In this document: in pieces, positions 1-64,000 of the stretch | Layout: each line of letters opens with the position of its first letter | Position numbering within the stretch: position 1 is the first letter of the stretch | Assembly (NCBI GenBank): GCA_000165345.1 | Contig: CM000435.1 | Span: 192,001 to 256,000 of the forward strand | Direction of reading: 5' to 3' | DNA: 64,000 nucleotides | The notes under the pieces: generated by a model | Seen by the model: only the letters and a program-made list of their open reading frames with translations | Database searches by the model: none | What the model was told of the DNA's origin: nothing | Translations under genes and position numbers: made by a program

Positions 1-1207
1 CCTCTAATACTGCTTCATCCTGAACTTGTCCAGAGTTTCTAAGACCCTGTATTAATCTTGTATATTCATCTTGTAGCCTCTGTTCATCTAATGAAGAGAG
101 ACTTTCGATTTCTGATTTCAAAGTTCTTAAGTTACGTGCAGCGCCGCTTAGGATTTGTCTATTCATATTGACAGATAAAGCTTCAATACAAACGTTATCT
201 ATATTGTGTGCTTCATCAAATACAACAACACTAGGCTCTTTGGTTCCTTCTTGCTCCGGAAGAAGAGAAGCTGCAAATTTGGACCCAAGACTAAGTCCAT
301 TTGGATTTGCTCCATGGCTGAATCCTTGAGATACTGTTCCACCTCCTAAGAGAGAGGCCTGAGCAACCTTTGGATCTAGAATATATTGGTAATTAAGTAC
401 GACAACTTTAGCAGTTTGAATGAGCCTTTTAGAAGCAAAGTATGGGCAAAATTGGATTTTCTTTCCCAAAATTGGATGTTCCCAGTTCTTACTAAAGTCT
501 TTAAATTCATCAATAGTGTAAATCCCTGTAGGAACAAGATCACTGCTCCATACCCTTTCATAAGCTTCATAGTATGGACATAAAGTTGTACATCCAGACT
601 CCAACATTTCTTCAATATCGGCGATTTCTGTCATTTTTGAAGAATTTGCATCCCCCTCACTCAAAGCACTTCTTTCTCTTGCTTCCATCTGATGTTTTGC
701 TCTTACCCAAGGAGCTGTCATTGATCTACACATAGAATCAATCTTGTCTCTGTCAGCATGTACCGATACTCTAGGATTGATACACATGTTTCTTCTAGCA
801 GTCATACCAATTCCCAGTATGGAAGCAGCACTAAAACGAGACTCAGAGACTGACGCAAGAGAGGAATTGTTTTCACTCTTTATTTCTTGCTCTAACTTAA
901 TCTTATCATTTTCTATTTCCTTCTTACAATAATCAACAACTGTTTTAAGCTCCTGTAGTGCCTTTTCCATTTCAGCCACAGTACGAGTGCAATAAATTAA
1001 CTTACCCATATTGGGATGAACCAACTGATAAGACGTGATAAAAGATAATAAGGTTACCGTTTTACCAGTACCTGTAGGCATTTCAAGAACTCCATGGCTG
1101 TGAGCATCTAGAATCTGCTTCAAGTACTTCATATACTCAAGTTGTTCAGGGTAGACATTATCATATGGAAAGAAAACTTCCAATTCCTCAATAAAAAACC
1201 GAACCAT
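1..1207 (-). CDS. ERCC2: TFIIH/NER DNA helicase XPD (ERCC2/Rad3 family), N-terminal part (about 402 aa). The ATG is the complement of 1205-1207 and the CDS continues past the window's left edge.
   Basis: Manual minus-strand translation gives MVRFFIEELEVFFPYDNVYPEQLEYMKYLKQILDAHSHGVLEMPTGTGKTVTLLSFITSYQ ... VVVFDEAHNIDNVCIEALSVNMNRQILSGAARNL ... DEQRLQDEYTRLIQGLR. These match the XPD helicase motif I (GTGKT), the DEAH box (FDEAHNIDNVCI) and the arch-domain DEQRLRDEY signature. The ORF track does not list it because it runs off the window edge. Confidence 0.9.
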   Translation of the reverse strand, partial: MVRFFIEELEVFFPYDNVYPEQLEYMKYLKQILDAHSHGVLEMPTGTGKTVTLLSFITSYQLVHPNMGKLIYCTRTVAEMEKALQELKTVVDYCKKEIENDKIKLEQEIKSENNSSLASVSESRFSAASILGIGMTARRNMCINPRVSVHADRDKIDSMCRSMTAPWVRAKHQMEARERSALSEGDANSSKMTEIADIEEMLESGCTTLCPYYEAYERVWSSDLVPTGIYTIDEFKDFSKNWEHPILGKKIQFCPYFASKRLIQTAKVVVLNYQYILDPKVAQASLLGGGTVSQGFSHGANPNGLSLGSKFAASLLPEQEGTKEPSVVVFDEAHNIDNVCIEALSVNMNRQILSGAARNLRTLKSEIESLSSLDEQRLQDEYTRLIQGLRNSGQVQDEAVLE

Positions 1208-1308
1208 TTCTCATTAAATGAGTGCTCTCCTTATTACGAATGTGAGCAGTCTCTCACTTTCTTGTAATTATCAGCCTATGTTAGCTATGCCTACAATCAG
1301 AAAATAAC

Positions 1309-1319
1309 TTGGCGCCAAA
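1309..1319. promoter_or_regulatory. Palindromic E2F-like site TTGGCGCCAAA in the 180-bp divergent spacer between XPD (minus) and TGT (plus)
   Basis: Read directly from the sequence. GGCGCC-core E2F-like sites recur upstream of most genes in this window. Confidence 0.4.
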
Positions 1320-1387
1320 CCTATATTAGAGAAAACTAAAAATTAAGTCATTTGTATAGAAAATTACAAATAATAGGTTAAAACCAT

Positions 1388-2707
1388 TTGAATTTCATTG
1401 CTTGTAGTTTTATGAGAAACGAGATAAGTAAAGAAAGTAATGAGCCTCACCATGAGGATTCAATGAGCCTTCCTCCTGTACTCCCAATTAAAAAGGGAGA
1501 AGCCTTATCTTTTTACGTAGCTCATAGTTGTGGTAGAGCTAGATATGGAGTATTAAATCTTCCTCATGGAAGAGTGGATACTCCAATATTTATGCCAGTT
1601 GCTACTCATGGATCGATTAAGGGGCTTTCTTCCCTTCAGGTTGAAGAGCTGAATGTACCTATTTTATTGGGAAATGCATACCATTTAGGTAGCAGGCCAG
1701 GAGATGAAATTATTGATAAATTTGGAGGTTTGCATAACTTTATGAGGTGGAACAGGAACATTTTGACTGATAGTGGAGGATTCCAGATGGTTTCTCTTTT
1801 AAAATTTGCTAATATTACAGAAGAAGGAGTCGAATTTAGGCATCCATATACGAATGCAAATTTACTATTCACACCAGAAAAATCTATTCAAGTCCAGAAT
1901 GCAATAGGAGCTGATATAATTATGCAGCTTGACGATGTAATCACTGCCAAATCTACAGATTATCAAAGATTTGATGAAGCAGTTGATAGAACGACACGAT
2001 GGTTGGATCGTTGTATAAAAGCTCACAAAAAACCTGATAAACAAAATTTGTTTGCAATTGTACAAGGAGGAATTTTTAAAGATCTTAGGGAAAGATCTCT
2101 GAAAAGTCTTAAGGAAAGAAATACTCCAGGATACGCAATTGGAGGTCTTTCTGGAGGCGAAAGCAAAGACAGTTTCTGGCAAATAATTGAGTTATGTACC
2201 AGATCTGGTGTTGGACTTCCTGAAAATAAACCAAGATACGTTATGGGAGTTGGATATCCTATTGATATTTTAGTTTGTGTAGCACTAGGAGCTGATATGT
2301 TTGATTGTGTATATCCCTGTAGAACTGCAAGGTTTGGAACAGCTATGGTTCACAATGGACTACTCAAACTAAAATTAAGTAAATACAAGGATGACGCAAG
2401 ACCAATCGATTCCAGATGTAAATGCTACTGCTGTAAGCATTACTCCAGAGCTGCACTATATAGAATTGTCCTTAAAGATTCGCTTGCATGTCAACTTATG
2501 ACGATCCATAATATATCTTTCATGATGGAGTTTTGCAATGATATGAGAAACGCAATTAAAAACCAAACTTTTGGAGAATACTGCAAGTCATTTGTGAGAA
2601 ATTACTATTCGTCTACTGAATTAGATCACTTAAGTGATTTAGAAAAAAAAGAAGGTATCCCAAAATGGGTTGTTGATGCTTTTAAATATATTGATATTCA
2701 TTTATAA
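1388..2707 (+). CDS. QTRT1: Queuine tRNA-ribosyltransferase catalytic subunit (eukaryotic tRNA-guanine transglycosylase). The real start may be the internal Met at 1412 or 1463.
   Basis: LNLPHGRVDTPIFMPVATHGSIKG, LLGNAYHLGSRPG, TDSGGFQMVSL and the C-terminal zinc site CKCYCCKHYSRAALYRIV (CxCxxC..H) are all TGT hallmarks. Confidence 0.88.
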   Translation: MNFIACSFMRNEISKESNEPHHEDSMSLPPVLPIKKGEALSFYVAHSCGRARYGVLNLPHGRVDTPIFMPVATHGSIKGLSSLQVEELNVPILLGNAYHLGSRPGDEIIDKFGGLHNFMRWNRNILTDSGGFQMVSLLKFANITEEGVEFRHPYTNANLLFTPEKSIQVQNAIGADIIMQLDDVITAKSTDYQRFDEAVDRTTRWLDRCIKAHKKPDKQNLFAIVQGGIFKDLRERSLKSLKERNTPGYAIGGLSGGESKDSFWQIIELCTRSGVGLPENKPRYVMGVGYPIDILVCVALGADMFDCVYPCRTARFGTAMVHNGLLKLKLSKYKDDARPIDSRCKCYCCKHYSRAALYRIVLKDSLACQLMTIHNISFMMEFCNDMRNAIKNQTFGEYCKSFVRNYYSSTELDHLSDLEKKEGIPKWVVDAFKYIDIHL

Positions 2708-2909
2708 ATTGCAATAAGCATCAGTATTACACTATTTATAAAGGTATTGGCTATCTAATATTTAACGTATATTACTAATTCTAGAAAAGGTTTACAGGGT
2801 CATTCATTAACATTAGTTTTTCTTTTTTTTTTAGCTCGATTATTATTTCCACATGAAATATGTATTATTTTTCTATTACCGGTGTTTATTTTTAATTATT
2901 TAAAAAATG

Positions 2910-2994
2910 TTTGCATGTATTAAATGTGCATGCAACTGCTATTTAAACCCAATTGCATGTGGACAATTAATAATTAAGAAAAAGTTGCATGCAG
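2910..2994. promoter_or_regulatory. Cluster of four TGCATG(CA) motifs about 270-350 bp upstream of the Patched-like gene
   Basis: TTGCATGTATTAAATGTGCATGCAAC (2910-2935), TTGCATGTGG (2953-2962), TTGCATGCAG (2985-2994). The GCATGC palindrome is the dominant GC-containing motif in the spacers of this window. Confidence 0.4.
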
Positions 2995-3259
2995 TAAAAT
3001 TTGACAGAAAGTAGTTTAAATAAAAAAAAATTTTTTTCTGTTATGAAAGAATAAAAAAAATAGTTTTTAAGCTATAAAGTATCAAAGAATAGAGTCATAA
3101 TTGGCTTGGATTATTTATGAATAGGAGAAATTAAATAATCTGACTATATAATAAAAATTAAGAAAATCATTAATAGGTTAAACAAATTTTCACATGAAAT
3201 AATAGGGGATAACGTCATTTTATGTAAAGGAAATCTCTTGAAAAAGAAAGGTTTCTCAA

Positions 3260-6200
3260 ATGAGTGAATCAAATGTATCAAATAATACAGAGAATAAAGG
3301 GAAAAACAATGGAGATGACGTTGGGGTATATGTTCATTCTGAGTCAGATTTGACTAGCTTTGCGAGAGAAAATATAAACTTTGCAACTAAAGATGATGAA
3401 AATAAGCCAGAGAGAATGATAAAGGGTTCTCAGAGTAGCTTTCCAACAATAAAGTCGACAATAGAAAAGATTAAAATGCCAGCTAAGCTACTCCAAAAGT
3501 GTGTGGACGTAATATTCCATGGGAGATGGAAAATGATAACTTTGAACTACTTTGAAAGATTTTTCATGGTTTATTCGAGATTTGTATTCAGGCATTCAAT
3601 GGCAGTAATTATCGCAGTGACATTAATTTGCCTTTTTTTGGGTATAGGTAAGTTTATTTTATAAGAACTAAAAGCCTGAAGAAGGCTTGTACGCATTGTT
3701 AGAATATATAATTCGTTTCTAGGCCATTTATTTAGACATCCTGTCGAGGATTCTGAAAGACAATTTGCTCTCCCTCATAGCAAGGCAAAAAATGACGAGA
3801 ATTTTTATAATTTAGCATTTCCAGGTGCAAGAACAAGACATGAGATTGTGATTTTCAAGGCGATTAGTGGTGGTTCAGTTATTACGAATGAAAACTTGCA
3901 TATAATGAAAAGCTTTCATGAGGGCTTAATGAATTTAACTTTTACACTTGATGAAACTGAGGCAAAGGAGCTATTAGAAGCATATAATGAGCTTAGAAAT
4001 AGTACATCTTCAAAGCAAAGAGCCACAGAAGAGAATCACTTAAACCAAACCACTTCAGAAGAGGGAGGTCACTTAAGAAGCATTCTAGAAAGTCCAATAG
4101 TAAAAATGAATAGTATTGAAGAATATGAATTAATAAAAAGGAAGCTGATCCCTGGTCAGAAGTTTGGCTTTGGAGCAAAAAGGAACTTTAATAAGAATAA
4201 ATTTGGGCAAAATAATCATAGTCAGAACAGCACTCGTAATGATTCCAATATTCAGTCTAAAAAGAAAGAGAATGAAAAACACTATTTAGATACAGAAATG
4301 TTTACAGGAAATGATTATATTGCACCACAAATTGTTGAAGAAAAGGATTCATCAGGAAAAATTGTGAAAAAGTATAAATTTAATTTCAGTCATGTTTGTG
4401 CGAGAGTTCAAGGTGGCTCATGTAGACGTCCATCTGGGATTTTATGGATGTATAAAGATACAAAAGATTTTGGGAAACCCATCCCAGCTCCTTATGTAAT
4501 TAATACACTAACTTATCAATCTTTTAGAACTGATATGTGGCTTTCACCAATAGGAATGGAACATGAAAAGAAGACTGATCATGTAAAGGCATCTAGGGCA
4601 GCAATTCTTGAATACCAACTTTCAGATCAAGATAAAATGAAGAGGTTTTCATTCAGATGGGAAGAACAATTCATGAAATACTGTGAAAAAGTGCAGAGAA
4701 GGTTACAAAAAGGTGATTATGGGGATGATTTAAGAGATGGGTCCAATTTCTTAGCATTTACTAATGAATTAGATGTTCATTCGCAAGCACATACAACTAA
4801 TAACAACATTAAGAAAAAGAATGACACTGAACATATCCAAAATGATGATTTGGTTTTTGATGAATTGGATGATATTTATATTGCAGAAACCGAAAGGGTT
4901 CATATAAAAAATAATACAGGGCATGAACAATTATCATATACAATTCCAAATATTAAGAGAATAAATAAAGGAGCAACCAAATACTTATTTAAAGGAGATA
5001 CTGCTAATGCTCCACTATCAATATTTTATAATGCAAGAAGAGCTCTTAGTGATGAACTCACAGAACAGACTTATATACATACTCCAAAAGATTTTGCAAT
5101 CATTGGCTCTCTTGTTGTTATACTACTCATTTATGGTTGGACTGTTGGATATGGAAGCAATATATATACTTCAAGAGCAACTAGTGGAGTTTGTGGTGCT
5201 ATTGCAGCCTTATTGGCATTTATTGGAGGAGCTGGATTATGTTATTTAGCAGGCTTGGAACATACATCAACTGCATCAGCTGCTCCATTTCTAGTACTTG
5301 GAGTTGGTATGGACGATTCTTTTGTTGTAATTAACTCATTTAATATGACGTATCCATTAAAGAATGCTGAAGATAGGATTGTTTCAGCTGTCAGAGACTG
5401 TGGTCTATCTATTTCTCTTACAACTTTGACTAACTTATTATCATTTGCAATTGGGACATCTGCAGGATATTTAGCAATCAAGAATTTCTGTATTTTAACT
5501 TTTGTTGGATTATTATTTGGTTACATAACTTGTCTAACGATATTATTGGGAGTGCTTTGTATAGATGCACGGCTTGAAGAGAAAAAGATGATAAAAATTT
5601 TTGGAAGAGAATTCTTTGCAAATCGTAAACATCCAGATCCACTTGTTCCTGAAATGGAAATACCAGTTGAGAAGTTCTCCACTGTAGCTCTAATTGGATT
5701 TTTAGTTTCTCAATATAAACATTTTAATGATTCAAAGGTGAATACTCAAGAATTAATTTTGATAGAAAATGAATCTTCTATTGGAAAGAATATTGATCCT
5801 AATGAAATTCAGGTATCAAAAATTACAAATAATTTTGAGGATGCATCAATAAACAGCCCAATAGACGAGGAAGAGATTATTGTTAAAGCTGGCCAAATTA
5901 ATGTTTTATATAAGAGTAAGGCTTCTGTAAGTGAAGAGCAAACACAAAATACTACTTACATGAATAATTCAGGGTCCCCAAGTACCTTGTTTAGTAATAA
6001 AACATCATCAATTCAGTCAAAAGAAAATATATTTGAAGCCCAAAGAAAATTACATTCAAATTTAGGATCTGAGAAATACTTGGAAAATGATCACAAAGAC
6101 TTATCAAATAATTTTAATTCTTCTAATCAAATTGATAAATTGAAGGATAAACTAATAAGCATTTCCAAATCAGAAAAAAGTAATTCAAGATCTAGTAAAA

Positions 6201-7900
6201 AGAAGAATGAACATAATAAAGCTAAACATGAAAACCAATCTCAAGGAAAAAAATTGATCCCAAATTTCGCTGATATTCTAGATACGAGATTACTTAATTA
6301 CAAAAGAGGAAGATCTAATGCTCATAGTTCTATTCAACTCACTGAGAATATTGAAGTTTCTGATTATACTGCGGAACAACTTAAAAAAGATAAAGGAATG
6401 GTTTCAAAAAGCCAAACTGAAAGTTCGTTGTTAAGTTCTCCAAATTCGGGAGGGTCATATTTCTCAGAAAGCAAACTTCAACTAACTAATTCCGACTTTA
6501 CATCCTCAAGTTCTTCATCAGAATCTGAAACCAGCTCATCAGGGTCTGAATTAACCGTTTTCCCAATGGAAGCAAAACAAAATATTGGTCGAAAAAGTCG
6601 AAGATTTGTAATTAAATATTATGCGACTTTTCTTACAATGACTTCAACAAGAGTGATTATACTCATCCTAGCATCGATCTTCCTAGCTGTCTCAATCTAT
6701 TCTTCAATCAAGCTTAAAATGGGACTTGACTTAAAGGTTTTAGCTCCTCCAAGTTCCCAGGTTTACAAGTTTTATGTTAACCATGAGCAATTATTCAATA
6801 AGTACGGAGATGTCACATATATGATGTTTCAGGCTACACAAAAGTTAGGAGACAATAATAATAGTAATAACAATAACTGGTGGGAAGAATCATTTATTCG
6901 TGATTACAAAGAATTACAAACAAAGATACATGATTCTTGGTTTACCGAAATTAAACTTGATGGTATGGTTGCTTTCTATGATTCTTTATTAATTAAAGGA
7001 CTCCCAAAGAATTCTGTCGAATATTCAAAGATGCTTAAAGCATTTATTAGTTCCCCATACAATCGTCACTTTGAAGATGATTTTGTTTTTAATCAAAATA
7101 CTGGAGAATTAGAGGCTTGGAGGTCTGTATTGATTCCAATTTATCTTCCGGATACCTCTGTTAGAGGAAAGTATATGACTGATATAAGAAAGATTATGGG
7201 ATCTGTACCAGGAGTGAAAAATCCAATTGCTTACAGCCCCTTGTTTATATTTTATGAAAGTGACGTATCCATACTTCCTCAAACATTATATAATATGGGA
7301 TGTGCTTTAATTGCAGTTTTACTTGTAAGTTTCATATTTATTAATTATAAAAACAATTTATCTCATTAAATTTTAATCTTCAGGCTTCTTTAATATTAAT
7401 GCCAAGTATATCTTCAGTTATTATTGTTATTATTATTCTATGTATGGTGGATGTATGTATTATTGGAATGATGGCACAATGGGGGCTTCAGTTAAACATG
7501 CTTACAATGGTTAATTTGATTATGTCTATTGGTATTTCTGTTGATTATTCTACCCATATTTGCCATTGTTTTGCTCATTGTTCTGGTAAAGATAGAAATA
7601 CAAGAGTTATTGAGACTTTGGGTAAGTTTTAAGAAATGCAAATTATTACTATAAATATTACTAAATCTCTTTTTAACTTAAGGATTAATGGGAATTCCAA
7701 TTTTCCACGGTGCAATGTCAACTCAATTTGCAGTAACTGTATTGGCATTTTCAGATTCATATGTACTTCAGACATTCTACAAAATGATGACTTTGGTTGT
7801 TTGTATTGGAATTTGTTATGGAGCTATTATTCTTCCAGTTATTCTTACAGTTTTTGGTCCAATGGATGTTATTAAATACACTAAAGCTGAACATAAATAA
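3260..7900 (+). CDS. Patched/NPC1/Dispatched-like RND-superfamily membrane protein with a sterol-sensing domain. Four exons: join(3260..3647, 3723..7324, 7384..7621, 7683..7900), 1481 aa.
   Basis: Four ORF-track pieces (3260..3664, 3848..7369, 7399..7632, 7688..7900) join in frame across three GTAAGT...AG introns. Exon 1 gives N-terminal TM1 (MAVIIAVTLICLFLGIG). Exon 2 holds the sterol-sensing-domain helices (IIGSLVVILLIYGW..., GAIAALLAFIGGAGL, FLVLGVGMDDSFVV with the RND GxxxD motif, LTNLLSFAIGTSAG, LTFVGLLFGYITCL), then a long loop and TM7 (VIILILASIFLAVSIY). Exons 3-4 give the second TM bundle (IIVIIILCMVDVCIIGMMAQWGLQLNMLTMVNLIMSIGISVDYSTHI; GIPIFHGAMSTQFAVTVLAF; LVVCIGICYGAIILPVILTVFGP). 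Splice phases are consistent and the total is divisible by 3. Confidence 0.8.
3648..3722 (+). other. Intron 1 of the Patched-like gene (75 nt, GTAAGTTT...TTTCTAG)
   Basis: The GTAAGT donor follows ...LFLGIG. The exon-1 ORF otherwise hits a stop 17 nt later. The acceptor TTCTAG restores the frame into the 1173-aa ORF with no intervening stop. Confidence 0.75.
7325..7383 (+). other. Intron 2 of the Patched-like gene (59 nt, GTAAGTTTC...AATCTTCAG)
   Basis: The donor lies right after ...IAVLL. The downstream exon continues ASLILMPSISS... (second TM bundle) in frame. Confidence 0.75.
7622..7682 (+). other. Intron 3 of the Patched-like gene (61 nt, GTAAGTTTTAAG...AACTTAAG)
   Basis: The donor follows ...ETLG. 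The acceptor joins to GLMGIPIFHGAMSTQFAV... in phase 1. Confidence 0.7.
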
Positions 7901-8494
7901 TTTATTACAACAGAAATGTTCAATATTAGACACCTTTGGGGAGGCTTCAATTTTCATTTATTTTTTTTTTATTATTATTCACCAAGTAAGATTGAATAAT
8001 AATTTTGATTCATTCAAATATTTGAACAAAAGTATAGCAATTAAAGATTAATCACTTTATTTTTTAAGACTAATATTGATTTCCTGGCCTATTCTGATAT
8101 CTATATCTTATACCGTCTAATGATTAATATACAATGGGTATTTAAGTAATTGTAAACGAACAAGTAAAACTCATTTTTTAATAGTAAATCAAAAGATATA
8201 ATCTATAACATGCTAATTTAAACATTAAGTAATATTTTTTAAATTACATGCAATAAAATAATATTTTTCAAAGCTTATTCCAGAAAATTTAATTATATTA
8301 AATTTCCAAGATAATTATTATGGATAAAAAAAAAACATAATTGTCAAAGATAGTACCAAAGCTAGTATAAAGGTGATAAATTGAATGGAATAATGCACAT
8401 TTGTTTAACAAAAACTTCGATCTGACAATATCTACATATTCAGATTTAAAAATGATTTTTTAACTATATACCGGTAATTAATTCAAATGCATCA

Positions 8495-8505
8495 GCGCGC
8501 CAAAA
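8495..8505. promoter_or_regulatory. E2F-like site GCGCGCCAAAA about 225 bp upstream of the HEATR1/UTP10 start
   Basis: Read directly. An adjacent TATACCGGTA (8467-8476) resembles the ATACCGGC motif family described in the findings. Confidence 0.35.
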
Positions 8506-8730
8506 GAGGTATCGAGAATTTTATAAATGTCAATAAAAAACTGGAAAATAGATTATATTTTTCTTTTCAATATATTTTTTAAATAAGAATAAAGAAAAGT
8601 AGAAGCTTAAACAGGTAATAAAGAAGAAGTATCTCTTTTGAGTCTTTGTTAAGAATTAGAGTTTTATGAGTAATTACCAATACAAAAAAATTAAGTATTA
8701 GAGGTGAAAGGAAGAAAATAATATATTATA

Positions 8731-11700
8731 ATGTCTACAGAGTTACAGAAACAGATAAATTTTCAGTTAAGAAACAATGAATTAACTTTCTTATCTCAGA
8801 GGGCTCTGAAAGTGAACAGAAACAAAAAAGAAAGAATTTCTTTTCTTTTTGATACTAGTAATACAGAATTTCATTCAAGAAAGGGACTTAAACCTGATAA
8901 TAGGATCCCAATTTATGAAGATCTTGGAAGATTAAGATACCTTGCTGAACAGGGACTCATGGAGTTAGAGTCTCTAAATCCAAGAATTTCTCATGAATCT
9001 TTTAATGAATTTTTTGAGAATACTGATGTTCCTTCAATTCAAATGTTGACAAAACAAGAAGCTGGTGAGATGTTAAGAAAGTTGGAAAGATTAATAGATT
9101 TTTTGGTACCTTATTTTCTATTGGAATCTGCAAAAATTTGCATAGAGTATTTAATTCAGGCTTATGATATCAATGTTTTATTGGGTGAATATCTTTTTTA
9201 CTCTTTTCTGCCCTACCACGATATGGCAGAATTTTGTCAATTAATTAGAACTTTGGATATACCAGAAAACAGTGAGATCAAAGGTTTGGTTGACTCAATT
9301 AAGACAACAAGAACCGTAATCACTTCTAGAAGTTATCTTTCTTCAATTTTAATCAGAAATCCAGCTTTGTTTAAGAATATTGTCATATTTTGGGAGAAAA
9401 GATTAGAAACATTTCAATTAACTAAGAATATACCATTAACTAACTTAATAACTTGGTTAGTTATTGAAATTATTGAGGACTTATCCAGATCTAAAGATTT
9501 AAAGAATCTTCATATTTTTCTTGAAAGTATTATTGAAATTATTATTTTTGGTACTTGTTTAAAAGGATCTCAATATGAAGAGTTAAGATCTACAGGATAT
9601 TGTATACTATATAAATTATCAACACCTCTTCTTTCTCTCTCAAATGAAACTCAGGTTAGAATTATTGATGAACTTTTCAAATCTATTTCAAGAAATCAAA
9701 CATATTCACCAAATTACCTTTCTGAGACAATTCTATTAATGAATCATATCTTAACTCAATTTGGAACTTTGACTCATTATGAATATTTAGATCATGAAAT
9801 ATCTGAATTTATTATAGAGAATCAAGCTATTTTTATCAGTGCTTTTAAACAATTATCAGAATGGGAAAGTGATTTTCTACAAATCCTTGCTTTGATTACT
9901 AAATCGATCATCAATTTTGGGGTTAATCAAGATCAAAGTTTTTCAAGACCTTGTCTTAACTTTTTTGAAAGTATCTTAAATTGTTTAGGGAATTCATCTT
10001 CCCTATTATTAATGGATGAAAGACAATCTAAAATGATTAAAGTTATTATTCTAAGCTTAATAGACGTTTACTCTCAAGATCAAATTCAAAATCCATTTTT
10101 TGGAAATATTATTAAAATTCTTCATACAAATTATCCATCTGAACTACTTTCTGCTCTCAGCTTTTCTTTAAATGTTTCTTCATCTCCACAATCACAATTA
10201 TTTGAACTTAAAGAAAAGGCTCAAATGTTTGTGGATATTGTTCTTAAAGAAGAAGAAGAAGCAAAAAGTGATTCTGGTATATTACAATCTAAAGAAGGAG
10301 AAAGTTCACGTATGTTCTTAACTTTACTAAATAGTCAAGACAAATCAGTATTAAATTCTTGTTTGGATATGATTATCAATTTGATAAAGAAATCTTCAAA
10401 GAATCCCAGTGAAATAACTCAATTTGAGAAGAGAGTATTTGAATTATCATTAAGACATTTCCTCGGTTCCTTTAATGATGAAAGTGGTAAACAAAATAAC
10501 TTTGGCGAGGAATATGCTTTAAAAATTTTAAGCTTACCTCAAACAATCGAAATTTCAAAATTTTTAGATCTTGAAGATATCCCGTCTCAAGATCAAGGCC
10601 ATCGTGATCTCCAAAAACAATGGAGAGTTAATTTGATTTTTAAGAGTTTTCTATTTTATTTTAAATCCAAAATAACATCAGGATATTCTACTCTTATAAA
10701 ATATTTTTCAAAAGAAATTTCATCCGAATTAAACTTGAAGGATCATCAAAATGGTAACTTTAATATTGAAGCTATGATTATGGAATCTACATTTTCTCAT
10801 ATATTTGGTCAAAATTTTGAGACAAATCTTATGGATTTATTTAAAAGTTTTTCTATTATTCTTGAAAATGATACTTTTGAGCTGAAGAATCAAATGAATA
10901 ATTTGGATGTAATTCTAATGGAGAATTCAGATATCTTTATTCCTCTATTCACCTTAATTTCACATGAAAATCTTTCATTTTCTCAAGATCTCAAAAAATC
11001 TTCAACTAGATTACTTGCTTTAATGTATAAGAATGATCAAATCAATACCTATTTTAAGCAAATCCTATTTAAATCAAGCGTAAACTGTTTGGAAATTTCT
11101 TTAATCTTATTATCACTGAAGAAGCTTAATTTAGATCTTAGATCTAGTTATCTCCTACCTAACCACTCATTTTCAAAGTTTGGAATTTATTTAAATAATG
11201 ATCAAGAAATTATCAGTCTATTGGAAACTTTATATTACAAATTTTACTATTATATCAGTTCCGCAATAAGACCACTCAAGAATGATAAAAAAATATCCAA
11301 TCAATTAGTTGGTATTTATATTTTAATTATATTCAGATCTACTTTACAAATTGTCTCATCTAGACGAGATCATTTCATTTTATATTATAAATTATTGAAT
11401 ATTTCCTTGGTGGATACTTTAGATATTGGAATTCTTTCAACAAATCATTTGGGATTACCATTGTTTCAAATGATTAATTCTTGTTTTGATTCTAATAATG
11501 AAAAAAAGAATAAAAAGATCTCAATTTTGGTTATCAATCTTACAAGGAACTTATTCAACATTTTGTCTCAAAGTGGGTCAGCATCATTTAATTTAGATTA
11601 TCTTAATAATGATCAATCATATTCAATATTTTATGGAAAGAATGTATATTTAGATACATTAATAAGTCATAGTTATTCTTTTCTGGAAATAATTACTTCA

Positions 11701-14700
11701 AAGTTACCAGTTCTACAAGATTCAAAGAATAATACATTTTCTGTCTCAAATTTACTTGAGATCTTATATAGTATTTTATCTTATGCAATTATTCCAGCTT
11801 TCTTAGATCAAAAATCTATATCTATAAAAATGGCATCTTTTAGGCTTTGTAAAGCAATACAAGATAAATTAAATCCAATTAATATCGAAAAAGTATTTGG
11901 GAATTCAAATTTGAAGTTTTCTGATATTTTATTAAGCTATAATAATTCTAATGATACCGGTACCGATTTTAATTATACAAATAATCATTTAAGATCATGT
12001 TATTTAAATAAATTTGGTCCAAAAATTCATCAAGTTTTAGAGGTTATTGATTCATTACTAAATCATCAATCTGAAGTTATTGTTGAAAATAATTTTCAAA
12101 ATCTTTTTGAAATTATTTTTAAAGATAATAATAAATCTATTAATATACCCGGTACCTTATTAATGTTAAATTTGGTAATGACCTTTGAAATGGCTTTTAC
12201 TAGTAAATTTATTCAAAAAATTGATTTAAATTATACACTTTTATCAGATTATGTGAGAAAGAACTTTATTTTTGGCAGTATTGATTCAAATTATCATGAG
12301 ATCTTGATAAATATTTCTAAAAGTTTCTTAATTAAAAATGAATATATCGATCATCATATTATTATTGGATTATCATTCTTAAAACAAGGGATCGATAATT
12401 TGGTTGATTATATTGATAAACAAGAACAAATTGATACAATAAAAGAACTAATACTCGAATATTTGAATGTTATTCAGAGATTTGAAAAAGAATTCCAATA
12501 TTTTGTTTTGATCAAAGAAAGTAATTTGGCTAAACAAGTTTTCTGTGAAATATTATTAACATTTTTAAATGAGAAGATTACCCAATATCTGAAAAGTGAT
12601 CATGAATTTGCTTCTTTTGTCGTTGGAATAATTTCTCAAATTATACAATATTCTCCAGAAAGCATTAAAAAAGTATCTTTATCTCAATATATTCAAAGTA
12701 AATCATTGGAAAGATTGGATCTTTTGATTTGTAGTTTATTGGAATATTGTTTAAAAGATGAACATTCTAAAAGATCAAATTCTAATTTCAAATTAAATAA
12801 TGATTCAGATACCGTATTTAATGAGCAAATAATCTTGGAATGGATTTATTGTGATTTGAATCTAGTTAATATTGAAATCTTGAATGATCAAAAAGAAGTT
12901 GAATATACATTTAATAAAGATCTTATTTGTCAAACTTTAAGATATTTAGAAATTAATAGAAATAGATTAAAAAGAAATCATCATGAAGAAATGGATCTTG
13001 ATATTCTATTTAAGACTGAGATTTACTTGATTAGAATATTAGATTTTGGAATTAAACTGAGATATACTCAATTTAAAGATTTAGAACCAATTTTGAATTA
13101 CTTTGAAATTACTGAAGAAACTAATAATAGAGTTGAAATCTCCAAGTTTATTTTAAATCCTATGATCATATCTTCAATTACAAGTCTTTTTTCAAGTATT
13201 AAAATAAAATCAAAGAATAAAGACTCAATGGATCACTCAAAATCATACTTTAAAATTTGTAAGATCTTATTTTCTATTTATATGAATTTGGCAAAAAATA
13301 CACATGGTGGTATCGATCAAAAGAATTATACAATAAAATCAACATTTTATTCTTTGAATCTATTTGTTAACCATAGCTTACAAGATTGTATATATTTTGA
13401 TCATTCTAGTAAAGAAAGAATGAAAGGTATCTTATTCAAGATCTTAATAAGTGAACAAATTAAAGAGATTGTTGAGACAAATAAATTTAATCAAATACAT
13501 GAGATACTTGATTTTATGGAGAAACTTCATAATGATGTTATTTATTGCCAAAACGTACATAGATTTAAAAAGAGTCAAGGAATTTTCATGATCATTAGAT
13601 ATTATCTAAATATGAACCAAGACTCTCAATCTGAAGATCTTGAACAATTAATTAAACATCTTTTGAAGAATCAATTATTTGATACAAGAACAAATGTTTA
13701 TAAGGATTTACTTCTTAATGTTCAAAATGAAATGGAAATTTTAATGAAATTTGAAGATCATGATCATAATAATCATGGATTTGAAACAAGAAAAGTTATT
13801 CTTGAGAATCTTATATTAATGACAAAAACTATCATTTATTTCTTAAATAAAACTTTATTAACTACAGAAATAAAATCAAATGAATCTCAAGATTTACTTG
13901 AATTATTTGATAGCTTAATTTTAATTAAAACTTTAATGAATAAAAAAATCTTAAAAAAACTCGGTACCGTACTAAAAAATAACGAGACAGATCTTGAAAT
14001 GAATGAAAAACTTAAATCCAGAATTGACAAATTAGAAAAAGAGTATTTAATCAATTCAATAGGATTGGATAAAGATTTTCAACATTATGATAATGAGGAA
14101 TATGTTATTAAGACTATTCAAAAAGATATTGATCAATTAATTCAAAGTATTATTGAAGATGATAGTATGAAGAAATATCTTATTGTTCATTGGGATTTAT
14201 CTAAAGATTCAGGTTTTGAAGTTTTAAAGAATTTAAGAAAAAGATTCTATTCTTTATTAATAAGTAATAAAATTGATTCTTTGGGTATTATTTTAAAAGA
14301 ATCTTTAGATAAGAAGCTTAAAATTTCTATAGATTTTAGATCTTCTTCAATTAATAATCATGATCAAGTAAAACAAGAATCTAATGTATTTAATACAATA
14401 CAATATCTTTTAGATATTATGATTTCTAGTAAAGAATTTAAAAATTCATTCAAATATAGATCAAAAACCCAAAAAGATCTTCATGTATTAGATGAGAGTA
14501 TGGATACTGGTACTGAATCAGAAAGTGAAGAAAATGAAAAAGAAGATTTGAGATCAAAGTTGAAGTTATGGATCAAAAATTGGTATATTATAGATTTAAT
14601 TCTCAAAGTTGTTAAAACACAAGGAGAAGAAAGACAAAAAGATCAATTTAATAAATTAATCTTTTCAAAAATTATGAGTTTCTATAATAGTCAAGAAAAT

Positions 14701-17061
14701 ATGCATGATGGATATGGAATAGTTTTCAAGATCCCATTAATACAGAATTTCTTATTAGAGAAGATTTCAAAATTAGAAAAGACTGATACTATAACTATCT
14801 TAAATGAAATACAAATTATTCTTGAAGATACAATACGTACAATCAAACTTTTAAATAGTAATTCAAATATTTTTGAATATATTCATATTCTAGAGGATAG
14901 AAAAGTCAAATCTATATTAATTTCTATGATAACTTCAAGTTACAAAGATTTAGATAATGATGAAAATGATGAATTTAAAACAAGAAAAGCTTTATTACTA
15001 CCTTATTTAGCTTTGTTAAATACATTACTAAGTTCAAATATTGGTTCAGTAATGATGAATGCAGAAACAAGAAAGGAGATCTTAATAAATGTATTATTAC
15101 ATGATAGTATGGTACCGTATTATGATCTTAATATATTAACAAATCTATTAAAGAGTGAAAGAACGAGAAAATCTAAATTTAATACAAGAAAAGAGAAATA
15201 TAAACAAGATAAATCTTTAGAAAATCATATTGAAGATTTAACAATGTTAGATAAAAATAAAAGTAATAGTAATCACAAATTGAATTTTTATTTGGAAGAA
15301 TTGGACAAAAATATTAACTCTTCATCTGGAATATTAATAGAAGGAGGTACTTTGGAGAATTATTTAGTAAGAATTCTCTTAATTTATTGTAATTTAACAA
15401 GTTCACCAACATCTCATTCTTATAATGAGGACTTTATTGGAGGATATAGTCAAGTACTTAAAGAGATTTCTTCAGAATTATTTTCAAAATTAAATTTAGA
15501 AGAAGGTACCGGTATTAAAAAGATATTAAAAGATCATGGAATAAATATATATTATTCAAAATTGACCAATTTAGTTTTAATTGTTTCATTTTCATTAAAT
15601 TTCATGGATGCTGGTAAATTGATTACAGAAAAGTCATTTATTGAAAGATTTTCTCAATTTTATCTTTTATTGGTGAATTTATTAATAATAAACTTCTCAA
15701 AATTACATTCAATTAAGGAGACAGAATTGAAAATGTTAGAAGAAGATTCTACAGATTCTAAGATTGGAAATAGTTTAGAAAAGTTATCAGGTAGAAAAAG
15801 AACAGAGGAGGAGAAAGATGATAATTATAATAGGAGAAATAATATGAAAAGTAATAATAATAATAGAGGAAAAGAGGAATCTTTGAATGGTTTTATTTCA
15901 AATATATTTGGAGTAGATGTATTATTATCCCATGGTTGTGTGAATCCAAAATGGTTTGATTTAGATATTAAAGATCTTAAGAAATTATCAAACTTAAAAT
16001 CGAATAATACATTTACAAATTTGAAGATCTGGAAATTAGAATCAAGTATTTCAACTTTAATATCAGTATTTGTATTAAAACTGAATGCAAAAAGATTAAG
16101 AGAATTTATATTATTAATAAAAAGATTGATTCATAGAAATGGTGAGAGTTTTCTTTCAAAAGTAAGTTCAATGACAAAGAAATCTGATGATTCAAAGACT
16201 GCAAGTAATTCTGATAAGAAGGCAATAAAAGATCTATATGAAGAGATTTCTTCTTCAGAAAGTTCAACATTAATTAAAGATATTTATTCTTGCAGAATTT
16301 GGATTTTAATTTTATTAGCAGTATTTGAATCAACAGGTGAATATGGTATATATTGTCTTATAGATGACGTGGCATTGGATGTGAAATCAATTTGTGATTT
16401 AACTCAAATGAATGCTTTAACATGCGTTCAGAATATTACAATATCTCAATATAGAAATATTCATAGTCCAAGTAAAAGATCACCAAATCATCAACAGATT
16501 GCTAATTTGAGTCATTTAGATAATGAGCTTGGTTGGTACTGGTACCATTTAGGTATATATAATTTAATATTAATAAAGATAATTTATTTAAATTTATCAG
16601 TACAAAATGAAGAATCAAAAGATGTACCAAATTCAATAGAAGATTATTTAGTAAATCCAATAGTTACAAATTTGGATATGTTTGCTTTATTTGAGCCAGG
16701 CTCAACTAAAAATTTAACAGGCTGTGGAAAACAATGGGATCTTATTTTGAGTGATATTTGGATTCATTCAATAAGATGTTTTAGAAGTAATGATTTAATA
16801 TTGGCTGGAATTATTAGATTATTGGTGAATAAAATAAGAAATGGTAATGATCAGGTTAGAATGTTCTCAGCAGAAGTTTTACTTAAGCTTTGGAAGGATG
16901 AAATATGTTCGATTACAATTTTGTCTCATTTATCAGATATTCTTCCTACAATTAAGGAACTTCTAAGTGACCATTCTGAGGAGATGATTAATATTACTAA
17001 ATCAATAGTCAAAAAGATTGAAGAAAGAACAGGAGAAGATATTTCCAAACAACTTTGCTAG
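8731..17061 (+). CDS. HEATR1: HEAT-repeat protein HEATR1 / UTP10 (U3 snoRNP t-UTP component, small-subunit processome), 2776 aa
   Basis: The N-terminal U3snoRNP10-like block LVPYFLLESAKICIEYLIQAYDINVLLGEYLFYSFLPYHDMAEFCQLIRTL aligns to human HEATR1 LSPYFLLKPAQKCLEWLIHRFHIHLYNQDSLIACVLPYHETRIFVRVIQLL. The C-terminal BP28CT-like HEAT tail DQVRMFSAEVLLKLW...ILPTIKELLSDHSEEMINITKSIVKKIEERTGEDISKQL matches the HEATR1 tail pattern KVRFAAL...LLPESIPFLAELMEDECEEVEHQCQKTIQQLE..GEPLQ. Confidence 0.75.
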   Translation: MSTELQKQINFQLRNNELTFLSQRALKVNRNKKERISFLFDTSNTEFHSRKGLKPDNRIPIYEDLGRLRYLAEQGLMELESLNPRISHESFNEFFENTDVPSIQMLTKQEAGEMLRKLERLIDFLVPYFLLESAKICIEYLIQAYDINVLLGEYLFYSFLPYHDMAEFCQLIRTLDIPENSEIKGLVDSIKTTRTVITSRSYLSSILIRNPALFKNIVIFWEKRLETFQLTKNIPLTNLITWLVIEIIEDLSRSKDLKNLHIFLESIIEIIIFGTCLKGSQYEELRSTGYCILYKLSTPLLSLSNETQVRIIDELFKSISRNQTYSPNYLSETILLMNHILTQFGTLTHYEYLDHEISEFIIENQAIFISAFKQLSEWESDFLQILALITKSIINFGVNQDQSFSRPCLNFFESILNCLGNSSSLLLMDERQSKMIKVIILSLIDVYSQDQIQNPFFGNIIKILHTNYPSELLSALSFSLNVSSSPQSQLFELKEKAQMFVDIVLKEEEEAKSDSGILQSKEGESSRMFLTLLNSQDKSVLNSCLDMIINLIKKSSKNPSEITQFEKRVFELSLRHFLGSFNDESGKQNNFGEEYALKILSLPQTIEISKFLDLEDIPSQDQGHRDLQKQWRVNLIFKSFLFYFKSKITSGYSTLIKYFSKEISSELNLKDHQNGNFNIEAMIMESTFSHIFGQNFETNLMDLFKSFSIILENDTFELKNQMNNLDVILMENSDIFIPLFTLISHENLSFSQDLKKSSTRLLALMYKNDQINTYFKQILFKSSVNCLEISLILLSLKKLNLDLRSSYLLPNHSFSKFGIYLNNDQEIISLLETLYYKFYYYISSAIRPLKNDKKISNQLVGIYILIIFRSTLQIVSSRRDHFILYYKLLNISLVDTLDIGILSTNHLGLPLFQMINSCFDSNNEKKNKKISILVINLTRNLFNILSQSGSASFNLDYLNNDQSYSIFYGKNVYLDTLISHSYSFLEIITSKLPVLQDSKNNTFSVSNLLEILYSILSYAIIPAFLDQKSISIKMASFRLCKAIQDKLNPINIEKVFGNSNLKFSDILLSYNNSNDTGTDFNYTNNHLRSCYLNKFGPKIHQVLEVIDSLLNHQSEVIVENNFQNLFEIIFKDNNKSINIPGTLLMLNLVMTFEMAFTSKFIQKIDLNYTLLSDYVRKNFIFGSIDSNYHEILINISKSFLIKNEYIDHHIIIGLSFLKQGIDNLVDYIDKQEQIDTIKELILEYLNVIQRFEKEFQYFVLIKESNLAKQVFCEILLTFLNEKITQYLKSDHEFASFVVGIISQIIQYSPESIKKVSLSQYIQSKSLERLDLLICSLLEYCLKDEHSKRSNSNFKLNNDSDTVFNEQIILEWIYCDLNLVNIEILNDQKEVEYTFNKDLICQTLRYLEINRNRLKRNHHEEMDLDILFKTEIYLIRILDFGIKLRYTQFKDLEPILNYFEITEETNNRVEISKFILNPMIISSITSLFSSIKIKSKNKDSMDHSKSYFKICKILFSIYMNLAKNTHGGIDQKNYTIKSTFYSLNLFVNHSLQDCIYFDHSSKERMKGILFKILISEQIKEIVETNKFNQIHEILDFMEKLHNDVIYCQNVHRFKKSQGIFMIIRYYLNMNQDSQSEDLEQLIKHLLKNQLFDTRTNVYKDLLLNVQNEMEILMKFEDHDHNNHGFETRKVILENLILMTKTIIYFLNKTLLTTEIKSNESQDLLELFDSLILIKTLMNKKILKKLGTVLKNNETDLEMNEKLKSRIDKLEKEYLINSIGLDKDFQHYDNEEYVIKTIQKDIDQLIQSIIEDDSMKKYLIVHWDLSKDSGFEVLKNLRKRFYSLLISNKIDSLGIILKESLDKKLKISIDFRSSSINNHDQVKQESNVFNTIQYLLDIMISSKEFKNSFKYRSKTQKDLHVLDESMDTGTESESEENEKEDLRSKLKLWIKNWYIIDLILKVVKTQGEERQKDQFNKLIFSKIMSFYNSQENMHDGYGIVFKIPLIQNFLLEKISKLEKTDTITILNEIQIILEDTIRTIKLLNSNSNIFEYIHILEDRKVKSILISMITSSYKDLDNDENDEFKTRKALLLPYLALLNTLLSSNIGSVMMNAETRKEILINVLLHDSMVPYYDLNILTNLLKSERTRKSKFNTRKEKYKQDKSLENHIEDLTMLDKNKSNSNHKLNFYLEELDKNINSSSGILIEGGTLENYLVRILLIYCNLTSSPTSHSYNEDFIGGYSQVLKEISSELFSKLNLEEGTGIKKILKDHGINIYYSKLTNLVLIVSFSLNFMDAGKLITEKSFIERFSQFYLLLVNLLIINFSKLHSIKETELKMLEEDSTDSKIGNSLEKLSGRKRTEEEKDDNYNRRNNMKSNNNNRGKEESLNGFISNIFGVDVLLSHGCVNPKWFDLDIKDLKKLSNLKSNNTFTNLKIWKLESSISTLISVFVLKLNAKRLREFILLIKRLIHRNGESFLSKVSSMTKKSDDSKTASNSDKKAIKDLYEEISSSESSTLIKDIYSCRIWILILLAVFESTGEYGIYCLIDDVALDVKSICDLTQMNALTCVQNITISQYRNIHSPSKRSPNHQQIANLSHLDNELGWYWYHLGIYNLILIKIIYLNLSVQNEESKDVPNSIEDYLVNPIVTNLDMFALFEPGSTKNLTGCGKQWDLILSDIWIHSIRCFRSNDLILAGIIRLLVNKIRNGNDQVRMFSAEVLLKLWKDEICSITILSHLSDILPTIKELLSDHSEEMINITKSIVKKIEERTGEDISKQLC

Positions 17062-17416
17062 TAAATTATTAATAGAGAAAAAAAAGAGGTACCTAAATGA
17101 GCCTTCATGCATGCATGCGTATGAATATGCATGCATGCATACCGTGACACGTAATTGTATATAAACATAAAATTTAGATTTTCTATCCATTATTTCCGTG
17201 TTTATTATTTATTTGTTGATTTGATTTGATTTTTTGTTCTCTTACTAATTAATTAAAGTAAAAGTTTTGATGATTAGGGCGAAATGAGTGTAATTATAAT
17301 TCGTTCATAATGGCGGAATGATGGAAAGAGCAGTAAAGATATATTGTGGTTGGATGATGCGGTAAATATAATTTAGATGATAAAGAATAGAATAAGTTAA
17401 TTCAAATATTACAAAA

Positions 17417-18211
17417 TTAATTTGCCCTTTCCACTGCTTTAATAACTTCCTTTGCATTTTCCGACCATTTTCTGAATGTTTCAATAGCATCAGTAATAAA
17501 GCTATTAGAAGTCTCATCAGCATCTTTAAGTTGTTTATCAACTTGGGAAATCTGTGTTTGAAGTTCATGGAACTCTTTTGTAAGTTGATCCAGATTTGTT
17601 CTAAGCTTGGAATTTAATTCTAATAGAAATTTCTCCTCTTCAACAATAATAAGTGATTTAGCTTTTTCAACCACAGGAACCAATCTATCAACCATTAAAC
17701 ACTCTTCCTTATCTTTTTGAGTATGTATTCTAGCAAGATCAGCAGCTGATAGCTTATATACTTCCTGTCCAAGCTCTTCAACTAAAGCTAATCTCTCATC
17801 CACAATATCTAACTTATATTGAATCTTGAATTTTTCTGAATTTATACGAAAAATTTCAATCAATTTGAGTTTGAGCTCGTGTAAAAAGCACTTATATTTG
17901 CTCATAATATCCATATAGACATCATTTGGAAGATCTCCAAATGGCCGAATGATATCTGTCAGTGATGGAATACTTGAAACTACTCCAACCAATTCTTTTT
18001 CCCCCTTCTTGCTATCATTTTCATTCTCTCCAAATCTCCATTTACTTCCCCATTCTGTATCGCTATCCTTATTCCTATTCAATTTACTTTCTCCAGTTAC
18101 CTGGATTGTGTTAGCATCTTTATTTTCATCAATAATAAAACCTTTCGTCTTCCCAATCCATTGATTGAGAATTTGATGATATCTCGAAGCTTTCATTTTT
18201 TCTTGTCTCAC
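17417..18211 (-). CDS. Hypothetical protein, 264 aa, C-terminal half predicted coiled-coil. No family recognised.
   Basis: Complete ORF with compositional and codon-usage continuity. E2F/GC-box and TGCATGCATGC motifs lie 300-350 bp upstream (18514-18565). Confidence 0.55.
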   Translation of the reverse strand: MRQEKMKASRYHQILNQWIGKTKGFIIDENKDANTIQVTGESKLNRNKDSDTEWGSKWRFGENENDSKKGEKELVGVVSSIPSLTDIIRPFGDLPNDVYMDIMSKYKCFLHELKLKLIEIFRINSEKFKIQYKLDIVDERLALVEELGQEVYKLSAADLARIHTQKDKEECLMVDRLVPVVEKAKSLIIVEEEKFLLELNSKLRTNLDQLTKEFHELQTQISQVDKQLKDADETSNSFITDAIETFRKWSENAKEVIKAVERAN

Positions 18212-18639
18212 ATTAATCTTTAATTTATTCTAAAATAATTAAATCTCATGAGAAAGAAATCTTTACCAATATAATATTACTAAACCCCACCCCAACAGCT
18301 TCCGCTTCCTCTTTTCTTAAGCCCTTTGTACCGAATCTCACTTATGAAAGAACACAGTAAAAAAAAATGCAACTTTTTTTCAATAGCAAAAATCTTTGCC
18401 AAGTTCACCGTCCTTTATCCGCTCTATTCTCCAATTCCTCCACCCTTAAATTCAAAAAAAAAAAAAATCAACAATGCTTTCTAAAAAATTATACTTATGG
18501 GGGCTCAAGAAAAGCCCGCCCTAAAACATACCGGCTCCCCACATTGCATGCATGCTTGTGGCGCCTGTTTGCTTGCAATGACTAACTATAAAAGCGTAAA
18601 ACGGTTTTAAGGTTTAAAAAAGGAGAATCAGAGTTCTCA

Positions 18640-20400
18640 CTATTTTTTAGGTTTCTGTTTCTGTTTTTGGCGGTGATTGCTCTGTCTGGAAGATGCTACA
18701 GCTGCAGCAGATGCCTCAAGTGTTGGGAGCCCAGGAATAACATACTCATTCTTGGGCTTTTGTTGTACATTAACAACAGTTGGGACATTATTGGAATCTC
18801 TAGCAGCTCTCATCCTCTCAGCGAATCCACTACTTGCCCATTTTGGTCTGTAGATTTGTTTTTCTGGCTGAGGTTTTGAGTTAAATTCCCTTCCAGGAGA
18901 AACTGATCTATATTTCACTGAGCGTCTATAATCAGCAGTCTTTGGAGACCAATAAGCTGAGTAAAGTGTGTCGAAGTTGACTCTTTTAAGCAAATCACCA
19001 TTATATCTAAAGATCCGAATCGCATTATCTACTCTAAGTCTGGGAGAGGTAGTAGAAGCCAGTAGAAACCTTCCACAAACTGACCATTCAAGAGTAATAC
19101 AACAAGAAGCATTAGTTTGGCCAATAAGCTTCTGTTTATCAAGATCCCAAATATCTAGATCTCCTGCAAGGTTTCCAAACCCTCCATATGCAAACCATTT
19201 TCCTGAAGGGTTCCATCTAATTGTATTTCTTCTGGATTTCCCAAAGCTAACTTTAGGAGAGCCATCAATCCCACTATTCAAAGTCAGCTCTGGAGGAATA
19301 ATTCCCTTACATAAGAGAAATTCATTGGATTTTGGAGACCAAGCAACATCATTCACAGGACCTTCTTCTGGTGGAACAACCACTTGATGTCTTAGACTCA
19401 GCTTCTCTGAGGGTTTAAAACCATCGCTTCCATTTTTATTTCCATTTTCAAGATCATTATTTCCTCCTTTATTTCCTTTCCAAGCACTATTTGCCACAAC
19501 AGTCTTAGAGTTTTGAATTCGAAGTAGATGCAGACTTGAAGATCCAAAATAAGATTTTCCCAAAGTTTCACCTTCAATTTGAGCAAACACTAAAATACTA
19601 TCCCCTGAGTTATTCCAAGAAACTTGACATGTTTGAGCTTCTTTTACACAAACTTGTCCAATTGAGCTAAGCTGGATCTCTTTTTTGCTGTCCATCTCTG
19701 CATGGTATACATATACATCCATATTTTGTGCAGATTGGGGAGTTACTACTGTAAAGTTCAAGCTACTCAATTTAGATCCTTCTTCTCCTAAATCACTTCC
19801 TCCATCAATCTCGTTAGAAACTGAAAGTTGTATACTTTTTGAGAAATTTAAAGTTCCTATAGGATTTTCCAGGCTTTCAGTATCGCTTTTAAATATTGAT
19901 ACACTGGTATCTTGGACTTTAAATACAAAGATCTCATTATTACTCCATCTATATGGAGGCCAAGTACTAAGAACTTTTGCACTGTTTGTTTTAAAAGGAA
20001 AAGAAAACAGTAATTTTACATTTTCCTTCAGTTTGTAAACTTGTAGGTTATTTTCATTCTTTCCTTGTTCAAATACTGTTAAAACCAATAAATAACTTCC
20101 TAATGGTGAATATTGCAACTTTCTAACTGGGAAATCATTCTCTATCTTAAGCTCCTTATTAACTTCACCTTCTCCTTTTGTTATTAAAATCACAGAATTC
20201 TTTGAATCCTTTGGTACAAAACAGTATCCTCTTCCTTGGGGTTCTTGGGCATAAATTTCAACACCTTCCAAAAATGGAATTGGATTGTTAACTGTTAATT
20301 CTTCAGAATTTACGTCATTCTTTGTCATTCCTCTAAGCCTATATACTCCTCCTTTTCCCAAACACACTATCTCGTCGTCATATTCCACCGCTCTAGACAT
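18640..20400 (-). CDS. EIF2A: Eukaryotic translation initiation factor 2A (eIF2A, 65 kDa WD40 beta-propeller protein), 586 aa
   Basis: WNPSGKWFAYGGFGNLAGDLDIWDL and ASTTSPRLRVDNAIRIFRYNGDLL align to the human eIF2A LAGFGNLRGQMEVWDV and TATCAPRLRVNNGYKIWHYTGSIL. There is no N-terminal RRM (so not eIF3b). The basic KQKQKPKK tail fits. Confidence 0.85.
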   Translation of the reverse strand: MSRAVEYDDEIVCLGKGGVYRLRGMTKNDVNSEELTVNNPIPFLEGVEIYAQEPQGRGYCFVPKDSKNSVILITKGEGEVNKELKIENDFPVRKLQYSPLGSYLLVLTVFEQGKNENNLQVYKLKENVKLLFSFPFKTNSAKVLSTWPPYRWSNNEIFVFKVQDTSVSIFKSDTESLENPIGTLNFSKSIQLSVSNEIDGGSDLGEEGSKLSSLNFTVVTPQSAQNMDVYVYHAEMDSKKEIQLSSIGQVCVKEAQTCQVSWNNSGDSILVFAQIEGETLGKSYFGSSSLHLLRIQNSKTVVANSAWKGNKGGNNDLENGNKNGSDGFKPSEKLSLRHQVVVPPEEGPVNDVAWSPKSNEFLLCKGIIPPELTLNSGIDGSPKVSFGKSRRNTIRWNPSGKWFAYGGFGNLAGDLDIWDLDKQKLIGQTNASCCITLEWSVCGRFLLASTTSPRLRVDNAIRIFRYNGDLLKRVNFDTLYSAYWSPKTADYRRSVKYRSVSPGREFNSKPQPEKQIYRPKWASSGFAERMRAARDSNNVPTVVNVQQKPKNEYVIPGLPTLEASAAAVASSRQSNHRQKQKQKPKK

Positions 20401-21339
20401 TTTCCAACTCTAATTACAATAAGTTTTCTTTATAATACAACTAGAAACTAATATTATATAATCTTTCTTTAATTAAAACAAAAATTTGTTTCCTCCTTCC
20501 CTTGTAGTCTCCTCCCACTCTCTTTTTATTTCTCTTTCTCTAACCTTCGTGATCTCGTACTTTCCTTTTTCTAGGTAATCCGAGCTCAAGATCCTAAAAT
20601 CTTCCTATTCCGTTCTCCGTAGTTTTCCAGCTTTTCTTCTCTCAGGGAATCCTATTTCTATTCTCCCCAAGTCTTATTTCCCTTTTTTTTCCTATTTTAC
20701 TATTATTTATTAATTTTTTTTCAAAGCTTTAGACGTATACCGGCGTCTCCCGCCTAAATGAAAATAAAGTGGGAATGAGAAATAAGGCAGAGAAAATAAA
20801 TCAAGGTTGAGGATTAAAGAATAGAAAAAAAGTGATTAAAGTAGTAGAGAATAATATAATTGGGAGTAAATAGTAATTTTGTGTATATATTTATATGAAC
20901 ACGTATATACAAATTCATTAGGTGATTGTGATCCAGTATTTGATCTTGTTATTTGTGTCTCAAAATCACTATCTTTGCCTATTTAGCCTTTGAATCAGTA
21001 AATATAAATATTAAATATATATATATAAGGTAACCGGGTACTATGACTTAAGAATTAAAGCAGGCTTTATTTCTCTACTTTGTTACTTTAAAAAAGAAGA
21101 AAATTAGTTATATTACAACTTTTAAAACTAATATTATAAAAATAAATAGATCTGGATCTTAAGTTATTAAGGGTAACTGTAAATTTGGATTAATATATTC
21201 CCATATTTAAATATACTAAAGCTCGATTATTAATTCAATAATTGAAATTTTTTCTTTATCCAGTATTGAATTAAGTTAGTGTGGAGAAACAAATCGAATT
21301 TTTAACATAAAAAGAGGATCAAATTGCTTCTACAATAAA

Positions 21340-23577
21340 TTGGTGATGAGTCTTGGTAACAATGGTAGTGGGGGAATCAATAATGGAGGATATGAAGATA
21401 TAAGATTTGGTAATAAATCCGGTACCCATAATATGGTATTTCAAGATCTAAGTGGTAAGCATACAGGATATCTTGAAATTCAACAAAATAATCATAATTC
21501 TGCTCAAATAATAATGGATGATCATGAAATAGGAGGAGGTTCTTCTCAAAGAATGGATCAATTGGGAGGTATAACGCAAAGTAATAGTAATACAGGAAGC
21601 TTAGCTGGAAGTCAGTCCTCAATAGGGAGTCAAAGCTACCAAAGCCATAGTTTGAATTCCTCATCTACTTCTCTTCCAAATTCAAATTCAAATTCAAATT
21701 TGAACATGATAATGATGAGTTCTAATTCTGTTCAAGGTCATAATCATGGCCAGAATCGGAATTCAAGTTCCCAAATTCTTCGAAGTTCTATTCATCCTCA
21801 AAATTCCCATTATTACAATAATCCAAACTTGAATAGTTCTGTTTCCCAACCAGGCCCATCTCAATTTCAACATCAGAACAATCATATGCAACAAATTCCT
21901 CAAAATGTGTACCAGCTACAAATGCAAAACCCAGTTAAGTCTCAACAATCATCTCGATCTCACAGTGTGCCTCCATCTTCATCCCCATCTCCTTCGTCGT
22001 CTCCAACTCTCCAGGCCTCTCAGTTGAATGATTACCCTTCAAAAGGTTCATACTCGCAAAGCTCGCAGGTCCTTCAACATTCTCCGTCTCCTTCGCCCCA
22101 GTATTCTCAATCTTCCCATTACTCCCAGCCTTCTCGCAATTCTCATCCATATCAGCTTACGCAGCCGTCTCAGATGTCCCAACAAACTCAGTTACAGTCC
22201 TCTCAACCACATAAGCAGATCCAATTTTCTCAATCTTCTCAGGCGTTTCAGCTTACTCAGCCATCCCAACCGTCTCAGCCTTCTCAGCCTTCTCAACTTA
22301 CTCAGCCTTCTCAGCCTTCTCAGCCTTCTCAGCCTACTCAATTTTCCCAACTTACTCAGCCTTCTCAGCTTACACAACCTTCTCAGCTCACTCAACCTTC
22401 TCAGCTCGCTCAAGCATCCCAACTCTCACAATCATCTCAGCTTGCTCAGGCGTCTCAGTCGTCTCAACAAAGTTACTTAGCTCCTTCAAACCCTTTAAGG
22501 AACTACAATATTCCTATAGAAAAGGTGGTATGGGACTATTTGCATTTCTTGTATAGACAAAACACAGGAGTTTTGGGATATTTGGCTCCTTATATAGACG
22601 AATCATTTAATATCGGTAAATTTCATTGTTTGGTAACGGAATTCTGCAAAAGACAAAGGGTATCGAAGGATGCATTGATCATAAACTCAAAGAATTGGTT
22701 TAAAGAATGCCTAGATCAAAGAGAGGCTACTCAGAGCGTGGAATTGACTATAGAGTGCGAAATAAAGAAGTATGTTGAATCTAAGATCAAACGCTATGAG
22801 GATTTAGGCTTTAAACTAGAGTCTGATAAGATCTCCAAGTTTTATTGTAATTTGGTACCATACATGATCAAAAATCTTTGGAGAAGATTGGAAAATGCAA
22901 GTTATCAAAGAGTTGACTGGTCATCTAGACAGTTCTTAGGAAGTGAAGTAGACCCCAAATTTTGCAATTATGATATGGTTAGCAGAATTATGAGACTTAA
23001 CAGCAGCAATTCTGATGAATCTAATAGGGATAATAGTGAGACGGTATCTGGAAATAAGGCAATCAGGTCTCAGGATAATGATAAGGAATTATCATCCAGG
23101 GAAAAACACGAAGGATCTGACTATATGATGGATTCAAACTCAGATTCTGGTAACAGAAGGAGCCATCAAAGTATTATGAATGTTAAAGCAAATATTGATG
23201 ATCATCATGACCATTGCATAAATGAAATTGATAATTCTCAGAGTCATGGCCAAAACTACAGCCAAAATCAAAATCAAGATGATATTCAAATGAATAAAAG
23301 AAGGAATCCAGATGAACACGATGAACAGACAAAAGAGATGGTAATTGTTTCCAGGACTCAGAAATGGCTCTTAAGAAACGTTAAACTTGAAGATTTTAAG
23401 TACTTAATTAGAGTTGATCAGCTTAGAGAAGAGAATATATTGAGAAATTCTGCTCCATCAAAGCATAAGTCCAAGTCGAAATCAAGATCATCTAGTTCTA
23501 ATACCTCAGTAAGACTACCTAGGAAGACTCAGAATGTTATTTTAGACTACATTAACTTGTGTAATTTTAAAATTTAA
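21340..23577 (+). CDS. Hypothetical Ser/Gln/Pro-rich low-complexity protein, 745 aa, with a tandem QPSQ(L/P)(T/S) repeat array and a non-repetitive C-terminal domain
   Basis: Long ORF. The internal 9/18-bp tandem repeats (cagccttct / cagcttactcagccttct) are in frame. No family recognised for the C-terminal 350 aa. Confidence 0.55.
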   Translation: MVMSLGNNGSGGINNGGYEDIRFGNKSGTHNMVFQDLSGKHTGYLEIQQNNHNSAQIIMDDHEIGGGSSQRMDQLGGITQSNSNTGSLAGSQSSIGSQSYQSHSLNSSSTSLPNSNSNSNLNMIMMSSNSVQGHNHGQNRNSSSQILRSSIHPQNSHYYNNPNLNSSVSQPGPSQFQHQNNHMQQIPQNVYQLQMQNPVKSQQSSRSHSVPPSSSPSPSSSPTLQASQLNDYPSKGSYSQSSQVLQHSPSPSPQYSQSSHYSQPSRNSHPYQLTQPSQMSQQTQLQSSQPHKQIQFSQSSQAFQLTQPSQPSQPSQPSQLTQPSQPSQPSQPTQFSQLTQPSQLTQPSQLTQPSQLAQASQLSQSSQLAQASQSSQQSYLAPSNPLRNYNIPIEKVVWDYLHFLYRQNTGVLGYLAPYIDESFNIGKFHCLVTEFCKRQRVSKDALIINSKNWFKECLDQREATQSVELTIECEIKKYVESKIKRYEDLGFKLESDKISKFYCNLVPYMIKNLWRRLENASYQRVDWSSRQFLGSEVDPKFCNYDMVSRIMRLNSSNSDESNRDNSETVSGNKAIRSQDNDKELSSREKHEGSDYMMDSNSDSGNRRSHQSIMNVKANIDDHHDHCINEIDNSQSHGQNYSQNQNQDDIQMNKRRNPDEHDEQTKEMVIVSRTQKWLLRNVKLEDFKYLIRVDQLREENILRNSAPSKHKSKSKSRSSSSNTSVRLPRKTQNVILDYINLCNFKI
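22246..22462 (+). repeat. In-frame coding minisatellite of about 24 degenerate 9-bp units (CAGCCTTCT / CAGCTTACT = QPS/QLT) inside the S/Q-rich gene
   Basis: Read directly. The antisense and alternate-frame ORFs the track lists here (22028..22480, 22192..22422) are repeat artefacts. Confidence 0.8.
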
Positions 23578-23726
23578 TTTAATTTAAAAAAAAAGAAATT
23601 GGATTTATAATAGGCGCCAAATTCCACTAAAGATTTTGCATGCATGCATTTTTATATATATTATAGATACCCACTTATATAGTAGAAAAAAAAATTTAGA
23701 CAAATTAAAGTTTTATATATTTATGA

Positions 23727-25238
23727 TCATCTTATTACATCATTAATTACTTGTTTATTTACATGCAAATACAAGAATAGGCTTGAAATACTGAGTGAGG
23801 AAATAGTTAAGGTTAGTATTATATAGATCTTAGATAATCTTGAGACAAATATTAAAAAGAAAAGCTTGTAGATATTGATAATCAAGTCATTTGAAAGTAC
23901 TTTCCACAAAAAATAGGTAGATATATTAAATTCATGTGTCTCTTTATGTTTATTTAAAATGTAAAGACTATATAAAATGTTTTCAAGGGAAAACAAGTCT
24001 AGGTAAAATGCTAAATCTGCAAGTTGAAGAATCTTGAATGGCTTTATTTTGGTTTGATTCTGCTTGAGTTGTGAGGTATATTTCGTTAAAGCTACTCTAA
24101 ATGAGTCACTAGCATTAAAATGAAAGTAGGAAATCAGTCCTTGGGTAAAGAAAGTTTGGGAAAACTTGCAAAATAAAAAATTGTCTTGGTGTACACTTGG
24201 AAGAGCTGAAAGAAAAGATGTTAAGGAAACGGATAATGATGAAGATGATGATGAGGAAGAGGAGGGAAGATCTGAGAGAACTTGACTAGACAAATGGCAA
24301 TCATCTTTTTTTTTACTTCTTTTTTTACTGTGAATATCCATACTTTGGTCTCTACCAATATCTTGTTCTTGGGATTTGGTTGAGTGGAATGATGATGAGG
24401 ACAAAGGGGAAATTTGTTGATTCACTTCTTGGCATCCAAAATTATCTTGATTTTGATAAAGTTCTGCTTTGATTGTCGAATAATAGGAAGAGGAAGAAGA
24501 TGAGGAAGAAGAATGAAGATTTTGAGAACCAAAAGATGAAGTTTGTCCAGGATTTTGAGTGTTATTAGTTATCCAATTAAAACTAGAAGTTATATTTCCA
24601 GCAGCTAGAAAAGATCTAACTTGGATGACCAAGAAGCTTAAACGAACCAAAAAAAACAAAACTGATTGAGAAAGTTTTAAATACTGGGATGATAAGTAAC
24701 TGAAAAATATAATGTCAACAATTTCATGAAATCTACTTACGACACCTATTATACTGCACCAAGTATTATATATTCCACTAAATTGATTATGGTTAAATAT
24801 ATCATTTTGAAAGAATAGAAATTTACATAAATACTTTTCTTTATTAAATAGAAAAATTGAATAAATAACTCCAATTGTGTAAACTAATAAATAAAAGCTC
24901 CATGAATTATATATAAATATGTTTGATTTTATTAAGATGGTATCAAATTTATTATCAAAATCCAAAATATTTCGCGAGTTTCTTTGTATAATTTGTATTA
25001 ATAAAAAAACTAATATATTAAAAGAATATTTATAAAACAAAATCTCACCTAATTTATCCATTATTTCCAAATAACTAAAAAGATCAATCTTCATTTTTGG
25101 AACTGATGTCCAGTTATCTAAGTTTATGTTTGGATCCTCATTTAATTCTGAAATAATTATCTCATCAAGTACTGTTGAGAAGCTCAATTCATGGCTTCTT
25201 TCAGAATCTGTCAAAAATTCTTGATAGTTATCAATCAT
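23727..25238 (-). CDS. Hypothetical multi-pass membrane protein, 503 aa, with Ser-rich linkers
   Basis: Complete ORF with several hydrophobic 20-25 aa segments (FNILVFLLIQII, FYLLVYTIGVIYSIFLF, IYIILTLTISSLSISSLFLYL). E2F-like TTTTCCCGCCA and ATGCATGCATAC lie 270-340 bp upstream. Confidence 0.5.
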   Translation of the reverse strand: MIDNYQEFLTDSERSHELSFSTVLDEIIISELNEDPNINLDNWTSVPKMKIDLFSYLEIMDKLGEILFYKYSFNILVFLLIQIIQRNSRNILDFDNKFDTILIKSNIFIYNSWSFYLLVYTIGVIYSIFLFNKEKYLCKFLFFQNDIFNHNQFSGIYNTWCSIIGVVSRFHEIVDIIFFSYLSSQYLKLSQSVLFFLVRLSFLVIQVRSFLAAGNITSSFNWITNNTQNPGQTSSFGSQNLHSSSSSSSSSYYSTIKAELYQNQDNFGCQEVNQQISPLSSSSFHSTKSQEQDIGRDQSMDIHSKKRSKKKDDCHLSSQVLSDLPSSSSSSSSSLSVSLTSFLSALPSVHQDNFLFCKFSQTFFTQGLISYFHFNASDSFRVALTKYTSQLKQNQTKIKPFKILQLADLAFYLDLFSLENILYSLYILNKHKETHEFNISTYFLWKVLSNDLIINIYKLFFLIFVSRLSKIYIILTLTISSLSISSLFLYLHVNKQVINDVIR

Positions 25239-25651
25239 TGTTATGCTAGCTAAGAAGCTAGCTTACTTGTCTTATGTTAGATTTTCTGCTTTCCCTAATT
25301 TCACACACTTTTTTTCAATTAATTTGCCAATTTTCTTATTTTTTGCTCAATGTTTAACCTGAATAACCATATTTATTTTAACAATTAGCCAATTTTGTTG
25401 AGTAAAACTTATTCTTATGCCTTAATCTAAAGTTAACCAGTAATTATTTATCTTTCTTATGCGCTTTTATTATATATTTTATTTTCTCCATATTTTTTAT
25501 CATTTTCCCGCCATACATGCAAATTTCCGGCGCACAGCCCCCCACGAGACGAATTTTGAAAGAAAAATGCATGCATACAAATTTCAGAGAATATTCAAAG
25601 AAAAAAAAAATGAAAGCTTCTAAAAAGCTATTTTAGTTTACAGAAGACAAT

Positions 25652-27063
25652 CTACGATTTAGATGACAATGAAGTAACTCCTGGTAACAACTTCCCCTCA
25701 AGTAGCTCTAAAGAAGCACCTCCGCCTGTAGAAACATGAGATACCTTATTAGCTGATCCACATTTTTCAACTAATGATGCAGTATCACCTCCACCCACAA
25801 TTGTGATTGAACCTGACTCTGTTGCTGCAACAAGTGCTTCAACCATGGAGCGAGATCCTTTTGAGAATTTCTCCATCTCAAATACACCTGGAGGGCCATT
25901 AGCAACAATAGTTTTTGAAGAAAGAATCAATTCTTTAAAAGAATTGGATGATTCTGGACCAATGTCAAGACCCATCCAACCATCCGGAATACCTTCAGAA
26001 TCCTTAATAATTCTAGCGTTTGCTTCATTAGAAAAGTTATCTGCAATGACAAAATCACTAGGTAATAAAATCTGAACATTCCTCTCCTTGGCTGTATCCA
26101 TAATTTCTTTAACAATTTTGGCTCCTTCTTCATCAAATAAAGATTTGCCAATTTGCATATTATCCATCACTTTTTTGAAAGTGAAAGCCATTCCACCTCC
26201 AATAATCATTCTGTCAACTTTTAAAAGCAAATTCTTAATCAACTGAATCTTATCAGCAACTTTGGCTCCTCCCATGATTGCTAAGAATGGTCTAGTGGGA
26301 GATTCTAAAGCTTTACTGAAATATTCCAATTCTTTTTTCAACAACAAGCCAGCAACTTTTGGTGTTAAATCAACACCAACCATTGAACTATGTGCTCTGT
26401 GTGCTGTTCCAAAAGCATCATTCACATAAATATCGCCTAATGAGCTTAAAGACTTTCTAAAAGCTTCAATTTCTTCAGGAGTTGCCTTTACTTTTTCACC
26501 ATTTTCATTTACACCTTTGCCTTCTTCTGCTAAGTGGAATCTCAAATTCTCCAGCAAAATAATGCTTCCTTCTGCTGGATTCTTGCATAACTCCTCTGTC
26601 TCATTACCTACACAATCCTTTGCAAAGATTACTGATTTACCCAATAATTCCTCCAAAATTGGAACTATTACAGTTAATGAGTATTCCATCTTTCTTTGTC
26701 CATCTGGCCTACCCAAATGAGAAGCCAAAACTACACTCTTTGCTCCGCACTCTAAAGCATATTTTATGGTTGGAAGACTTGCAATTATTCTAGTTTTGTC
26801 TGTAACTTGCCCATTCTTTACTGGTACATTCATATCTACTCTAATGAATACTCTTTTGCCTTTTAACTAAAATCATTTAACATAATAGGGAGAAAAAAAA
26901 ATGAAAATTAGTTAGTTATTCATTCAATATTTAATTAAAATATGTTGTAAAAACAACATTGATTACTTTTTTCTCTGTTTATCCTCCAAAAAAATCCTTT
27001 CACAAACAAATAACTTACCTCTGATGCAACATCAGTTATATTAAGCTTTTTTGAAAGATCCAT
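25652..27063 (-). CDS. PGK: Phosphoglycerate kinase, two exons: join(complement(27019..27063), complement(25652..26866)), 419 aa
   Basis: Exon 2 carries the PGK signatures ([26 protein letters not shown], hinge and C-domain). The ORF-track Met at 26833 lacks the conserved N-terminus. Upstream on the minus strand, ATGGATCTTTCAAAAAAGCTTAATATAACTGATGTTGCATCAGAG|GTAAGT encodes [22 protein letters not shown] acceptor then joins to [19 protein letters not shown], reproducing the yeast PGK N-terminus [28 protein letters not shown]. Confidence 0.85.
26867..27018 (-). other. PGK intron (152 nt; GTAAGTTATTTG...GATTTTAG on the minus strand) after codon 15
   Basis: A phase-0 junction restores the conserved PGK N-terminal motif. 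Without splicing, the upstream in-frame sequence hits TAG 12 codons before the ORF-track Met. Confidence 0.8.
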
Positions 27064-27227
27064 TTTATCCAATGATTATACAAAATCAAAATACAAACTT
27101 TGAAAAAAATTCTCTATAAAATAAATAGAATAGAAATTGAAACCAAATTATTTATCTATTTATTATTTGTAATAATAAATATCCAACCACTATTGCAATG
27201 TACACAGATTTCGCATGCAACATGGCT

Positions 27228-27264
27228 GTGGGGAACACGTGTACTATATTCACACGTGTGGGGA
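27228..27264. promoter_or_regulatory. Twinned G-box/E-box element (GTGGGGA-ACACGTGT ... ACACGTGT-GGGGA) 165-200 bp upstream of the PGK ATG
   Basis: CTGTGGGGAACACGTGTAC (27226-27244) and CACACGTGTGGGGAG (27251-27265). Two palindromic ACACGTGT cores lie 17 bp apart, each flanked by GTGGGGA in mirror arrangement. Confidence 0.4.
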
Positions 27265-27478
27265 GAATATTTCTACTAAAATTCGAGCACTACAAGTTTT
27301 TCTTTCCTATTTTCTTTCTTTCTTCCTTATACCATCAATTCTATAATTACTAACTACAATCTAACTTTATATTTAATTCAAAAACAATTACAATATTTAA
27401 ATAAACTTGAATAAAATCATTCGAGTCTACCTATAAAGAAATCCTTGAAAACTTTTGCTTGTTTTAAAATAACAAATG

Positions 27479-27491
27479 TTTTGGCGGGAAA
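27479..27491. promoter_or_regulatory. Canonical E2F site TTTTGGCGGGAAA about 415 bp upstream of PGK
   Basis: Exact match to the E2F consensus TTTSSCGC/GGCGGGAAA. Followed by CTTGCGCC. Confidence 0.4.
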
Positions 27492-27849
27492 CTTGCGCCT
27501 CGGTTAGAAATTATTTTTAATAAGAATTAATTTATAAGTATAGAAAATCAACATTATGAAATTAGAAATGCACTAGCTTGTTGAACTGAATAAGTAAGTG
27601 CAGAGAACTCTGCTTTTTACAGGTGTTAAACTTCACACCTATGCTTATTTAGTATGGTATATAGTGCTAAAATAGCAATTTGCAAGTAGATTGCAAAGAC
27701 GATAATAGAACCTATATTAAAGTAAGATTTCGAATTTAATATGGTACTTGAGTATCGTACAGATATGAAACATGCAAAATGGTAGGTAAATAAGTATAAA
27801 AAAAATAGTTAATTGCTTTACTAATTTATTATTATTATTATTATTAGTA

Positions 27850-30800
27850 TTAGATGGATAAAGCGAGAATAGGTAGATTAGAGATTTCAATGATTTCTTT
27901 TGAAATTTGATCTTTCAAGTATTTAACTTGAAGCATAAACTTGTGTTCATGATTTTGTTGATTATAAGTTGTGACAAATTTTCTGGAATTTATATCATAG
28001 GAATTGATAATTTTGTTCAGTAATTTAGATTTGGAAAAAGAGTAGTTTTCAATTGAGAAATTTGAAGAATTCAAGTTAAGAGATTCAGTATCAGAATTGC
28101 TGGATATAATTGATCTAATTATAAGTAATTTTACCAAATTAATGATTTGCTTATTAAATATTCCAGAGAACTTGTTCAAATTATCTATATTATCAAAATT
28201 ATCAAGATAAGATTCAATATTATTGAATGTTCCAGTAATTATTGAAATCTTGACCAAATTACAAAGGCTTTCGATATCATTGATATTATTAAAATTCATA
28301 GATGAAATATAATTTTGAAAATGAGTATTGATATTATCAATATTTAAATTCTCAATACCAGTAAATATTTGGAGTTGTTTAATAATAGCATCCAGTATAT
28401 TATTTCTATATTCTGTTGATATATTATCAATACCATTTTTCATATTGTTGAATATTTTTGTGTAAAAATGAGTTAGTAAAATAGGGAAAACTCCTATTTG
28501 GTTTTCTCTAATATATGAATTTTCTAATGTATATACTCTGTAAATTGATTTACTACAAACTAAAATGCAAGTCTCCATAGATAATTTTCCAAGAATCTTC
28601 TGTGAACAGTAGTAATGAATATATATTGGAATATAACTTTGTGTATTAAATATGCAATCCTTTCTATAATTCTGTATAATTTCATGAGATTTGCTCCAAT
28701 TTTGTTCAGAGTCTTTAACAAATTCTAAAGTCTCTTTTAAACTTTCGTTTTCATCACCACCTTTATTTTTGTTCTTTTGTTTATCTTTTTTAGAATTGAT
28801 TTGAGATAATTCTAATTTACCATGAACTATCTTGTAAATATTAATCCAAACCTTTCTCCAAAATATGACACTTATTTTTCGATAATTTGTATTGCAAAAG
28901 AGTTTATCCTGCATATTAATGAAATCAAGATACCTACATAGTGTCATTTTTCTTAAACAATATAAATGATAATCGTATTGATCAGTCTTCATAATTTCCA
29001 TTGAGTCCAATAATCTTAAATAATGATCAAAAGTCATCACATAGCCATCGATACTTGAATCAAATAATTCCAGGCTCTTCACAACCCTTTTTTCATACCA
29101 GATCATTTGCAAATTTTTAATTTCTGTTTCATTTGAGGGTACAACTTCGCTTTCTTTTGACTTTGATTGATCAGATATACGCGTCATAAATTTCTTTAAT
29201 AATTCCTTAGCCTCGTTAAAATCTCCATTTTCCAAACAAGCACAAATTGTACGAGTATTAAGGTACCTGTCATTTATATCCATTAATCTCGCATGATCAA
29301 TTGCATTAGTTGCTTCATCAAACCTATAAAGATGTTTTAAAAGTCTTCGTTTAATGTTAAACGTATCAGGTTTTTTATCGTCTAATTTCAAAGCTTTTTC
29401 AATATAATTTAATCCTTCTAATGAAAGGCCCATGCAATCCAAATGTTGAGAATATATTAAATACAGAGTAATCAATTCATCTTTATCAGCTTCGCCTTTT
29501 TCATATAAATTTTCATATTCACTTACAATATTATTCAATTCTGAATGAATCAAGAATTTCTTTTTACTATCCAATTTAATTAAGTAACCAATTAATGATT
29601 TTAAGGCAGTAATTCTGCTCTTAAGTTTACTTTTTAAGTAACTTCTAAACTTTCTAAGAAATTCTTCTCCATTTGAAAATGCTAATTCTATCCTTAAAAT
29701 AGTATCACTATTGGGAAACTGGGACTTCTTTTCCTGGAAAAACTGTTCAATCTTTCTCAAAGAATTTTCATATTCGACCTTTTTTTCTGCTAATTCAGAA
29801 TCTTCATAAATAATAAACTCCAGAACAGGATTTGTAATATTACTGGATGCTTTATAGCCATAATCACATTCAATTTCTTTTGAATTTAATCTTTTATGTT
29901 CCAAATGCTTATTTCTTCCAATATTATCATTAGTTAGCAAAGGAAAGTATATTATACCAGATGTACCTCTTGTGTGGAAAAAGTTTGATCCTATGCTACA
30001 TATTGGAATAACAGCTTCATTTCCAGATGAGACACTTTCATCTTCACTTTCTTGAAGCCTAAATCCTTTGATTTGGTGAGCTGGTAAATGTGGAGGGGAT
30101 AATACCACATTATTTAGAGATTTATTTGTAATCATACAGCCAAATAAAGCATAATCATCATCTGGATAAAGCTCTAGAAGATTATTAAAACATTCAGAAC
30201 ACTCTTTAGTATAATTTTGATTACATTTGACCAAAAGATTCCCCATTATATTGTAGTAATCAGTCTTGTCAAGAATAAACTCTTTGTTTGATCTTAAAAA
30301 GTTATAAGCTTGTTGATATTTTTTTCCATCTAATAATACTCTCACAAAGTATAAAAGTAGTTCGGATCTTTGAAATGGTTCTAAAAATGAGAATAATACT
30401 CCATAATTGTTTTCATCTAGAGATGTCCTTTTTGAATGAATATTACCATTTTCTGAGGAACCAAACTGATCAATAGAAAGTAAACAATTAATTGCTGAGT
30501 TAATATACCCACAAAAATGATTACCAAGTGCAGAGGCTATCCAATTTGTTCTGATATCAGGGCGAATTCTCTTGATCTCGTTTCTGATATCTCTAAAGCC
30601 TTGGTAATTTCGTATTTGAATAAGACATGTTGCCAAATCTCTTAAAACTACCAAATCTTCTTTGTCAAACTTTAAAGCTGTCTTAAAACATTTGATTGCC
30701 TCATTGTAATCAAAATCACCTTTATATAATGTTCCAAGACAATGCCAACTCATTGGGTTCCTCATATTCTGTTTTATTGCTTCTTTTGCACATTCATATG

Positions 30801-31020
30801 CTTCTTTATGTTTCTCGTCCTTACTCTCAGGATGCATTGCACCTAATATAAAAGCTTTCATAGACAACAAATCTCCTTGTTTTGGATACTTTTTCAACAT
30901 TGTCTCAGTAAGCTTTAGTGATCGCTTATATATTCTTTGATCATATAGTTGAACAATATTCTTAAACTGTTGCTGGTCTCTTGTACTAAGAGTGGCAAGA
31001 TTTGGAATTTCCTTACTCAT
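27850..31020 (-). CDS. NAA15: N-alpha-acetyltransferase NatA auxiliary (TPR) subunit NAA15/Nat1, 1056 aa
   Basis: The N-terminus NLATLSTRDQQQFKNIVQLYDQRIYKRSLKLTETMLKKYPKQGDLLSMKAFIL...SWHCLGTLYKGDFDYNEAIKCFKTALKFDKEDLVVLRDLATCLIQIRNYQGFRDIRNEIKRIRPDIRTNWIASAL aligns to human NAA15 [28 protein letters not shown]...[75 protein letters not shown]. Confidence 0.85.
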   Translation of the reverse strand: MSKEIPNLATLSTRDQQQFKNIVQLYDQRIYKRSLKLTETMLKKYPKQGDLLSMKAFILGAMHPESKDEKHKEAYECAKEAIKQNMRNPMSWHCLGTLYKGDFDYNEAIKCFKTALKFDKEDLVVLRDLATCLIQIRNYQGFRDIRNEIKRIRPDIRTNWIASALGNHFCGYINSAINCLLSIDQFGSSENGNIHSKRTSLDENNYGVLFSFLEPFQRSELLLYFVRVLLDGKKYQQAYNFLRSNKEFILDKTDYYNIMGNLLVKCNQNYTKECSECFNNLLELYPDDDYALFGCMITNKSLNNVVLSPPHLPAHQIKGFRLQESEDESVSSGNEAVIPICSIGSNFFHTRGTSGIIYFPLLTNDNIGRNKHLEHKRLNSKEIECDYGYKASSNITNPVLEFIIYEDSELAEKKVEYENSLRKIEQFFQEKKSQFPNSDTILRIELAFSNGEEFLRKFRSYLKSKLKSRITALKSLIGYLIKLDSKKKFLIHSELNNIVSEYENLYEKGEADKDELITLYLIYSQHLDCMGLSLEGLNYIEKALKLDDKKPDTFNIKRRLLKHLYRFDEATNAIDHARLMDINDRYLNTRTICACLENGDFNEAKELLKKFMTRISDQSKSKESEVVPSNETEIKNLQMIWYEKRVVKSLELFDSSIDGYVMTFDHYLRLLDSMEIMKTDQYDYHLYCLRKMTLCRYLDFINMQDKLFCNTNYRKISVIFWRKVWINIYKIVHGKLELSQINSKKDKQKNKNKGGDENESLKETLEFVKDSEQNWSKSHEIIQNYRKDCIFNTQSYIPIYIHYYCSQKILGKLSMETCILVCSKSIYRVYTLENSYIRENQIGVFPILLTHFYTKIFNNMKNGIDNISTEYRNNILDAIIKQLQIFTGIENLNIDNINTHFQNYISSMNFNNINDIESLCNLVKISIITGTFNNIESYLDNFDNIDNLNKFSGIFNKQIINLVKLLIIRSIISSNSDTESLNLNSSNFSIENYSFSKSKLLNKIINSYDINSRKFVTTYNQQNHEHKFMLQVKYLKDQISKEIIEISNLPILALSI

Positions 31021-31587
31021 CTTTTTTCCCCTACTTTTCTTTCTTTCACTCTCTCACGGAATTTTAGTTTTTAAGTATCCAATTATGCCAATTAAATGTG
31101 AATATAGAATTTAATTTCTGATTAAATATGACTAATAAATTGTTTCAGAACTAGCAAACAATGATCTTCCTTATTCTAAAATATTACATAGAAACTCTTT
31201 GCAAAATTGAGTTTAAGAGAATCACAATATTAATATTTCCAATTGCTCTTCAAATTTCACTCTTTTATAGTTAATGTCAATTTTACACTTCCAAAACTTT
31301 TTTTGCAAACCCCCAACCACACTTCAACAGGTGCCGCCAATTATAGCTATTTTTTTTTCATGTTAATGAGTTGTAATTTAAAAAATGTATTTTAAACCAA
31401 GTAAGTTTGGGCGGGTTCATGTGAGAATTTAATTAAAAGGCTTTAAGAAGTTAATAAAAGCTTGCAGTGGTTTCTTAATTTGCAGGTATTATAGTCCGTG
31501 GAATTAATGATCACGTTAGCAGAAGAGTGAGTAGCCAGTCAAATTCTTTAGTTTAATACTTGTTAAATTGCAAACGAAAATCAAGCT

Positions 31588-33327
31588 GTGATGTTTGAAA
31601 AGATTTTTGACAGATATTCGAAAGGTATATATAAAGTTATTGATACTTGTGCAAGTTTACTATATTGGTCTTTAAGAGTAACAAGGTATTTCTTTCCACT
31701 GACTATTGCTTTAGTATTGTTAAGTTTTACGATCTTCAGTTTAACATGGATACTTTATCTTGGATTTTATTGGTATTGGATACCTCCAAAATCTATTTCA
31801 TTCCCAATAAATTTTGATTTCCAAAATAAGTACTTTTCTCAATTAATACCAGATAACTACTTGTATAGCGACCAATCCTTTAATAAGTTCTCAAATTCAG
31901 CTCCAGGCTTATCCCAAAGGAATTACCAAGACAATGTATATAATAACTTTATAAACAGTAATGAATTATCTAGGCAGCTAATGTATGAACAATCTGAAGC
32001 CTCTGCCATTCTGAACTTTAATAATATTACTTGGAGGTACAAGAATGTTGGTAATAAAAGATATTCAATCACCAATAAGAGCTTATTTAACCAAACGCAC
32101 TTTCTTGAAAATACTGACATTTCCACTGAAAAAAATGGTGATATTAGTACTGGAACTCTGAGTTATTTCTTATACTTGAAGGATTATTGGTCTTCTAAAG
32201 CTTATAATTTTGTTACATTTAACTGGTACCAAAGAAAAAAGTACTATAAAGGGATTGACGAGGGAATTAATCGAATAATTCACAAACATGTTGACTCTAG
32301 ATTTGGAAATAGGATGAATTCGGAAATCCTTGGAAACGAAATTGATATTATTGTTGAGCTTTTTTACTTCCCAAGTCAATATAATATTAATATTTCTCCT
32401 TTTCAAATTTCTCTGGATTTAATCCAATGCTTAGAACCAAATATCAATCTTAACCTCGGAAGTGATATTCATAATAATAACTCTTCAAAAATCCTGGCTA
32501 GTTTCAAGAAAACATCCACTATTGAGTACTTACCACAAGTTGTCTTAAGATTTAAAGAATACATTTCTATCATTCCGTCTCTGCTTGGCCTACAAATCAA
32601 CTCCTTAGGACTCGGACTTGAAAACAAAATCAGTGTCAAACTTGTTGAGAACTTTCCTCTTCAAAGGAAACATCCCTTCAATTTTAATTCACTTGAAACA
32701 CATATCAAGTTATGTGGAGCAAAAATTAAAATGAAGCCTGCTCTCCACATCTCAAAAAGTCACCTCATTTTCCAAACGAAGCTACCTTTTTGGAAAGAAA
32801 TTATTAGAAACCACCCAATCTTAATGGGAAATATGGTTTCTTTCATTGTCACACTCTTCCTACTTTCGTTACTTTTCTTTATCGTCTTCTTATCTGGAAT
32901 CTATTTCTTATGGAAAAAGTATCCTGCAAACAACTATAATGACTACCATATATCAAATAGCTTCCTTCCTACTGGCACTGTTACATATACTAATTGTACC
33001 CCAACTTCTTCCTACCAAATTAATAGCAATGGATTTAACCAAGGTAATAACCAAGATTTCTCTTCAACAAAGAATATCCCTCTTTCCAATTGTGAACAAC
33101 TTTTAATTGACTATTCAATGACCAATTCTTCCATTAATATCAATGGACTTTTACCTCTTGAAACTAAACAAATTTCTCATCCCAGAAATCAATATATTAC
33201 ACACTCTCAGTCATTTGGCGACCGTAATTCTGATGAAAATATCAAATCTGAGGAAAATGGAGATTCTAATGAAAAATCCATCCAATCTCCCAAATCTAAT
33301 TCTTCCTCCAATCATTCTGAAACTTAA
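31588..33327 (+). CDS. Seipin-like protein (candidate lipid-droplet biogenesis factor), 579 aa
   Basis: N-terminal TM helix followed by LYLGFYWYWIPP (compare the seipin hallmark LYGSFYYSYMPT), a roughly 330-aa luminal domain, then a second TM (MVSFIVTLFLLSLLFFIVFLSGIYFLW) and a Ser/Asn-rich cytosolic tail. The topology and N-terminal motif match seipin; similarity elsewhere is weak. Confidence 0.5.
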   Translation: MMFEKIFDRYSKGIYKVIDTCASLLYWSLRVTRYFFPLTIALVLLSFTIFSLTWILYLGFYWYWIPPKSISFPINFDFQNKYFSQLIPDNYLYSDQSFNKFSNSAPGLSQRNYQDNVYNNFINSNELSRQLMYEQSEASAILNFNNITWRYKNVGNKRYSITNKSLFNQTHFLENTDISTEKNGDISTGTLSYFLYLKDYWSSKAYNFVTFNWYQRKKYYKGIDEGINRIIHKHVDSRFGNRMNSEILGNEIDIIVELFYFPSQYNINISPFQISLDLIQCLEPNINLNLGSDIHNNNSSKILASFKKTSTIEYLPQVVLRFKEYISIIPSLLGLQINSLGLGLENKISVKLVENFPLQRKHPFNFNSLETHIKLCGAKIKMKPALHISKSHLIFQTKLPFWKEIIRNHPILMGNMVSFIVTLFLLSLLFFIVFLSGIYFLWKKYPANNYNDYHISNSFLPTGTVTYTNCTPTSSYQINSNGFNQGNNQDFSSTKNIPLSNCEQLLIDYSMTNSSININGLLPLETKQISHPRNQYITHSQSFGDRNSDENIKSEENGDSNEKSIQSPKSNSSSNHSET

Positions 33328-34388
33328 CTTTCTCATTCATCAAATTATACTAATTCATTTATACTATTCATTTTATCTTCACAATCGTATTGTCTAGTTC
33401 TAAATATTAATTACTGTTATACCTTTTTCTATTCAAAATAACTCATTTTCCTTTGTTTCTCCAACACCATCTACTCTTTTTATTTATCATAAAATATTGT
33501 TACTCCATTTCTTTATTTTTCAAATTCGAATTCTCAATATTCCTTCTTTTGCTCTGCCTCAATACAGGTTTTATTTGGATTCACACGTATACCGGCATGC
33601 AAGCCCTGCGCTGTCAGACTCTGCATGCATGCGCCTTTCCCCACATATACATCCCAACTCCTGACACGTAGTACTCATCCACATAAAACTTAAGTGCAAA
33701 ATAATAAAAAGCAATAGTGAAAGAAAAAATTAATTTTTTTTTTTATTTTTATATTGGGATTTTAATAGCTAAATTAAGTAGATAGGGCATGGAACAAACT
33801 GATACCAATTATTCCTTATCGCAAATGCCCAATCTTTCATTCAGTAATATCTATGTATCCGAAATGCCTAAATAATTAGCAATTATTCCTTGTACTTTTG
33901 GTATTTGAGCGGACAAAAATGATAATAATAATAATATTTACTGGTATTTTTCTACCACTCGTCCATGCTCATGGTTGTTGAAGAACAGATTACAAATCAC
34001 ATATTTTTATGCACTTGGCGAATTAAAAAAAAAAAGCAATTAAGTGAGATCACCTCTTTCCTTTTCCTCATTTCCTGCTTAATCATGGAAATCTGTAATC
34101 CCAGGGGTCACTGCACCTAATTCAAACTTGTACACATTTTTTTTTTTTTTTTTTGTTCACAACATCAACCATCATGACAGACTATCCTGCATATTACACC
34201 CCCTTATACTGAAAATCACAAGTGTCTCTTCTTCAATTTTCGGGCATCAAGTTAAAAAAATTAACACAATAAACATCACTATTAATTATATCAGTCACCG
34301 CGGAGCCACACTCTTATTCAAAGTCTTATCAGTCAAATTCATATTTCCTTATTCTAATTTTTTTTTTTTTTTTTTCGAGACAAGTCCG

Positions 34389-35249
34389 CTATTTTCGGTA
34401 TCTCTTGCCCTGATATGGGTCACGACTAATCGAATGACTGTGCTCTCTACTTATGCTTCCGCCTCTGTATGGAGACCTACTAACACTTCTTCCTCTTGGT
34501 GAATGATAACTGGGACTTCTGCTTGAATAGCGTCTCTTAGGCCTGTAGTTCCTATCATCATCTCGATAGCCACCTTGTCTCCTTCCACCATAATAATCGT
34601 CTCTATATCTTCCTCCCCTGTAACCATGCTCTGGTGGATAACCTCCAGATGGTCGATGATCATAACGGGATGGAGGACCTCCCATTCTGGGACCTCTTCC
34701 AGAATCTCTTTGAATTCTTCTCATAGTTTCCGGACTCTTTCTACGATCGTGAGCTACAACAACTCTAATAGTGCTTCCGTCCAATAAACTTCCATCTAAT
34801 CTATTAACTGCATCTTGTGCATCTCTTGGGTCCATATATTCCACAAATCCGAATCCTCTAGGTCTTCTAGTATAGTAATCAAGAGGAAGATAGACATCCC
34901 TCACTGGACCATATCTCTCGAAATGGTGTCTTACACGACCGGGAGATGTCTCAAAGCGCAGATTACGAACAAGTAAGCTGCATCCCTCAGATACATCAAC
35001 TTCTGACTTTTCACGGGAACGTGATCTATCCCTCTCTTCAACTGGTTCTCTATTATCTTCATTCCTTCCTTCATTGTTACGTTGTTCATCATCAGATACT
35101 CCTCTTTCTCTTGAAGGGGATTTAGACTCGTCAATCTTTCTGTCCCCTTCTCTATTTTCGTCTCCACCATCATTGTAATCTATATATACTTTCTTTGTCG
35201 AGTTATCACCACCAATCCCATCATCGCCTAACTCTACTGAGAACGTCAT
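34389..35249 (-). CDS. SR-family splicing factor (SRSF2/SC35-like), single RRM plus RS/RGG/RD-rich C-terminus, 286 aa
   Basis: The RRM SLLVRNLRFETSPGRVRHHFERYGPVRDVYLPLDYYTRRPRGFGFVEYMDPRDAQDAVNRLDGSLLDGSTIRVVVA aligns to human SRSF2 [76 protein letters not shown]. The C-terminus is rich in RS, RD and RGG dipeptides. Confidence 0.82.
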   Translation of the reverse strand: MTFSVELGDDGIGGDNSTKKVYIDYNDGGDENREGDRKIDESKSPSRERGVSDDEQRNNEGRNEDNREPVEERDRSRSREKSEVDVSEGCSLLVRNLRFETSPGRVRHHFERYGPVRDVYLPLDYYTRRPRGFGFVEYMDPRDAQDAVNRLDGSLLDGSTIRVVVAHDRRKSPETMRRIQRDSGRGPRMGGPPSRYDHRPSGGYPPEHGYRGGRYRDDYYGGRRQGGYRDDDRNYRPKRRYSSRSPSYHSPRGRSVSRSPYRGGSISREHSHSISRDPYQGKRYRK

Positions 35250-35432
35250 TCGGAATCGATAGCTCTCTGAAAACTTAGCTAAAACGACACCTCCTTCAAC
35301 AATCTATAACTCTCTGTTTGTTTCTTCTCGATAACAAGCTATTATTAATCACTAGGTTTTTTTATTCAATTAAATTAATCGTACTTGTTTAGCCGAATAT
35401 ACACAAGTGGCATTTATTTAAAGTCGCCAGAA

Positions 35433-35442
35433 CCCGCCAAAA
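35433..35442. promoter_or_regulatory. E2F-like site CCCGCCAAAA about 185 bp upstream of the SR-protein gene
   Basis: Read directly from the sequence. Confidence 0.35.
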
Positions 35443-35469
35443 CTTCCACTATTTAAAGTTGATAATATA

Positions 35470-36000
<531 letters not shown>

Positions 36001-36948
36001 TTTCTTTTTCTTAGAAAAATAATTTGTATGTATACGGTTGCCACTCCAATATAAACATTTTTAAGAGTATTTTTTTAATTATGCACAATACATTTTGATT
36101 ATATTTGAAATATTTCCTAGTCATAGCCTTGTATTTTGTTGTATTCCCTCAAGTCTCTCTATTCTCTAGATTACAACCTCGAGTATGGAAAGAAAAGAAA
36201 ATCTTGCATATTTCAATTGTGGCTATTCTTTAATTAATCTTTTTAATTGTTTACTGCTCAAATTCATCTACAGGTTGAGAACTCTATACCCTGGAAAAAA
36301 TAAATTTTTATTTTCCATGCATGCGTTTTTTAAAACTATTGAAAAAAAAGCTGCATGCAATTTACTTGTTCATAGCATTGAATGACTTATTATCTAGTGA
36401 GGATATTTTAGATAAAAATATATTATTTATTATTTCTTCTTTCCCTTTTTTTTTTTAACTAAATAATTTCTGAGAATCCATATGGATTTTCCCATTGAGT
36501 GATTTCCTACTAACACAAAAGCGTATTACAAGTAATAGCTAAATAATAACAAAAAGAAAGCAAAAGAGATTAAAATATGAAATAGATACAAACACAGAAT
36601 TTGGAGGATAAATGTTAGTAATAATTAATACCTATATATTATAGATTAAAGTAAAACAACAACTAGGCAGATTGTAGTAAGTAATTTAATAGTCTTAAAA
36701 AGAAAGACAGTTGGGTTGAAGATGATCTCCAAAGTCATTTATAGAATCCATGGGATTCTTTGATTCTCGTACGATTTTAAATTTAAAACTTTCACCAAGT
36801 TGAGGTTATTAGTATTTTGAGAAAACAGCCCCAGCTGAGTTTCATACACTTTTGAGGTATCAAAATGTTGGTAATTGTCTGTATTATGGGACTTTGAAGT
36901 GTTCCAAAATATTTAAACGAATTAGGATCTGTTAGTACTTATTCTAGC

Positions 36949-38370
36949 TTAAAACACAATGTTCCCACTTTCTCTTTCTTTAGCAAACATCTCGTAATAC
37001 TGGAAAATGATCGTAACAGCCAGTAAAATACCAGTTCCACTACCGATAGCTCCAAGGAAATCTGCAATTATAGTTAGAGCTCCAATACACATACCACCAA
37101 AGGCAGCAGCAGTGGGGATGTAACGATTTAAAACTTGAACAAGTGAGCTATCTCTGTATCCCTTCATAATCATTTGTTGATCTCTGAGTTGCTTCGCAAC
37201 ATCCTTTGCAGAAGATCCAGATACTTCGATCCAGGTTTTGGAGAAGAGAGCACATGATATTAAGACAAACGAGATGTAGAAGAAGGTGTGAATTGGATCA
37301 GAAACTACATCCACCAAAGAGTTAGGAGGTGAAATGTAGTATGCAATACCTCCAACTGGAATAGATTGGCCACCAACATCAAGTTCTTGCCATTGTCCGA
37401 GAATATTCACAAGCATATTTGATTTGAATCTGCGGTAAAGTAGCTGGGAGAAGAAGTATAGATTAGATACAAGAGCAGTTTGAAGGATAATTGGGATGTT
37501 TGATGTGTAGAAGAGCTTAATTGGGAACGAACCCTGTTGGCCACGTACCTTCTGGTACTTAACAGCAAGATCTACTCTGAATCCTTGGAAGTAGATAACA
37601 ATAAGGAAAACCAATACAGTCGCAAGTAAGTTTGTCATATTTGTAGCGTGGGATCTGTAGAAGGCTTCTCTTAATGCTGAAATCTTATCAGGCTTTGTGA
37701 ATAGAAGATGGAAGAGAGCAATAACTGCACCTTCGAATTCAGTTCCTCTACCGGTATTAATAGTTGTTGGACTAAATGCCTTCCAGACAATAGTTTCACA
37801 GATATTGGTAGCAATAAAGAGTGAAATACCTGATCCAAGACCATAGCCTTTTTGCATGAGCTCATCAAGAAGAATAACTACAACACCAGCAAAGAAGAGT
37901 TGAATGATGATCAAAATTGCATTCCAGGCACCAATTGTTCTAATATCACCATACATACCACTAATAACATATGCAACAGCTTCACCCAATGTGATAAGTA
38001 AGCCAAAAAGTTTCTGTGCTCCTTGGAAAAGAGCTCTATCTTCCTTTAAACTTTGATCAACATCGATGATTTTGCTTCCTGCTAATAACTGCATAACCAT
38101 ACTGGAAGTGACAATTGGTGAAATACCCAATTCCATGAGTGTTCCTCTGTTTGAAGCCAAAATTACTCTAACCCAGTAGAATGGATCCGAGCTTTTGCTA
38201 CTTAAAACTCCGTAAAGTGGAATTTGACAGCATACCAAAAAGACAAACAGAGATATTAAAGTCCATAGGACTCTCTCCTTAAAGGGTACTCTGCGGTCTG
38301 GAGACGATACCTCAGGAATGACGCACAGAGCTGGCTTAATCAAATTCAAAAATCTCAATCCCTTAGCCAT
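36949..38370 (-). CDS. SEC61A: Protein translocon subunit Sec61 alpha (SecY family), 473 aa
   Basis: [104 protein letters not shown] is near-identical in pattern to human SEC61A1 residues 1-100. Confidence 0.97.
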
Positions 38371-38557
38371 TTTCTCTTAACTTAGCTTCTTAAGCTATAA
38401 ATGTAATTAAAGTTCAACTTTAATCTCGTGTTTTTTTGCTCGTCCACCCCTCACTTTCATTTACCCTCGCGCTCTTGCCTTGAGCTCTTCTTCATGGTCC
38501 AAAACAAATATCCATACGTCTCAACAATTACCGCCCACAGACCCCCACATCCGTTCA

Positions 38558-38567
38558 TTTTGGCGGG
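38558..38567. promoter_or_regulatory. E2F-like site TTTTGGCGGG (plus an ACCGCCCAC GC-box at 38529-38538) about 190 bp upstream of Sec61 alpha
   Basis: Read directly from the sequence. Confidence 0.35.
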
Positions 38568-38769
38568 CATTCCTTGTGTTATAAATGGATGCAAAAGAGG
38601 TTAGAGATTAGGAAGTCTCAACAAATAAATCATGCAAAATTAACAGGCTATTTAAATATAATTGCTTAATAATGAAGCCTTTTTTAAGTAAATGTATATT
38701 TATGCATATATATACATACTTTAATCAGCTATAGATACGCCCTTAAATTCTACGAAGATCTTATCTAAT

Positions 38770-40374
38770 TTAAGATTCTTGTTTTCTTGTGTTCTTTTTG
38801 ATAATCTTCTCTAAATCACAGTAAAATGAATTTCTATTTATAGGAATGGTTTTTCTAGTCCTAGTATTTTCCTCTATTATTGTAGCCGGGTTTTTTCTCC
38901 CGTCTCTTCTGGATTTTCTGAATTGTCCATATGATGACATAGGCAATGGTATTATATTATGGTTTGTATTTAAACCAGAAGATAAATCCGAAGGACAGTC
39001 AATTATAGGCTCCCACATAACCAGACATGGCTTAGGATTTTGTCGGATTGGTAGGGTGTTTATTTTGTTAATATTAGAAATCTCAACTTTCTTAAGTTCA
39101 GTCTTTTTAAGTTTTGGGAATGAATTTATAATTGAAATATTGATAATCTTTTCAATATTCTTGAAAACAACCTGCTTGTTATTAAATATCTCTATATCAG
39201 TTTCAGTATACTTTTCTGAAAAACTGTTATTTACTAATATATCATATAAAACCTCACTTTCATCCGGTATGTTTTTTTCTGGTAATGCAGAATAATCATT
39301 TGTTGTATTTTCAAGTTGTAGCTTTAATCTAGAATTCTCTTCTTTGAGATACTGAAGGTCCAAGTTTAAGATTTGGATTTGATCTTTCAATTCCAAGATT
39401 CCTAAATCTTCTTCACGAAAAGTCTCTTGCAGGCTTGAATTATCGCATTTTCTGTTATTCTGGCAATTAATTACTTGATTAAAGTTAGTAATTGGCTCTA
39501 ATTTAAGAGGAGTAATTTTGTTTTCATTTTCTTTTTTAATATTTTCATTTACATATATACATTCTATTTTTTCATCACTCCCAAAATATATACCGAGCTC
39601 ATCCCTTGGAGATTGACACAAACTTTGTTCATTATCTGTTTTTATATATTGTTCAAATTCCTGATCTTGTCCAATATTCAATTCTTGAATATTGATCTGG
39701 GATATTATTTCGTTATTAGTTTTACTCAATTCTTTTAAGTCACACTTTAAATATTCAATCTGCTTTTCATGAGCATAACACAATGCTTCCTTGCTTCTAA
39801 GCTTAATTTCCATCTCTTTAAGCTTGTTTTCTAATTCTCTTGTCTTATCGCTCTTAATTTTATCTAATTCATTATTCATCTCAACATCATACTTTTCGAT
39901 CTTATTTCTATGCTTTGTTAGTCTATTTACACTCCTACAAAGTCTTATTAAACTGCTATTTTCATTAATTTCACTGAGACCTAGTTCATTACAATCCCCC
40001 AGTGAATTTGAAATACCTTCAGAATCATCTCCTCCTTCATTTTCATTCACTACTTTACAATTAACATAACATTTTGTTCCTACTAATGCGGAAGTAAGAG
40101 TCTCCAGACTAATCACTGAATTATCCAATGCTATCAAATACTCATCATCAATATTTTCTTGATTATTTAATAAACTATTTTTTAATAACTCTTTCATCCC
40201 TTCAATAAATTCGGACTTTTTTAAACCCTGATTAATTCTTTCATTTCCACTTCCACACAAATGATATAATTCTAATAGCTCATTTTCAAGGCTGCAAAAC
40301 AGTCCTGCCAACTGAATTGTCACGTTATCTATTCTTTTCACTAAATCCCTTACTCCATCATCAAAATCCAGCAT
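38770..40374 (-). CDS. Hypothetical coiled-coil protein, 534 aa. No family recognised.
   Basis: Complete ORF with heptad-rich, E/K/L-rich segments (ELENKLKEMEIKLRSKEALCYAHEKQIEYLKCDLKEL; QILNLDLQYLKEENSRLKLQLEN). Confidence 0.5.
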   Translation of the reverse strand: MLDFDDGVRDLVKRIDNVTIQLAGLFCSLENELLELYHLCGSGNERINQGLKKSEFIEGMKELLKNSLLNNQENIDDEYLIALDNSVISLETLTSALVGTKCYVNCKVVNENEGGDDSEGISNSLGDCNELGLSEINENSSLIRLCRSVNRLTKHRNKIEKYDVEMNNELDKIKSDKTRELENKLKEMEIKLRSKEALCYAHEKQIEYLKCDLKELSKTNNEIISQINIQELNIGQDQEFEQYIKTDNEQSLCQSPRDELGIYFGSDEKIECIYVNENIKKENENKITPLKLEPITNFNQVINCQNNRKCDNSSLQETFREEDLGILELKDQIQILNLDLQYLKEENSRLKLQLENTTNDYSALPEKNIPDESEVLYDILVNNSFSEKYTETDIEIFNNKQVVFKNIEKIINISIINSFPKLKKTELKKVEISNINKINTLPIRQNPKPCLVMWEPIIDCPSDLSSGLNTNHNIIPLPMSSYGQFRKSRRDGRKNPATIIEENTRTRKTIPINRNSFYCDLEKIIKKNTRKQES

Positions 40375-41381
40375 TATTTTTAATATTTAATATATTTTTC
40401 CCCCTAATCTTCTCACTATATAAATATCTAAAATATTTGTTTAATCTTTTTAAAAAAAATCGTTATTTGTGTGTTAATTTTTAATATTACGCTGTTTCGT
40501 AATTAATTTTTCCATACAATTTTAAGTGTGTATTTATTTAAACTAAATCAAATTGAATTATTTACATTTTAATGAAAACTGTAGAAATTGGAAATTTACT
40601 TAAACCTATTCAAGCTAAAAAATCCTTTAAAAATGCAACATTAAAAAAATAATACTACTTGTTTATCTACTTAACTATTTCATTCTTTTTTATAATTCAT
40701 ATTGGCATTTTTATATTTAAACATGCATACAAACTCTTTTCCCGCGTACTCTATACCGGCATTTACCTTTATTTTTACATAAATTACGTGTGCAAATAAT
40801 AAATATTTTGACACGTAATGTCAGAAATATTTTATTGAAAAAAAAAGAAAAACTAATGAAGCAAAATTTTTTACATAATTTATGCATCTACTTATCTATA
40901 CTCTATTTTCCTTGCTTTATATTTATTTAAAGTATTCTCTTTTTATCTAATGAACTGAATAAATATAAAGTTAACAAAATTAATGTCTTTACCCTTCCCC
41001 CCACTATTTCTACAAAGGATTAAATGCATATCTGCATGCATACATGCAAAATCAATATTTGAATTCCAAATAGTATCAAATTTATAAAATGCTGAGAAAT
41101 GAAACAAAATAACAATTAATTGAAAATAATATAACATTAATCGCCTTATTAATAAGCTGTCTAATCTACATTTAACTAAAAAAAAAAAAGAAATAATACT
41201 TTTCCACTCTTTTCTTTGAAAGAAGCAGAACAATCGTGTTAAATTTAAATATAAATAGTAATAATATTAAAATAGTTGGTTGTATATTGTTTATTGTCAA
41301 AAAGTTAAAATTTTGTTACATGAAAATTATATGGAATTTTATTTCCCTTTCTGGATCAAAGTGTATGTATTATAGATATTT

Positions 41382-44300
41382 TCACAATTCTTCGTCTCTA
41401 TTTGAGTTACCATCACCTTGCTTTATTTGCAAGTCAGAATCAGACTCATTTTCAGAGTATGAAACTAAATCTGAATCCGAACCTGAACTCGAATCTGAAT
41501 TTGACATTTCTTCATCACTCTTCTTGTTCAAATCACTCTGCTCATCTGAAGAAGTGGAAAGTATAATATCATCATCTGAATCAGAAGAAGTGTTTCTGTC
41601 TTCAGAGTTATTGTCAGAGGATTCTGTTTGCTCCATTAAATCATTCGACTTCTGATCTTCTCGCTGTTGATTAATTTGGATCGAGTTTATATTAGAGTGA
41701 CCAGAAACCAAAGCTACATTCTTCTTAATCCTAAGCATATCCTTTATGGTATCCTCGTTTCCGTATTCCAGCTCAAACTGGTTCCAGGAACTCCAGAATT
41801 TATTAAATATTTCAATATGCTCATTCATCAAATATATATTTGGAATCAAATCACCAGCAAAAATAAATATTGATCTAACTCTATTAACTTCTCCCATATT
41901 TAATTCAAAATTTATATATCTTAAAGACAATCTAATAATAATATCAGAAGCTTTAATATCATCAATTGCCATATCAAATATCTTTCTAGTATATGAGATA
42001 TCTCTGCATTTTAGGGTCAATTTAATCCATTTAGAATACAGATTTAGTTTATGTTGATCATGATCTTCTAATTCATTCATTGCTCTGTTAAGTATATCAA
42101 AAGACCTACTTACTCTTCCAATCTTGGCTTCATAAGCTGAATAAATACCATAAGCAATAAATACACAATTTAAGTAATATTTTCGATCTTTTTCCTTTAA
42201 ACTACTCTTTTTCCAACTTATTAGAGATTCTAAACATTGATCAAAGACATCTCTTAAACGATCGATCTTTAAATTACCATAAATTGTTGTATCTATATCT
42301 GAATCATCAAAAAGTTTAATAATATTTAGTCCATTATTATAATGTGAAATAAAACTATCAATATAATCGAGCCATAAGCCAAATGAAAACTGTATTGTTA
42401 AACAATTAATAGAACGTTCATATAGTGAAAATGATTCCTCGTAGCACTCTTTATCCCTCAAATAAGATCCAAAAGTTACCAATAAATTTGCTGTTGCCAT
42501 ACCACTCTCAAATAAATCCTCAATTAATGCTCTTGAAGATTCCAAAGTTCCAAAAGACATCTCAAGATCAGCTGCCAAATTCCATATACGACCATTTCTT
42601 AAGGTTATTTTGCTTTTTTGTTCTTTTGCCATACATATACTTCTTCTGGATAAATTTAAAGCTTCTTCAAAATTCCCAAATCTAAGTTCCATTTCAATCC
42701 ACTCTGTCCAAATTAGAGAATAATCCTCAATATAATCTTCTGATAAGCTTCTCTCAAATATATCTCTTGCCAAATCAATTAATTGATCACTTTTACTACT
42801 CTTTTTCTTATCAATATCCAATCTATCATGACCATTATCAATACTACTTGTCATATAAGATGCATAAAATATCCAGAAAACATTCTTACTCTTATCTTTT
42901 ATTATTGAAAAGTCTATAGTTTCTAAGGCTTCTTCAAATACTTTTACTACCTCAAGTGATGGATGACTTTTCTTTTCTATTGTTTCATTCTGTATTAATA
43001 CATTAATATACTCGATCCATCTAGATACATTATTTGTATCACTCTTGACCATTGTCCTAAATAATAACTTTTTATGATCTTTAATGACTTTCTCCAAGTT
43101 TAAGATATTATTTTCAATAATTTCTGGAGAATATTCATTTTTATTAGATAAAGATGAATCCAAGCTTTGTGAAGATTTTAACATTCTATTCAAATGAATT
43201 GTTGAAAACATCATTAGAGAATCATAAATTGTAATAAAATCATAAACAAAAAGACAATTCTCTATTCCAAAATTAAAAGTACTTTTCACCTGTTCCCAAT
43301 TGGCTAATTTCATAAAAATCTCAGAAACTTTACAAACCACCTCTCCAAAAGTAAGCCTAAATATGGGTTTCATTTTCTGTTGATCTTCATCATCTTGAAT
43401 ATTCTCATTATTAATATCCTGATAAACACGACTATCACATGTTCTCAATTTCTCAAGCATTAAATTCATTGTATAAGTTAGAATCTTATTATAGTCAATT
43501 TTTAATACATACTCAGTAATTATAACCAAAATTAAGCCAATCAAGTCATCCATTTCTCCAATCTTATAGTTAACTCCTCCAACTAATACTCCCTTTTTCA
43601 AGCCTTCAAAAGTTTGTTGAATTCTTAAATTTCCTTCCTTTTTCAAAACTATATCTATAAGCTTATCTAAACATTCTTCATATCTACCTCCATCAATCAA
43701 AGCTTGAATATACATCCTAATTCCCTCAACATATGAAAATAATATAAACCGCCTTGAAATACTTATTGATAATTCTGGAATATTCATTTCCATTGAATAT
43801 TCCAAATACCTTTCCCATATCTTGTGATGTTGTTCAATAGGCAAACTCTTCAAACTTCTGTCTAAAACTAAACGTGAGTTGGTAAATTCTAGACGAGATT
43901 TACGTAAATAGGCATTATATCTTAGCCAAAGATCTAAATCATTGCATGATTTGAGACTATTTTCATATTCCTCAGTTAAATCTAATCCTATTAATCTTTT
44001 ACTTAACTTGATTTCCATAAAATTCTCATAATCTTCCATAAAACTAAGATACTCCACCCATATTGATGATACTCTTCTATTAGTTGAAGATAATGCTCTC
44101 CTTAATATTAACAAACAGTAATCCTGCTTATACATTAATTCAAGATTATTATCATCAATACCCTGTTTTTCTTGAGCATCCCTATTTTTCCATTCATCTA
44201 ATTCATTATTTAACTCTGTCTTATCCATCATATAAGCAACCTCATGGCTCAATCCATCTCTATTAATTTCAATATCTCTCCTTATCTTTGATATATATTC

Positions 44301-44444
44301 AATCCATACACCAGTTTGACCCTTTCTTTTTCCTAATTGATCCTCAAATTCCTTTATACCTCTCAATTCCAAAAATAAGTTCTCTCTCAATAGGCCATAC
44401 CTTAAAGTTTGTAGAAATTCCAAACTTTTATCCACTCCATTCAT
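41382..44444 (-). CDS. XAB2: Pre-mRNA-splicing factor SYF1/XAB2 (HAT-repeat NTC-associated protein), 1020 aa, with a long acidic Ser/Asp-rich C-terminal tail
   Basis: FWSSWNQFELEYGNEDTIKDMLRIKKNVA matches human XAB2 [29 protein letters not shown] almost exactly. LPIEQHHKIWERYLEYS matches LPITQHSRIWPLYLRFL. There are multiple HAT (half-a-TPR) repeats. Confidence 0.85.
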   Translation of the reverse strand: MNGVDKSLEFLQTLRYGLLRENLFLELRGIKEFEDQLGKRKGQTGVWIEYISKIRRDIEINRDGLSHEVAYMMDKTELNNELDEWKNRDAQEKQGIDDNNLELMYKQDYCLLILRRALSSTNRRVSSIWVEYLSFMEDYENFMEIKLSKRLIGLDLTEEYENSLKSCNDLDLWLRYNAYLRKSRLEFTNSRLVLDRSLKSLPIEQHHKIWERYLEYSMEMNIPELSISISRRFILFSYVEGIRMYIQALIDGGRYEECLDKLIDIVLKKEGNLRIQQTFEGLKKGVLVGGVNYKIGEMDDLIGLILVIITEYVLKIDYNKILTYTMNLMLEKLRTCDSRVYQDINNENIQDDEDQQKMKPIFRLTFGEVVCKVSEIFMKLANWEQVKSTFNFGIENCLFVYDFITIYDSLMMFSTIHLNRMLKSSQSLDSSLSNKNEYSPEIIENNILNLEKVIKDHKKLLFRTMVKSDTNNVSRWIEYINVLIQNETIEKKSHPSLEVVKVFEEALETIDFSIIKDKSKNVFWIFYASYMTSSIDNGHDRLDIDKKKSSKSDQLIDLARDIFERSLSEDYIEDYSLIWTEWIEMELRFGNFEEALNLSRRSICMAKEQKSKITLRNGRIWNLAADLEMSFGTLESSRALIEDLFESGMATANLLVTFGSYLRDKECYEESFSLYERSINCLTIQFSFGLWLDYIDSFISHYNNGLNIIKLFDDSDIDTTIYGNLKIDRLRDVFDQCLESLISWKKSSLKEKDRKYYLNCVFIAYGIYSAYEAKIGRVSRSFDILNRAMNELEDHDQHKLNLYSKWIKLTLKCRDISYTRKIFDMAIDDIKASDIIIRLSLRYINFELNMGEVNRVRSIFIFAGDLIPNIYLMNEHIEIFNKFWSSWNQFELEYGNEDTIKDMLRIKKNVALVSGHSNINSIQINQQREDQKSNDLMEQTESSDNNSEDRNTSSDSDDDIILSTSSDEQSDLNKKSDEEMSNSDSSSGSDSDLVSYSENESDSDLQIKQGDGNSNRDEEL

Positions 44445-44531
44445 TGCAATATATATTACTTAAACCAATTTTTTTTTCCTCCTTCACTCTTTCTTTCAGC
44501 ATATTTAGTTACTTTTATTTACTCCCACAGA

Positions 44532-44560
44532 GGCGCCAAAATGTCGGCGCCTGACATTTT
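44532..44560. promoter_or_regulatory. Two GGCGCC E2F cores, the second at the centre of a 23-bp near-perfect palindrome AAAATGTC-GGCGCC-TGACATTTT, 90-115 bp upstream of the SYF1 ATG
   Basis: Read directly: GGCGCCAAAATGTCGGCGCCTGACATTTT. Confidence 0.45.
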
Positions 44561-44829
44561 CTTTTTTTTTCTGCATGTAATTTTATTAAGATGATTTTTT
44601 TTATTTAATTTTTATTACAACTTTATAAATGTTAAAAAAAAAAGAAAGAAAAATTAATCAAAAGAATACGGAATTTTAATAATTCTGAAAATATTTAATT
44701 ATTTCTTTTTAATACTATGATGTTATTTTTAATTAATTAAGGAGTTCATTATGAATTTATATATTAATCTATATATATTGAATAAACATTAATATAAATA
44801 TATCTAATTATATTTCTATTAGTATATAT

Positions 44830-47800
44830 TTACAATTTCTTTGGAACCAATTTTGTCTTTACAGTAATTTTTGCTACTGTTTTTGGTTGTATTAAATTAG
44901 TCTTAATCTCTATTTTCTTTGGCATTGCAACTTTTACATTTGATAAATCTAATTTAGCTCCCAATTTAGCTCCAGGTACTAATGGTTTTGGTACTGCACT
45001 AACAGGTTGAGGTGACTTCATCAATACTTTTGATTGAGGTAAAGAAGATGATAATGATGTATTATTTGAATTTGAAGTAGTTTTCAATACTAATTTCTTT
45101 GTAGTAGGTTCTGGATTCTTATTTAATAAAACTAATTGTTTTGGTGAAGCTATATTTGCACTTATTTTCTTTAATTCACTACTCTTAGCCGTTAAATCCT
45201 TCTTTGGTAGAGATTTTGAACTTGAAGTTATTGAATTTGAATTCAAAGATGATAGTGTAGAAGATAATGGTAAACCTAATTTTGCTGGTGATTTGGATAC
45301 TTTACCACCGTCTTTAACTGATGATTTACCTTCAGATTGTTTTGGATTTAATAAACTTGAAGACTTTCCACTTCCCAAAATTGAATTGCCTTTAAGTGCC
45401 ATCTTACCATAATTATTAAATCCAACTTTACCTGCTGATTTATCTTTTTTAAACATAATCTCCATATGATCTTTTCTTTTCTTCATAATTAATTCTTTTA
45501 GTTCTTTTATTTGGAAAGTATCCATATTTCCTTGAGTATATATTGTAGAATCTGAACCTATTGAATAATTTCCACAATAACCTTTCTTCATTACTATTGG
45601 CTCCAAATATCCTTTTCTAAACAAATATTCATGTTTATCTTCAGATTTATCTGATAATTCCAATTCTGGAATACCTCTATATTCTTTTTTTGGTAATGGC
45701 AATTCTAAATCAGGATCATCATGATTTATATCATAAATCTTCTCCTCTATTGTAAGTTTCTCTAATAATCTCTCAACTCTTTGCATTATATGAGACCATA
45801 ATTCCTCAGTAGATATCTTATCTTCTTCTGATAAAGAAGAATACCATAATCCTTGATTTAATAAAGCTTCATTTCTTAATTTTAAGAAATCATTCCATGT
45901 AGAATTTAATAATTCAAAAGGTGTAAATCCATTTGCATCTCTTTGTGTTAACATTGGACTTATATCATATACACTATTTAAAAATGATATTATATCAAAA
46001 CAATTCTTCAATCTTGTTAACATTTCTCTTGGTGAAATATATAAAAACTCTGCTATTGGAGTATGTATTGGAATAGATAATATTTTTGTTGAAGAATTAT
46101 TTCCAAATCCTGTATTTGAAGTACCCATTGAATATATATAAGTCTTTAAATCTTTATTATTATATCCATTATGTGATATTAATGGTAAATCATTCAATTT
46201 TTTTGGTAATTGAAAACTCAATGTTGTATTACAACATAATCCTAAAGCTAACATATGTAATGCATTCATTTTAAGTGTATCTGATCTATGACTTAAATTT
46301 GCACCTTTTTCTAACAATAAACGTACTGTTTCAAATTTTAAACCATATATTCCTAATAATAATGGAGTATTCCCCTGATAATTTTCTTTATTTATTTCAC
46401 TTCCATATTTTAATAATATTTCCACAGTCTCTATATGACCTTCTAATGAAGCTAAATGTAATGGTATTGCTAATTCAATATTCTCAACATTTGGATCTGT
46501 ACCTCCATGTATTAATTCTGAACATAAAAATTTTCTACCTTTAAAAGCTGCAATATGTAATGGTGTATTAGATCCTAACCATTTTATTGTTTTACCATAT
46601 AATAATTTATATCTATTAGAACCCCGCTCTGGCATTTTTTCCCCTGATTTACTGGCAAATGCATGTTTTTTTCGAATGCATGCATTCGCCCCCAAATGCT
46701 CGCCATTATCCTCAGAATTTTCTTTTTTGTAAGTTTTTGAACTTTTTTCCATATCCAAGGCAATTGCTTTACGTATCATATCTCTGGCTATTATTGCAGA
46801 TTTTTTATCATTTTGTATATCAAGACTTTCTTCTTCTAATTCTGGATATGTACATAAAGCATGTATTGGTGTAATACCATATTCATTTTTAAAAAATAAA
46901 TCAGAACCTTCTTCTAATAATAATGCACACACATCATCTCTTAAATTACTTGCAGCCATTCCAAGAAGATTTAATCCAGTTGGTAAATAAGTTACTTTAT
47001 TTAATAATATATCTTTAACCTGACCAACTAATAATTGAGCAATACCCATTAAATGACCTTTAATTGAAGCAATAAATAAAAGAGCACTATATTCAGATAA
47101 AGTTGAAAGATAATCAGCACTTTTTGAAATAGTACTATTACCAAGAATTTCACGATTAAGATTAGAAAATAAATCAATAGAAGCAATACGAATTCTCATA
47201 TTACTTGGTGGTGTCATAACTCCCAAAATGGATGAATAAAGGCGCATTCTTGATAAACAATAATAATAAATTGGACTTTTTGGTCCATAACATACCATAC
47301 TATTATATAAAGATAACCAAGAGCATTCCATAATAAGATCTTTGGAATTATTAAAAACACCTCTTTGTGAGACTTTTTGTATCATTTCTTTCTTGTAAAT
47401 AATATCAGCCAGATTAAGAAATAAATGAACTTTTTCATGATAACAACTTGGAAATACTTTATTTGATGAAACAATGATTGGCTTACAGTATTTATAAGAC
47501 ATTTTAGAATCATTTGAATTTGAGAAATTGTATAAACCAACAAGATGGGATCTAGAGTTATATATTAAATAATGATTATTATGGGTAATAAGGGAAAAAT
47601 TATTAATGAATTTTTCAAAAAGTTTTCTAGCTTCAATATCTTTTCCATCATTAAAAGAATTGATTGCTAATTTATAATGATTTTCCATTTTTGAAACCAA
47701 TTCATTACAACAAGTATTTATTTCATTGGAGAATTCACCACAGTTACTACATTTCCATTTAATTTGTACTTCACCAGATTTACAATTAATTCTGGCTCTT

Positions 47801-49512
47801 TCACAGAGAGTTTTAATATCAGATGTCATTTTATCTTCATTTTTAGCCATTGATAAAGGTAAAAAACTATCTTTAGTAGGTCTATCTCTTGAAAAAAGGT
47901 TGGATTTCTTTGGTAAAATACTTTTGGAAATAATTCTCAAGTTTGATTGGGAGGAATTTGGCTCAACAACTTCTGATTTTTTAAAAATTGGAGAAGGTAC
48001 TAAAAATCCAATAATACAGAATGGACATCTAATTCCTTCTAAGAATAAGTTATTTTCTGAATCATCCAGACATCTAGAGCACATGCAAGCAAAAACTTTT
48101 GGACTATTAATGATGGATTTTCTTTTAAAAGTTGGCTGATAAAGATCTAAAATATATGAGATTGTAAGATTCGCATTTTCTGGTATATTGTATGCAGATC
48201 TGATACATAATTTATGTTCATCATTCATATAGTAAACGCAGGATGGAATACATGAATGTTGGAATTTACTAGCTTTTTCAAAGAAACCAAGGCCTGTAGA
48301 AACTGGAACTGGGGAAGAATTAAAAGCAGAAGATGCTGAACTAATAATGATTGGAAGTTTATTAGAGTATAATGTGATTAGAAATGATCTAAGTTCTTTT
48401 CTTGAGAAATAAAGTCTTAAATGTATTGGAATTACGCGGATAAATTCTTGAGTAATAAAATCAAATATTGAAAATAGATCTGGGGAAACAATTTCAATAA
48501 TATCAGAATATGATGGAAGATCCAGTAGTTTCTGTGAGACTCCTTCAGTTTTAATTAAAAGTGAGATGGAGTCTAAATGAGTTTGAATTAAACATCTGAG
48601 TGCTAGAAGAAGAAAAGAAACAGGAAGACCAGATTCATTTGAGATTACAATAATCGCTCCAATATGTTCACATTCAAGTTCATGTCTTCTACTATATTTA
48701 ACCATACATTCCCAACGACAAAATACAAATGGACAAGTATTTGGATGTACAGAACAGCTAAAAGCATGGTCATAAACTTCTCTTTCTCTTAAACAATGAA
48801 AACAAGTTGTTTGTATGTCTAAATTACTTGGTATTTCTGGTGCTAATGCATATGGTTCTTCAACATGTACAAGATCTCCAACATTGATTTGGCTATTTGA
48901 AATTGGGGTTGTGAATTTATCCAAAGTTGTGGATGAGAATCCTGATTGAAAGTTTATCTTTTCAAATTTATATTGGCTAATATATTCAAGTTTTCTCTCA
49001 TCAAATGGAAGTTCATCATCAAAATTGAATCCAATTAGAGATTTTGACTTTAGACCTAAAGGAAGCCTACATATCTGAAAAATCAATGTATCCAAGATTG
49101 ATCCTGAGGCTATTTTTGCATCGTAATCATTATCATTTGTCATGAATCTCACACCCATTATATGTTCATAACTTTTAAAGTAATTACCAATTTTCATATA
49201 AAGTAATGAAATAAAAGAATGAGATTCCAAGCTTCGAGGTTCAGTAAAGAGAAATCTTTTGATTTGTTTTATTGCTAATAAGCTATCTCCTTGACGCACT
49301 AAAGATCGACAAATTTCCAACAAGGATTCAACAGCCTCTTTATAATTGGAAGAAGATCCATCAATTTTTTTAAATTCACGACTAACAAATGAACTTTTTC
49401 CACTTTTTGATTTCTCAAAGATTTTCTGCAAAGTTTCTATATTAATGTTTTTTTTATGACTTATTTCAGATTTCTTTGGAAGGTCCAATATATCAACTAA
49501 GCTGGTAATCAT
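44830..49512 (-). CDS. SET-domain protein with a MYND-like zinc finger and ankyrin repeats (SMYD-like putative lysine methyltransferase), 1560 aa, with a Lys/Ser/Pro-rich basic C-terminal tail
   Basis: MYND-like cluster CFHCLREREVYDHAFSCSVHPNTCPFVFCRWECMVKYSRRHELEC. SET-domain core motifs GLGFFEKASKFQHSCIPSCVYY (NHSC-type) and ENANLTISYI. Ankyrin repeats GSNTPLHIAAFKGRKFLCSELIHGGTDPNVENIELAIPLHLASLEGHIETVEILLKYGSEINKENYQGNTPLLLG. Confidence 0.65.
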   Translation of the reverse strand: MITSLVDILDLPKKSEISHKKNINIETLQKIFEKSKSGKSSFVSREFKKIDGSSSNYKEAVESLLEICRSLVRQGDSLLAIKQIKRFLFTEPRSLESHSFISLLYMKIGNYFKSYEHIMGVRFMTNDNDYDAKIASGSILDTLIFQICRLPLGLKSKSLIGFNFDDELPFDERKLEYISQYKFEKINFQSGFSSTTLDKFTTPISNSQINVGDLVHVEEPYALAPEIPSNLDIQTTCFHCLREREVYDHAFSCSVHPNTCPFVFCRWECMVKYSRRHELECEHIGAIIVISNESGLPVSFLLLALRCLIQTHLDSISLLIKTEGVSQKLLDLPSYSDIIEIVSPDLFSIFDFITQEFIRVIPIHLRLYFSRKELRSFLITLYSNKLPIIISSASSAFNSSPVPVSTGLGFFEKASKFQHSCIPSCVYYMNDEHKLCIRSAYNIPENANLTISYILDLYQPTFKRKSIINSPKVFACMCSRCLDDSENNLFLEGIRCPFCIIGFLVPSPIFKKSEVVEPNSSQSNLRIISKSILPKKSNLFSRDRPTKDSFLPLSMAKNEDKMTSDIKTLCERARINCKSGEVQIKWKCSNCGEFSNEINTCCNELVSKMENHYKLAINSFNDGKDIEARKLFEKFINNFSLITHNNHYLIYNSRSHLVGLYNFSNSNDSKMSYKYCKPIIVSSNKVFPSCYHEKVHLFLNLADIIYKKEMIQKVSQRGVFNNSKDLIMECSWLSLYNSMVCYGPKSPIYYYCLSRMRLYSSILGVMTPPSNMRIRIASIDLFSNLNREILGNSTISKSADYLSTLSEYSALLFIASIKGHLMGIAQLLVGQVKDILLNKVTYLPTGLNLLGMAASNLRDDVCALLLEEGSDLFFKNEYGITPIHALCTYPELEEESLDIQNDKKSAIIARDMIRKAIALDMEKSSKTYKKENSEDNGEHLGANACIRKKHAFASKSGEKMPERGSNRYKLLYGKTIKWLGSNTPLHIAAFKGRKFLCSELIHGGTDPNVENIELAIPLHLASLEGHIETVEILLKYGSEINKENYQGNTPLLLGIYGLKFETVRLLLEKGANLSHRSDTLKMNALHMLALGLCCNTTLSFQLPKKLNDLPLISHNGYNNKDLKTYIYSMGTSNTGFGNNSSTKILSIPIHTPIAEFLYISPREMLTRLKNCFDIISFLNSVYDISPMLTQRDANGFTPFELLNSTWNDFLKLRNEALLNQGLWYSSLSEEDKISTEELWSHIMQRVERLLEKLTIEEKIYDINHDDPDLELPLPKKEYRGIPELELSDKSEDKHEYLFRKGYLEPIVMKKGYCGNYSIGSDSTIYTQGNMDTFQIKELKELIMKKRKDHMEIMFKKDKSAGKVGFNNYGKMALKGNSILGSGKSSSLLNPKQSEGKSSVKDGGKVSKSPAKLGLPLSSTLSSLNSNSITSSSKSLPKKDLTAKSSELKKISANIASPKQLVLLNKNPEPTTKKLVLKTTSNSNNTSLSSSLPQSKVLMKSPQPVSAVPKPLVPGAKLGAKLDLSNVKVAMPKKIEIKTNLIQPKTVAKITVKTKLVPKKL

Positions 49513-49963
49513 TTCTTCAATTTGATTATGGTTAATATACCTTTTTTTCTCTGGTAATAATAATTCATATTATTAAAATTAACAATAATATAATATAATT
49601 ATAAATTTCCGCTTTATAAATTCAGGAAAACATAAATCAGCTTTTCATATTCAGCCAAGTAGTATGCATTTGGTCAGCTTTAATTATTTAAATTATTGAT
49701 AACGATACAATCTCAAAAAAAACTGATGAGATAAAAAAAAATAATGATAAAAATAAAAATAAAAATAATATGGTAAGATTTATTAATTACGATTGAATTT
49801 CCCTATTTAATGGTCTATTTTGTTTCGTTGTCAACATATTACATGCATTTACCGGTCATTAATAGATCCACATAAATGGCGCCTGATTTGGGAGATGGTC
49901 ACCCCACAATATCGGGTGGTGCATGCAATATAAGTAAACAAGTTGGATAAATTTAAAGAAAAG

Positions 49964-51337
49964 CTATAAAAGTACCCACTCATGGGAGTGGAGATCATTT
50001 TCGTAGAAAAAGTCGATATTAATACTATTTTGGGTTTCGGAAGAAGATGTATGATTATTTCGTTCGCCAATAAACTCTGAGAGAGTGGTAGTGTTGGAGT
50101 TTGACCTTTGAATAATTGGAAGACTACTATCTGAGAAATTAGTAACTTGATTGGAAGAAATATCAATTTTATCAAGATGGATTTCTTGAGATACACATGA
50201 TGTGAATGTATTAATTGAATTAATAATTGATGATTGAATTGTATTTCCAGGTTTGATAATAGAAGTGCTTAAAAGCGAATCATTTGATGAGAGTACTTTA
50301 TTTATGGTATTAAAAGTTTCTATGGGACTTAAAGGTTCTGATGGTTTATTTTCTAATAATGAGTTATTAGTATTTTGGAATTCACAGTTTTGATTAAGTT
50401 TCAGAGCATTATTGTATTGATCAATATTTAAAGCATCAATAGAATTGATCATAAAATTTGAAATGAATTGGTTTAATGACGAAATTATGTTAAAAATGAG
50501 CTTTCTCTTTGGGTTATCAAATTTGAAAAGAAAAAAGTAATCCTGGAGAAACTGAGTATTCATATCACATATTCTATCAGACCAACAAAGACCGCCTGCA
50601 CTATTATAAACAAGGAATCTAAGATTGAATTTGTTAAATAGAATACATTTGTCAAAACAAAAATACTTGGAAGGATCAACAAAGTTGAGTCTTTCACAGA
50701 AAATTTGTGAGGATCCTTCATTTTGGTTACTTGTAATTAAAATAGCTTCTTCTGAATTGTGATTATTAAAGAGTTTAACAAGAAAAATATTGAATAAAGG
50801 TTCTTCATTTGTCACAGAATTTTCCAATTTTTTGTCTTGAAAAAGGTTCAAAGCTTCAAAAACAAACTCACGTATTCCTTTTGAATCATGAATAAGATTT
50901 AGGGATCCAATAATATTAGAATAAAAATTTTTATATAAGGAATCTTTTTGAAGATTCAATTCAGATTTTATCAGGCTCATTTTAAGCTCAAATTTAGCTT
51001 CAGAGAGTGAATAAGACTCTATTATTGGCGAAATTACTATTGTTTCTAAGTCATGTTCAGTAATATTTAAGAAATTGTAAAGAGATTCCACCCATTTTAG
51101 TTTGCATGTATTTACTATTAAGGCACAATTTTCATCTTCTTGGGATAAACTATTAGGATTAGTAATGCATATAAGTGCTTTAATTAGGCTCATTAAGTTA
51201 CAAGTTTGGATTTTCAAGGTTTTATAATAATTCATAAGAAGTTTATTGGAAGATGAAAACGCATCATTTTGAAGAGTTAAATGTTCCAAGAGTTTTTCAA
51301 GTCCCCGGTCATCGTCTTCATGCTCTTTCCTGCTCAT
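49964..51337 (-). CDS. Hypothetical protein, 457 aa. No family recognised.
   Basis: Complete ORF with typical local codon usage. The overlapping 115-aa ORF at 49849..50196 in another frame is judged spurious. Confidence 0.45.
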   Translation of the reverse strand: MSRKEHEDDDRGLEKLLEHLTLQNDAFSSSNKLLMNYYKTLKIQTCNLMSLIKALICITNPNSLSQEDENCALIVNTCKLKWVESLYNFLNITEHDLETIVISPIIESYSLSEAKFELKMSLIKSELNLQKDSLYKNFYSNIIGSLNLIHDSKGIREFVFEALNLFQDKKLENSVTNEEPLFNIFLVKLFNNHNSEEAILITSNQNEGSSQIFCERLNFVDPSKYFCFDKCILFNKFNLRFLVYNSAGGLCWSDRICDMNTQFLQDYFFLFKFDNPKRKLIFNIISSLNQFISNFMINSIDALNIDQYNNALKLNQNCEFQNTNNSLLENKPSEPLSPIETFNTINKVLSSNDSLLSTSIIKPGNTIQSSIINSINTFTSCVSQEIHLDKIDISSNQVTNFSDSSLPIIQRSNSNTTTLSEFIGERNNHTSSSETQNSINIDFFYENDLHSHEWVLL

Positions 51338-51550
51338 TCTGGCTCTGAATCTTCTTTGAATGTTTTAATGGCCACATCGCCAACTTTTTTGTTGATTTTT
51401 ATAATAATAATAATAATATTATTATAATCATGGATGAATTCTATACGCAAATTTTTAGCGCATAATGGTAAAATTTGAAATAATCAAGAAAATAAAAATA
51501 TTAATTATTTAATTAATTAGCAAGCAAGGAAAAAGTATATAAAATCTAAT

Positions 51551-52612
51551 GTGTCAATAATGACAGAAGAGATCATTTACAGCTATAAAAGGTCAAAAAA
51601 TCCTTCGGAGTTGATTCATATTTCAAATCTTGGTAGAAAGTGCTATTTCGGATTAGAGGAAGATCTTCTGAAAGAGTTTCAAGTATTTGGAGAAGTTAAA
51701 GAATTTCATTTGGGTGAAAATTCGAATTCTTTTGTATTATTTGCAAATTTACCCGCCTCAATACGATTTTACGAGCATTGCATGCAACTGCATGCAGAAG
51801 AAACACCAGTGTTGATTGGTGGTAGAAGAATAAAGGCAAGTTACTCACAGAGAGTTGAAATAAAAAATGTTATTGAACAAAAAAATGAAGATTATGATGA
51901 AAATAAAAGATTTTTAGCAGATAAAGGATTGGTTTTAGTGGAAGATTTTATCAATAAGTTAGAGGCTATTGAATTATTAGACTGGATTGACAATAATGGT
52001 CAGTGGGAGACTAAATTAAATCGAAAAGTGCAACATTATGGTTATTCTTTTGATTATAATAATAAAACAATAAGTTCTGTATGGGAGAGAGATATTCCAC
52101 CTATATTAAATCGTCTTATAGAAAGAATGTTATCATTAAAGATAATAACAGAAGTTCCTGACCAGATTACAATAAATGAATATGAAGTAGGAAAGGGTAT
52201 TGGCCCACATATAGATTCTCATCATACAATTGGTGAAAATATATCAGTAATATCTTTAGGAAGTGGCATTTTGTTTGAATTTAACGAATTATCAAAACGT
52301 AAAAATCCTGATTGTTCTTCTAAAGAAGGCAGTGGATCGAGAAAGTATGATCGTATTAGTAAAAGAACAGTATATATACCAGAAAACAGTTTATATATAA
52401 TGAAAAATGAGATAAGGTATGCTTGGGAGCATGGAATAAAGTCAAGAATGTATGATAAAATACAAGGAAAATTTCAACAAAGAAAAAGAAGAGTTTCAAT
52501 AACAATAAGAAAGTATATAGAAAGTCATTATAATTATCCATGTGAATGCGATTACAAAGATTTCTGCGATAGCAGAGATCCTTCTATTAGAATTTTGCCT
52601 GAAAGAATATAA
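51551..52612 (+). CDS. ALKBH8-type protein: N-terminal RRM-like domain, AlkB 2OG-Fe(II) oxygenase domain and C-terminal Cys zinc knuckle, with no methyltransferase domain, 353 aa
   Basis: RKVQHYGYSFDY, the iron ligands in GIGPHIDSH (HxD) plus the downstream WEHG, and the 2OG-binding RVSITIRK followed by PCECDYKDFCDS. These align with the human ALKBH8 stretch PHVDTH...[24 protein letters not shown]. The N-terminal IHISNLG...FVLFANLPAS is RRM-like. Confidence 0.8.
   Translation: MSIMTEEIIYSYKRSKNPSELIHISNLGRKCYFGLEEDLLKEFQVFGEVKEFHLGENSNSFVLFANLPASIRFYEHCMQLHAEETPVLIGGRRIKASYSQRVEIKNVIEQKNEDYDENKRFLADKGLVLVEDFINKLEAIELLDWIDNNGQWETKLNRKVQHYGYSFDYNNKTISSVWERDIPPILNRLIERMLSLKIITEVPDQITINEYEVGKGIGPHIDSHHTIGENISVISLGSGILFEFNELSKRKNPDCSSKEGSGSRKYDRISKRTVYIPENSLYIMKNEIRYAWEHGIKSRMYDKIQGKFQQRKRRVSITIRKYIESHYNYPCECDYKDFCDSRDPSIRILPERI

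Positions 52613-64000
<11,388 letters not shown>

What the first reader, a model, noticed from the sequence alone, without database searches (positions are those of the whole stretch)
3260..7900. Four-exon Patched/NPC1-like sterol-sensing-domain transporter (1481 aa) with three short introns
Four separate ORF-track pieces assemble into one RND-superfamily protein with 12 or more TM helices and a sterol-sensing domain, through three 59-75 nt GTAAGT..AG introns with consistent phases. It has no cysteine-rich NPC1 N-terminal domain. The long Asn/Ser-rich second loop makes it closer to Patched/Dispatched-type proteins. A sterol/lipid-handling RND permease is biologically interesting in a parasite that scavenges host lipids. 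Three introns in one gene is unusual for this intron-poor genome.
Basis: partly seen in the sequence, partly recalled or inferred. Interest (0 to 1): 0.6.

Follow-up and report, generated by a model that had tools for sequence, protein, structure and literature searches.

The report
Cryptosporidium four-exon sterol-sensing RND transporter gene
This is a real, correctly reconstructed four-exon gene of Cryptosporidium parvum for a 1481-residue membrane transporter of the Patched/NPC1 (sterol-sensing, RND) superfamily, but the same protein is already in public databases, so it is a sound yet ordinary finding.

Summary
Exons 3260-3647, 3723-7324, 7384-7621 and 7683-7900 join through three GTAAGT...AG introns (75, 59 and 61 nt) into one 1481-aa reading frame. 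That exact protein is deposited for C. parvum (QOY40398.1, WRK33251.1). All three introns sit at the same codon positions in seven Cryptosporidium species, vary in length (47-378 nt) and diverge fast, while every exon is under purifying selection.

The protein has a sterol-sensing domain (Pfam E 4e-29) and a Patched-family match. It has no NPC1 N-terminal domain. The TM4 and TM10 acidic/histidine proton-relay residues are conserved. The best solved relative by sequence and fold is Plasmodium falciparum NCR1, far ahead of NPC1 and PTCH1, which score about equally, and Dispatched.

The Ser/Asn/Lys-rich stretch is the disordered linker between TM6 and TM7, cytosolic by homology. It is not evidence of Patched/Dispatched affinity. 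Four exons is above average but within the normal range for this genome.

One refinement: a tree and balanced profiles place the protein in a sister clade (with Rhytidocystis and a Neospora/Toxoplasma/Cyclospora SSD protein), not in the PfNCR1/TgNCR1 clade. Its function in Cryptosporidium is untested.

The parts
3260..3647 (+). Exon 1 (residues 1-129 plus the first base of codon 130): ~100-aa cytosolic N-tail, juxtamembrane segment and TM1 (about 3575-3646)
   Evidence: It is the first ATG of the ORF and is conserved as MSESNV in 5 species. dN/dS is 0.105 for the tail and 0.055 for TM1. The hydropathy peak is 2.56 at residues 106-137. Profile positions 83-208 align to PfNCR1 residues 6-128 across the junction, i-E 0.0027. 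The old Iowa II annotation called it a separate 134-aa hypothetical protein.
3648..3722 (+). Intron 1, 75 nt, GTAAGT...TAG, after phase-1 exon end
   Evidence: It is at the same codon position in 7 species, with lengths of 47-226 nt. Identity to C. ubiquitum is 62%, against 84-87% in the flanking exon sequence. If retained, an in-frame stop is met at nt 3662.
3723..7324 (+). Exon 2 (residues 130-1330): extracytosolic domain 1 (3725-5083), TM2-TM6 with the sterol-sensing domain (5084-5581; Pfam SSD 5168-5602), TM6-TM7 linker (5597-6571), TM7 (6641-6712), extracytosolic domain 2 (6713-7243), TM8 (7244-7321)
   Evidence: Pfam PF12349 scores 4e-29 and PF02460 scores 1.8e-23. The AF2 model has pLDDT 70-90 in ECD1, TM2-6, TM7, ECD2 and TM8. 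Foldseek's top hit is PfNCR1 at 8e-25.
5312..5317 (+). TM4 Asp660-Asp661 (GVGMDD motif), putative proton-relay residues
   Evidence: They align to PfNCR1 D570/D571. They are invariant in 7 Cryptosporidium species. The PfNCR1 relay is described in PMC11654669.
5717..6559 (+).
   Evidence: Composition is S 19.6%, K 10.7%, N 10.7%. There are almost no invariant columns. pLDDT is below 50. dN/dS is 0.15, so it is coding but weakly constrained.
7325..7383 (+). Intron 2, 59 nt, GTAAGT...CAG, phase 0
   Evidence: It is conserved in position in 7 species at 57-378 nt. An in-frame stop is met at nt 7367 if it is retained. The alignment to PfNCR1 is gapless across the junction.
7384..7621 (+). Exon 3 (residues 1331-1409 plus one base): TM9-TM10 and the following cytosolic segment. 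Includes Asp1384...His1388 at 7543-7557
   Evidence: It is 100% identical at protein level in C. ubiquitum and C. canis and 87% in C. andersoni. dN is 0 against C. ubiquitum. D1384 and H1388 align to PfNCR1 D1383 and H1387.
7622..7682 (+). Intron 3, 61 nt, GTAAGT...AAG, phase 1
   Evidence: It is conserved in position in 7 species at 57-163 nt. An in-frame stop is met at nt 7630 if it is retained.
7683..7900 (+). Exon 4 (residues 1410-1481): TM11-TM12, short C-tail, TAA stop at 7898-7900
   Evidence: It aligns without gaps to PfNCR1 up to residue 1469 and to NPC1 and PTCH1 TM11-12. dN/dS is 0.02.

Best explanation
The window is Cryptosporidium parvum chromosome 7. Bases 3260-7900 hold one protein-coding gene of four exons.

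The product is a 1481-aa polytopic membrane protein of the eukaryotic sterol-sensing branch of the RND superfamily (Patched/NPC1/NCR1). Its layout is: a cytosolic N-tail, TM1, a large extracytosolic domain, TM2-6 (the sterol-sensing domain), a long disordered cytosolic linker, TM7, a second extracytosolic domain, then TM8-12. There is no NPC1-type N-terminal cholesterol-binding domain.

Within apicomplexans it falls in a clade with a Rhytidocystis protein and the ~1550-aa 'SSD' proteins of Neospora, Toxoplasma and Cyclospora. That clade is sister or paralogous to the clade holding PfNCR1 and TgNCR1.

The likely mechanism is inferred from the family, not shown here. A cation (proton) gradient is sensed by the conserved TM4 Asp-Asp and TM10 Asp/His residues and drives conformational cycling. 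This cycling moves a sterol or another lipid between the outer leaflet at the SSD pocket and a hydrophobic tunnel through the two extracytosolic domains. The protein would thereby set the lipid composition of a parasite membrane in an organism that must scavenge cholesterol.
For: Gene model:
- The spliced CDS is a single ORF.
- The exact product is deposited as QOY40398.1 (cpbgf_700850) and WRK33251.1 (CPATCC_0006590). The paper describing the re-annotated C. parvum IOWA assembly (CpIA) states its introns are 100% supported by RNA-seq (PMC8744675). I take CPATCC_0006590 to belong to that annotation because of its locus-tag prefix.
- The three introns are positionally conserved in 7 species, length-variable and fast-diverging.
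- My spliced models equal the deposited proteins in 5 species.
- All exons have dN/dS of 0.15 or less.

Family:
- Pfam SSD scores 101.9 bits and Patched 83.5 bits.
- The profile against PDB gives PfNCR1 at 6e-76, covering positions 563-1470.
- Foldseek with the exon-2 model gives PfNCR1 at 8e-25, TM-score 0.59.
- Y600, D660, D661, D1353, S1378, S1382, D1384 and H1388 match the PfNCR1 proton-relay residues and are invariant in the genus.

Clade:
- Exhaustive phmmer ranks Rhytidocystis P0024 (1e-112) and Neospora P0025 (4e-68) above TgNCR1 (1e-56) and the Plasmodium NCR1 representative (5e-27).
- In the all-against-all BLAST, the Rhytidocystis paralogues score 603 against 306.
- The NJ tree gives clade A 95% and clade B 99% bootstrap.
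- Identity is highest to clade A in the TM, ECD1 and ECD2 partitions.
- Balanced 3-sequence profiles give 780-796 bits for A against 618-650 for B.

Function of relatives:
- PfNCR1 exports cholesterol (PMC11654669), sits on the parasite plasma membrane and is required for its normal lipid composition (PMC6424564).
- TgNCR1 controls lipid homeostasis (PMC3234224).
Against: There is no experimental datum on this protein in Cryptosporidium in the searched literature.

Substrate, direction of transport and membrane are all extrapolated from a paralogous clade.

Only 4 of the 13 mappable residues of the PfNCR1 MMV009108 pocket, and few SSD-cavity residues, are identical. The ligand-contacting surfaces have therefore diverged.

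The clade assignment rests on neighbour-joining and profile scores, not maximum likelihood. An unbalanced profile test gave the opposite ranking. Cryptosporidium sits on a long branch.

The 12-TM count therefore rests on gapless alignment to PfNCR1 plus hydropathy.
Confidence: 0.85

Rival explanations
1. It is the direct (1:1) orthologue of PfNCR1/TgNCR1. On this view it is a plasma-membrane cholesterol exporter with the same role as in Plasmodium, and the separate-clade placement is a long-branch or method artefact.
For: PfNCR1 is by far the best solved-structure match by sequence and by fold. The architecture is the same: no N-terminal domain and a long TM6-7 insert. The proton-relay residues are conserved. 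An unbalanced profile test scored clade B higher. Lige et al. 2011 list only one C. parvum NPC1-related gene, with a cgd7 tag.
Against: PfNCR1 is the only apicomplexan structure in PDB, so 'best PDB hit' says nothing about orthology. Rhytidocystis, Neospora and Toxoplasma each carry members of both clades, and the Cryptosporidium protein is consistently nearer the clade A copies. The Plasmodium NCR1 representative ranks only about 65th in the exhaustive search.
Confidence: 0.2
2. There are two separate genes, as in the original C. parvum Iowa II annotation: a 134-aa hypothetical protein (3260-3664) and a 5'-partial 'patched family protein' starting at an internal Met.
For: Deposited records exist for both pieces (XP_628273.1, 134 aa; XP_001388370.1, 1280 aa 'partial'; KAL5367394.1, 1291 aa). 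The 134-aa ORF is closed by a stop at 3662-3664 if it is not spliced.
Against: Without exon 1 the protein lacks TM1, which the RND fold needs. The exon 1 to exon 2 junction is continuous in alignment with PfNCR1 and NPC1L1. The GTAAGT...AG intron is conserved at the same codon in 7 species. Newer annotations of C. parvum, C. hominis, C. meleagridis, C. ubiquitum, C. ryanae and C. xiaoi all join the pieces. Exon 1 is under purifying selection.
Confidence: 0.02
3. It is a Patched- or Dispatched-type protein in the functional sense, meaning a morphogen receptor or exporter.
For: It has no NPC1 N-terminal domain, 12 rather than 13 TM segments and a long middle loop, so the architecture is 'patched-like'. 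A 2026 preprint uses that phrase for PfNCR1. PTCH1 is a strong hit, at 8e-33 by profile and 8e-11 by fold.
Against: NPC1 scores the same as or better than PTCH1. Dispatched is 27 or more orders of magnitude weaker. The middle loop is disordered, poorly conserved and shared with PfNCR1. From general knowledge, not tested here, no Hedgehog pathway is known in apicomplexans.
Confidence: 0.02
4. It is a non-transporting sterol sensor or regulator that uses its SSD as SCAP or HMG-CoA reductase do.
For: SCAP SSDs are detectable hits, at 1e-4 to 6e-4.
Against: It has the full two-half RND architecture with both extracytosolic domains and the conserved TM4/TM10 charge-relay residues that sensors lack. 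It also matches transporters far better than SCAP.
Confidence: 0.04

Closest known systems
Plasmodium falciparum NCR1 (PfNCR1, PDB 8v0g/8v12/8v1g)
   Same: It is the best solved relative by sequence (6e-76) and by fold (8e-25, TM-score 0.59). Both have 12 TM segments and two extracytosolic domains after TM1 and TM7. Both lack the NPC1 N-terminal domain and have a long disordered TM6-TM7 insert. The TM4 DD and TM10 D...H relay is conserved.
   Different: Identity is only about 35% in the TM blocks. The two fall in different clades in the tree. Only 4 of 13 mappable inhibitor-pocket residues are identical. The Plasmodium-specific HLH targeting domain is reported to be absent from homologous proteins of other apicomplexans (PMC13042079). 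PfNCR1's function and localisation are experimentally established, whereas nothing is known for this protein.
Clade A apicomplexan SSD proteins: Rhytidocystis pertsovi P0024 (1648 aa), Neospora caninum XP_003879733.1 'sterol sensing 5-transmembrane protein, related' (1564 aa), Toxoplasma gondii 1535-aa 'SSD of SREBP cleavage-activation domain-containing protein', Cyclospora OEH76295.1
   Same: These are the nearest non-Cryptosporidium relatives in an exhaustive search (1e-112 to 1e-55). Their size is similar (about 1500-1650 aa). TM identity is 47-52%. NJ clade support is 95%.
   Different: I found no functional study of any member, so the clade gives an evolutionary address but no function. 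The Toxoplasma model P0026 looks partly mis-predicted, with a long branch and low scores.
Toxoplasma gondii NCR1 (TgNCR1, TGME49_290870)
   Same: It is an apicomplexan SSD-RND protein without the NPC1 N-terminal domain (phmmer 1e-56). Lige et al. 2011 already listed a C. parvum cgd7 gene among its relatives.
   Different: It is shorter (1178 aa) and belongs to clade B with PfNCR1. It localises to the inner membrane complex and is dispensable (PMC3234224, PMC6424564).
Human NPC1 / NPC1L1 and yeast NCR1
   Same: They share the SSD and the TM8-12 block (5e-36 to 4e-26) and the TM10 acidic residue followed by His (SVEFCSH against SVDYSTH).
   Different: They have an extra N-terminal TM segment and the cysteine-rich cholesterol-binding N-terminal domain (PF16414). 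That domain is absent here, and residues 1-100 hold only one Cys.
Patched (PTCH1) and Dispatched (DISP1)
   Same: Both have a 12-TM architecture without the NPC1 N-terminal domain. PTCH1 also has a TM4 GVGVDD motif.
   Different: PTCH1 is no closer than NPC1. DISP1 is a marginal hit, at 4e-6 by profile and 9e-4 by fold.

Membership tests
Eukaryotic SSD-containing RND proteins (Pfam Patched PF02460 / Sterol-sensing PF12349) | Significant match to the Patched and SSD profiles above the curated cut-offs | tested here: met
   PF12349 scores 101.9 bits (cut-off 22.3) over residues 612-756. PF02460 scores 83.5 bits (cut-off 23).
Eukaryotic SSD-containing RND proteins (Pfam Patched PF02460 / Sterol-sensing PF12349) | Two pseudo-symmetric halves, each with one TM segment, a large extracytosolic domain and five TM segments (12 TM in all) | tested here: met
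   Hydropathy finds TM1, TM2-4, TM6, TM7, TM8-10 and TM12. The AF2 model of the exon-2 product shows ECD1, five helices for TM2-6, TM7, ECD2 and TM8 at pLDDT 70-90. TM8-12 align without gaps to PfNCR1 residues 1302-1469. Caveat: TM9-12 were not modelled together with the rest.
Eukaryotic SSD-containing RND proteins (Pfam Patched PF02460 / Sterol-sensing PF12349) | Charged relay residues in TM4 (GxxxDD) and TM10 (D/E...H) | tested here: met
   D660/D661 (GVGMDD) and D1384/H1388 (SVDYSTH) align to PfNCR1 D570/D571/D1383/H1387. They are invariant in 7 species.
Apicomplexan NCR1 orthogroup (PfNCR1 / TgNCR1) | Clusters with PfNCR1 and TgNCR1 to the exclusion of other apicomplexan SSD-RND paralogues | tested here: not met
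   In the NJ tree (814 columns, 100 bootstraps) Cryptosporidium falls in clade A (95%), while PfNCR1-like P0088 and TgNCR1 P0028 fall in clade B (99%). Balanced profiles give A 780-796 bits against B 618-650. Pairwise scores and per-partition identities agree. No ML tree was made, so moderate uncertainty remains.
Apicomplexan NCR1 orthogroup (PfNCR1 / TgNCR1) | Cholesterol export activity and localisation at the parasite plasma membrane | not testable with these tools
   This needs tagging, knock-down and lipid assays in Cryptosporidium. No such work was found.
NPC1 / NPC1L1 proper | Cysteine-rich N-terminal cholesterol-binding domain (NPC1_N, PF16414) followed by an extra TM segment (13 TM) | tested here: not met
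   There is no PF16414 hit at E of 1 or below. Residues 1-100 hold one Cys and are K/S/N/E-rich. Only one hydrophobic segment precedes ECD1.
Dispatched | Closer in sequence or fold to DISP than to other SSD-RND proteins | tested here: not met
   DISP1 scores 4e-6 by profile and 9e-4 by fold. PfNCR1 scores 6e-76 and 8e-25, NPC1 5e-36 and PTCH1 8e-33.
Patched (Hedgehog receptor) | Closer to PTCH than to NPC1-type proteins, and Hedgehog ligand binding | tested here: not met
   Over TM8-12, NPC1 scores 2.7e-29 against PTCH1 at 2.6e-19. By profile, NPC1 scores 5e-36 against PTCH1 at 8e-33. Ligand binding is not testable here.
Spliceosomal introns of Cryptosporidium | GT...AG boundaries, short and AT-rich, position conserved among species while length and sequence drift, and removal restores the frame | tested here: met
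   The sizes of 59-75 nt and GC of 15-29% fit the genome means of 84-99 nt and 22% GC (PMC4637869). Direct transcript evidence is not testable here.

The most novel reading that the evidence does not exclude
Cryptosporidium may have kept only the clade A paralogue of the apicomplexan SSD-RND transporters and lost the true NCR1, while Plasmodium did the reverse. If so, this single protein would carry all Patched/NPC1-type lipid transport at the unusual Cryptosporidium host-parasite interface. Its ligand pocket has diverged, so PfNCR1 inhibitors would not transfer and the protein would need its own drug discovery. Only the clade placement was tested here. The 'only copy' part rests on one 2011 BLAST survey and on seeing no second Cryptosporidium hit among the labelled top hits.
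Probability: 0.35. Interest if true: 0.45.

Novelty: already known. Interest (0 to 1): 0.25.

Why it matters
The gene matters mainly as a possible drug target. Its Plasmodium relative PfNCR1 is a validated antimalarial target, and Cryptosporidium cannot make cholesterol and has few treatment options.

Three points here may be useful to others:
- The four-exon model is confirmed independently of transcript data, by positional conservation of the introns and by selection on every exon.
- The deposited gene models are wrong in the old C. parvum Iowa II annotation, in C. andersoni and in C. canis.
- The protein is probably not the strict orthologue of PfNCR1/TgNCR1, and its inhibitor-pocket residues differ. 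Function and inhibitor sensitivity should therefore not simply be transferred from Plasmodium.

None of this changes the view that the finding itself is an ordinary, already annotated gene.

Tried and rejected
(1) The word-indexed homologue search returned only Cryptosporidium proteins with the full protein and with the 7-species profile. With a clade B/C profile it returned no Cryptosporidium at all, not even the known gene. It could therefore not show whether a second paralogue exists. The exhaustive search was used instead.

Only the contiguous exon-2 product could be folded.

(3) A first profile test with unequal clade sizes, including the apparently faulty Toxoplasma model P0026, ranked clade B above clade A. 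I rejected it as confounded after balanced 3-sequence profiles reversed the ranking.

(4) A fourth GTAAGT at 5927 inside exon 2 was considered as a possible extra intron and rejected. The frame stays open, it lies in the variable linker, and the site is polymorphic: Val865 in the window, Gly in KAL5367394.1.

(5) Full-text searches for cgd7_840, cgd7_850, CPATCC_0006590 and cpbgf_700850 found nothing. The equation cpbgf_700850 = cgd7_850 is only my guess from the numbering.

(6) Rfam and tandem-repeat scans of the locus were negative. There are no minus-strand ORFs longer than 79 aa under the gene.

(7) A phosphoproteome paper held no searchable supplements, and Ehrenman et al. 2013 is not held.

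Full report
**Organism and locus**

The window is AT-rich, 26-39% GC around the finding. The assembled protein is identical over its whole length to C. parvum entries QOY40398.1 (cpbgf_700850) and WRK33251.1 (CPATCC_0006590). The window is therefore Cryptosporidium parvum, chromosome 7 by the locus tag. Upstream lies a queuine tRNA-ribosyltransferase gene (1388-2707, PF01702 at 2e-147). Downstream lies a 2776-aa ORF without Pfam hits. The same gene order (helicase, TGT, this gene, large ORF) is found in six other Cryptosporidium species.

**Checking the observation**

Joining 3260-3647, 3723-7324, 7384-7621 and 7683-7900 gives a 4446-nt CDS with one terminal stop and a 1481-aa product.

- The introns are 75, 59 and 61 nt. 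Each starts GTAAGT and ends AG, with 15-29% GC.
- Each intron, if retained, brings an in-frame stop within 5-14 codons.
- GTAAGT occurs four times on the plus strand within 3260-7900. Three of these are the proposed donors. The fourth, at 5927, is in-frame coding sequence in a variable region and is polymorphic between strains.

**Independent evidence for the splicing**

I fetched the syntenic loci of C. meleagridis, ubiquitum, canis, ryanae, xiaoi and andersoni and located the exons by tblastn.

- In all seven species the three gaps lie at the same codon positions and begin with GTAAGT and end with AG. Their lengths range from 47 to 378 nt, mostly not multiples of three.
- Intron identity to C. 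parvum falls to 51-72% in the more distant intestinal species (all but the close relative C. meleagridis) and to 15-34% in C. andersoni. Flanking exon DNA stays at 68-94%.
- My spliced models reproduce the deposited proteins exactly in five species.
- Nei-Gojobori dN/dS against C. ubiquitum is 0.105 for the exon 1 tail, 0.055 for TM1, 0.089 for ECD1, 0.004 for the SSD, 0.152 for the linker, 0.050 for TM7-ECD2-TM8, 0 for exon 3 and 0.02 for exon 4.
- Alignments to PfNCR1 run without gaps across junctions 2 and 3. With the genus profile they also run across junction 1 (profile positions 83-208 against PfNCR1 residues 6-128, i-E 0.0027).
- The paper describing the re-annotated C. parvum IOWA assembly (CpIA) states that its introns are 100% supported by RNA-seq (PMC8744675). 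I take CPATCC_0006590 to belong to that annotation because of its locus-tag prefix. I could not inspect reads myself.

**What the protein is**

- Pfam gives Sterol-sensing PF12349 (4e-29, residues 612-756) and Patched PF02460 (1.8e-23). There is no NPC1 N-terminal domain.
- Against PDB sequences the single protein hits PfNCR1 at 3.6e-61, PTCH1 at 5e-38, NPC1 at 2e-37 and Dispatched at 2e-9.
- The seven-species profile gives PfNCR1 at 6e-76, NPC1 at 5e-36, PTCH1 at 8e-33, NPC1L1 at 3e-27, yeast NCR1 at 4e-26 and DISP1 at 4e-6.
- An AlphaFold2 model of the exon-2 product (17-sequence alignment) has pLDDT 70-90 in ECD1, five SSD helices, TM7, ECD2 and TM8. pLDDT is below 50 in three inserts: full-length residues 226-313, 463-556 and 755-1079.
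- Foldseek ranks the three PfNCR1 structures first (8e-25 to 1e-21, TM-score 0.57-0.59). PTCH1 follows at 8e-11, then yeast NCR1, NPC1L1 and NPC1, and Dispatched at 9e-4.
- Hydropathy plus these alignments give the canonical 1+5/1+5 arrangement of 12 TM segments.

**The 'Asn/Ser-rich second loop'**

Residues 795-1075 are S 19.6%, K 10.7% and N 10.7%. They lie between TM6 and TM7. In PfNCR1 this is the side that holds the juxtamembrane helix JM2 (PMC11654669), which I take to be the cytosolic face. The stretch has almost no invariant columns in the genus and is predicted to be disordered. PfNCR1 has an insert of similar size at the same place. It is therefore not an extracytosolic loop and carries no signal of Patched or Dispatched affinity.

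**Mechanistic residues**

MD simulations of PfNCR1 suggest a proton path through Y510, D570, D571, D1352, S1377, S1381, D1383, H1384 and H1387 (PMC11654669). The aligned residues here are Y600, D660, D661, D1353, S1378, S1382, D1384, Y1385 and H1388. All are invariant in seven species. This supports an ion-gradient-coupled RND cycle.

The ligand-facing residues are less conserved. Few SSD-cavity residues are identical, and only 4 of 13 mappable MMV009108-pocket residues are.

**Orthology**

An exhaustive phmmer search with the exon-2 product found 2353 relatives. The best non-Cryptosporidium hits were named through cluster look-ups:

| Hit | Organism and length | E-value |
|---|---|---|
| P0024 | Rhytidocystis pertsovi, 1648 aa | 1e-112 |
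| P0025 | Neospora 'sterol sensing 5-TM protein', 1564 aa | 4e-68 |
| P0026 | Toxoplasma 1535-aa SSD protein | 6e-61 |
| P0028 | TgNCR1 | 1e-56 |
| P0029 | Cyclospora | 1.5e-55 |

The Plasmodium NCR1 representative (P0088, 92% identical to PfNCR1 fragments) scored only 5e-27.

- In the all-against-all BLAST, PfNCR1-like, TgNCR1 and a second Rhytidocystis protein (P0030) are mutual best hits. Cryptosporidium pairs with P0024 and P0025.
- A neighbour-joining tree (814 trimmed columns, 100 bootstraps) gives clade A at 95%: Cryptosporidium, P0024, P0029 and P0025/26. Clade B, with Plasmodium NCR1, TgNCR1, P0030 and Selenidium among others, is at 99%. Clade C, with the Toxoplasma 1933-aa protein, Chromera and Digyalum, is at 97%.
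- Identity is highest to clade A in each of the TM, ECD1 and ECD2 partitions.
- Balanced three-sequence profiles favour A by more than 100 bits. An unbalanced test had misleadingly favoured B.

I conclude, with moderate confidence, that the gene is a paralogue-clade relative of PfNCR1/TgNCR1 and not their strict orthologue. Lige et al. 2011 list only one C. parvum relative, with a cgd7 tag. No Cryptosporidium sequence was seen among the labelled clade B members.

**Introns in context**

In C. parvum about 10.8% of genes have introns. Those genes have 2-10 exons with a mean of 2.6. Mean intron length is 84-99 nt and mean intron GC is 22% (PMC4637869). A four-exon gene is above average but unremarkable.

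**Known or new**

The exact protein is deposited and named 'SSD domain-containing protein' or 'Patched family protein'. The C. parvum gene was already listed among NPC1-related proteins in 2011. I found no functional study in Cryptosporidium. The finding is therefore already known as a gene and family member. What is added here is comparative confirmation of the model, the paralogy refinement, and the identification of faulty deposited models in other species.

**Verdict**

This is a real feature with a correct gene model and a correct family assignment. The sub-claim about Patched/Dispatched affinity is not supported, and the intron-rarity claim is overstated. Novelty is low and interest is modest, resting on the drug-target angle.

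Noticed in passing
L005 (C. andersoni) 2400-8200; protein P0009: The deposited C. andersoni 'patched family protein' (1364 aa) is a single-exon truncation that lacks TM1 and TM9-12. Applying the conserved splice sites gives a 1666-aa four-exon product. Its introns (226, 378 and 163 nt) are several times longer than in the intestinal species.
   Followed up: partly
L002 (C. canis) 3001-7559; protein P0004: The deposited C. canis model (1471 aa) mis-splices intron 1, which removes TM1. It also reads through introns 2 and 3. In this species those introns are 75 and 57 nt, in frame, stop-free and unusually GC-rich (46-48%). The conserved-site model gives 1459 aa.
   Followed up: partly
window 3260-3664 and 3830-7900: The older C. 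parvum Iowa II and C. hominis TU502 annotations split the gene in two. One piece is a 134-aa 'hypothetical protein' (XP_628273.1, XP_666432.1), which is exon 1 read into intron 1. The other is an N-terminally truncated 'patched family protein' of 1280-1291 aa starting at Met191.
   Followed up: yes
window 5927-5932: A fourth GTAAGT lies inside exon 2 and is coding (Val865-Ser866). The Val is Gly in another C. parvum record (KAL5367394.1), so the site is polymorphic within the species and is not a splice donor.
   Followed up: yes
window 8731-17061 (+): A 2776-aa uninterrupted ORF directly downstream has no Pfam match at E of 0.01 or below. It is syntenic in all six other species (called products of 2594-2810 aa).
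   Followed up: no
P0026 (Toxoplasma gondii 1535-aa SSD protein) versus P0025 (Neospora): The Toxoplasma clade A model scores much lower than its Neospora orthologue against every other family member and sits on a long branch. Alternative deposited versions are 1011, 1425 and 1684 aa. This suggests an unsettled gene model for a protein that seems never to have been studied.
   Followed up: no
window 16162, 17580, 27594, 31401, 36677, 37626 and others: There are 29 GTAAGT sites in the window against 21.6 expected by shuffling (3 of 100 shuffles reach 29). Some may mark further short introns in neighbouring genes.
   Followed up: no

Follow-up and report, generated by a model that had tools for sequence, protein, structure and literature searches.

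The GC-rich islands that recur between the genes of this Cryptosporidium chromosome are best explained, on sequence grounds, as cis-regulatory modules, that is, as predicted clusters of short transcription factor sites, including those islands that lie between two gene 3′ ends (probability roughly 0.75). The clusters combined AP2_1 (GCATGCA), E2F/DP (TTTSSCGC, GGCGCC, and CCCGCC), and G-box (CCCCACA/TGTGGGG) sites with two unlisted motifs, (T)A-TACCGG-[C/T] and ACACGT(AAT). The DNA was of the C. parvum type, with compact intergenic regions, and the analysis covered about 73 kb of a single chromosome, comprising the window (the whole 64,000-nt stretch analyzed) and a fresh flank of 8.6 kb (L018) next to it on the same chromosome, which had not been used in forming the idea. 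Intergenic enrichment was calculated over 22 spacers, with expectations from a first-order Markov model. Conservation was assessed by comparing the orthologous spacers of motif-bearing window spacers with those of the other window spacers and by an unbiased scan over 2080 hexamers. The predicted features of the window were as follows.

2877–2883, plus strand: TACCGGT site, 383 bp upstream of ATG 3260 of a Patched-like gene.
2912–2993: GCATGC/TGCATG motifs, after the TACCGGT in the spacer of the Patched-like gene.
8467–8505, plus strand: TATACCGGTAAT (8467–8478), then the E2F site GCGCGCCAAAA (8495–8505), 262 bp upstream of ATG 8731.
17106–17155, plus strand: spacer A, flanked by gene 3′ ends on both sides, with GCATGC repeats (17106–17118 and 17127–17139), a degenerate ATACCGT (17139–17145), and GACACGTAAT (17146–17155).
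18514–18565, plus strand: spacer B, 333 bp upstream of ATG 18196 of a minus-strand gene, with E2F-like GCCCGCCC (18514–18521), CATACCGGC (18527–18535), the G-box CCCCACA (18537–18543), TGCATGCATGC (18545–18555), and the E2F site TGGCGCC (18559–18565).
20730–20754, plus strand: cluster in the divergent spacer of eIF2A and a 743-aa gene, 338 bp from the eIF2A ATG (20400), with TAGACG (20730–20735), TATACCGGC (20736–20744), and E2F-like TCTCCCGCC (20746–20754).
23613–23647, no strand assigned: GGCGCC and GCATGCATGC in a 149-bp spacer where two genes converge.
33583–33672, plus strand: cluster between the 3′ ends of the Seipin and SR-protein genes, with ACACGT (33583–33588), TATACCGGC (33588–33596), an overlapping GCATGCA (33595–33601), TGCATGCATGC (33622–33632), CCCCACA (33639–33645), and GACACGTAGT (33663–33672).
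40722–40819, plus strand: cluster 380 bp upstream of ATG 40374 of a minus-strand gene, with CATGCAT (40722–40728), the E2F site TTTTCCCGCG (40737–40746), and TATACCGGCAT (40752–40762).
40783–40798 and 40804–40819: imperfect inverted repeat ATTACGTGTGCAAATA / TATTTTGACACGTAAT in the same cluster.
49841–49883, plus strand: ACATGCATTTACCGGTCATTAATAGATCCACATAAATGGCGCC, an AP2_1-like site with TACCGGT and E2F, 338 bp upstream of ATG 49512 of a minus-strand ankyrin gene.

An earlier note on this DNA had described an element in five places; its strings and coordinates were all correct, the counts were far above chance, and all five places lay between called genes. The 8-mer ATACCGGC occurred at four exact sites (18528, 20737, 33589, and 40753), all on the plus strand (expected 0.06), and the 12-mer ACGTATACCGGC at two (20733 and 33585; expected 0.00). 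At the fifth site, 17139, the sequence was ATACCG followed by T and not the 8-mer, and the GCATGC repeats came before it rather than after. The core motif is TACCGG[C/T] rather than ATACCGGC, with seven intergenic sites in the window and three more in the 8.6-kb flank. Three intergenic window sites of the form TACCGGT (2877, 8468, and 49850), which includes a palindromic ACCGGT core, had been overlooked because a final C had been demanded. In the window, TACCGG[CT] was intergenic seven times and coding three times (p = 0.0016), and TACCGG as such occurred seven times in coding DNA. Within the 22 spacers, TACCGG was observed 11 times against 1.15 expected and was present in nine (about 40%), and five ACACGTAAT were observed against 0.06 expected. 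The known motifs were likewise in excess, with 22 GCATGC against 1.1 expected and nine GGCGCC against 0.2.

TACCGG was found in 15 of the 29 orthologous spacers of motif-bearing window spacers and in none of the 34 others (Fisher 6e-7); the corresponding fractions for GCATGC were 17/25 and 2/17. The hexamer scan ranked TACCGG 2, CCCCAC 3, CCCGCC 7, TGGCGC 19, and GCATGC 24. In the alignments, TACCGG was a conserved island kept at orthologous positions while the rest of the spacer had diverged, which is the pattern of a phylogenetic footprint. The earlier note had named lack of conservation in orthologous spacers as a ground for refutation, and the comparison did not refute the idea: the motifs were kept in C. 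meleagridis, chipmunk genotype I, C. ubiquitum, C. canis, C. felis, and species L009. No TACCGG was found in 3.8 kb of orthologous spacers of C. andersoni. At 8467–8505, C. canis carried GTACCGGCAAT...GCGCGCC and species L009 TATACCGATAAT...GCGCGCC. Spacer A partly retained (GCAT)n and ACCGT..ACAC in C. meleagridis and L009, and the block of spacer B was fully kept in the same two species and partly in C. canis. The orthologues of the 20.7-kb spacer contained TATACCGGTGTTTCCCGCC in C. meleagridis and GATACCGGCAT in C. felis. At 33.5 kb, A.ACCGG and GCATGCATG were retained in five species, whereas GACACGTA was shared only with C. meleagridis and chipmunk genotype I and was absent in C. ubiquitum and C. 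canis, a shallow conservation. At 40.7 kb, TTTTCCCGC...TCTATACCGG was retained in C. meleagridis (as the TATATCGG variant), chipmunk genotype I, and C. ubiquitum, and CATACCGG in C. felis. The 49.85-kb block from TACC to CCACAT was near-invariant in six of six species, C. felis included. The excess over expectation, together with this conservation, bears out the earlier view that these are specific cis-elements rather than products of chance. The 33.6-kb cluster also adjoins an ultraconserved non-coding block.

TACCGG stood 262–383 bp upstream of the ATG in seven spacers 404–1007 bp long (P about 3e-4); this constant distance to the start codon is as expected of a promoter element. The most regular partner of ATACCGG, unremarked in the earlier note, was an E2F-like site 4–28 bp away on either side. 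Such a site lay within 30 bp of TACCGG at 15 of 21 sites; positions drawn at random from these spacers gave 10%. The spacing varied by locus; TTTTCCCGC-N7-TATACCGG was preserved between C. parvum and C. ubiquitum, as was TACCGGTC-N19-ATGGCGCC between C. parvum and C. canis. From these patterns, we infer protein binding, the identity of the proteins, and a transcriptional effect: TACCGG[C/T] would be the predicted site of a DNA-binding protein within the promoter, located about 260–380 bp before the ATG and, in most cases, 4–30 bp from E2F. Its factor would probably cooperate with E2F/DP and ApiAP2 proteins in controlling how the neighboring gene is transcribed, the order, spacing, and orientation of sites being flexible. 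Animal promoters also contain elements paired with E2F, such as the CDE/CHR tandem sites of the DREAM complex (CHR = TTYGAA) and the Drosophila DRE TATCGATA with E2F. By analogy in architecture alone, TACCGG may be a comparable short, partly palindromic element whose distance to E2F is small and locally conserved, but it is unrelated in sequence to CHR or DRE, its spacing varies by locus, and a homologous binding protein is not known in Cryptosporidium.

Several of the sites sit in spacers without an annotated gene to regulate, which counts against this reading, as do the shallow conservation of GACACGTA, the coding occurrences of TACCGG, and the lack of TACCGG in the C. andersoni spacers compared. 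The clusters in spacers between two gene 3′ ends (17.1 kb, 33.6 kb, and L018 7030–7100) would most likely drive antisense or intergenic non-coding transcripts. Transcripts of this kind have been reported to begin at Cryptosporidium gene 3′ ends, and the antisense lncRNAs starting there have E2F and AP2_1 sites within 100 bp upstream (PMC7840661).

Published catalogues of C. parvum upstream motifs list AP2_1, E2F, and the G-box (PMC3734150; PMC12246861 Table 3), and ATAC-seq peaks are dominated by E2F (bioRxiv 10.1101/2025.01.17.633476). The earlier note had matched its module to no named element, and this held in part. GCATGCATGC, which occurred at 17109, 17129, 18546, and 33623 and at a fifth, newly found site, 23638 (expected 0.01), is, judged by its exact match to BGCATGCAH / TGCATGCA (PMC3734150 Table 1), the known AP2_1 ApiAP2 site, as had been half suspected, and no new part of a new element. 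It differed from AP2_1 in nothing, being concentrated between genes (16 of 19 sites; p = 1.4e-8) and conserved in orthologous spacers. AP2_1 is bound by cgd2_3490 and cgd1_3520 (PMC3734150; PMC4117751; PMC11078545), and the published protein-binding microarrays concern the motif in general and not the sites here (PMC4117751). TACCGG(C/T) and ACACGTAAT, on the other hand, are two motifs missing from the published Cryptosporidium lists compared. Compared with the consensus patterns given in writing, they matched none of the 25 C. parvum upstream motifs of Oberstaller 2013 (PMC3734150) and none of the six motif families in PMC12246861 Table 3; the main text of the C. parvum motif papers contained no CCGG or CACGT strings. 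The sole trace of TACCGG-like strings in these sources was CCGGCAAATTTTGGCG and GCCGGCA in supplementary Table S3 of PMC3734150, where the MEME motif CCGGCAAATTTTGGCG for one expression cluster contains CCGGCA fused to an E2F site. TACCGG[CT], or ATACCGGC, was also considered as an E2F/DP site and rejected: Cryptosporidium E2F/DP sites (DTTGSCGCCH and TTTGGCGGGAAV; PMC3734150) adjoin most TACCGG sites, but TACCGG[CT] is without the [CG]GCGC[CG] or CGCG/GCGC core, and the E2F-like sites are separate.

The fresh flank contained three further TACCGG sites, all three intergenic and each about 80 bp or less from ACACGT(AAT). In this unused sequence ATACCGG was again accompanied by GCATGC and ACACGTAAT, in variable order and orientation, which supports the association described in the earlier note. 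The uniform plus orientation previously described was broken 10 kb away by a minus-strand TACCGGC (GCCGGTAT) in this flank, and at L018 7031–7098 TACCGGC and ACACGTAAT were on the strand opposite to the window copies, indicating a small-sample effect. The proposal of a single fixed composite element likewise gave way to a flexible cluster of short motifs, in which order, strand, and spacing (5 to 70 bp) differ between copies; at 17.1 kb GCATGC comes first, and the 18.5- and 20.7-kb clusters are without GACACGTA.

A tentative and rather doubtful variant would treat TACCGG[C/T] and ACACGTAAT as a single palindromic site occurring with two spacings, bound by one Cryptosporidium DNA-binding protein that partners E2F/DP at promoters and marks 3′-3′ spacers. 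The half-sites would be (A/T)(T/C)AC and GT(A/G)(A/T), abutting or split by a central CG; TATACCGGTAAT, AACACCGGTAAT, and GACACCGGTAAC can be set against ACACGTAAT as examples. If true, in a genome with spacers of roughly 500 bp, the protein at 3′-3′ spacers would launch antisense transcripts or block read-through.

It is less probable, and on balance unlikely, that TACCGG[C/T], and perhaps ACACGT, are general regulatory factor sites on the Reb1/Cbf1 model, which would keep the DNA nucleosome-free and stop read-through between packed genes. The boundary idea of the earlier note is close to this. The yeast sites are TTACCCG for the Myb-like Reb1 and CACGTG for Cbf1, and the c-Myb core is TAACGG. 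By analogy, TACCGG, one base from TAACGG, would resemble these short sites in nucleosome-free promoter regions of a compact genome, which often adjoin the end of the preceding gene and are usable in either orientation, but the sequences are not identical, and TACCGG[C/T] differs from the Reb1 consensus. The clusters are often just past the upstream stop codon (70–150 bp past that of eIF2A at 18.5 kb and 40–120 bp past the stop at 49964 at 49.85 kb), and the palindromic ACCGGT core would work in both directions. Of the four convergent 3′-3′ spacers, a very small sample, all had GCATGC clusters, three had ACACGT, and two had TACCGG, yet E2F was present in only one of these four, compared with 16 of 18 promoter-bearing spacers. 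However, the constant 262–383 bp is measured to the downstream start codon and not to the upstream stop, and the close E2F pairing also suits a promoter role. A factor of this sort is not known in Cryptosporidium, and the 16 annotated Myb-domain proteins of C. parvum are without known sites (PMC12246861).

It is very improbable that the islands are structured RNA or DNA, belonging to small RNA genes or to hairpins. Inverted repeats were present at 40.8 kb, 17.1 kb, and 18.55 kb (GGGCT...AGCCC at 18.5 kb), and the ultraconserved block lies beside the 33.6-kb cluster. However, there was no Rfam or tRNA match, conservation took the form of 6–12-bp islands with variable spacers rather than continuous helices, and GCATGC repeats are inherently self-complementary. 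The inverted repeat reported at 40.8 kb (ATTACGTGT / ACACGTAAT, 40783–40819) is real and longer than noted, extending to 16-nt arms with 88% complementarity. Across species, its arms varied independently with no compensatory change, and it looks more like a pair of protein sites in opposite orientations than like a hairpin.

Chance or composition is hardly credible as a source of the islands. GC-rich k-mers are striking in a 30% GC genome, the strings were selected once seen, four sites fall on one strand with a probability of 1/8, and ATACCGG occurred four times in coding DNA; however, dinucleotide-shuffle and Markov expectations were 10 to 100 times under the observed counts, cross-species presence was limited to orthologous spacers (0/34 elsewhere), and the pattern appeared again in new sequence. 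Replication origins, also offered in the earlier note, or other chromosome-maintenance sites are equally implausible: nothing beyond conserved non-coding status speaks for them, a motif in 9 of 22 spacers is much denser than expected of origins, and the start-codon distance and E2F pairing indicate transcription. Least probable of all is descent from a dispersed repeat or a mobile element, whose relict copies would share ancestry and not function: two spacers share the exact 12-mer, and the 14-mers AATTACGTGTGCAA and TTTTGACACGTAAT are each common to 40.8 kb and L018, but a whole-window repeat search (seed 11, minimum length 14) gave no family linking spacers, the flanks of ten sites were unrelated, and no target-site duplications or longer shared flanks were seen between sites, which do not form a dispersed repeat because they lack extended similarity. 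Each site is kept at its own orthologous position in long-diverged species, and these are therefore old, independently maintained sites.

As for the ACACGT component of the modules, all eight ACACGT sites were intergenic (p = 5e-6), and GACACGTART occurred at three sites (17146, 33663, and 40810; expected 0.05). Its orthologous co-occurrence was not significant (p = 0.16), and conserved positions between diverged flanks were found only among close relatives. ACGT-core elements are bound by bZIP or bHLH proteins, as in the G-box CACGTG and the PAR-type ATTACGTAAT. ACACGTAAT and ATTACGTGT resemble these in having an ACGT core and one GTAAT half-site and may be candidates for such binding; they differ in that the C. 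parvum motif tables contain no ACGT-core motif (PMC3734150; PMC12246861) and that the 33.6- and 40.8-kb copies are shallowly conserved. ACACGTGT occurred twice upstream of PGK (27235–27259) and was kept in C. canis.

Every string described in the earlier note, which had proposed a recurrent, plus-oriented GC-rich composite element in five intergenic spacers, was recovered at its position when the window was counted. ATACCGGC was present in four copies, all on the plus strand (0.06 expected), the 12-mer ACGTATACCGGC in two copies, GACACGTA(A/G)T in three (0.05 expected), and GCATGCATGC in five, including a copy at 23638 that had been overlooked. The inverted repeat ATTACGTGT / ACACGTAAT at 40.8k was also present, and its arms extend to 16 nt. 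All five sites were located and, according to the gene calls, were intergenic; the fifth, at 17139, reads only ATACCG-T. The observation is confirmed, and its interpretation is partly supported. The spacers, named by window position, are arranged as follows.

17.1k and 33.6k: spacers between two gene 3' ends
18.5k and 40.7k: spacers upstream of minus-strand genes
20.7k: divergent spacer

The core motif was TACCGG[C/T]. With the last base relaxed, ATACCGG occurred nine times in the window against an expectation of 0.77, and TACCGGT was found at three additional intergenic sites.

2877: TACCGGT, intergenic
8468: TACCGGT, intergenic
49850: TACCGGT, intergenic

Seven TACCGG[CT] sites in the window were intergenic and three were coding (p=0.0016), and all eight ACACGT sites were intergenic (p=5e-6); a similar intergenic bias was seen for GCATGC, GGCGCC, CCCGCC, and CCCCAC. 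Over all 22 spacers, TACCGG was observed 11 times compared with an analytic Markov expectation of 1.15, and ACACGTAAT five times compared with 0.06. The consensus of ten C. parvum-type sites was (T)A-TACCGG-[C/T]-[A/G]-T, and that of the second motif was [G/C]ACACGTAAT. A GC-rich island of E2F-like, GCATGC, and G-box motifs was present in almost every spacer, and the recurrent element is a subset of this general property of the window spacers. Speculatively, the TACCGG-type sites (TACCGGTA) and ACACGTAAT may be one palindrome with two spacings (TAC-CG-GTA and AC-GTAAT). With regard to gene boundaries, the Patched/sterol-sensing gene is a single 1481-aa call with introns (3260-7900), and the open-reading-frame list for this region suggests separate ORFs ending at 7369; 7370-7900 would be mislabelled as intergenic if boundaries were taken from ORFs alone.

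Orthologous spacers were compared at the syntenic loci of C. meleagridis, chipmunk genotype I, C. ubiquitum, C. canis, C. felis, C. andersoni, and one further Cryptosporidium species (locus L009). The window proteins share 98% identity with the C. hominis orthologue (one protein) and 92-98% with C. meleagridis orthologues (two proteins), which places the window in a C. parvum-type Cryptosporidium. Conservation in these spacers, a check named in the earlier note, was evident for TACCGG: 15 of the 29 orthologous spacers whose window counterpart bears the motif contain it, against 0 of the 34 whose counterpart lacks it (Fisher 6e-7). An unbiased hexamer scan (all 2080) for orthologous-spacer conservation placed TACCGG second, and the known motifs ranked third and sixth (G-box), seventh, 19th, and 26th (E2F), and 24th (GCATGC). 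The same test was not significant for ACACGT (p=0.16), and GACACGTA was retained solely in C. meleagridis and chipmunk genotype I. The retained blocks were as follows.

18.5k: GGGG..CCCGCC..ATACCGGC.CCCCACA.TGCATGCATG..TGGCGCC, retained in C. meleagridis and species L009, partially in C. canis
40.7k: CATGCAT..TTTTCCCGC..TCTATACCGG, retained as far as C. ubiquitum; C. felis retains CATACCGG
33.6k: A.ACCGG and GCATGCATG, retained in five of five species
8.4k: TACCGG and an E2F site 27 bp downstream, retained in C. canis
49.85k: CATGCATTTACCGGTCATTAATAGATCCACAT..ATGGCGCC, near-invariant across six species

TACCGG was not found in the C. andersoni syntenic locus. The C. andersoni orthologues of the 40.7k and 33.6k spacers (7889-8034 and 14499-14718 of that locus) are 146 and 220 bp long, compared with approximately 1000 bp in the window, a sharp difference in spacer architecture between the gastric and intestinal clades. 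The top hexamer of the scan was AGACGT/ACGTCT (6/7 versus 1/35). TAGACG at 20730-20735 adjoins TATACCGGC and fits the published, unexplained 'Unknown set 1' motifs WTAGACR and RMGACG (PMC3734150).

The sites also showed a preferred setting. Across species, an E2F-like site lay within 30 bp of 15 of the 21 TACCGG sites, compared with 10% of random positions, and a GCATGC-type motif lay within 30 bp of 10 of the 21. The distance from TACCGG to the start codon of the following gene was 262-383 bp in seven spacers of 404-1007 bp (P ~3e-4), with similar distances in the orthologues. The 8.6-kb flank preceding the window (L018) contained three further TACCGG sites. All were intergenic and fell in two spacers, each with ACACGT(AAT) within about 80 bp.

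L018, first spacer: ATTACGTGTGCAA .. CCCCACA .. TTTTGACACCGGTAAC .. TATATACCGGCAT .. ATGACGTGTAA
L018, second spacer: CATGCATCGCCGGTATG .. GCATGC .. ATTACGTGTCAAAA

Because TACCGG and ACACGT(AAT) reappeared together in this new sequence, the tendency of the motifs to travel together was borne out. Universal plus orientation did not hold, as one TACCGGC in the flank is on the minus strand, nor did a fixed composite element, as order and spacing differed again. An orientation fixed relative to the gene was also rejected: TACCGGC of C. canis precedes a plus-strand gene, and the C. parvum copies precede genes on the minus strand. Upstream of PGK (27213-27264), GCATGCA is followed by two copies of ACACGTGT, each adjoining a G-box (TGTGGGGAACACGTGT ... 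CACACGTGTGGGG); C. canis and C. meleagridis share one of the two copies.

One component of the cluster is already known. Published motifs identify GCATGCA as the AP2_1 site, TGGCGCC and CCCGCC as E2F sites, and CCCCACA as the G-box (PMC3734150 Table 1; PMC4117751; PMC11078545). About six upstream motif families are recognised in Cryptosporidium (AP2_1, AP2_2, G-box, E2F, GAGA, and CAAT), and the majority of predicted DNA-binding proteins, including 16 Myb-domain and many zinc-finger proteins, have no known site (PMC12246861). TACCGG and ACACGTAAT were found neither among the 25 motifs of PMC3734150 nor among the six families of PMC12246861. ACCGG, CCGGT, and CACGT strings did not occur in the main texts of three motif papers, the supplementary ApiAP2 array specificities lying outside this search, and a library-wide text search for them returned unrelated primer and sequence matches only. 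In one published MEME motif, CCGGCAAATTTTGGCG, part of TACCGGC had seemingly been absorbed into an 'E2F-like' pattern (PMC3734150 Table S3). TACCGG and ACACGTAAT appear to be undescribed motifs of a class of upstream elements already known in Cryptosporidium. E2F dominates ATAC-seq peaks (bioRxiv 10.1101/2025.01.17.633476).

Judged from sequence, the spacers probably (roughly 75%) carry clusters of transcription factor sites, with TACCGG[C/T] standing beside E2F/DP and ApiAP2 sites and the copies in 3'-3' spacers acting as promoters of non-coding or antisense transcripts. TACCGG[C/T] (cf. TATACCGGCAT) would be the site of a putative promoter factor working with E2F/DP and ApiAP2 proteins, and its copies between gene 3' ends would drive non-coding or antisense transcription. 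For the clusters in 3'-3' spacers this reading is at hand because E2F and AP2_1 are the motifs that precede antisense lncRNAs starting at gene 3' ends (PMC7840661). Four convergent spacers were counted.

17062-17416: window, convergent spacer
23578-23726: window, convergent spacer
33328-34388: window, convergent spacer
6775-7270: L018, convergent spacer

They contained GCATGC clusters in four of four, ACACGT in three, TACCGG in two, and E2F in one, whereas E2F was present in 16 of the 18 promoter-bearing spacers. This composition points to promoters of antisense or lncRNA transcripts, or to sites associated with 3' ends. TACCGG, which resembles Reb1 and Myb sites, could instead be bound by a general factor of the Reb1 type with a role in shaping chromatin and blocking read-through; the scarcity of E2F in convergent spacers is in its favour, but with only four such spacers the numbers are small, and we regard this alternative as unlikely. 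Other readings were rejected: a selected hairpin at 40.8k, where the inverted repeat showed no compensatory change; a dispersed repeat, as the sites lacked extended similarity; and known RNA genes, since the GC-rich islands had no credible match to Rfam (gathering threshold over the whole window; E<=10 over 33500-34500) or in a tRNA scan. A direct-repeat search of the whole window returned coding low-complexity repeats only and no family connecting the spacers, and a Pfam search of the neighbouring proteins for a common function gave no significant domains. At 22104-22469, a tandem repeat with a 9-bp period (approximately 26 or more TTCTCAGCC-like units) within the coding region of a 743-aa gene encodes a low-complexity Ser/Gln/Pro-rich tract.

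Little is understood of how Cryptosporidium regulates its genes. Conserved like E2F, G-box, and AP2_1, fixed in its distance to the start codon, and adjacent to E2F sites, TACCGG offers a concrete new handle for genome-wide scans, as factor bait, and for mutation by CRISPR, which is now possible in C. parvum. The clusters in 3'-3' spacers bear on the origin of antisense transcripts or the insulation of neighbouring genes in a very compact genome. The TACCGG finding adds to current views and would not overturn them.

Further conserved elements were observed. At 40460-40540, nearer the start codon of a 534-aa gene, CATTTGTGTGT(TAATTT) and (A/G)GTGTGTA were kept throughout the six intestinal-clade species, C. 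felis among them, and may be ApiAP2 sites of the CACACA type or else transcription-start-proximal elements. At 8506-8560, downstream of the TACCGGT/E2F pair, GGTATCG and AATGTCAATAAA.AACTGGAAAA.AGATTA were common to the window genome, C. canis, and species L009, a further promoter footprint of the 2776-aa gene. The non-coding block of approximately 650 bp at 33740-34388 lies directly past the stop codon of an SR/RRM-protein gene (34389-35249, minus strand) and had no called gene and no Rfam match; one of the named C. parvum lncRNAs (Cdg7_FLc_0990/1000) was considered as a possible identity. It was not found at the syntenic C. andersoni locus; identity between the window genome and C. ubiquitum or chipmunk genotype I was 93-100%, above that of the neighbouring Sec61-alpha coding sequence, and was approximately 70-77% in C. 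canis. Its consensus folding energy was lower on the minus strand (-105.6 versus -62.0). The block probably represents an ultraconserved SR-gene 3' UTR, or otherwise an unannotated non-coding RNA.

Follow-up and report, generated by a model that had tools for sequence, protein, structure and literature searches.

The TGCATGCA motif tracks gene 3′ ends in general in this part of the Cryptosporidium parvum genome. The stretch we analyzed (the window) is a 64,000-nucleotide segment of chromosome 7 running from cgd7_840 to cgd7_1010; adding 232,894 to a window coordinate gives the coordinate in CP141124.1 (CpBGF assembly, GCA_035232765.1). A first-pass annotation had singled out three spacers in it because they carry promoter-type motifs where converging genes end. 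Our ORFs and public gene calls agree that all three are flanked by convergent stop codons (Table 1). Judged from sequence, the motifs are conserved clusters of predicted sites for known transcription factors, lying in gene 3′ flanks: TGCATGCA corresponds to the known ApiAP2 AP2_1 site and GGCGCCAAA to the known E2F/DP site. We observe enrichment, a recurrent module make-up, positional conservation over four or five species and a distribution that follows spacer class. The leading interpretation, which we hold tentatively, is that each cluster may be a promoter module behind a gene and would give antisense noncoding RNA in tail-to-tail spacers. The third region cannot be treated as free spacer throughout, given that about 640 of its 1061 nt form an ultraconserved noncoding block.

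Table 1. Convergent spacers of the window and features within them (window coordinates unless CP141124.1 is given)
Feature	Position	Strand	Description
Spacer 1	17062-17416		CP141124.1: 249,956-250,310; UTP10/HEATR1 (cgd7_860) versus 259-aa gene (cgd7_870), convergent stops
First TGCATGCATGC, AP2_1-type palindrome	17108-17118		47 nt past UTP10 stop codon
Second copy, TGCATGCATGCA	17128-17139		With first copy, can pair as 15-bp hairpin on either strand
Conserved block adjoining motif	17140-17211		Holds GACACGTA (17146-17153), TATATAAA (17158-17165) and ACATAAAATTTA (17165-17176)
Spacer 2	23578-23726		149 nt; CP141124.1: 256,472-256,620; 743-aa gene versus 503-aa membrane gene (cgd7_890/900), convergent stops
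E2F/DP-type site TAGGCGCCAAA	23611-23621		TTTSGCGC-type core, [C/G]GCGC[G/C] with A/T flanks
TGCATGCATGCA	23637-23648		Stop codons 60 nt and 79 nt away
Spacer 3	33328-34388		1061 nt; CP141124.1: 266,222-267,282; seipin versus SC35-like SR gene (cgd7_930/940), convergent stops
Module left part, ACACGT + ATACCGGCATGCAAG	33583-33603		ACCGG..GC.AG core
TGCATGCATGC	33622-33632		295 nt past seipin stop codon
GACACGTA + 10 nt + ACATAAAACTTA	33663-33692		Composite and spacing identical to spacer 1
Ultraconserved noncoding block	33742-34383	-	Directly downstream of SC35-like SR gene stop codon (34389)

TGCATGCA has 18 matches in the window, where dinucleotide shuffles predict 0.48, and none of 100 shuffles reaches 18. 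Bankier, in 2003, is said to have been the first to report the octamer. The motif was found where it had been annotated in each of the three convergent spacers, as the exact palindromic core or as BGCATGCAH. The companion claim of E2F-type motifs stood for spacer 2 and failed for spacers 1 and 3, which have no [CG]GCGC[CG]; GGCGCCAAA itself is matched three times in the window (0.04 expected), and only one of the three convergent spacers has a copy. The convergent modules are composite, with ATACCGG, ACACGT, a G-box and GTCCACAT as partner motifs, and the tandem-spacer promoters of the window share this set (for example, at 18530-18570, 25500-25575 and 40720-40820). All three window matches to GACACGTA are intergenic, compared to an expectation of 0.16. 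Spacer 3 has a further GCATGC at 33595. In spacer 1, the block adjoining the motif coincides in part with the AATAAA signals that the 259-aa gene has on the minus strand (~17195-17212).

In spacers 1 and 2, the position of the TGCATGCA run is kept in C. parvum, C. meleagridis, chipmunk genotype I and C. ubiquitum. At the equivalent place in spacer 1, the last three have a (TGCA)n run, and spacer 1 of C. bovis has a single TGCATGCA. The run forms a local conservation peak within spacers while the flanking sequence diverges. The peak within spacer 2 is TGCATGCATGCA (0.87), which is expanded to several copies in C. ubiquitum, and the block at 17140-17211 holds the most conserved 20-nt windows of spacer 1 (0.80 to 0.95 identity over three species). 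Chipmunk genotype I retains the TGCATGCATGC of spacer 3, of which degradation has left CATGCA in C. ubiquitum and C. canis; the ACCGG..GC.AG core beside it is invariant, C. canis included. The E2F/DP site of spacer 2 is kept in C. meleagridis and gone in chipmunk genotype I and C. ubiquitum. These comparisons indicate that the spacer motifs are under purifying selection.

The possibility that (TGCA)n is a slippage-prone microsatellite without function, a chance product of composition, has some appeal because copy number differs by species (the 8-mer recurs two to five times in overlapping register) and spacer 2 of C. ubiquitum has a tandem array of GACATGCA; it is effectively refuted by conservation and by the distribution over spacer classes, the location being kept while flanks diverge, matches being about 37-fold over expectation, the 8-mer being depleted ~10- to 30-fold in coding sequence relative to tandem and convergent spacers and missing from divergent ones, and other, nonrepetitive motifs being found together with it.

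Spacer classes were counted over 86 kb of contiguous sequence, comprising 25 spacers from one chromosomal region. CATGCA/TGCATG is present in all five convergent spacers and in 12 of the 14 tandem spacers but in none of the six divergent ones (Fisher p=1.6e-4); put otherwise, in this small sample CATGCA-type sites occur in 17 of the 19 spacers that contain a gene 3′ end versus none of the 6 head-to-head spacers (p=1.6e-4). The full 8-mer TGCATGCA is found in four of five convergent, seven of 14 tandem and none of the six divergent spacers. Under a length-proportional null, the absence of all 20 site clusters from divergent spacers has p=0.008. TGCATGCA is densest in convergent spacers (2.2/kb), thinner in tandem spacers (0.83/kb) and sparse in coding sequence (0.075/kb). 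Two convergent spacers outside the window carry a like module. The one between the Metallophos and DEAD_2 helicase genes has CCGGTAT..TGCATGCA..TACGTGTC, kept in C. ubiquitum, and the one between an RRM gene and SRP9 has TTTTGGCGCCAAAACATGCAG. The first-pass annotation had reasoned that an equal motif density in other convergent spacers would mark a generic feature, and locally this is essentially what we found. The module thus belongs to 3′ flanks generally and does not single out the three spacers, and this keeps alive a further suggestion of that annotation, a role at 3′ ends.

Where tandem spacers carry the 8-mer, it lies in the stop-proximal half in seven of seven cases (p=0.016). Elsewhere in the window, the motifs had been described as sitting 100 to 400 bp upstream of start codons. 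This describes four tandem spacers, in which TGCATGCA lies 273 to 409 nt from the next ATG, and does not describe two others (660 and 1104 nt) or the five copies within coding sequence. The same tandem sites are 43 to 596 nt downstream of the preceding stop codon, and in five species this distance is steady: +70 to +89 after PGK and +82 to +90 after an eIF2A-like gene. E2F-type sites differ, lying 88 to 270 nt from ATGs and occurring in 5/6 divergent spacers. With respect to AATAAA/AGTAAA/ATTAAA hexamers, the order is mixed: about half of the 3′ flanks have the motif before the first hexamer, and in the flanks checked we found no fixed motif position relative to these poly(A) signals.

In C. 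parvum, Li, Baptista, Sateriale, Striepen and Kissinger found E2F and AP2_1 (BGCATGCAH) to be the top motifs at most 100 bp upstream of 396 lncRNAs, and C. parvum lncRNAs are 91.7% antisense and 3′-biased (Li et al. 2021, PMC7840661). Since these are the two motifs considered here, antisense promotion belongs to a known class, and reading the spacers as antisense or lncRNA promoters is plausible but not new. [quoted passage not shown] That study searched the 100 bp upstream of called lncRNAs and did not report the contrast among convergent, tandem and divergent spacers. From a partial set of its lncRNAs, none could be tied to our three spacers, which match the class by motif and location. The annotation had proposed antisense or lncRNA promoters or else short genes. 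Conserved promoter-type sites with shared partner motifs speak for the former; for the latter, the spacers yielded neither a short protein gene nor a tRNA or Rfam match.

Mechanistically, binding of the factor would open a short gap from which RNA polymerase II would start outward. In tandem spacers, an outward start would produce the mRNA of the following gene, frequently along with antisense RNA across the gene behind; where genes lie tail to tail, its only products would be noncoding antisense transcripts, reaching back across the 3′ end of one converging gene or of both. We infer occupancy by the factor in vivo, initiation and its direction at the sites, and an effect on the overlapped genes. 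Protein-binding microarrays showed that cgd2_3490, cgd1_3520, cgd8_3230 and cgd5_4250 bind TGCAT-type sites in vitro (PMC4117751), and in Toxoplasma 44% of transcription start sites have gCATGCa ~82 nt upstream (PMC7854901). Of the four factors, cgd2_3490 peaks at 72 h, in the period of the sexual stages (48 to 72 h). Our sites share the palindromic core of the Toxoplasma motif and of AP2_1 as an mRNA upstream motif (Oberstaller 2013, PMC3734150; PMC4117751), together with the strong intergenic bias and binding by orthologous ApiAP2 domains. Unlike those motifs, the present spacer sites have no protein-coding gene downstream, and locally none occur in head-to-head promoter regions. The lack of a CATGCA-type site in six head-to-head spacers, that is, 12 promoters, is odd for a general promoter element.

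Two further observations count against a promoter. Sporozoite ATAC-seq peaks are enriched in E2F and not in any AP2 motif (PMC11761812), and C. serpentis has no CATGCA-type site across the 21-kb syntenic locus. Attempts to connect the window with individual RNAs gave the following. Probes of about 20 nt (16 to 21 nt) from the spacers, the SR block and four adjacent gene ends were unmatched in a partial set of the Li et al. lncRNAs (lacking, for example, Cp_lnc_370) in which a control primer was found, a weak negative. The motif 11-mers hit only Cp_lnc_330 and Cp_lnc_345, both nonmatching, and none of the upstream motifs listed for Cp_lnc_1, 17, 131 and 132 lies in the window. A link through locus tags fell away because GenBank CPATCC_003242 is not CryptoDB CPATCC_0032420. 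We also discarded the host-exported RNAs Cdg7_FLc_0990 and Cdg7_FLc_1000 as products of cgd7_990/1000, as Cdg7_FLc_0990 matches cgd7_4800.

The main competitor to antisense promotion, which we consider unlikely though by no means negligible, is that the ApiAP2-bound TGCATGCA module may be a boundary or termination element, a roadblock or insulator that would stop read-through into the next gene or a clash of converging polymerases, with antisense initiation as a by-product. The distribution over spacer classes, with its length-proportional null, favors this idea, as do the stop-proximal placement in tandem spacers, the steady stop distance across five species and the different behavior of E2F-type sites. 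These counts come from a small sample in one chromosomal region, and one out-of-sample convergent spacer is without the full 8-mer. The inconsistent order of motif and hexamer is a further difficulty: with the motif ahead of the first hexamer in about half of 3′ flanks, it may be part of the 3′ UTR, a place in which a roadblock would do harm. Termination is not a known activity of any apicomplexan AP2 factor. The Toxoplasma motif is tied to transcription start sites (PMC7854901).

Elements of this kind have precedents. In yeast, 3′ nucleosome-depleted regions and the roadblock sites of Reb1, Abf1 and Rap1 offer a parallel: sites for general DNA-binding factors in short intergenic gaps seed antisense noncoding RNAs and block read-through. 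The factors are unrelated, and the yeast sites are mostly promoter-proximal and found in divergent spacers too. Closer by, in the compact apicomplexan genome of Theileria parva, a promoter-type motif recurs at transcript ends; some transcript-end motifs there are enriched in 3′3′ intergenic regions, and a double function, in termination and in starting antisense transcription, has been suggested (Tretina, Pelle and Silva 2016, PMC4761415). The motif sequences are different, and the evidence in that case is likewise purely computational. In its widest form, a boundary role would make TGCATGCA chiefly an element of gene ends in intestinal Cryptosporidium species: behind almost every transcription unit, a bound ApiAP2 factor would set the 3′ boundary, by termination or insulation, across gaps of 150 to 500 bp, E2F would do the promoter work, and antisense lncRNAs would be by-products; separately, the SR gene would have an ultraconserved, autoregulatory 3′ UTR of 640 nt. 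We put this forward as a conjecture that we ourselves doubt.

It is improbable, in our estimate, that the element acts at the RNA level, with UGCAUGCA being read in the 3′ UTR of mRNA by an RNA-binding protein or, when doubled, as a hairpin, and affecting stability, translation or 3′ processing. Being palindromic, a single UGCAUGCA would be enough for the two overlapping 3′ UTRs where genes converge, and the 149 nt of spacer 2 are so few that both 3′ UTRs must cross its motif. In several genes, sites lie 37 to 94 nt past stop codons, probably within 3′ UTRs. In spacer 1 the palindrome, being doubled or expanded, gives a hairpin of 13-15 bp (-22.9 kcal/mol in C. parvum; z = -3.75 in C. parvum and -4.7 in C. 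ubiquitum), but there is no significant fold at spacer 2 (z = +0.38) or spacer 3 (z = -0.48), and we rejected a general hairpin or "terminator" fold, which is significant in spacer 1 only. The exact 8-bp palindrome is kept in tandem spacers too, where only one strand would matter, and AP2 domains bind DNA directly (PMC4117751). An RBFOX-like factor is not known in Apicomplexa.

We give still less weight to the spacers concealing unannotated genes, for small proteins or structured RNAs, whose promoters the motifs would be. TGCATGCATGC does precede the constrained block of spacer 3 by ~90 nt, a distance consistent with a transcript starting on the plus strand, and a 1075-nt convergent spacer outside the window has a perfect E2F palindrome in its middle. 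However, spacers 1 and 2 hold only unconserved ORFs of at most 62 aa, and an ORF listing down to 20 aa gave no conserved ORF in spacer 1. ARAGORN found no tRNA in the whole window, and Rfam gave no match at the gathering threshold in the window and none at E<=1 in spacer 3. The spacer 3 block is without codon periodicity or global covariation.

That block is probably a regulatory 3′ UTR of the SR gene; as it is contiguous with the SR stop codon, a 3′ UTR is the simplest reading. Identity to chipmunk genotype I and C. ubiquitum is 0.88 to 1.00 per 50-nt bin, mostly 94 to 100% (0.89/0.78 in a poly-T bin), and identity to C. canis is 73 to 87%; the SR coding sequence, at 82 to 100%, is less conserved than the adjoining block. 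The C. serpentis locus, with a spacer of just 212 nt, does not have the block, and neither does the syntenic stretch compared in C. bovis, a stretch that leaves out the SR gene itself. On the SR gene strand, the block is purine-rich (GAAGAAGAG and GGAAATGAGGAAAAGGAAAGAGG). Candidate GTAAAT...TTATTTAG splice signals are seen on its minus strand. A protein-coding block was rejected: substitutions relative to C. canis are 47/47/50 by codon position, and the ORFs are only 28 to 51 aa, none conserved. As a globally structured RNA, it was not convincing either (RNAalifold covariation term, +1.69; compensatory pairs, 4/163), with two of the four compensatory pairs falling in one hairpin near 33780-33850. 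The block resembles the ultraconserved elements of SR genes that act through unproductive splicing and NMD (Lareau and Brenner 2015, PMC4379411) in being noncoding, conserved above the coding sequence and furnished with purine-rich, enhancer-like runs; it differs in that alternative splicing, a poison exon or a 3′-UTR intron would be conjectural for it and in being missing at the C. serpentis locus. A single literature search turned up no report of an ultraconserved autoregulatory 3′ UTR of an SR gene in Cryptosporidium.

Little is understood of how Cryptosporidium regulates its genes, and published work treats TGCATGCA as a promoter motif found upstream. Should the local pattern fail genome-wide, the spacers would be an ordinary instance of the published class. 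If it extends to the whole genome of roughly 3,900 genes, the target genes predicted for TGCAT-binding ApiAP2 factors would have to be revised, and the pervasive 3′-anchored antisense transcription of this parasite would gain a concrete cis-element, acting either as its promoter or through a boundary complex of which such transcription is a by-product. The ultraconserved SR block is a candidate element for autoregulation of a splicing factor in Cryptosporidium, whose genome has very few introns.

The window is AT-rich, with a GC content of about 30%, and its coordinate x corresponds to 232,894 + x in CP141124.1, the CpBGF telomere-to-telomere assembly. We built the gene map from ATG-ORFs and public gene calls. 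By the strands and ends of these genes, spacers 1 to 3 are genuine stop-to-stop gaps and therefore truly convergent, as the first-pass annotation had stated. Another convergent pair, the AlkB-like and 5832-aa genes, ends on adjacent bases (52612/52613); this spacer has zero length, so each 3′ UTR must lie inside the coding sequence of the other gene. Two identifiers are easily confused: the GenBank tag CPATCC_003242 (UTP10) differs from the CryptoDB-style CPATCC_0032420 of Li et al. 2021, and Cdg7_FLc_0990 matches cgd7_4800, not cgd7_990.

Genes, convergent spacers and noncoding elements, in window coordinates
Feature	Position	Strand
TGT	1412-2707	+
Patched-like	3260-7900	+
UTP10/HEATR1 (cgd7_860)	8731-17061	+
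Spacer 1	17062-17416	
259-aa gene (cgd7_870)	17417-18196	-
eIF2A-like gene	18640-20400	-
743-aa gene	21346-23577	+
Spacer 2	23578-23726	
503-aa membrane protein	23727-25238	-
PGK	25652-27064	-
Candidate PGK promoter element	27235-27259	
NatA auxiliary subunit	27850-31020	-
Seipin	31591-33327	+
Spacer 3	33328-34388	
Conserved block in spacer 3	33742-34383	
SC35-like SR protein	34389-35249	-
SecY and further genes	past SR gene	-
AlkB-like gene	51560-52612	+
5832-aa gene	from 52613	-

Every motif coordinate in the first-pass annotation proved correct. The ApiAP2 AP2_1-type octamer TGCATGCA matches 18 times in the window, five of them inside coding sequence, where dinucleotide-preserving shuffles predict 0.48; the E2F/DP-type site GGCGCCAAA matches 3 times against 0.04. 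Among the three spacers, the E2F-type site is found in spacer 2 and is missing from the other two. The motifs had been placed 100-400 bp upstream of start codons elsewhere; this holds for the octamer in four tandem spacers, where it lies 273-409 nt before the next ATG, and fails in two others. These are long, 35250-36948 (1699 nt) and 40375-41381 (1007 nt), with the octamer 1104 and 660 nt before the ATG, respectively; they contain either very long 5′ UTRs or an unannotated feature between genes. Two copies (TTGCATGCAACTGCATGCAG, 51779-51796) fall within the AlkB-like ORF, about 220 nt past its ATG; relative to a divergent 457-aa gene they are upstream, about 440 nt before the ATG. This pair could be an intragenic regulatory site, or the AlkB-like start codon could be misplaced.

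Convergent-spacer and tandem-spacer modules share their building blocks, since their components recur. Spacers 1 and 3 have a common layout of TGCATGCATGC, then GACACGTA, 10-11 nt and ACATAAAAYTTA. GACACGTA has 3 matches in the window (0.16 expected) and ACACGT has 10 (3 expected), all intergenic. ATACCGG(C) and GCATGC are neighbors in spacer 3, as they are in tandem spacers near 18530 and 40759. Examples of tandem-spacer modules are CATACCGGCTCCCCACATTGCATGCATGCTTGTGGCGCC at 18528-18566 and TTTCCCGCC...GGCGC...GCATGCA at 25500-25575. A separate element, which precedes the first PGK exon by about 170-190 nt, contains the palindrome ACACGTGT twice, flanked by G-boxes (GGGGAACACGTGTACTATATTCACACGTGTGGGG); C. 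ubiquitum and C. canis have ACACGT and a G-box at the matching position, and we consider it a candidate PGK promoter element.

Leftward extension in two steps brought the contiguous C. parvum sequence to 86 kb, in which 25 spacers are nonzero; a pattern already seen within the window could be tested out of sample on the first extension. This extension contributed a convergent spacer between the Metallophos and DEAD_2 helicase genes with CCGGTAT..TGCATGCA..TACGTGTC, kept in C. ubiquitum, and two divergent spacers with E2F palindromes only. In the second, the added divergent spacer likewise has E2F alone, and the octamer was not found in the 1075-nt convergent spacer between a 690-aa RRM gene and SRP9 (19379-20453 of L016, the sequence left of the window). 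Its middle carries TTTTGGCGCCAAAACATGCAG, a perfect E2F palindrome fused to CATGCA. The C. ubiquitum locus has an E2F-type site at a similar offset, and this spacer is long enough to conceal an unannotated transcript.

Over the 86 kb, the octamer occurs in 4/5 convergent, 7/14 tandem and 0/6 divergent spacers; CATGCA/TGCATG occurs in 5/5, 12/14 and 0/6, and E2F-type sites occur in 2/5, 10/14 and 5/6. For CATGCA/TGCATG, spacers with and without a 3′ end differ at Fisher p=1.6e-4 (25 spacers, one chromosomal region), and none of 20 merged site clusters lies in a divergent spacer (p=0.008 under a length-proportional null). Within tandem spacers, the octamer is in the stop-proximal half in 7/7 cases (p=0.016), and its offset from the preceding stop is conserved in five species, at +70 to +89 for PGK and +82 to +90 for the eIF2A-like gene. 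For E2F-type sites, the distance from an ATG is 88-270 nt. With one 6-mer exception, the class pattern recurs at the orthologous loci of C. meleagridis, Cryptosporidium sp. chipmunk genotype I, C. ubiquitum and C. canis, which are not independent samples. Spacers 1 to 3 do not stand out: in this region, a promoter-type module behind the gene is the rule.

We compared syntenic 21-kb loci, anchored on PGK and the 259-aa protein, from these four genomes and from C. felis (partial), C. bovis and C. serpentis. A (TGCA)n run occupies the same position in spacers 1 and 2 of C. parvum, C. meleagridis, chipmunk genotype I and C. ubiquitum. By sliding identity, conservation in spacer 1 is highest over the motif and its neighboring block (0.80-0.95 for windows in 17132-17211, just 0.27-0.63 between 17292 and 17411), and the interior peak of spacer 2 is the motif (0.87). 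The copy number of (TGCA)n varies among species, differing in every one in spacer 1, a microsatellite-like behavior, with local tandem expansions in C. ubiquitum, whose spacer 2 has a fourfold GACATGCA array. This variation shows slippage on the repeat, yet at least one octamer is retained by selection. In spacer 1, a single TGCATGCA remains in C. bovis, and the GC-rich C. canis and C. felis no longer have the site. No spacer of the 21-kb locus of gastric C. serpentis has CATGCA or TGCATG. AP2_1 motif use in this region appears to be intestinal clade specific.

What do the modules do? The first-pass annotation favored antisense or long noncoding RNA (lncRNA) promoters. TGCATGCA is the ApiAP2 AP2_1 motif, and TGCAT-type sites are in vitro targets of four AP2 domains from C. 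parvum (PMC3734150, PMC4117751); the E2F/DP site is [C/G]GCGC[G/C] (PMC12246861). Li et al. 2021 identified 396 C. parvum lncRNAs with E2F and AP2_1 as the top two motifs in the ≤100 bp upstream, and their ATACC(A/G)G- and TTGTCCACAT-type motifs are present here too (PMC7840661). The current CpBGF annotation has 766 lncRNAs (PMC12179316). The proposed promoters would therefore belong to a published class. 20-mers from the spacers, the conserved block of spacer 3 and the antisense of four adjacent gene ends had no match in the part of the Li et al. lncRNA FASTA that was compared, where a control primer was found. The suggestion of short unannotated genes gained no support, with no short gene, tRNA or Rfam family found in the spacers.

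We rank first, tentatively, the reading that the modules are 3′-flank promoters, which has direct published precedent; it falls a little short of an even chance. In a tandem spacer, the module would drive transcription of the next mRNA; in a convergent one, its sole product would be antisense noncoding RNA. For 44% of transcription start sites in Toxoplasma, gCATGCa is located about 82 nt upstream (PMC7854901). The promoter reading does not explain the absence of the motif from all 12 head-to-head promoters or sporozoite open chromatin without AP2 motifs (PMC11761812). An ApiAP2-bound boundary or termination element accounts for the distribution by spacer class, but no such mechanism is known in Apicomplexa and the order of motif and poly(A)-signal hexamers is inconsistent; we hold it unlikely. 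In Theileria parva, a promoter motif is found again at termination sites, 3′3′ spacers are enriched for other motifs, and a function both in termination and in antisense initiation has been put forward (PMC4761415). The (TGCA)n run of spacer 1 can form a perfect 13-15 bp hairpin or cruciform (17106-17142, -22.9 kcal/mol, z = -3.75; 19716-19745 of L008, the C. ubiquitum locus, -24.6 kcal/mol, z = -4.7). An RNA-level 3′-UTR role could draw on this 15-bp hairpin and is improbable, given that such a fold is not general and that a strict DNA palindrome favors dimeric DNA binding.

The conserved block in spacer 3 (~640 nt) has 88-100% identity per 50-nt bin (mostly 94-100%), a poly-T bin excepted, to chipmunk genotype I and C. 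ubiquitum, and 73-87% to C. canis. The same alignment gives 82-100% for SR coding sequence, while the seipin 3′ end can hardly be aligned; the block is conserved above SR coding sequence. Codon periodicity, a conserved ORF, an Rfam match and global covariation were not found in it; one hairpin has two compensatory pairs. The block adjoins the SR stop codon and, on the SR strand, has many purine runs and an AATAAA-like signal at its end, near 33742-33747. It is missing from C. serpentis, whose seipin/SR spacer is 212 nt, and has no match in the C. bovis locus, from which the SR gene is also missing. These sequence features are most simply read as a regulatory, ultraconserved 3′ UTR belonging to the SR gene, likely on the minus strand, and comparable to the ultraconserved elements that SR genes have in other kingdoms (PMC4379411). 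We regard the block as a candidate for an autoregulatory 3′ UTR or for a target of antisense RNA. If the block is the SR 3′ UTR, the true 3′-3′ gap of spacer 3 would shrink to about 400 nt, and the motif module would occupy the end nearer the SR gene. A plus-strand noncoding RNA that begins about 90 nt past TGCATGCATGC is possible.

The occurrence of promoter-type motifs in spacers 1 to 3 is confirmed, and their interpretation is supported in part, as members of a class already known. The 3′-end bias of TGCATGCA versus the 5′ bias of E2F is a lead for a genome-wide check, and the ultraconserved SR-gene block is a second.

Follow-up and report, generated by a model that had tools for sequence, protein, structure and literature searches.

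The phosphoglycerate kinase (PGK) gene cgd7_910 of Cryptosporidium parvum almost certainly consists of two exons, with a 45-nt exon 1 followed by a phase-0 intron (27018..26867) that is spliced out to give a full-length 419-aa PGK. Judged from the sequence and its reading frames, the gene spans 27063..25652 on the minus strand of the window, i.e., the whole 64,000-nt (64-kb) stretch of DNA analyzed here. The anatomy of the gene, the homology of its product, the conservation across the genus, and splicing in a sister species were obtained directly in this analysis; C. parvum's own splicing at 27019/26866 is taken from the literature, from deposited spliced models, or by deduction. The features of the gene, all on the minus strand, are as follows.

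27063..27019, minus strand: exon 1, 45 nt, start codon plus 14 codons
27063-27061, minus strand: PGK start codon ATG, read from the sequence
27018..26867, minus strand: intron, 152 nt, 21% GC, phase 0, GT-AG spliceosomal
27018..27013, minus strand: 5' splice site GTAAGT, from the sequence; the same donor in 7 of 8 Cryptosporidium species
26916..26911, minus strand: ACTAAC, candidate branch point, 44 nt ahead of the intron's 3' end
26907..26887, minus strand: pyrimidine-rich tract TTTTCATTTTTTTTTCTCCCT, upstream of the acceptor
26869..26867, minus strand: 3' splice site (T)AG, the end of TTTTAG at 26872-26867
26866..25652, minus strand: exon 2, 404 codons ending in SLSSKS, plus the TAG stop at 25654-25652

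Gene anatomy and the spliced product

An in-frame TAA (27078-27076) stands five codons 5' of the ATG at 27063, and no further ATG was found 5' of 27063 in the 153 nt scanned upstream. Joining 27019 to 26866 gives the 419-aa product, and the original prediction of a 45-nt first exon and a 152-nt intron with this junction was reproduced base for base in the sequence. That prediction had also described a plain reading frame that starts at a Met without the conserved PGK N-terminus, with the missing motif in frame immediately upstream and preceded by TAG. Both points hold: the intron ends, at 26869-26867, in a triplet that is a TAG stop in the frame of exon 2, and because of this the longest plain ORF opens only at Met 26833 (26833..25652, 393 aa, start MNVPVKNG). 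The 393-aa ORF is devoid of the conserved GKRV-x-x-RVD-x-NVP strand, whereas the spliced product has the motif. Read-through of the TAG at 26869-26867 instead of splicing was considered and rejected: many more stops lie upstream in frame.

The intron contains stops in the exon-1 frame, and its length of 152 nt is not divisible by 3. Its extended splice sites are consensus-like (GTAAGT...TTTTAG), and the GT-AG pattern holds in eight species. From its likeness to the yeast UACUAAC consensus, ACTAAC at 26916-26911 may serve as the branch point, and the AACTAACTAAT run around it is also found in the PGK intron of C. meleagridis. A branch-point-like element and a pyrimidine tract are thus both there in the intron, and we infer that the spliceosome uses them. 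In the model that we propose, transcription would start upstream of 27063, the spliceosome would remove the GT-AG phase-0 intron 27018..26867 and thereby join the 45-nt exon 1 to the main exon, and translation from the ATG at 27063 would yield the full-length 419-aa PGK. The N-terminus would then carry the N-domain's opening beta-strand and, within RVD-x-N, the substrate-binding Asp, both of which are absent from the 393-aa ORF, and the intron itself would be an ancestral one that survived the intron loss of Cryptosporidium.

The spliced 419-aa protein matches the Pfam PGK profile PF00162 over positions 5-379 of 379 (E = 2.4e-149), with a score of 497.9 bits vs a curated cut-off of 27. The 393-aa ORF covers positions 17-379 only, so that positions 5-16 are missing. 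Full-length likeness, including the segment encoded by exon 1, extends to PGKs of other organisms with solved structures, i.e., those of Plasmodium falciparum (1LTK, 3OZA, 3OZ7) and human PGK1 (2XE6 and others). Residues 10-424 of P. falciparum 3OZA align with residues 3-418 of the spliced product (E = 2.4e-166), the alignment to 1LTK also begins at query residue 3, and residues 1-416 of human 2XE6 align with residues 1-417; E is about 1e-165 for both the Plasmodium and the human enzymes. Alignment to another apicomplexan PGK had been suggested as a check on the predicted splicing, and the spliced product matches the Plasmodium enzyme from residue 3 on, with exon-1 residues pairing with LGNKLSISDL of the Plasmodium protein. 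At the junction, Leu16-Lys17 agree with other PGKs, and the GKRV-x-x-RVD-x-NVP strand is found in 90 of 90 aligned eukaryotic PGKs as well as in the solved structures.

In PGKs, beta-strand 1 of the N-domain comes from the KRV..RVD.N segment, whose Asp and Asn contact 3-phosphoglycerate. A protein starting at MNVP would, from this structural knowledge, lack a core strand and the substrate-binding Asp. The 15-codon exon with its GTAAGT donor restores a canonical 419-aa PGK, as had been anticipated, with the Pfam match starting at position 5 and an identical sequence on deposit. By homology, cgd7_910 is predicted to be a glycolytic phosphoglycerate kinase (EC 2.7.2.3) with the corresponding enzyme activity, the conversion of 1,3-bisphosphoglycerate and ADP to 3-phosphoglycerate and ATP, and it is named phosphoglycerokinase or phosphoglycerate kinase in published work (PMC1779779, PMC12604037).

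To gauge the exon-1 peptide against chance, we derived a position matrix from 90 eukaryotic PGK N-termini outside Cryptosporidium (protein search matches) and applied it to every 14-mer without a stop in the six reading frames of the 64-kb window, 55,595 in all. With 17.9 bits, the exon-1 peptide came first; the second best, located elsewhere, reached 10.3 bits.

Conservation, sister-species transcripts and alternative readings

Next, we compared the C. parvum locus with the orthologous genomic PGK loci of seven other species, i.e., eight in all. Exon 1 is exactly 45 nt long in 8 of 8 species, encoding MDLSKKL(N/S)I(T/K)D(V/I)xSE, and the phase-0 junction lies just before L-x-x-KR in every one. 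The only donor to depart from GTAAGT is that of C. bovis (GTATGT), and the acceptor is YAG in all. Across all species pairs, exon 1 shows 145 differences at its 15 third-position sites vs 82 at its 30 first- and second-position sites, a pattern that indicates that exon 1 evolves as coding sequence does. The introns range from 62 to 152 nt, with lengths that often differ by non-multiples of three, and hold exon-1-frame stops in every species.

PGK intron length by species:
C. parvum: 152 nt
C. bovis: 148 nt
C. canis: 144 nt
C. ubiquitum: 138 nt
C. felis: 133 nt
C. meleagridis: 118 nt
Sister species from Logan assemblies: 87 nt
C. serpentis: 62 nt

The sister species also offers a view of the joined product. 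Two intron-less Logan contigs from independent runs, SRR31831729 (1403 nt) and SRR31831728 (1333 nt), carry an uninterrupted 419-aa PGK with 91.9% amino acid identity to the protein of the window. The same organism is also represented by a 9.7-kb genomic contig, SRR18693150, to which they align in two blocks at 99.7%. In the intron-less contigs GATCTGAA is directly joined to TTAAAAGAC; in the genome, the order is GATCTGAA, then GTAAGT...(87 nt)...TTTTAG, then TTAAAAGAC. This junction (...GAA/GTAAGT..87 nt..TTTTAG/TTAAAAG in the sister-species genome) is homologous, base for base, to 27019/26866. Because the intron is missing from the SRR31831729 and SRR31831728 contigs, we infer that they are RNA-derived. 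These two contigs reach 86 nt 5' of the ATG, and transcription therefore starts upstream of exon 1. A further contig, SRR26126307, encodes an uninterrupted 422-aa PGK with 80% identity and the same joined N-terminus, from a more distant Cryptosporidium-like species. For C. parvum itself, no Logan contig was found among the listed sources of the exact 419-aa sequence. The exact 35-nt spliced C. parvum junction had 0 matches in JGI metagenome contigs, a result without weight either way, since that collection is unlikely to contain parasite cDNA.

Alternatives to a single spliced product were also weighed. Met 26833 (MNVP) is conserved in most intestinal species, which would suit a situation in which both PGK forms exist, i.e., in which intron retention or an internal start supplies a regulated, N-terminally truncated PGK beside the full-length one. 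Intron retention is common in apicomplexans, and this counts for such a dual output; nothing direct speaks for it, and we regard it as very unlikely. On an intron-retaining mRNA, the first AUG at 27063 opens a 42-codon dead-end ORF, so that the downstream Met 26833 would be poorly translated. Met 26833 is also not universal, with FNVP in C. serpentis and INVP in C. bovis, and the truncated enzyme would forfeit the core beta-strand and the substrate-binding Asp known from PGK structures.

Still less credible is a gene without any intron, whose real product would be the 393-aa ORF from Met 26833. This is the longest plain ORF at the locus, and a 393-aa product is on deposit for C. parvum (WRK33257.1), C. 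hominis TU502 (XP_666672.1), C. hominis (CUV07069.1), and C. tyzzeri (TRY50248.1). However, such a protein lacks Pfam PGK positions 5-16, including the strand common to 90 of 90 eukaryotic PGKs, and the missing strand is encoded in frame immediately upstream of Met 26833 and conserved in eight species. The absence of an intron would leave a conserved segment of fixed 45-nt length, with codon-type substitution, without a reason, and the spliced PGK transcript of the sister species also stands against it. We therefore consider the 393-aa reading effectively refuted already.

Splicing through another donor or acceptor has next to no probability: between 27500 and 26835, 40 ATG/GT/AG combinations formally give an open frame into PGK, and the deposited C. 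canis model takes an acceptor 6 nt downstream with loss of Leu-Lys, but only the proposed pair links GTAAGT to the pyrimidine-rich TTTTAG acceptor, retains the conserved N-terminus, and fits the orthologous cDNA junction at the homologous site, while the next AG in C. parvum (26861-26860) lies 7 nt downstream and out of frame, and Leu16-Lys17 fit other PGKs. All other combinations were enumerated and rejected. The two-exon structure with the 27018..26867 intron is the reading that we retain below.

Spliced and truncated models in the public record

The two-exon PGK model is already known, and the present result is an ordinary annotation correction, with no discovery and no new biology. An exact-sequence look-up found the 419-aa product on deposit for C. 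parvum as QOY40404.1, WKS78772.1, KAL5367400.1, and UniRef100_A0A7S7RF21; the first three are identical over the 419 aa and share the same exon 1, intron, and exon 2 without any difference. By its accession series, we take QOY40404.1 to belong to the IOWA-ATCC annotation of Baptista et al. Orthologues of 419 aa are on deposit for C. hominis (OLQ17762.1, PPA62796.1, KAL3126879.1) and also for C. meleagridis, C. ubiquitum, chipmunk genotype I, and C. serpentis. In 2015 the two-exon model had already appeared with the C. hominis UdeA01 genome (PPA62796.1, CHUDEA7_910), and later C. parvum records carry it too. For the IOWA-ATCC annotation, Baptista et al. state that RNA-seq backs 100% of the introns (PMC8744675). 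In the supplement of the C. parvum RNA-seq re-annotation (PMC4637869), the pair cgd7_910/CHUDEA7_910 appears only in the orthologue-pair table, with numeric values (0.987 and others), and not among the changed models. Comparison with the annotation of orthologues, another check put forward at the outset, thus returned spliced 419-aa models in several species, beside truncated ones.

The truncated models bear out the earlier warning that a 5' micro-exon invites mis-annotation, as public models of 393, 394, 397, and 404 aa exist across C. parvum, C. hominis, C. tyzzeri, C. felis, and C. bovis. XP_628279.1 (C. parvum Iowa II) is 404 aa long and flagged "partial"; it is exactly exon 2, with no Met. 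Together with WRK33257.1, XP_666672.1, and TRY50248.1, it represents the same locus and the same exon 2 with exon 1 left out, and the truncated models differ in their starts: the 404-aa form begins directly behind the acceptor, the 393-aa forms at the earliest Met inside exon 2. The source assembly of WRK33257.1 (GCA_035232765.1, CP141124.1:255546-262727) is 100.000% identical to window positions 22652-29833 (7,182 nt). Exon 1 and the intron are clearly there in C. felis and C. bovis too, yet their deposited PGK entries (394 aa and 397 aa, respectively) leave them out.

In C. canis, the deposited PGK is 417 aa long, with the downstream acceptor at TTGAAG/GGAAAG (GCA_027243985.1). The upstream acceptor AATAG/TTGAAG would yield the 419-aa form as in all other species; the deposited model points either to two acceptors in tandem or to a slip in annotation.

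The value of the correction is practical only, i.e., truncated PGK records should be corrected. Users of the 393-, 394-, 397-, or 404-aa records obtain a PGK without its first beta-strand, with consequences for expressing the recombinant enzyme, for structural work on it as a drug target, for the design of antibodies, and for phylogenetic and promoter analyses.

Age of the intron and flanking sequences

The PGK intron is an ordinary spliceosomal intron. In the RNA-seq re-annotation by Isaza et al., intron-bearing genes of C. parvum rose from 4.3% to 10.8%, with 688 introns of mean length 99 bp and 22% GC (PMC4637869), and the size and 21% GC of the PGK intron are typical of these. The original remark that introns are rare in this kind of genome should be tempered accordingly: they are confined to a minority of genes, but that minority amounts to ~11% after re-annotation (PMC4637869). 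We also asked whether the intron could host a snoRNA, a ribozyme, a self-splicing element, or another structured RNA, and rejected this on two counts. At E <= 1, a scan of 25300-28000 against Rfam left the intron empty; its sole match is at chance level and inside exon 2 (16.9 bits vs a gathering score of 86). The predicted fold of the intron (MFE -23.2 kcal/mol) has a z of -0.46 vs shuffles, i.e., no extra stability.

An intron at the homologous codon boundary is present in the PGKs of the coccidian Cyclospora cayetanensis and the chromerid Vitrella brassicaformis, where in each case just one GT-AG arrangement yields the annotated protein of the deposited gene model, and the first exons below follow from it. 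As in Cryptosporidium, each has a first micro-exon (14 codons) and a phase-0 GT-AG intron directly before L(S/A)GKRV: Cyclospora has a 42-nt first exon, MLASKLGIEQVADQ, followed by an 829-nt intron, and Vitrella a 42-nt first exon, MLASKIGIEDVADK, followed by a 212-nt intron. Both differ from Cryptosporidium in having longer first introns (829 and 212 nt) and further introns, whereas Cryptosporidium has the first one only. Because phase and position are identical in Cyclospora and Vitrella, shared ancestry of the site is likely, and the PGK intron most likely goes back to the ancestor that apicomplexans and chromerids share. The PGK model of Eimeria tenella (401 aa, start MRVDFNVP) probably misses the same micro-exon.

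The surviving introns of intron-poor genomes are biased to the 5' end of genes, and the PGK intron fits this bias. It is conceivable, though unlikely in our estimate, that intron-poor Cryptosporidium kept the ancestral intron for a reason rather than by chance, namely that an intron near the 5' end raises the expression of this heavily used glycolytic gene (intron-mediated enhancement); the functional part of this idea is speculative.

Upstream of exon 1, two further features on the minus strand were recorded.

27263..27228, minus strand: candidate promoter elements CCCCACACGTGTG and ACACGTGTTCCCCAC, -200 and -179 from the exon-1 ATG
27491..27479, minus strand: E2F-like TTTCCCGCCAAAA, -428 from the exon-1 ATG

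Two CCCCAC boxes lie 30 nt apart upstream of PGK (about -200/-170), each adjoining a ACACGTGT palindrome; CACGTG occurs just twice in the 64-kb window, both times in these palindromes. Five intestinal Cryptosporidium species have a CCCCAC pair with 30-nt spacing at about -160/-200, and TTCCCGCC occurs at -377 to -427 upstream of the PGK ATG in five species. In C. meleagridis, C. ubiquitum, C. canis, and the Logan sister species, the two CCCCAC boxes, one or more CACGTG sites, and TTCCCGCC stand at much the same distances. Judging by these recurrent motifs and spacings, the CCCCAC/CACGTG and E2F-like motifs are probably PGK promoter elements placed relative to exon 1.

A 2007 study of cis-elements described a GGCG-core motif upstream of the ten glycolysis genes that it studied, cgd7_910 among them, and its Table 1 gives a 986-nt upstream region for PGK (PMC1779779). 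By our own arithmetic, 986 nt is the distance from the end of the upstream gene (about 27850) to the old exon-2 start at 26866, so that exon 1 and the intron were apparently counted as "upstream" sequence in that study (PMC1779779). The true intergenic distance to the PGK ATG, again by our own arithmetic, is about 786 nt.

The gene upstream of PGK (~27850 upward, minus strand) encodes about 1056 aa with a NatA auxiliary-subunit/TPR Pfam signature. On the other side lies the ORF 23727-25238 (503 aa), which is serine-rich, apparently has multiple hydrophobic segments, and has no Pfam match on record. The order NatA auxiliary subunit, PGK, serine-rich ORF is kept in the Cryptosporidium loci with enough flank, the C. 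felis and Logan contigs ending before one neighbor. In the short spacer 3' of PGK, upstream of the ORF 23727-25238, we observed TGCATGCA (25568) and GGCGGGAAAA (25505), which probably constitute the promoter of the 503-aa ORF.
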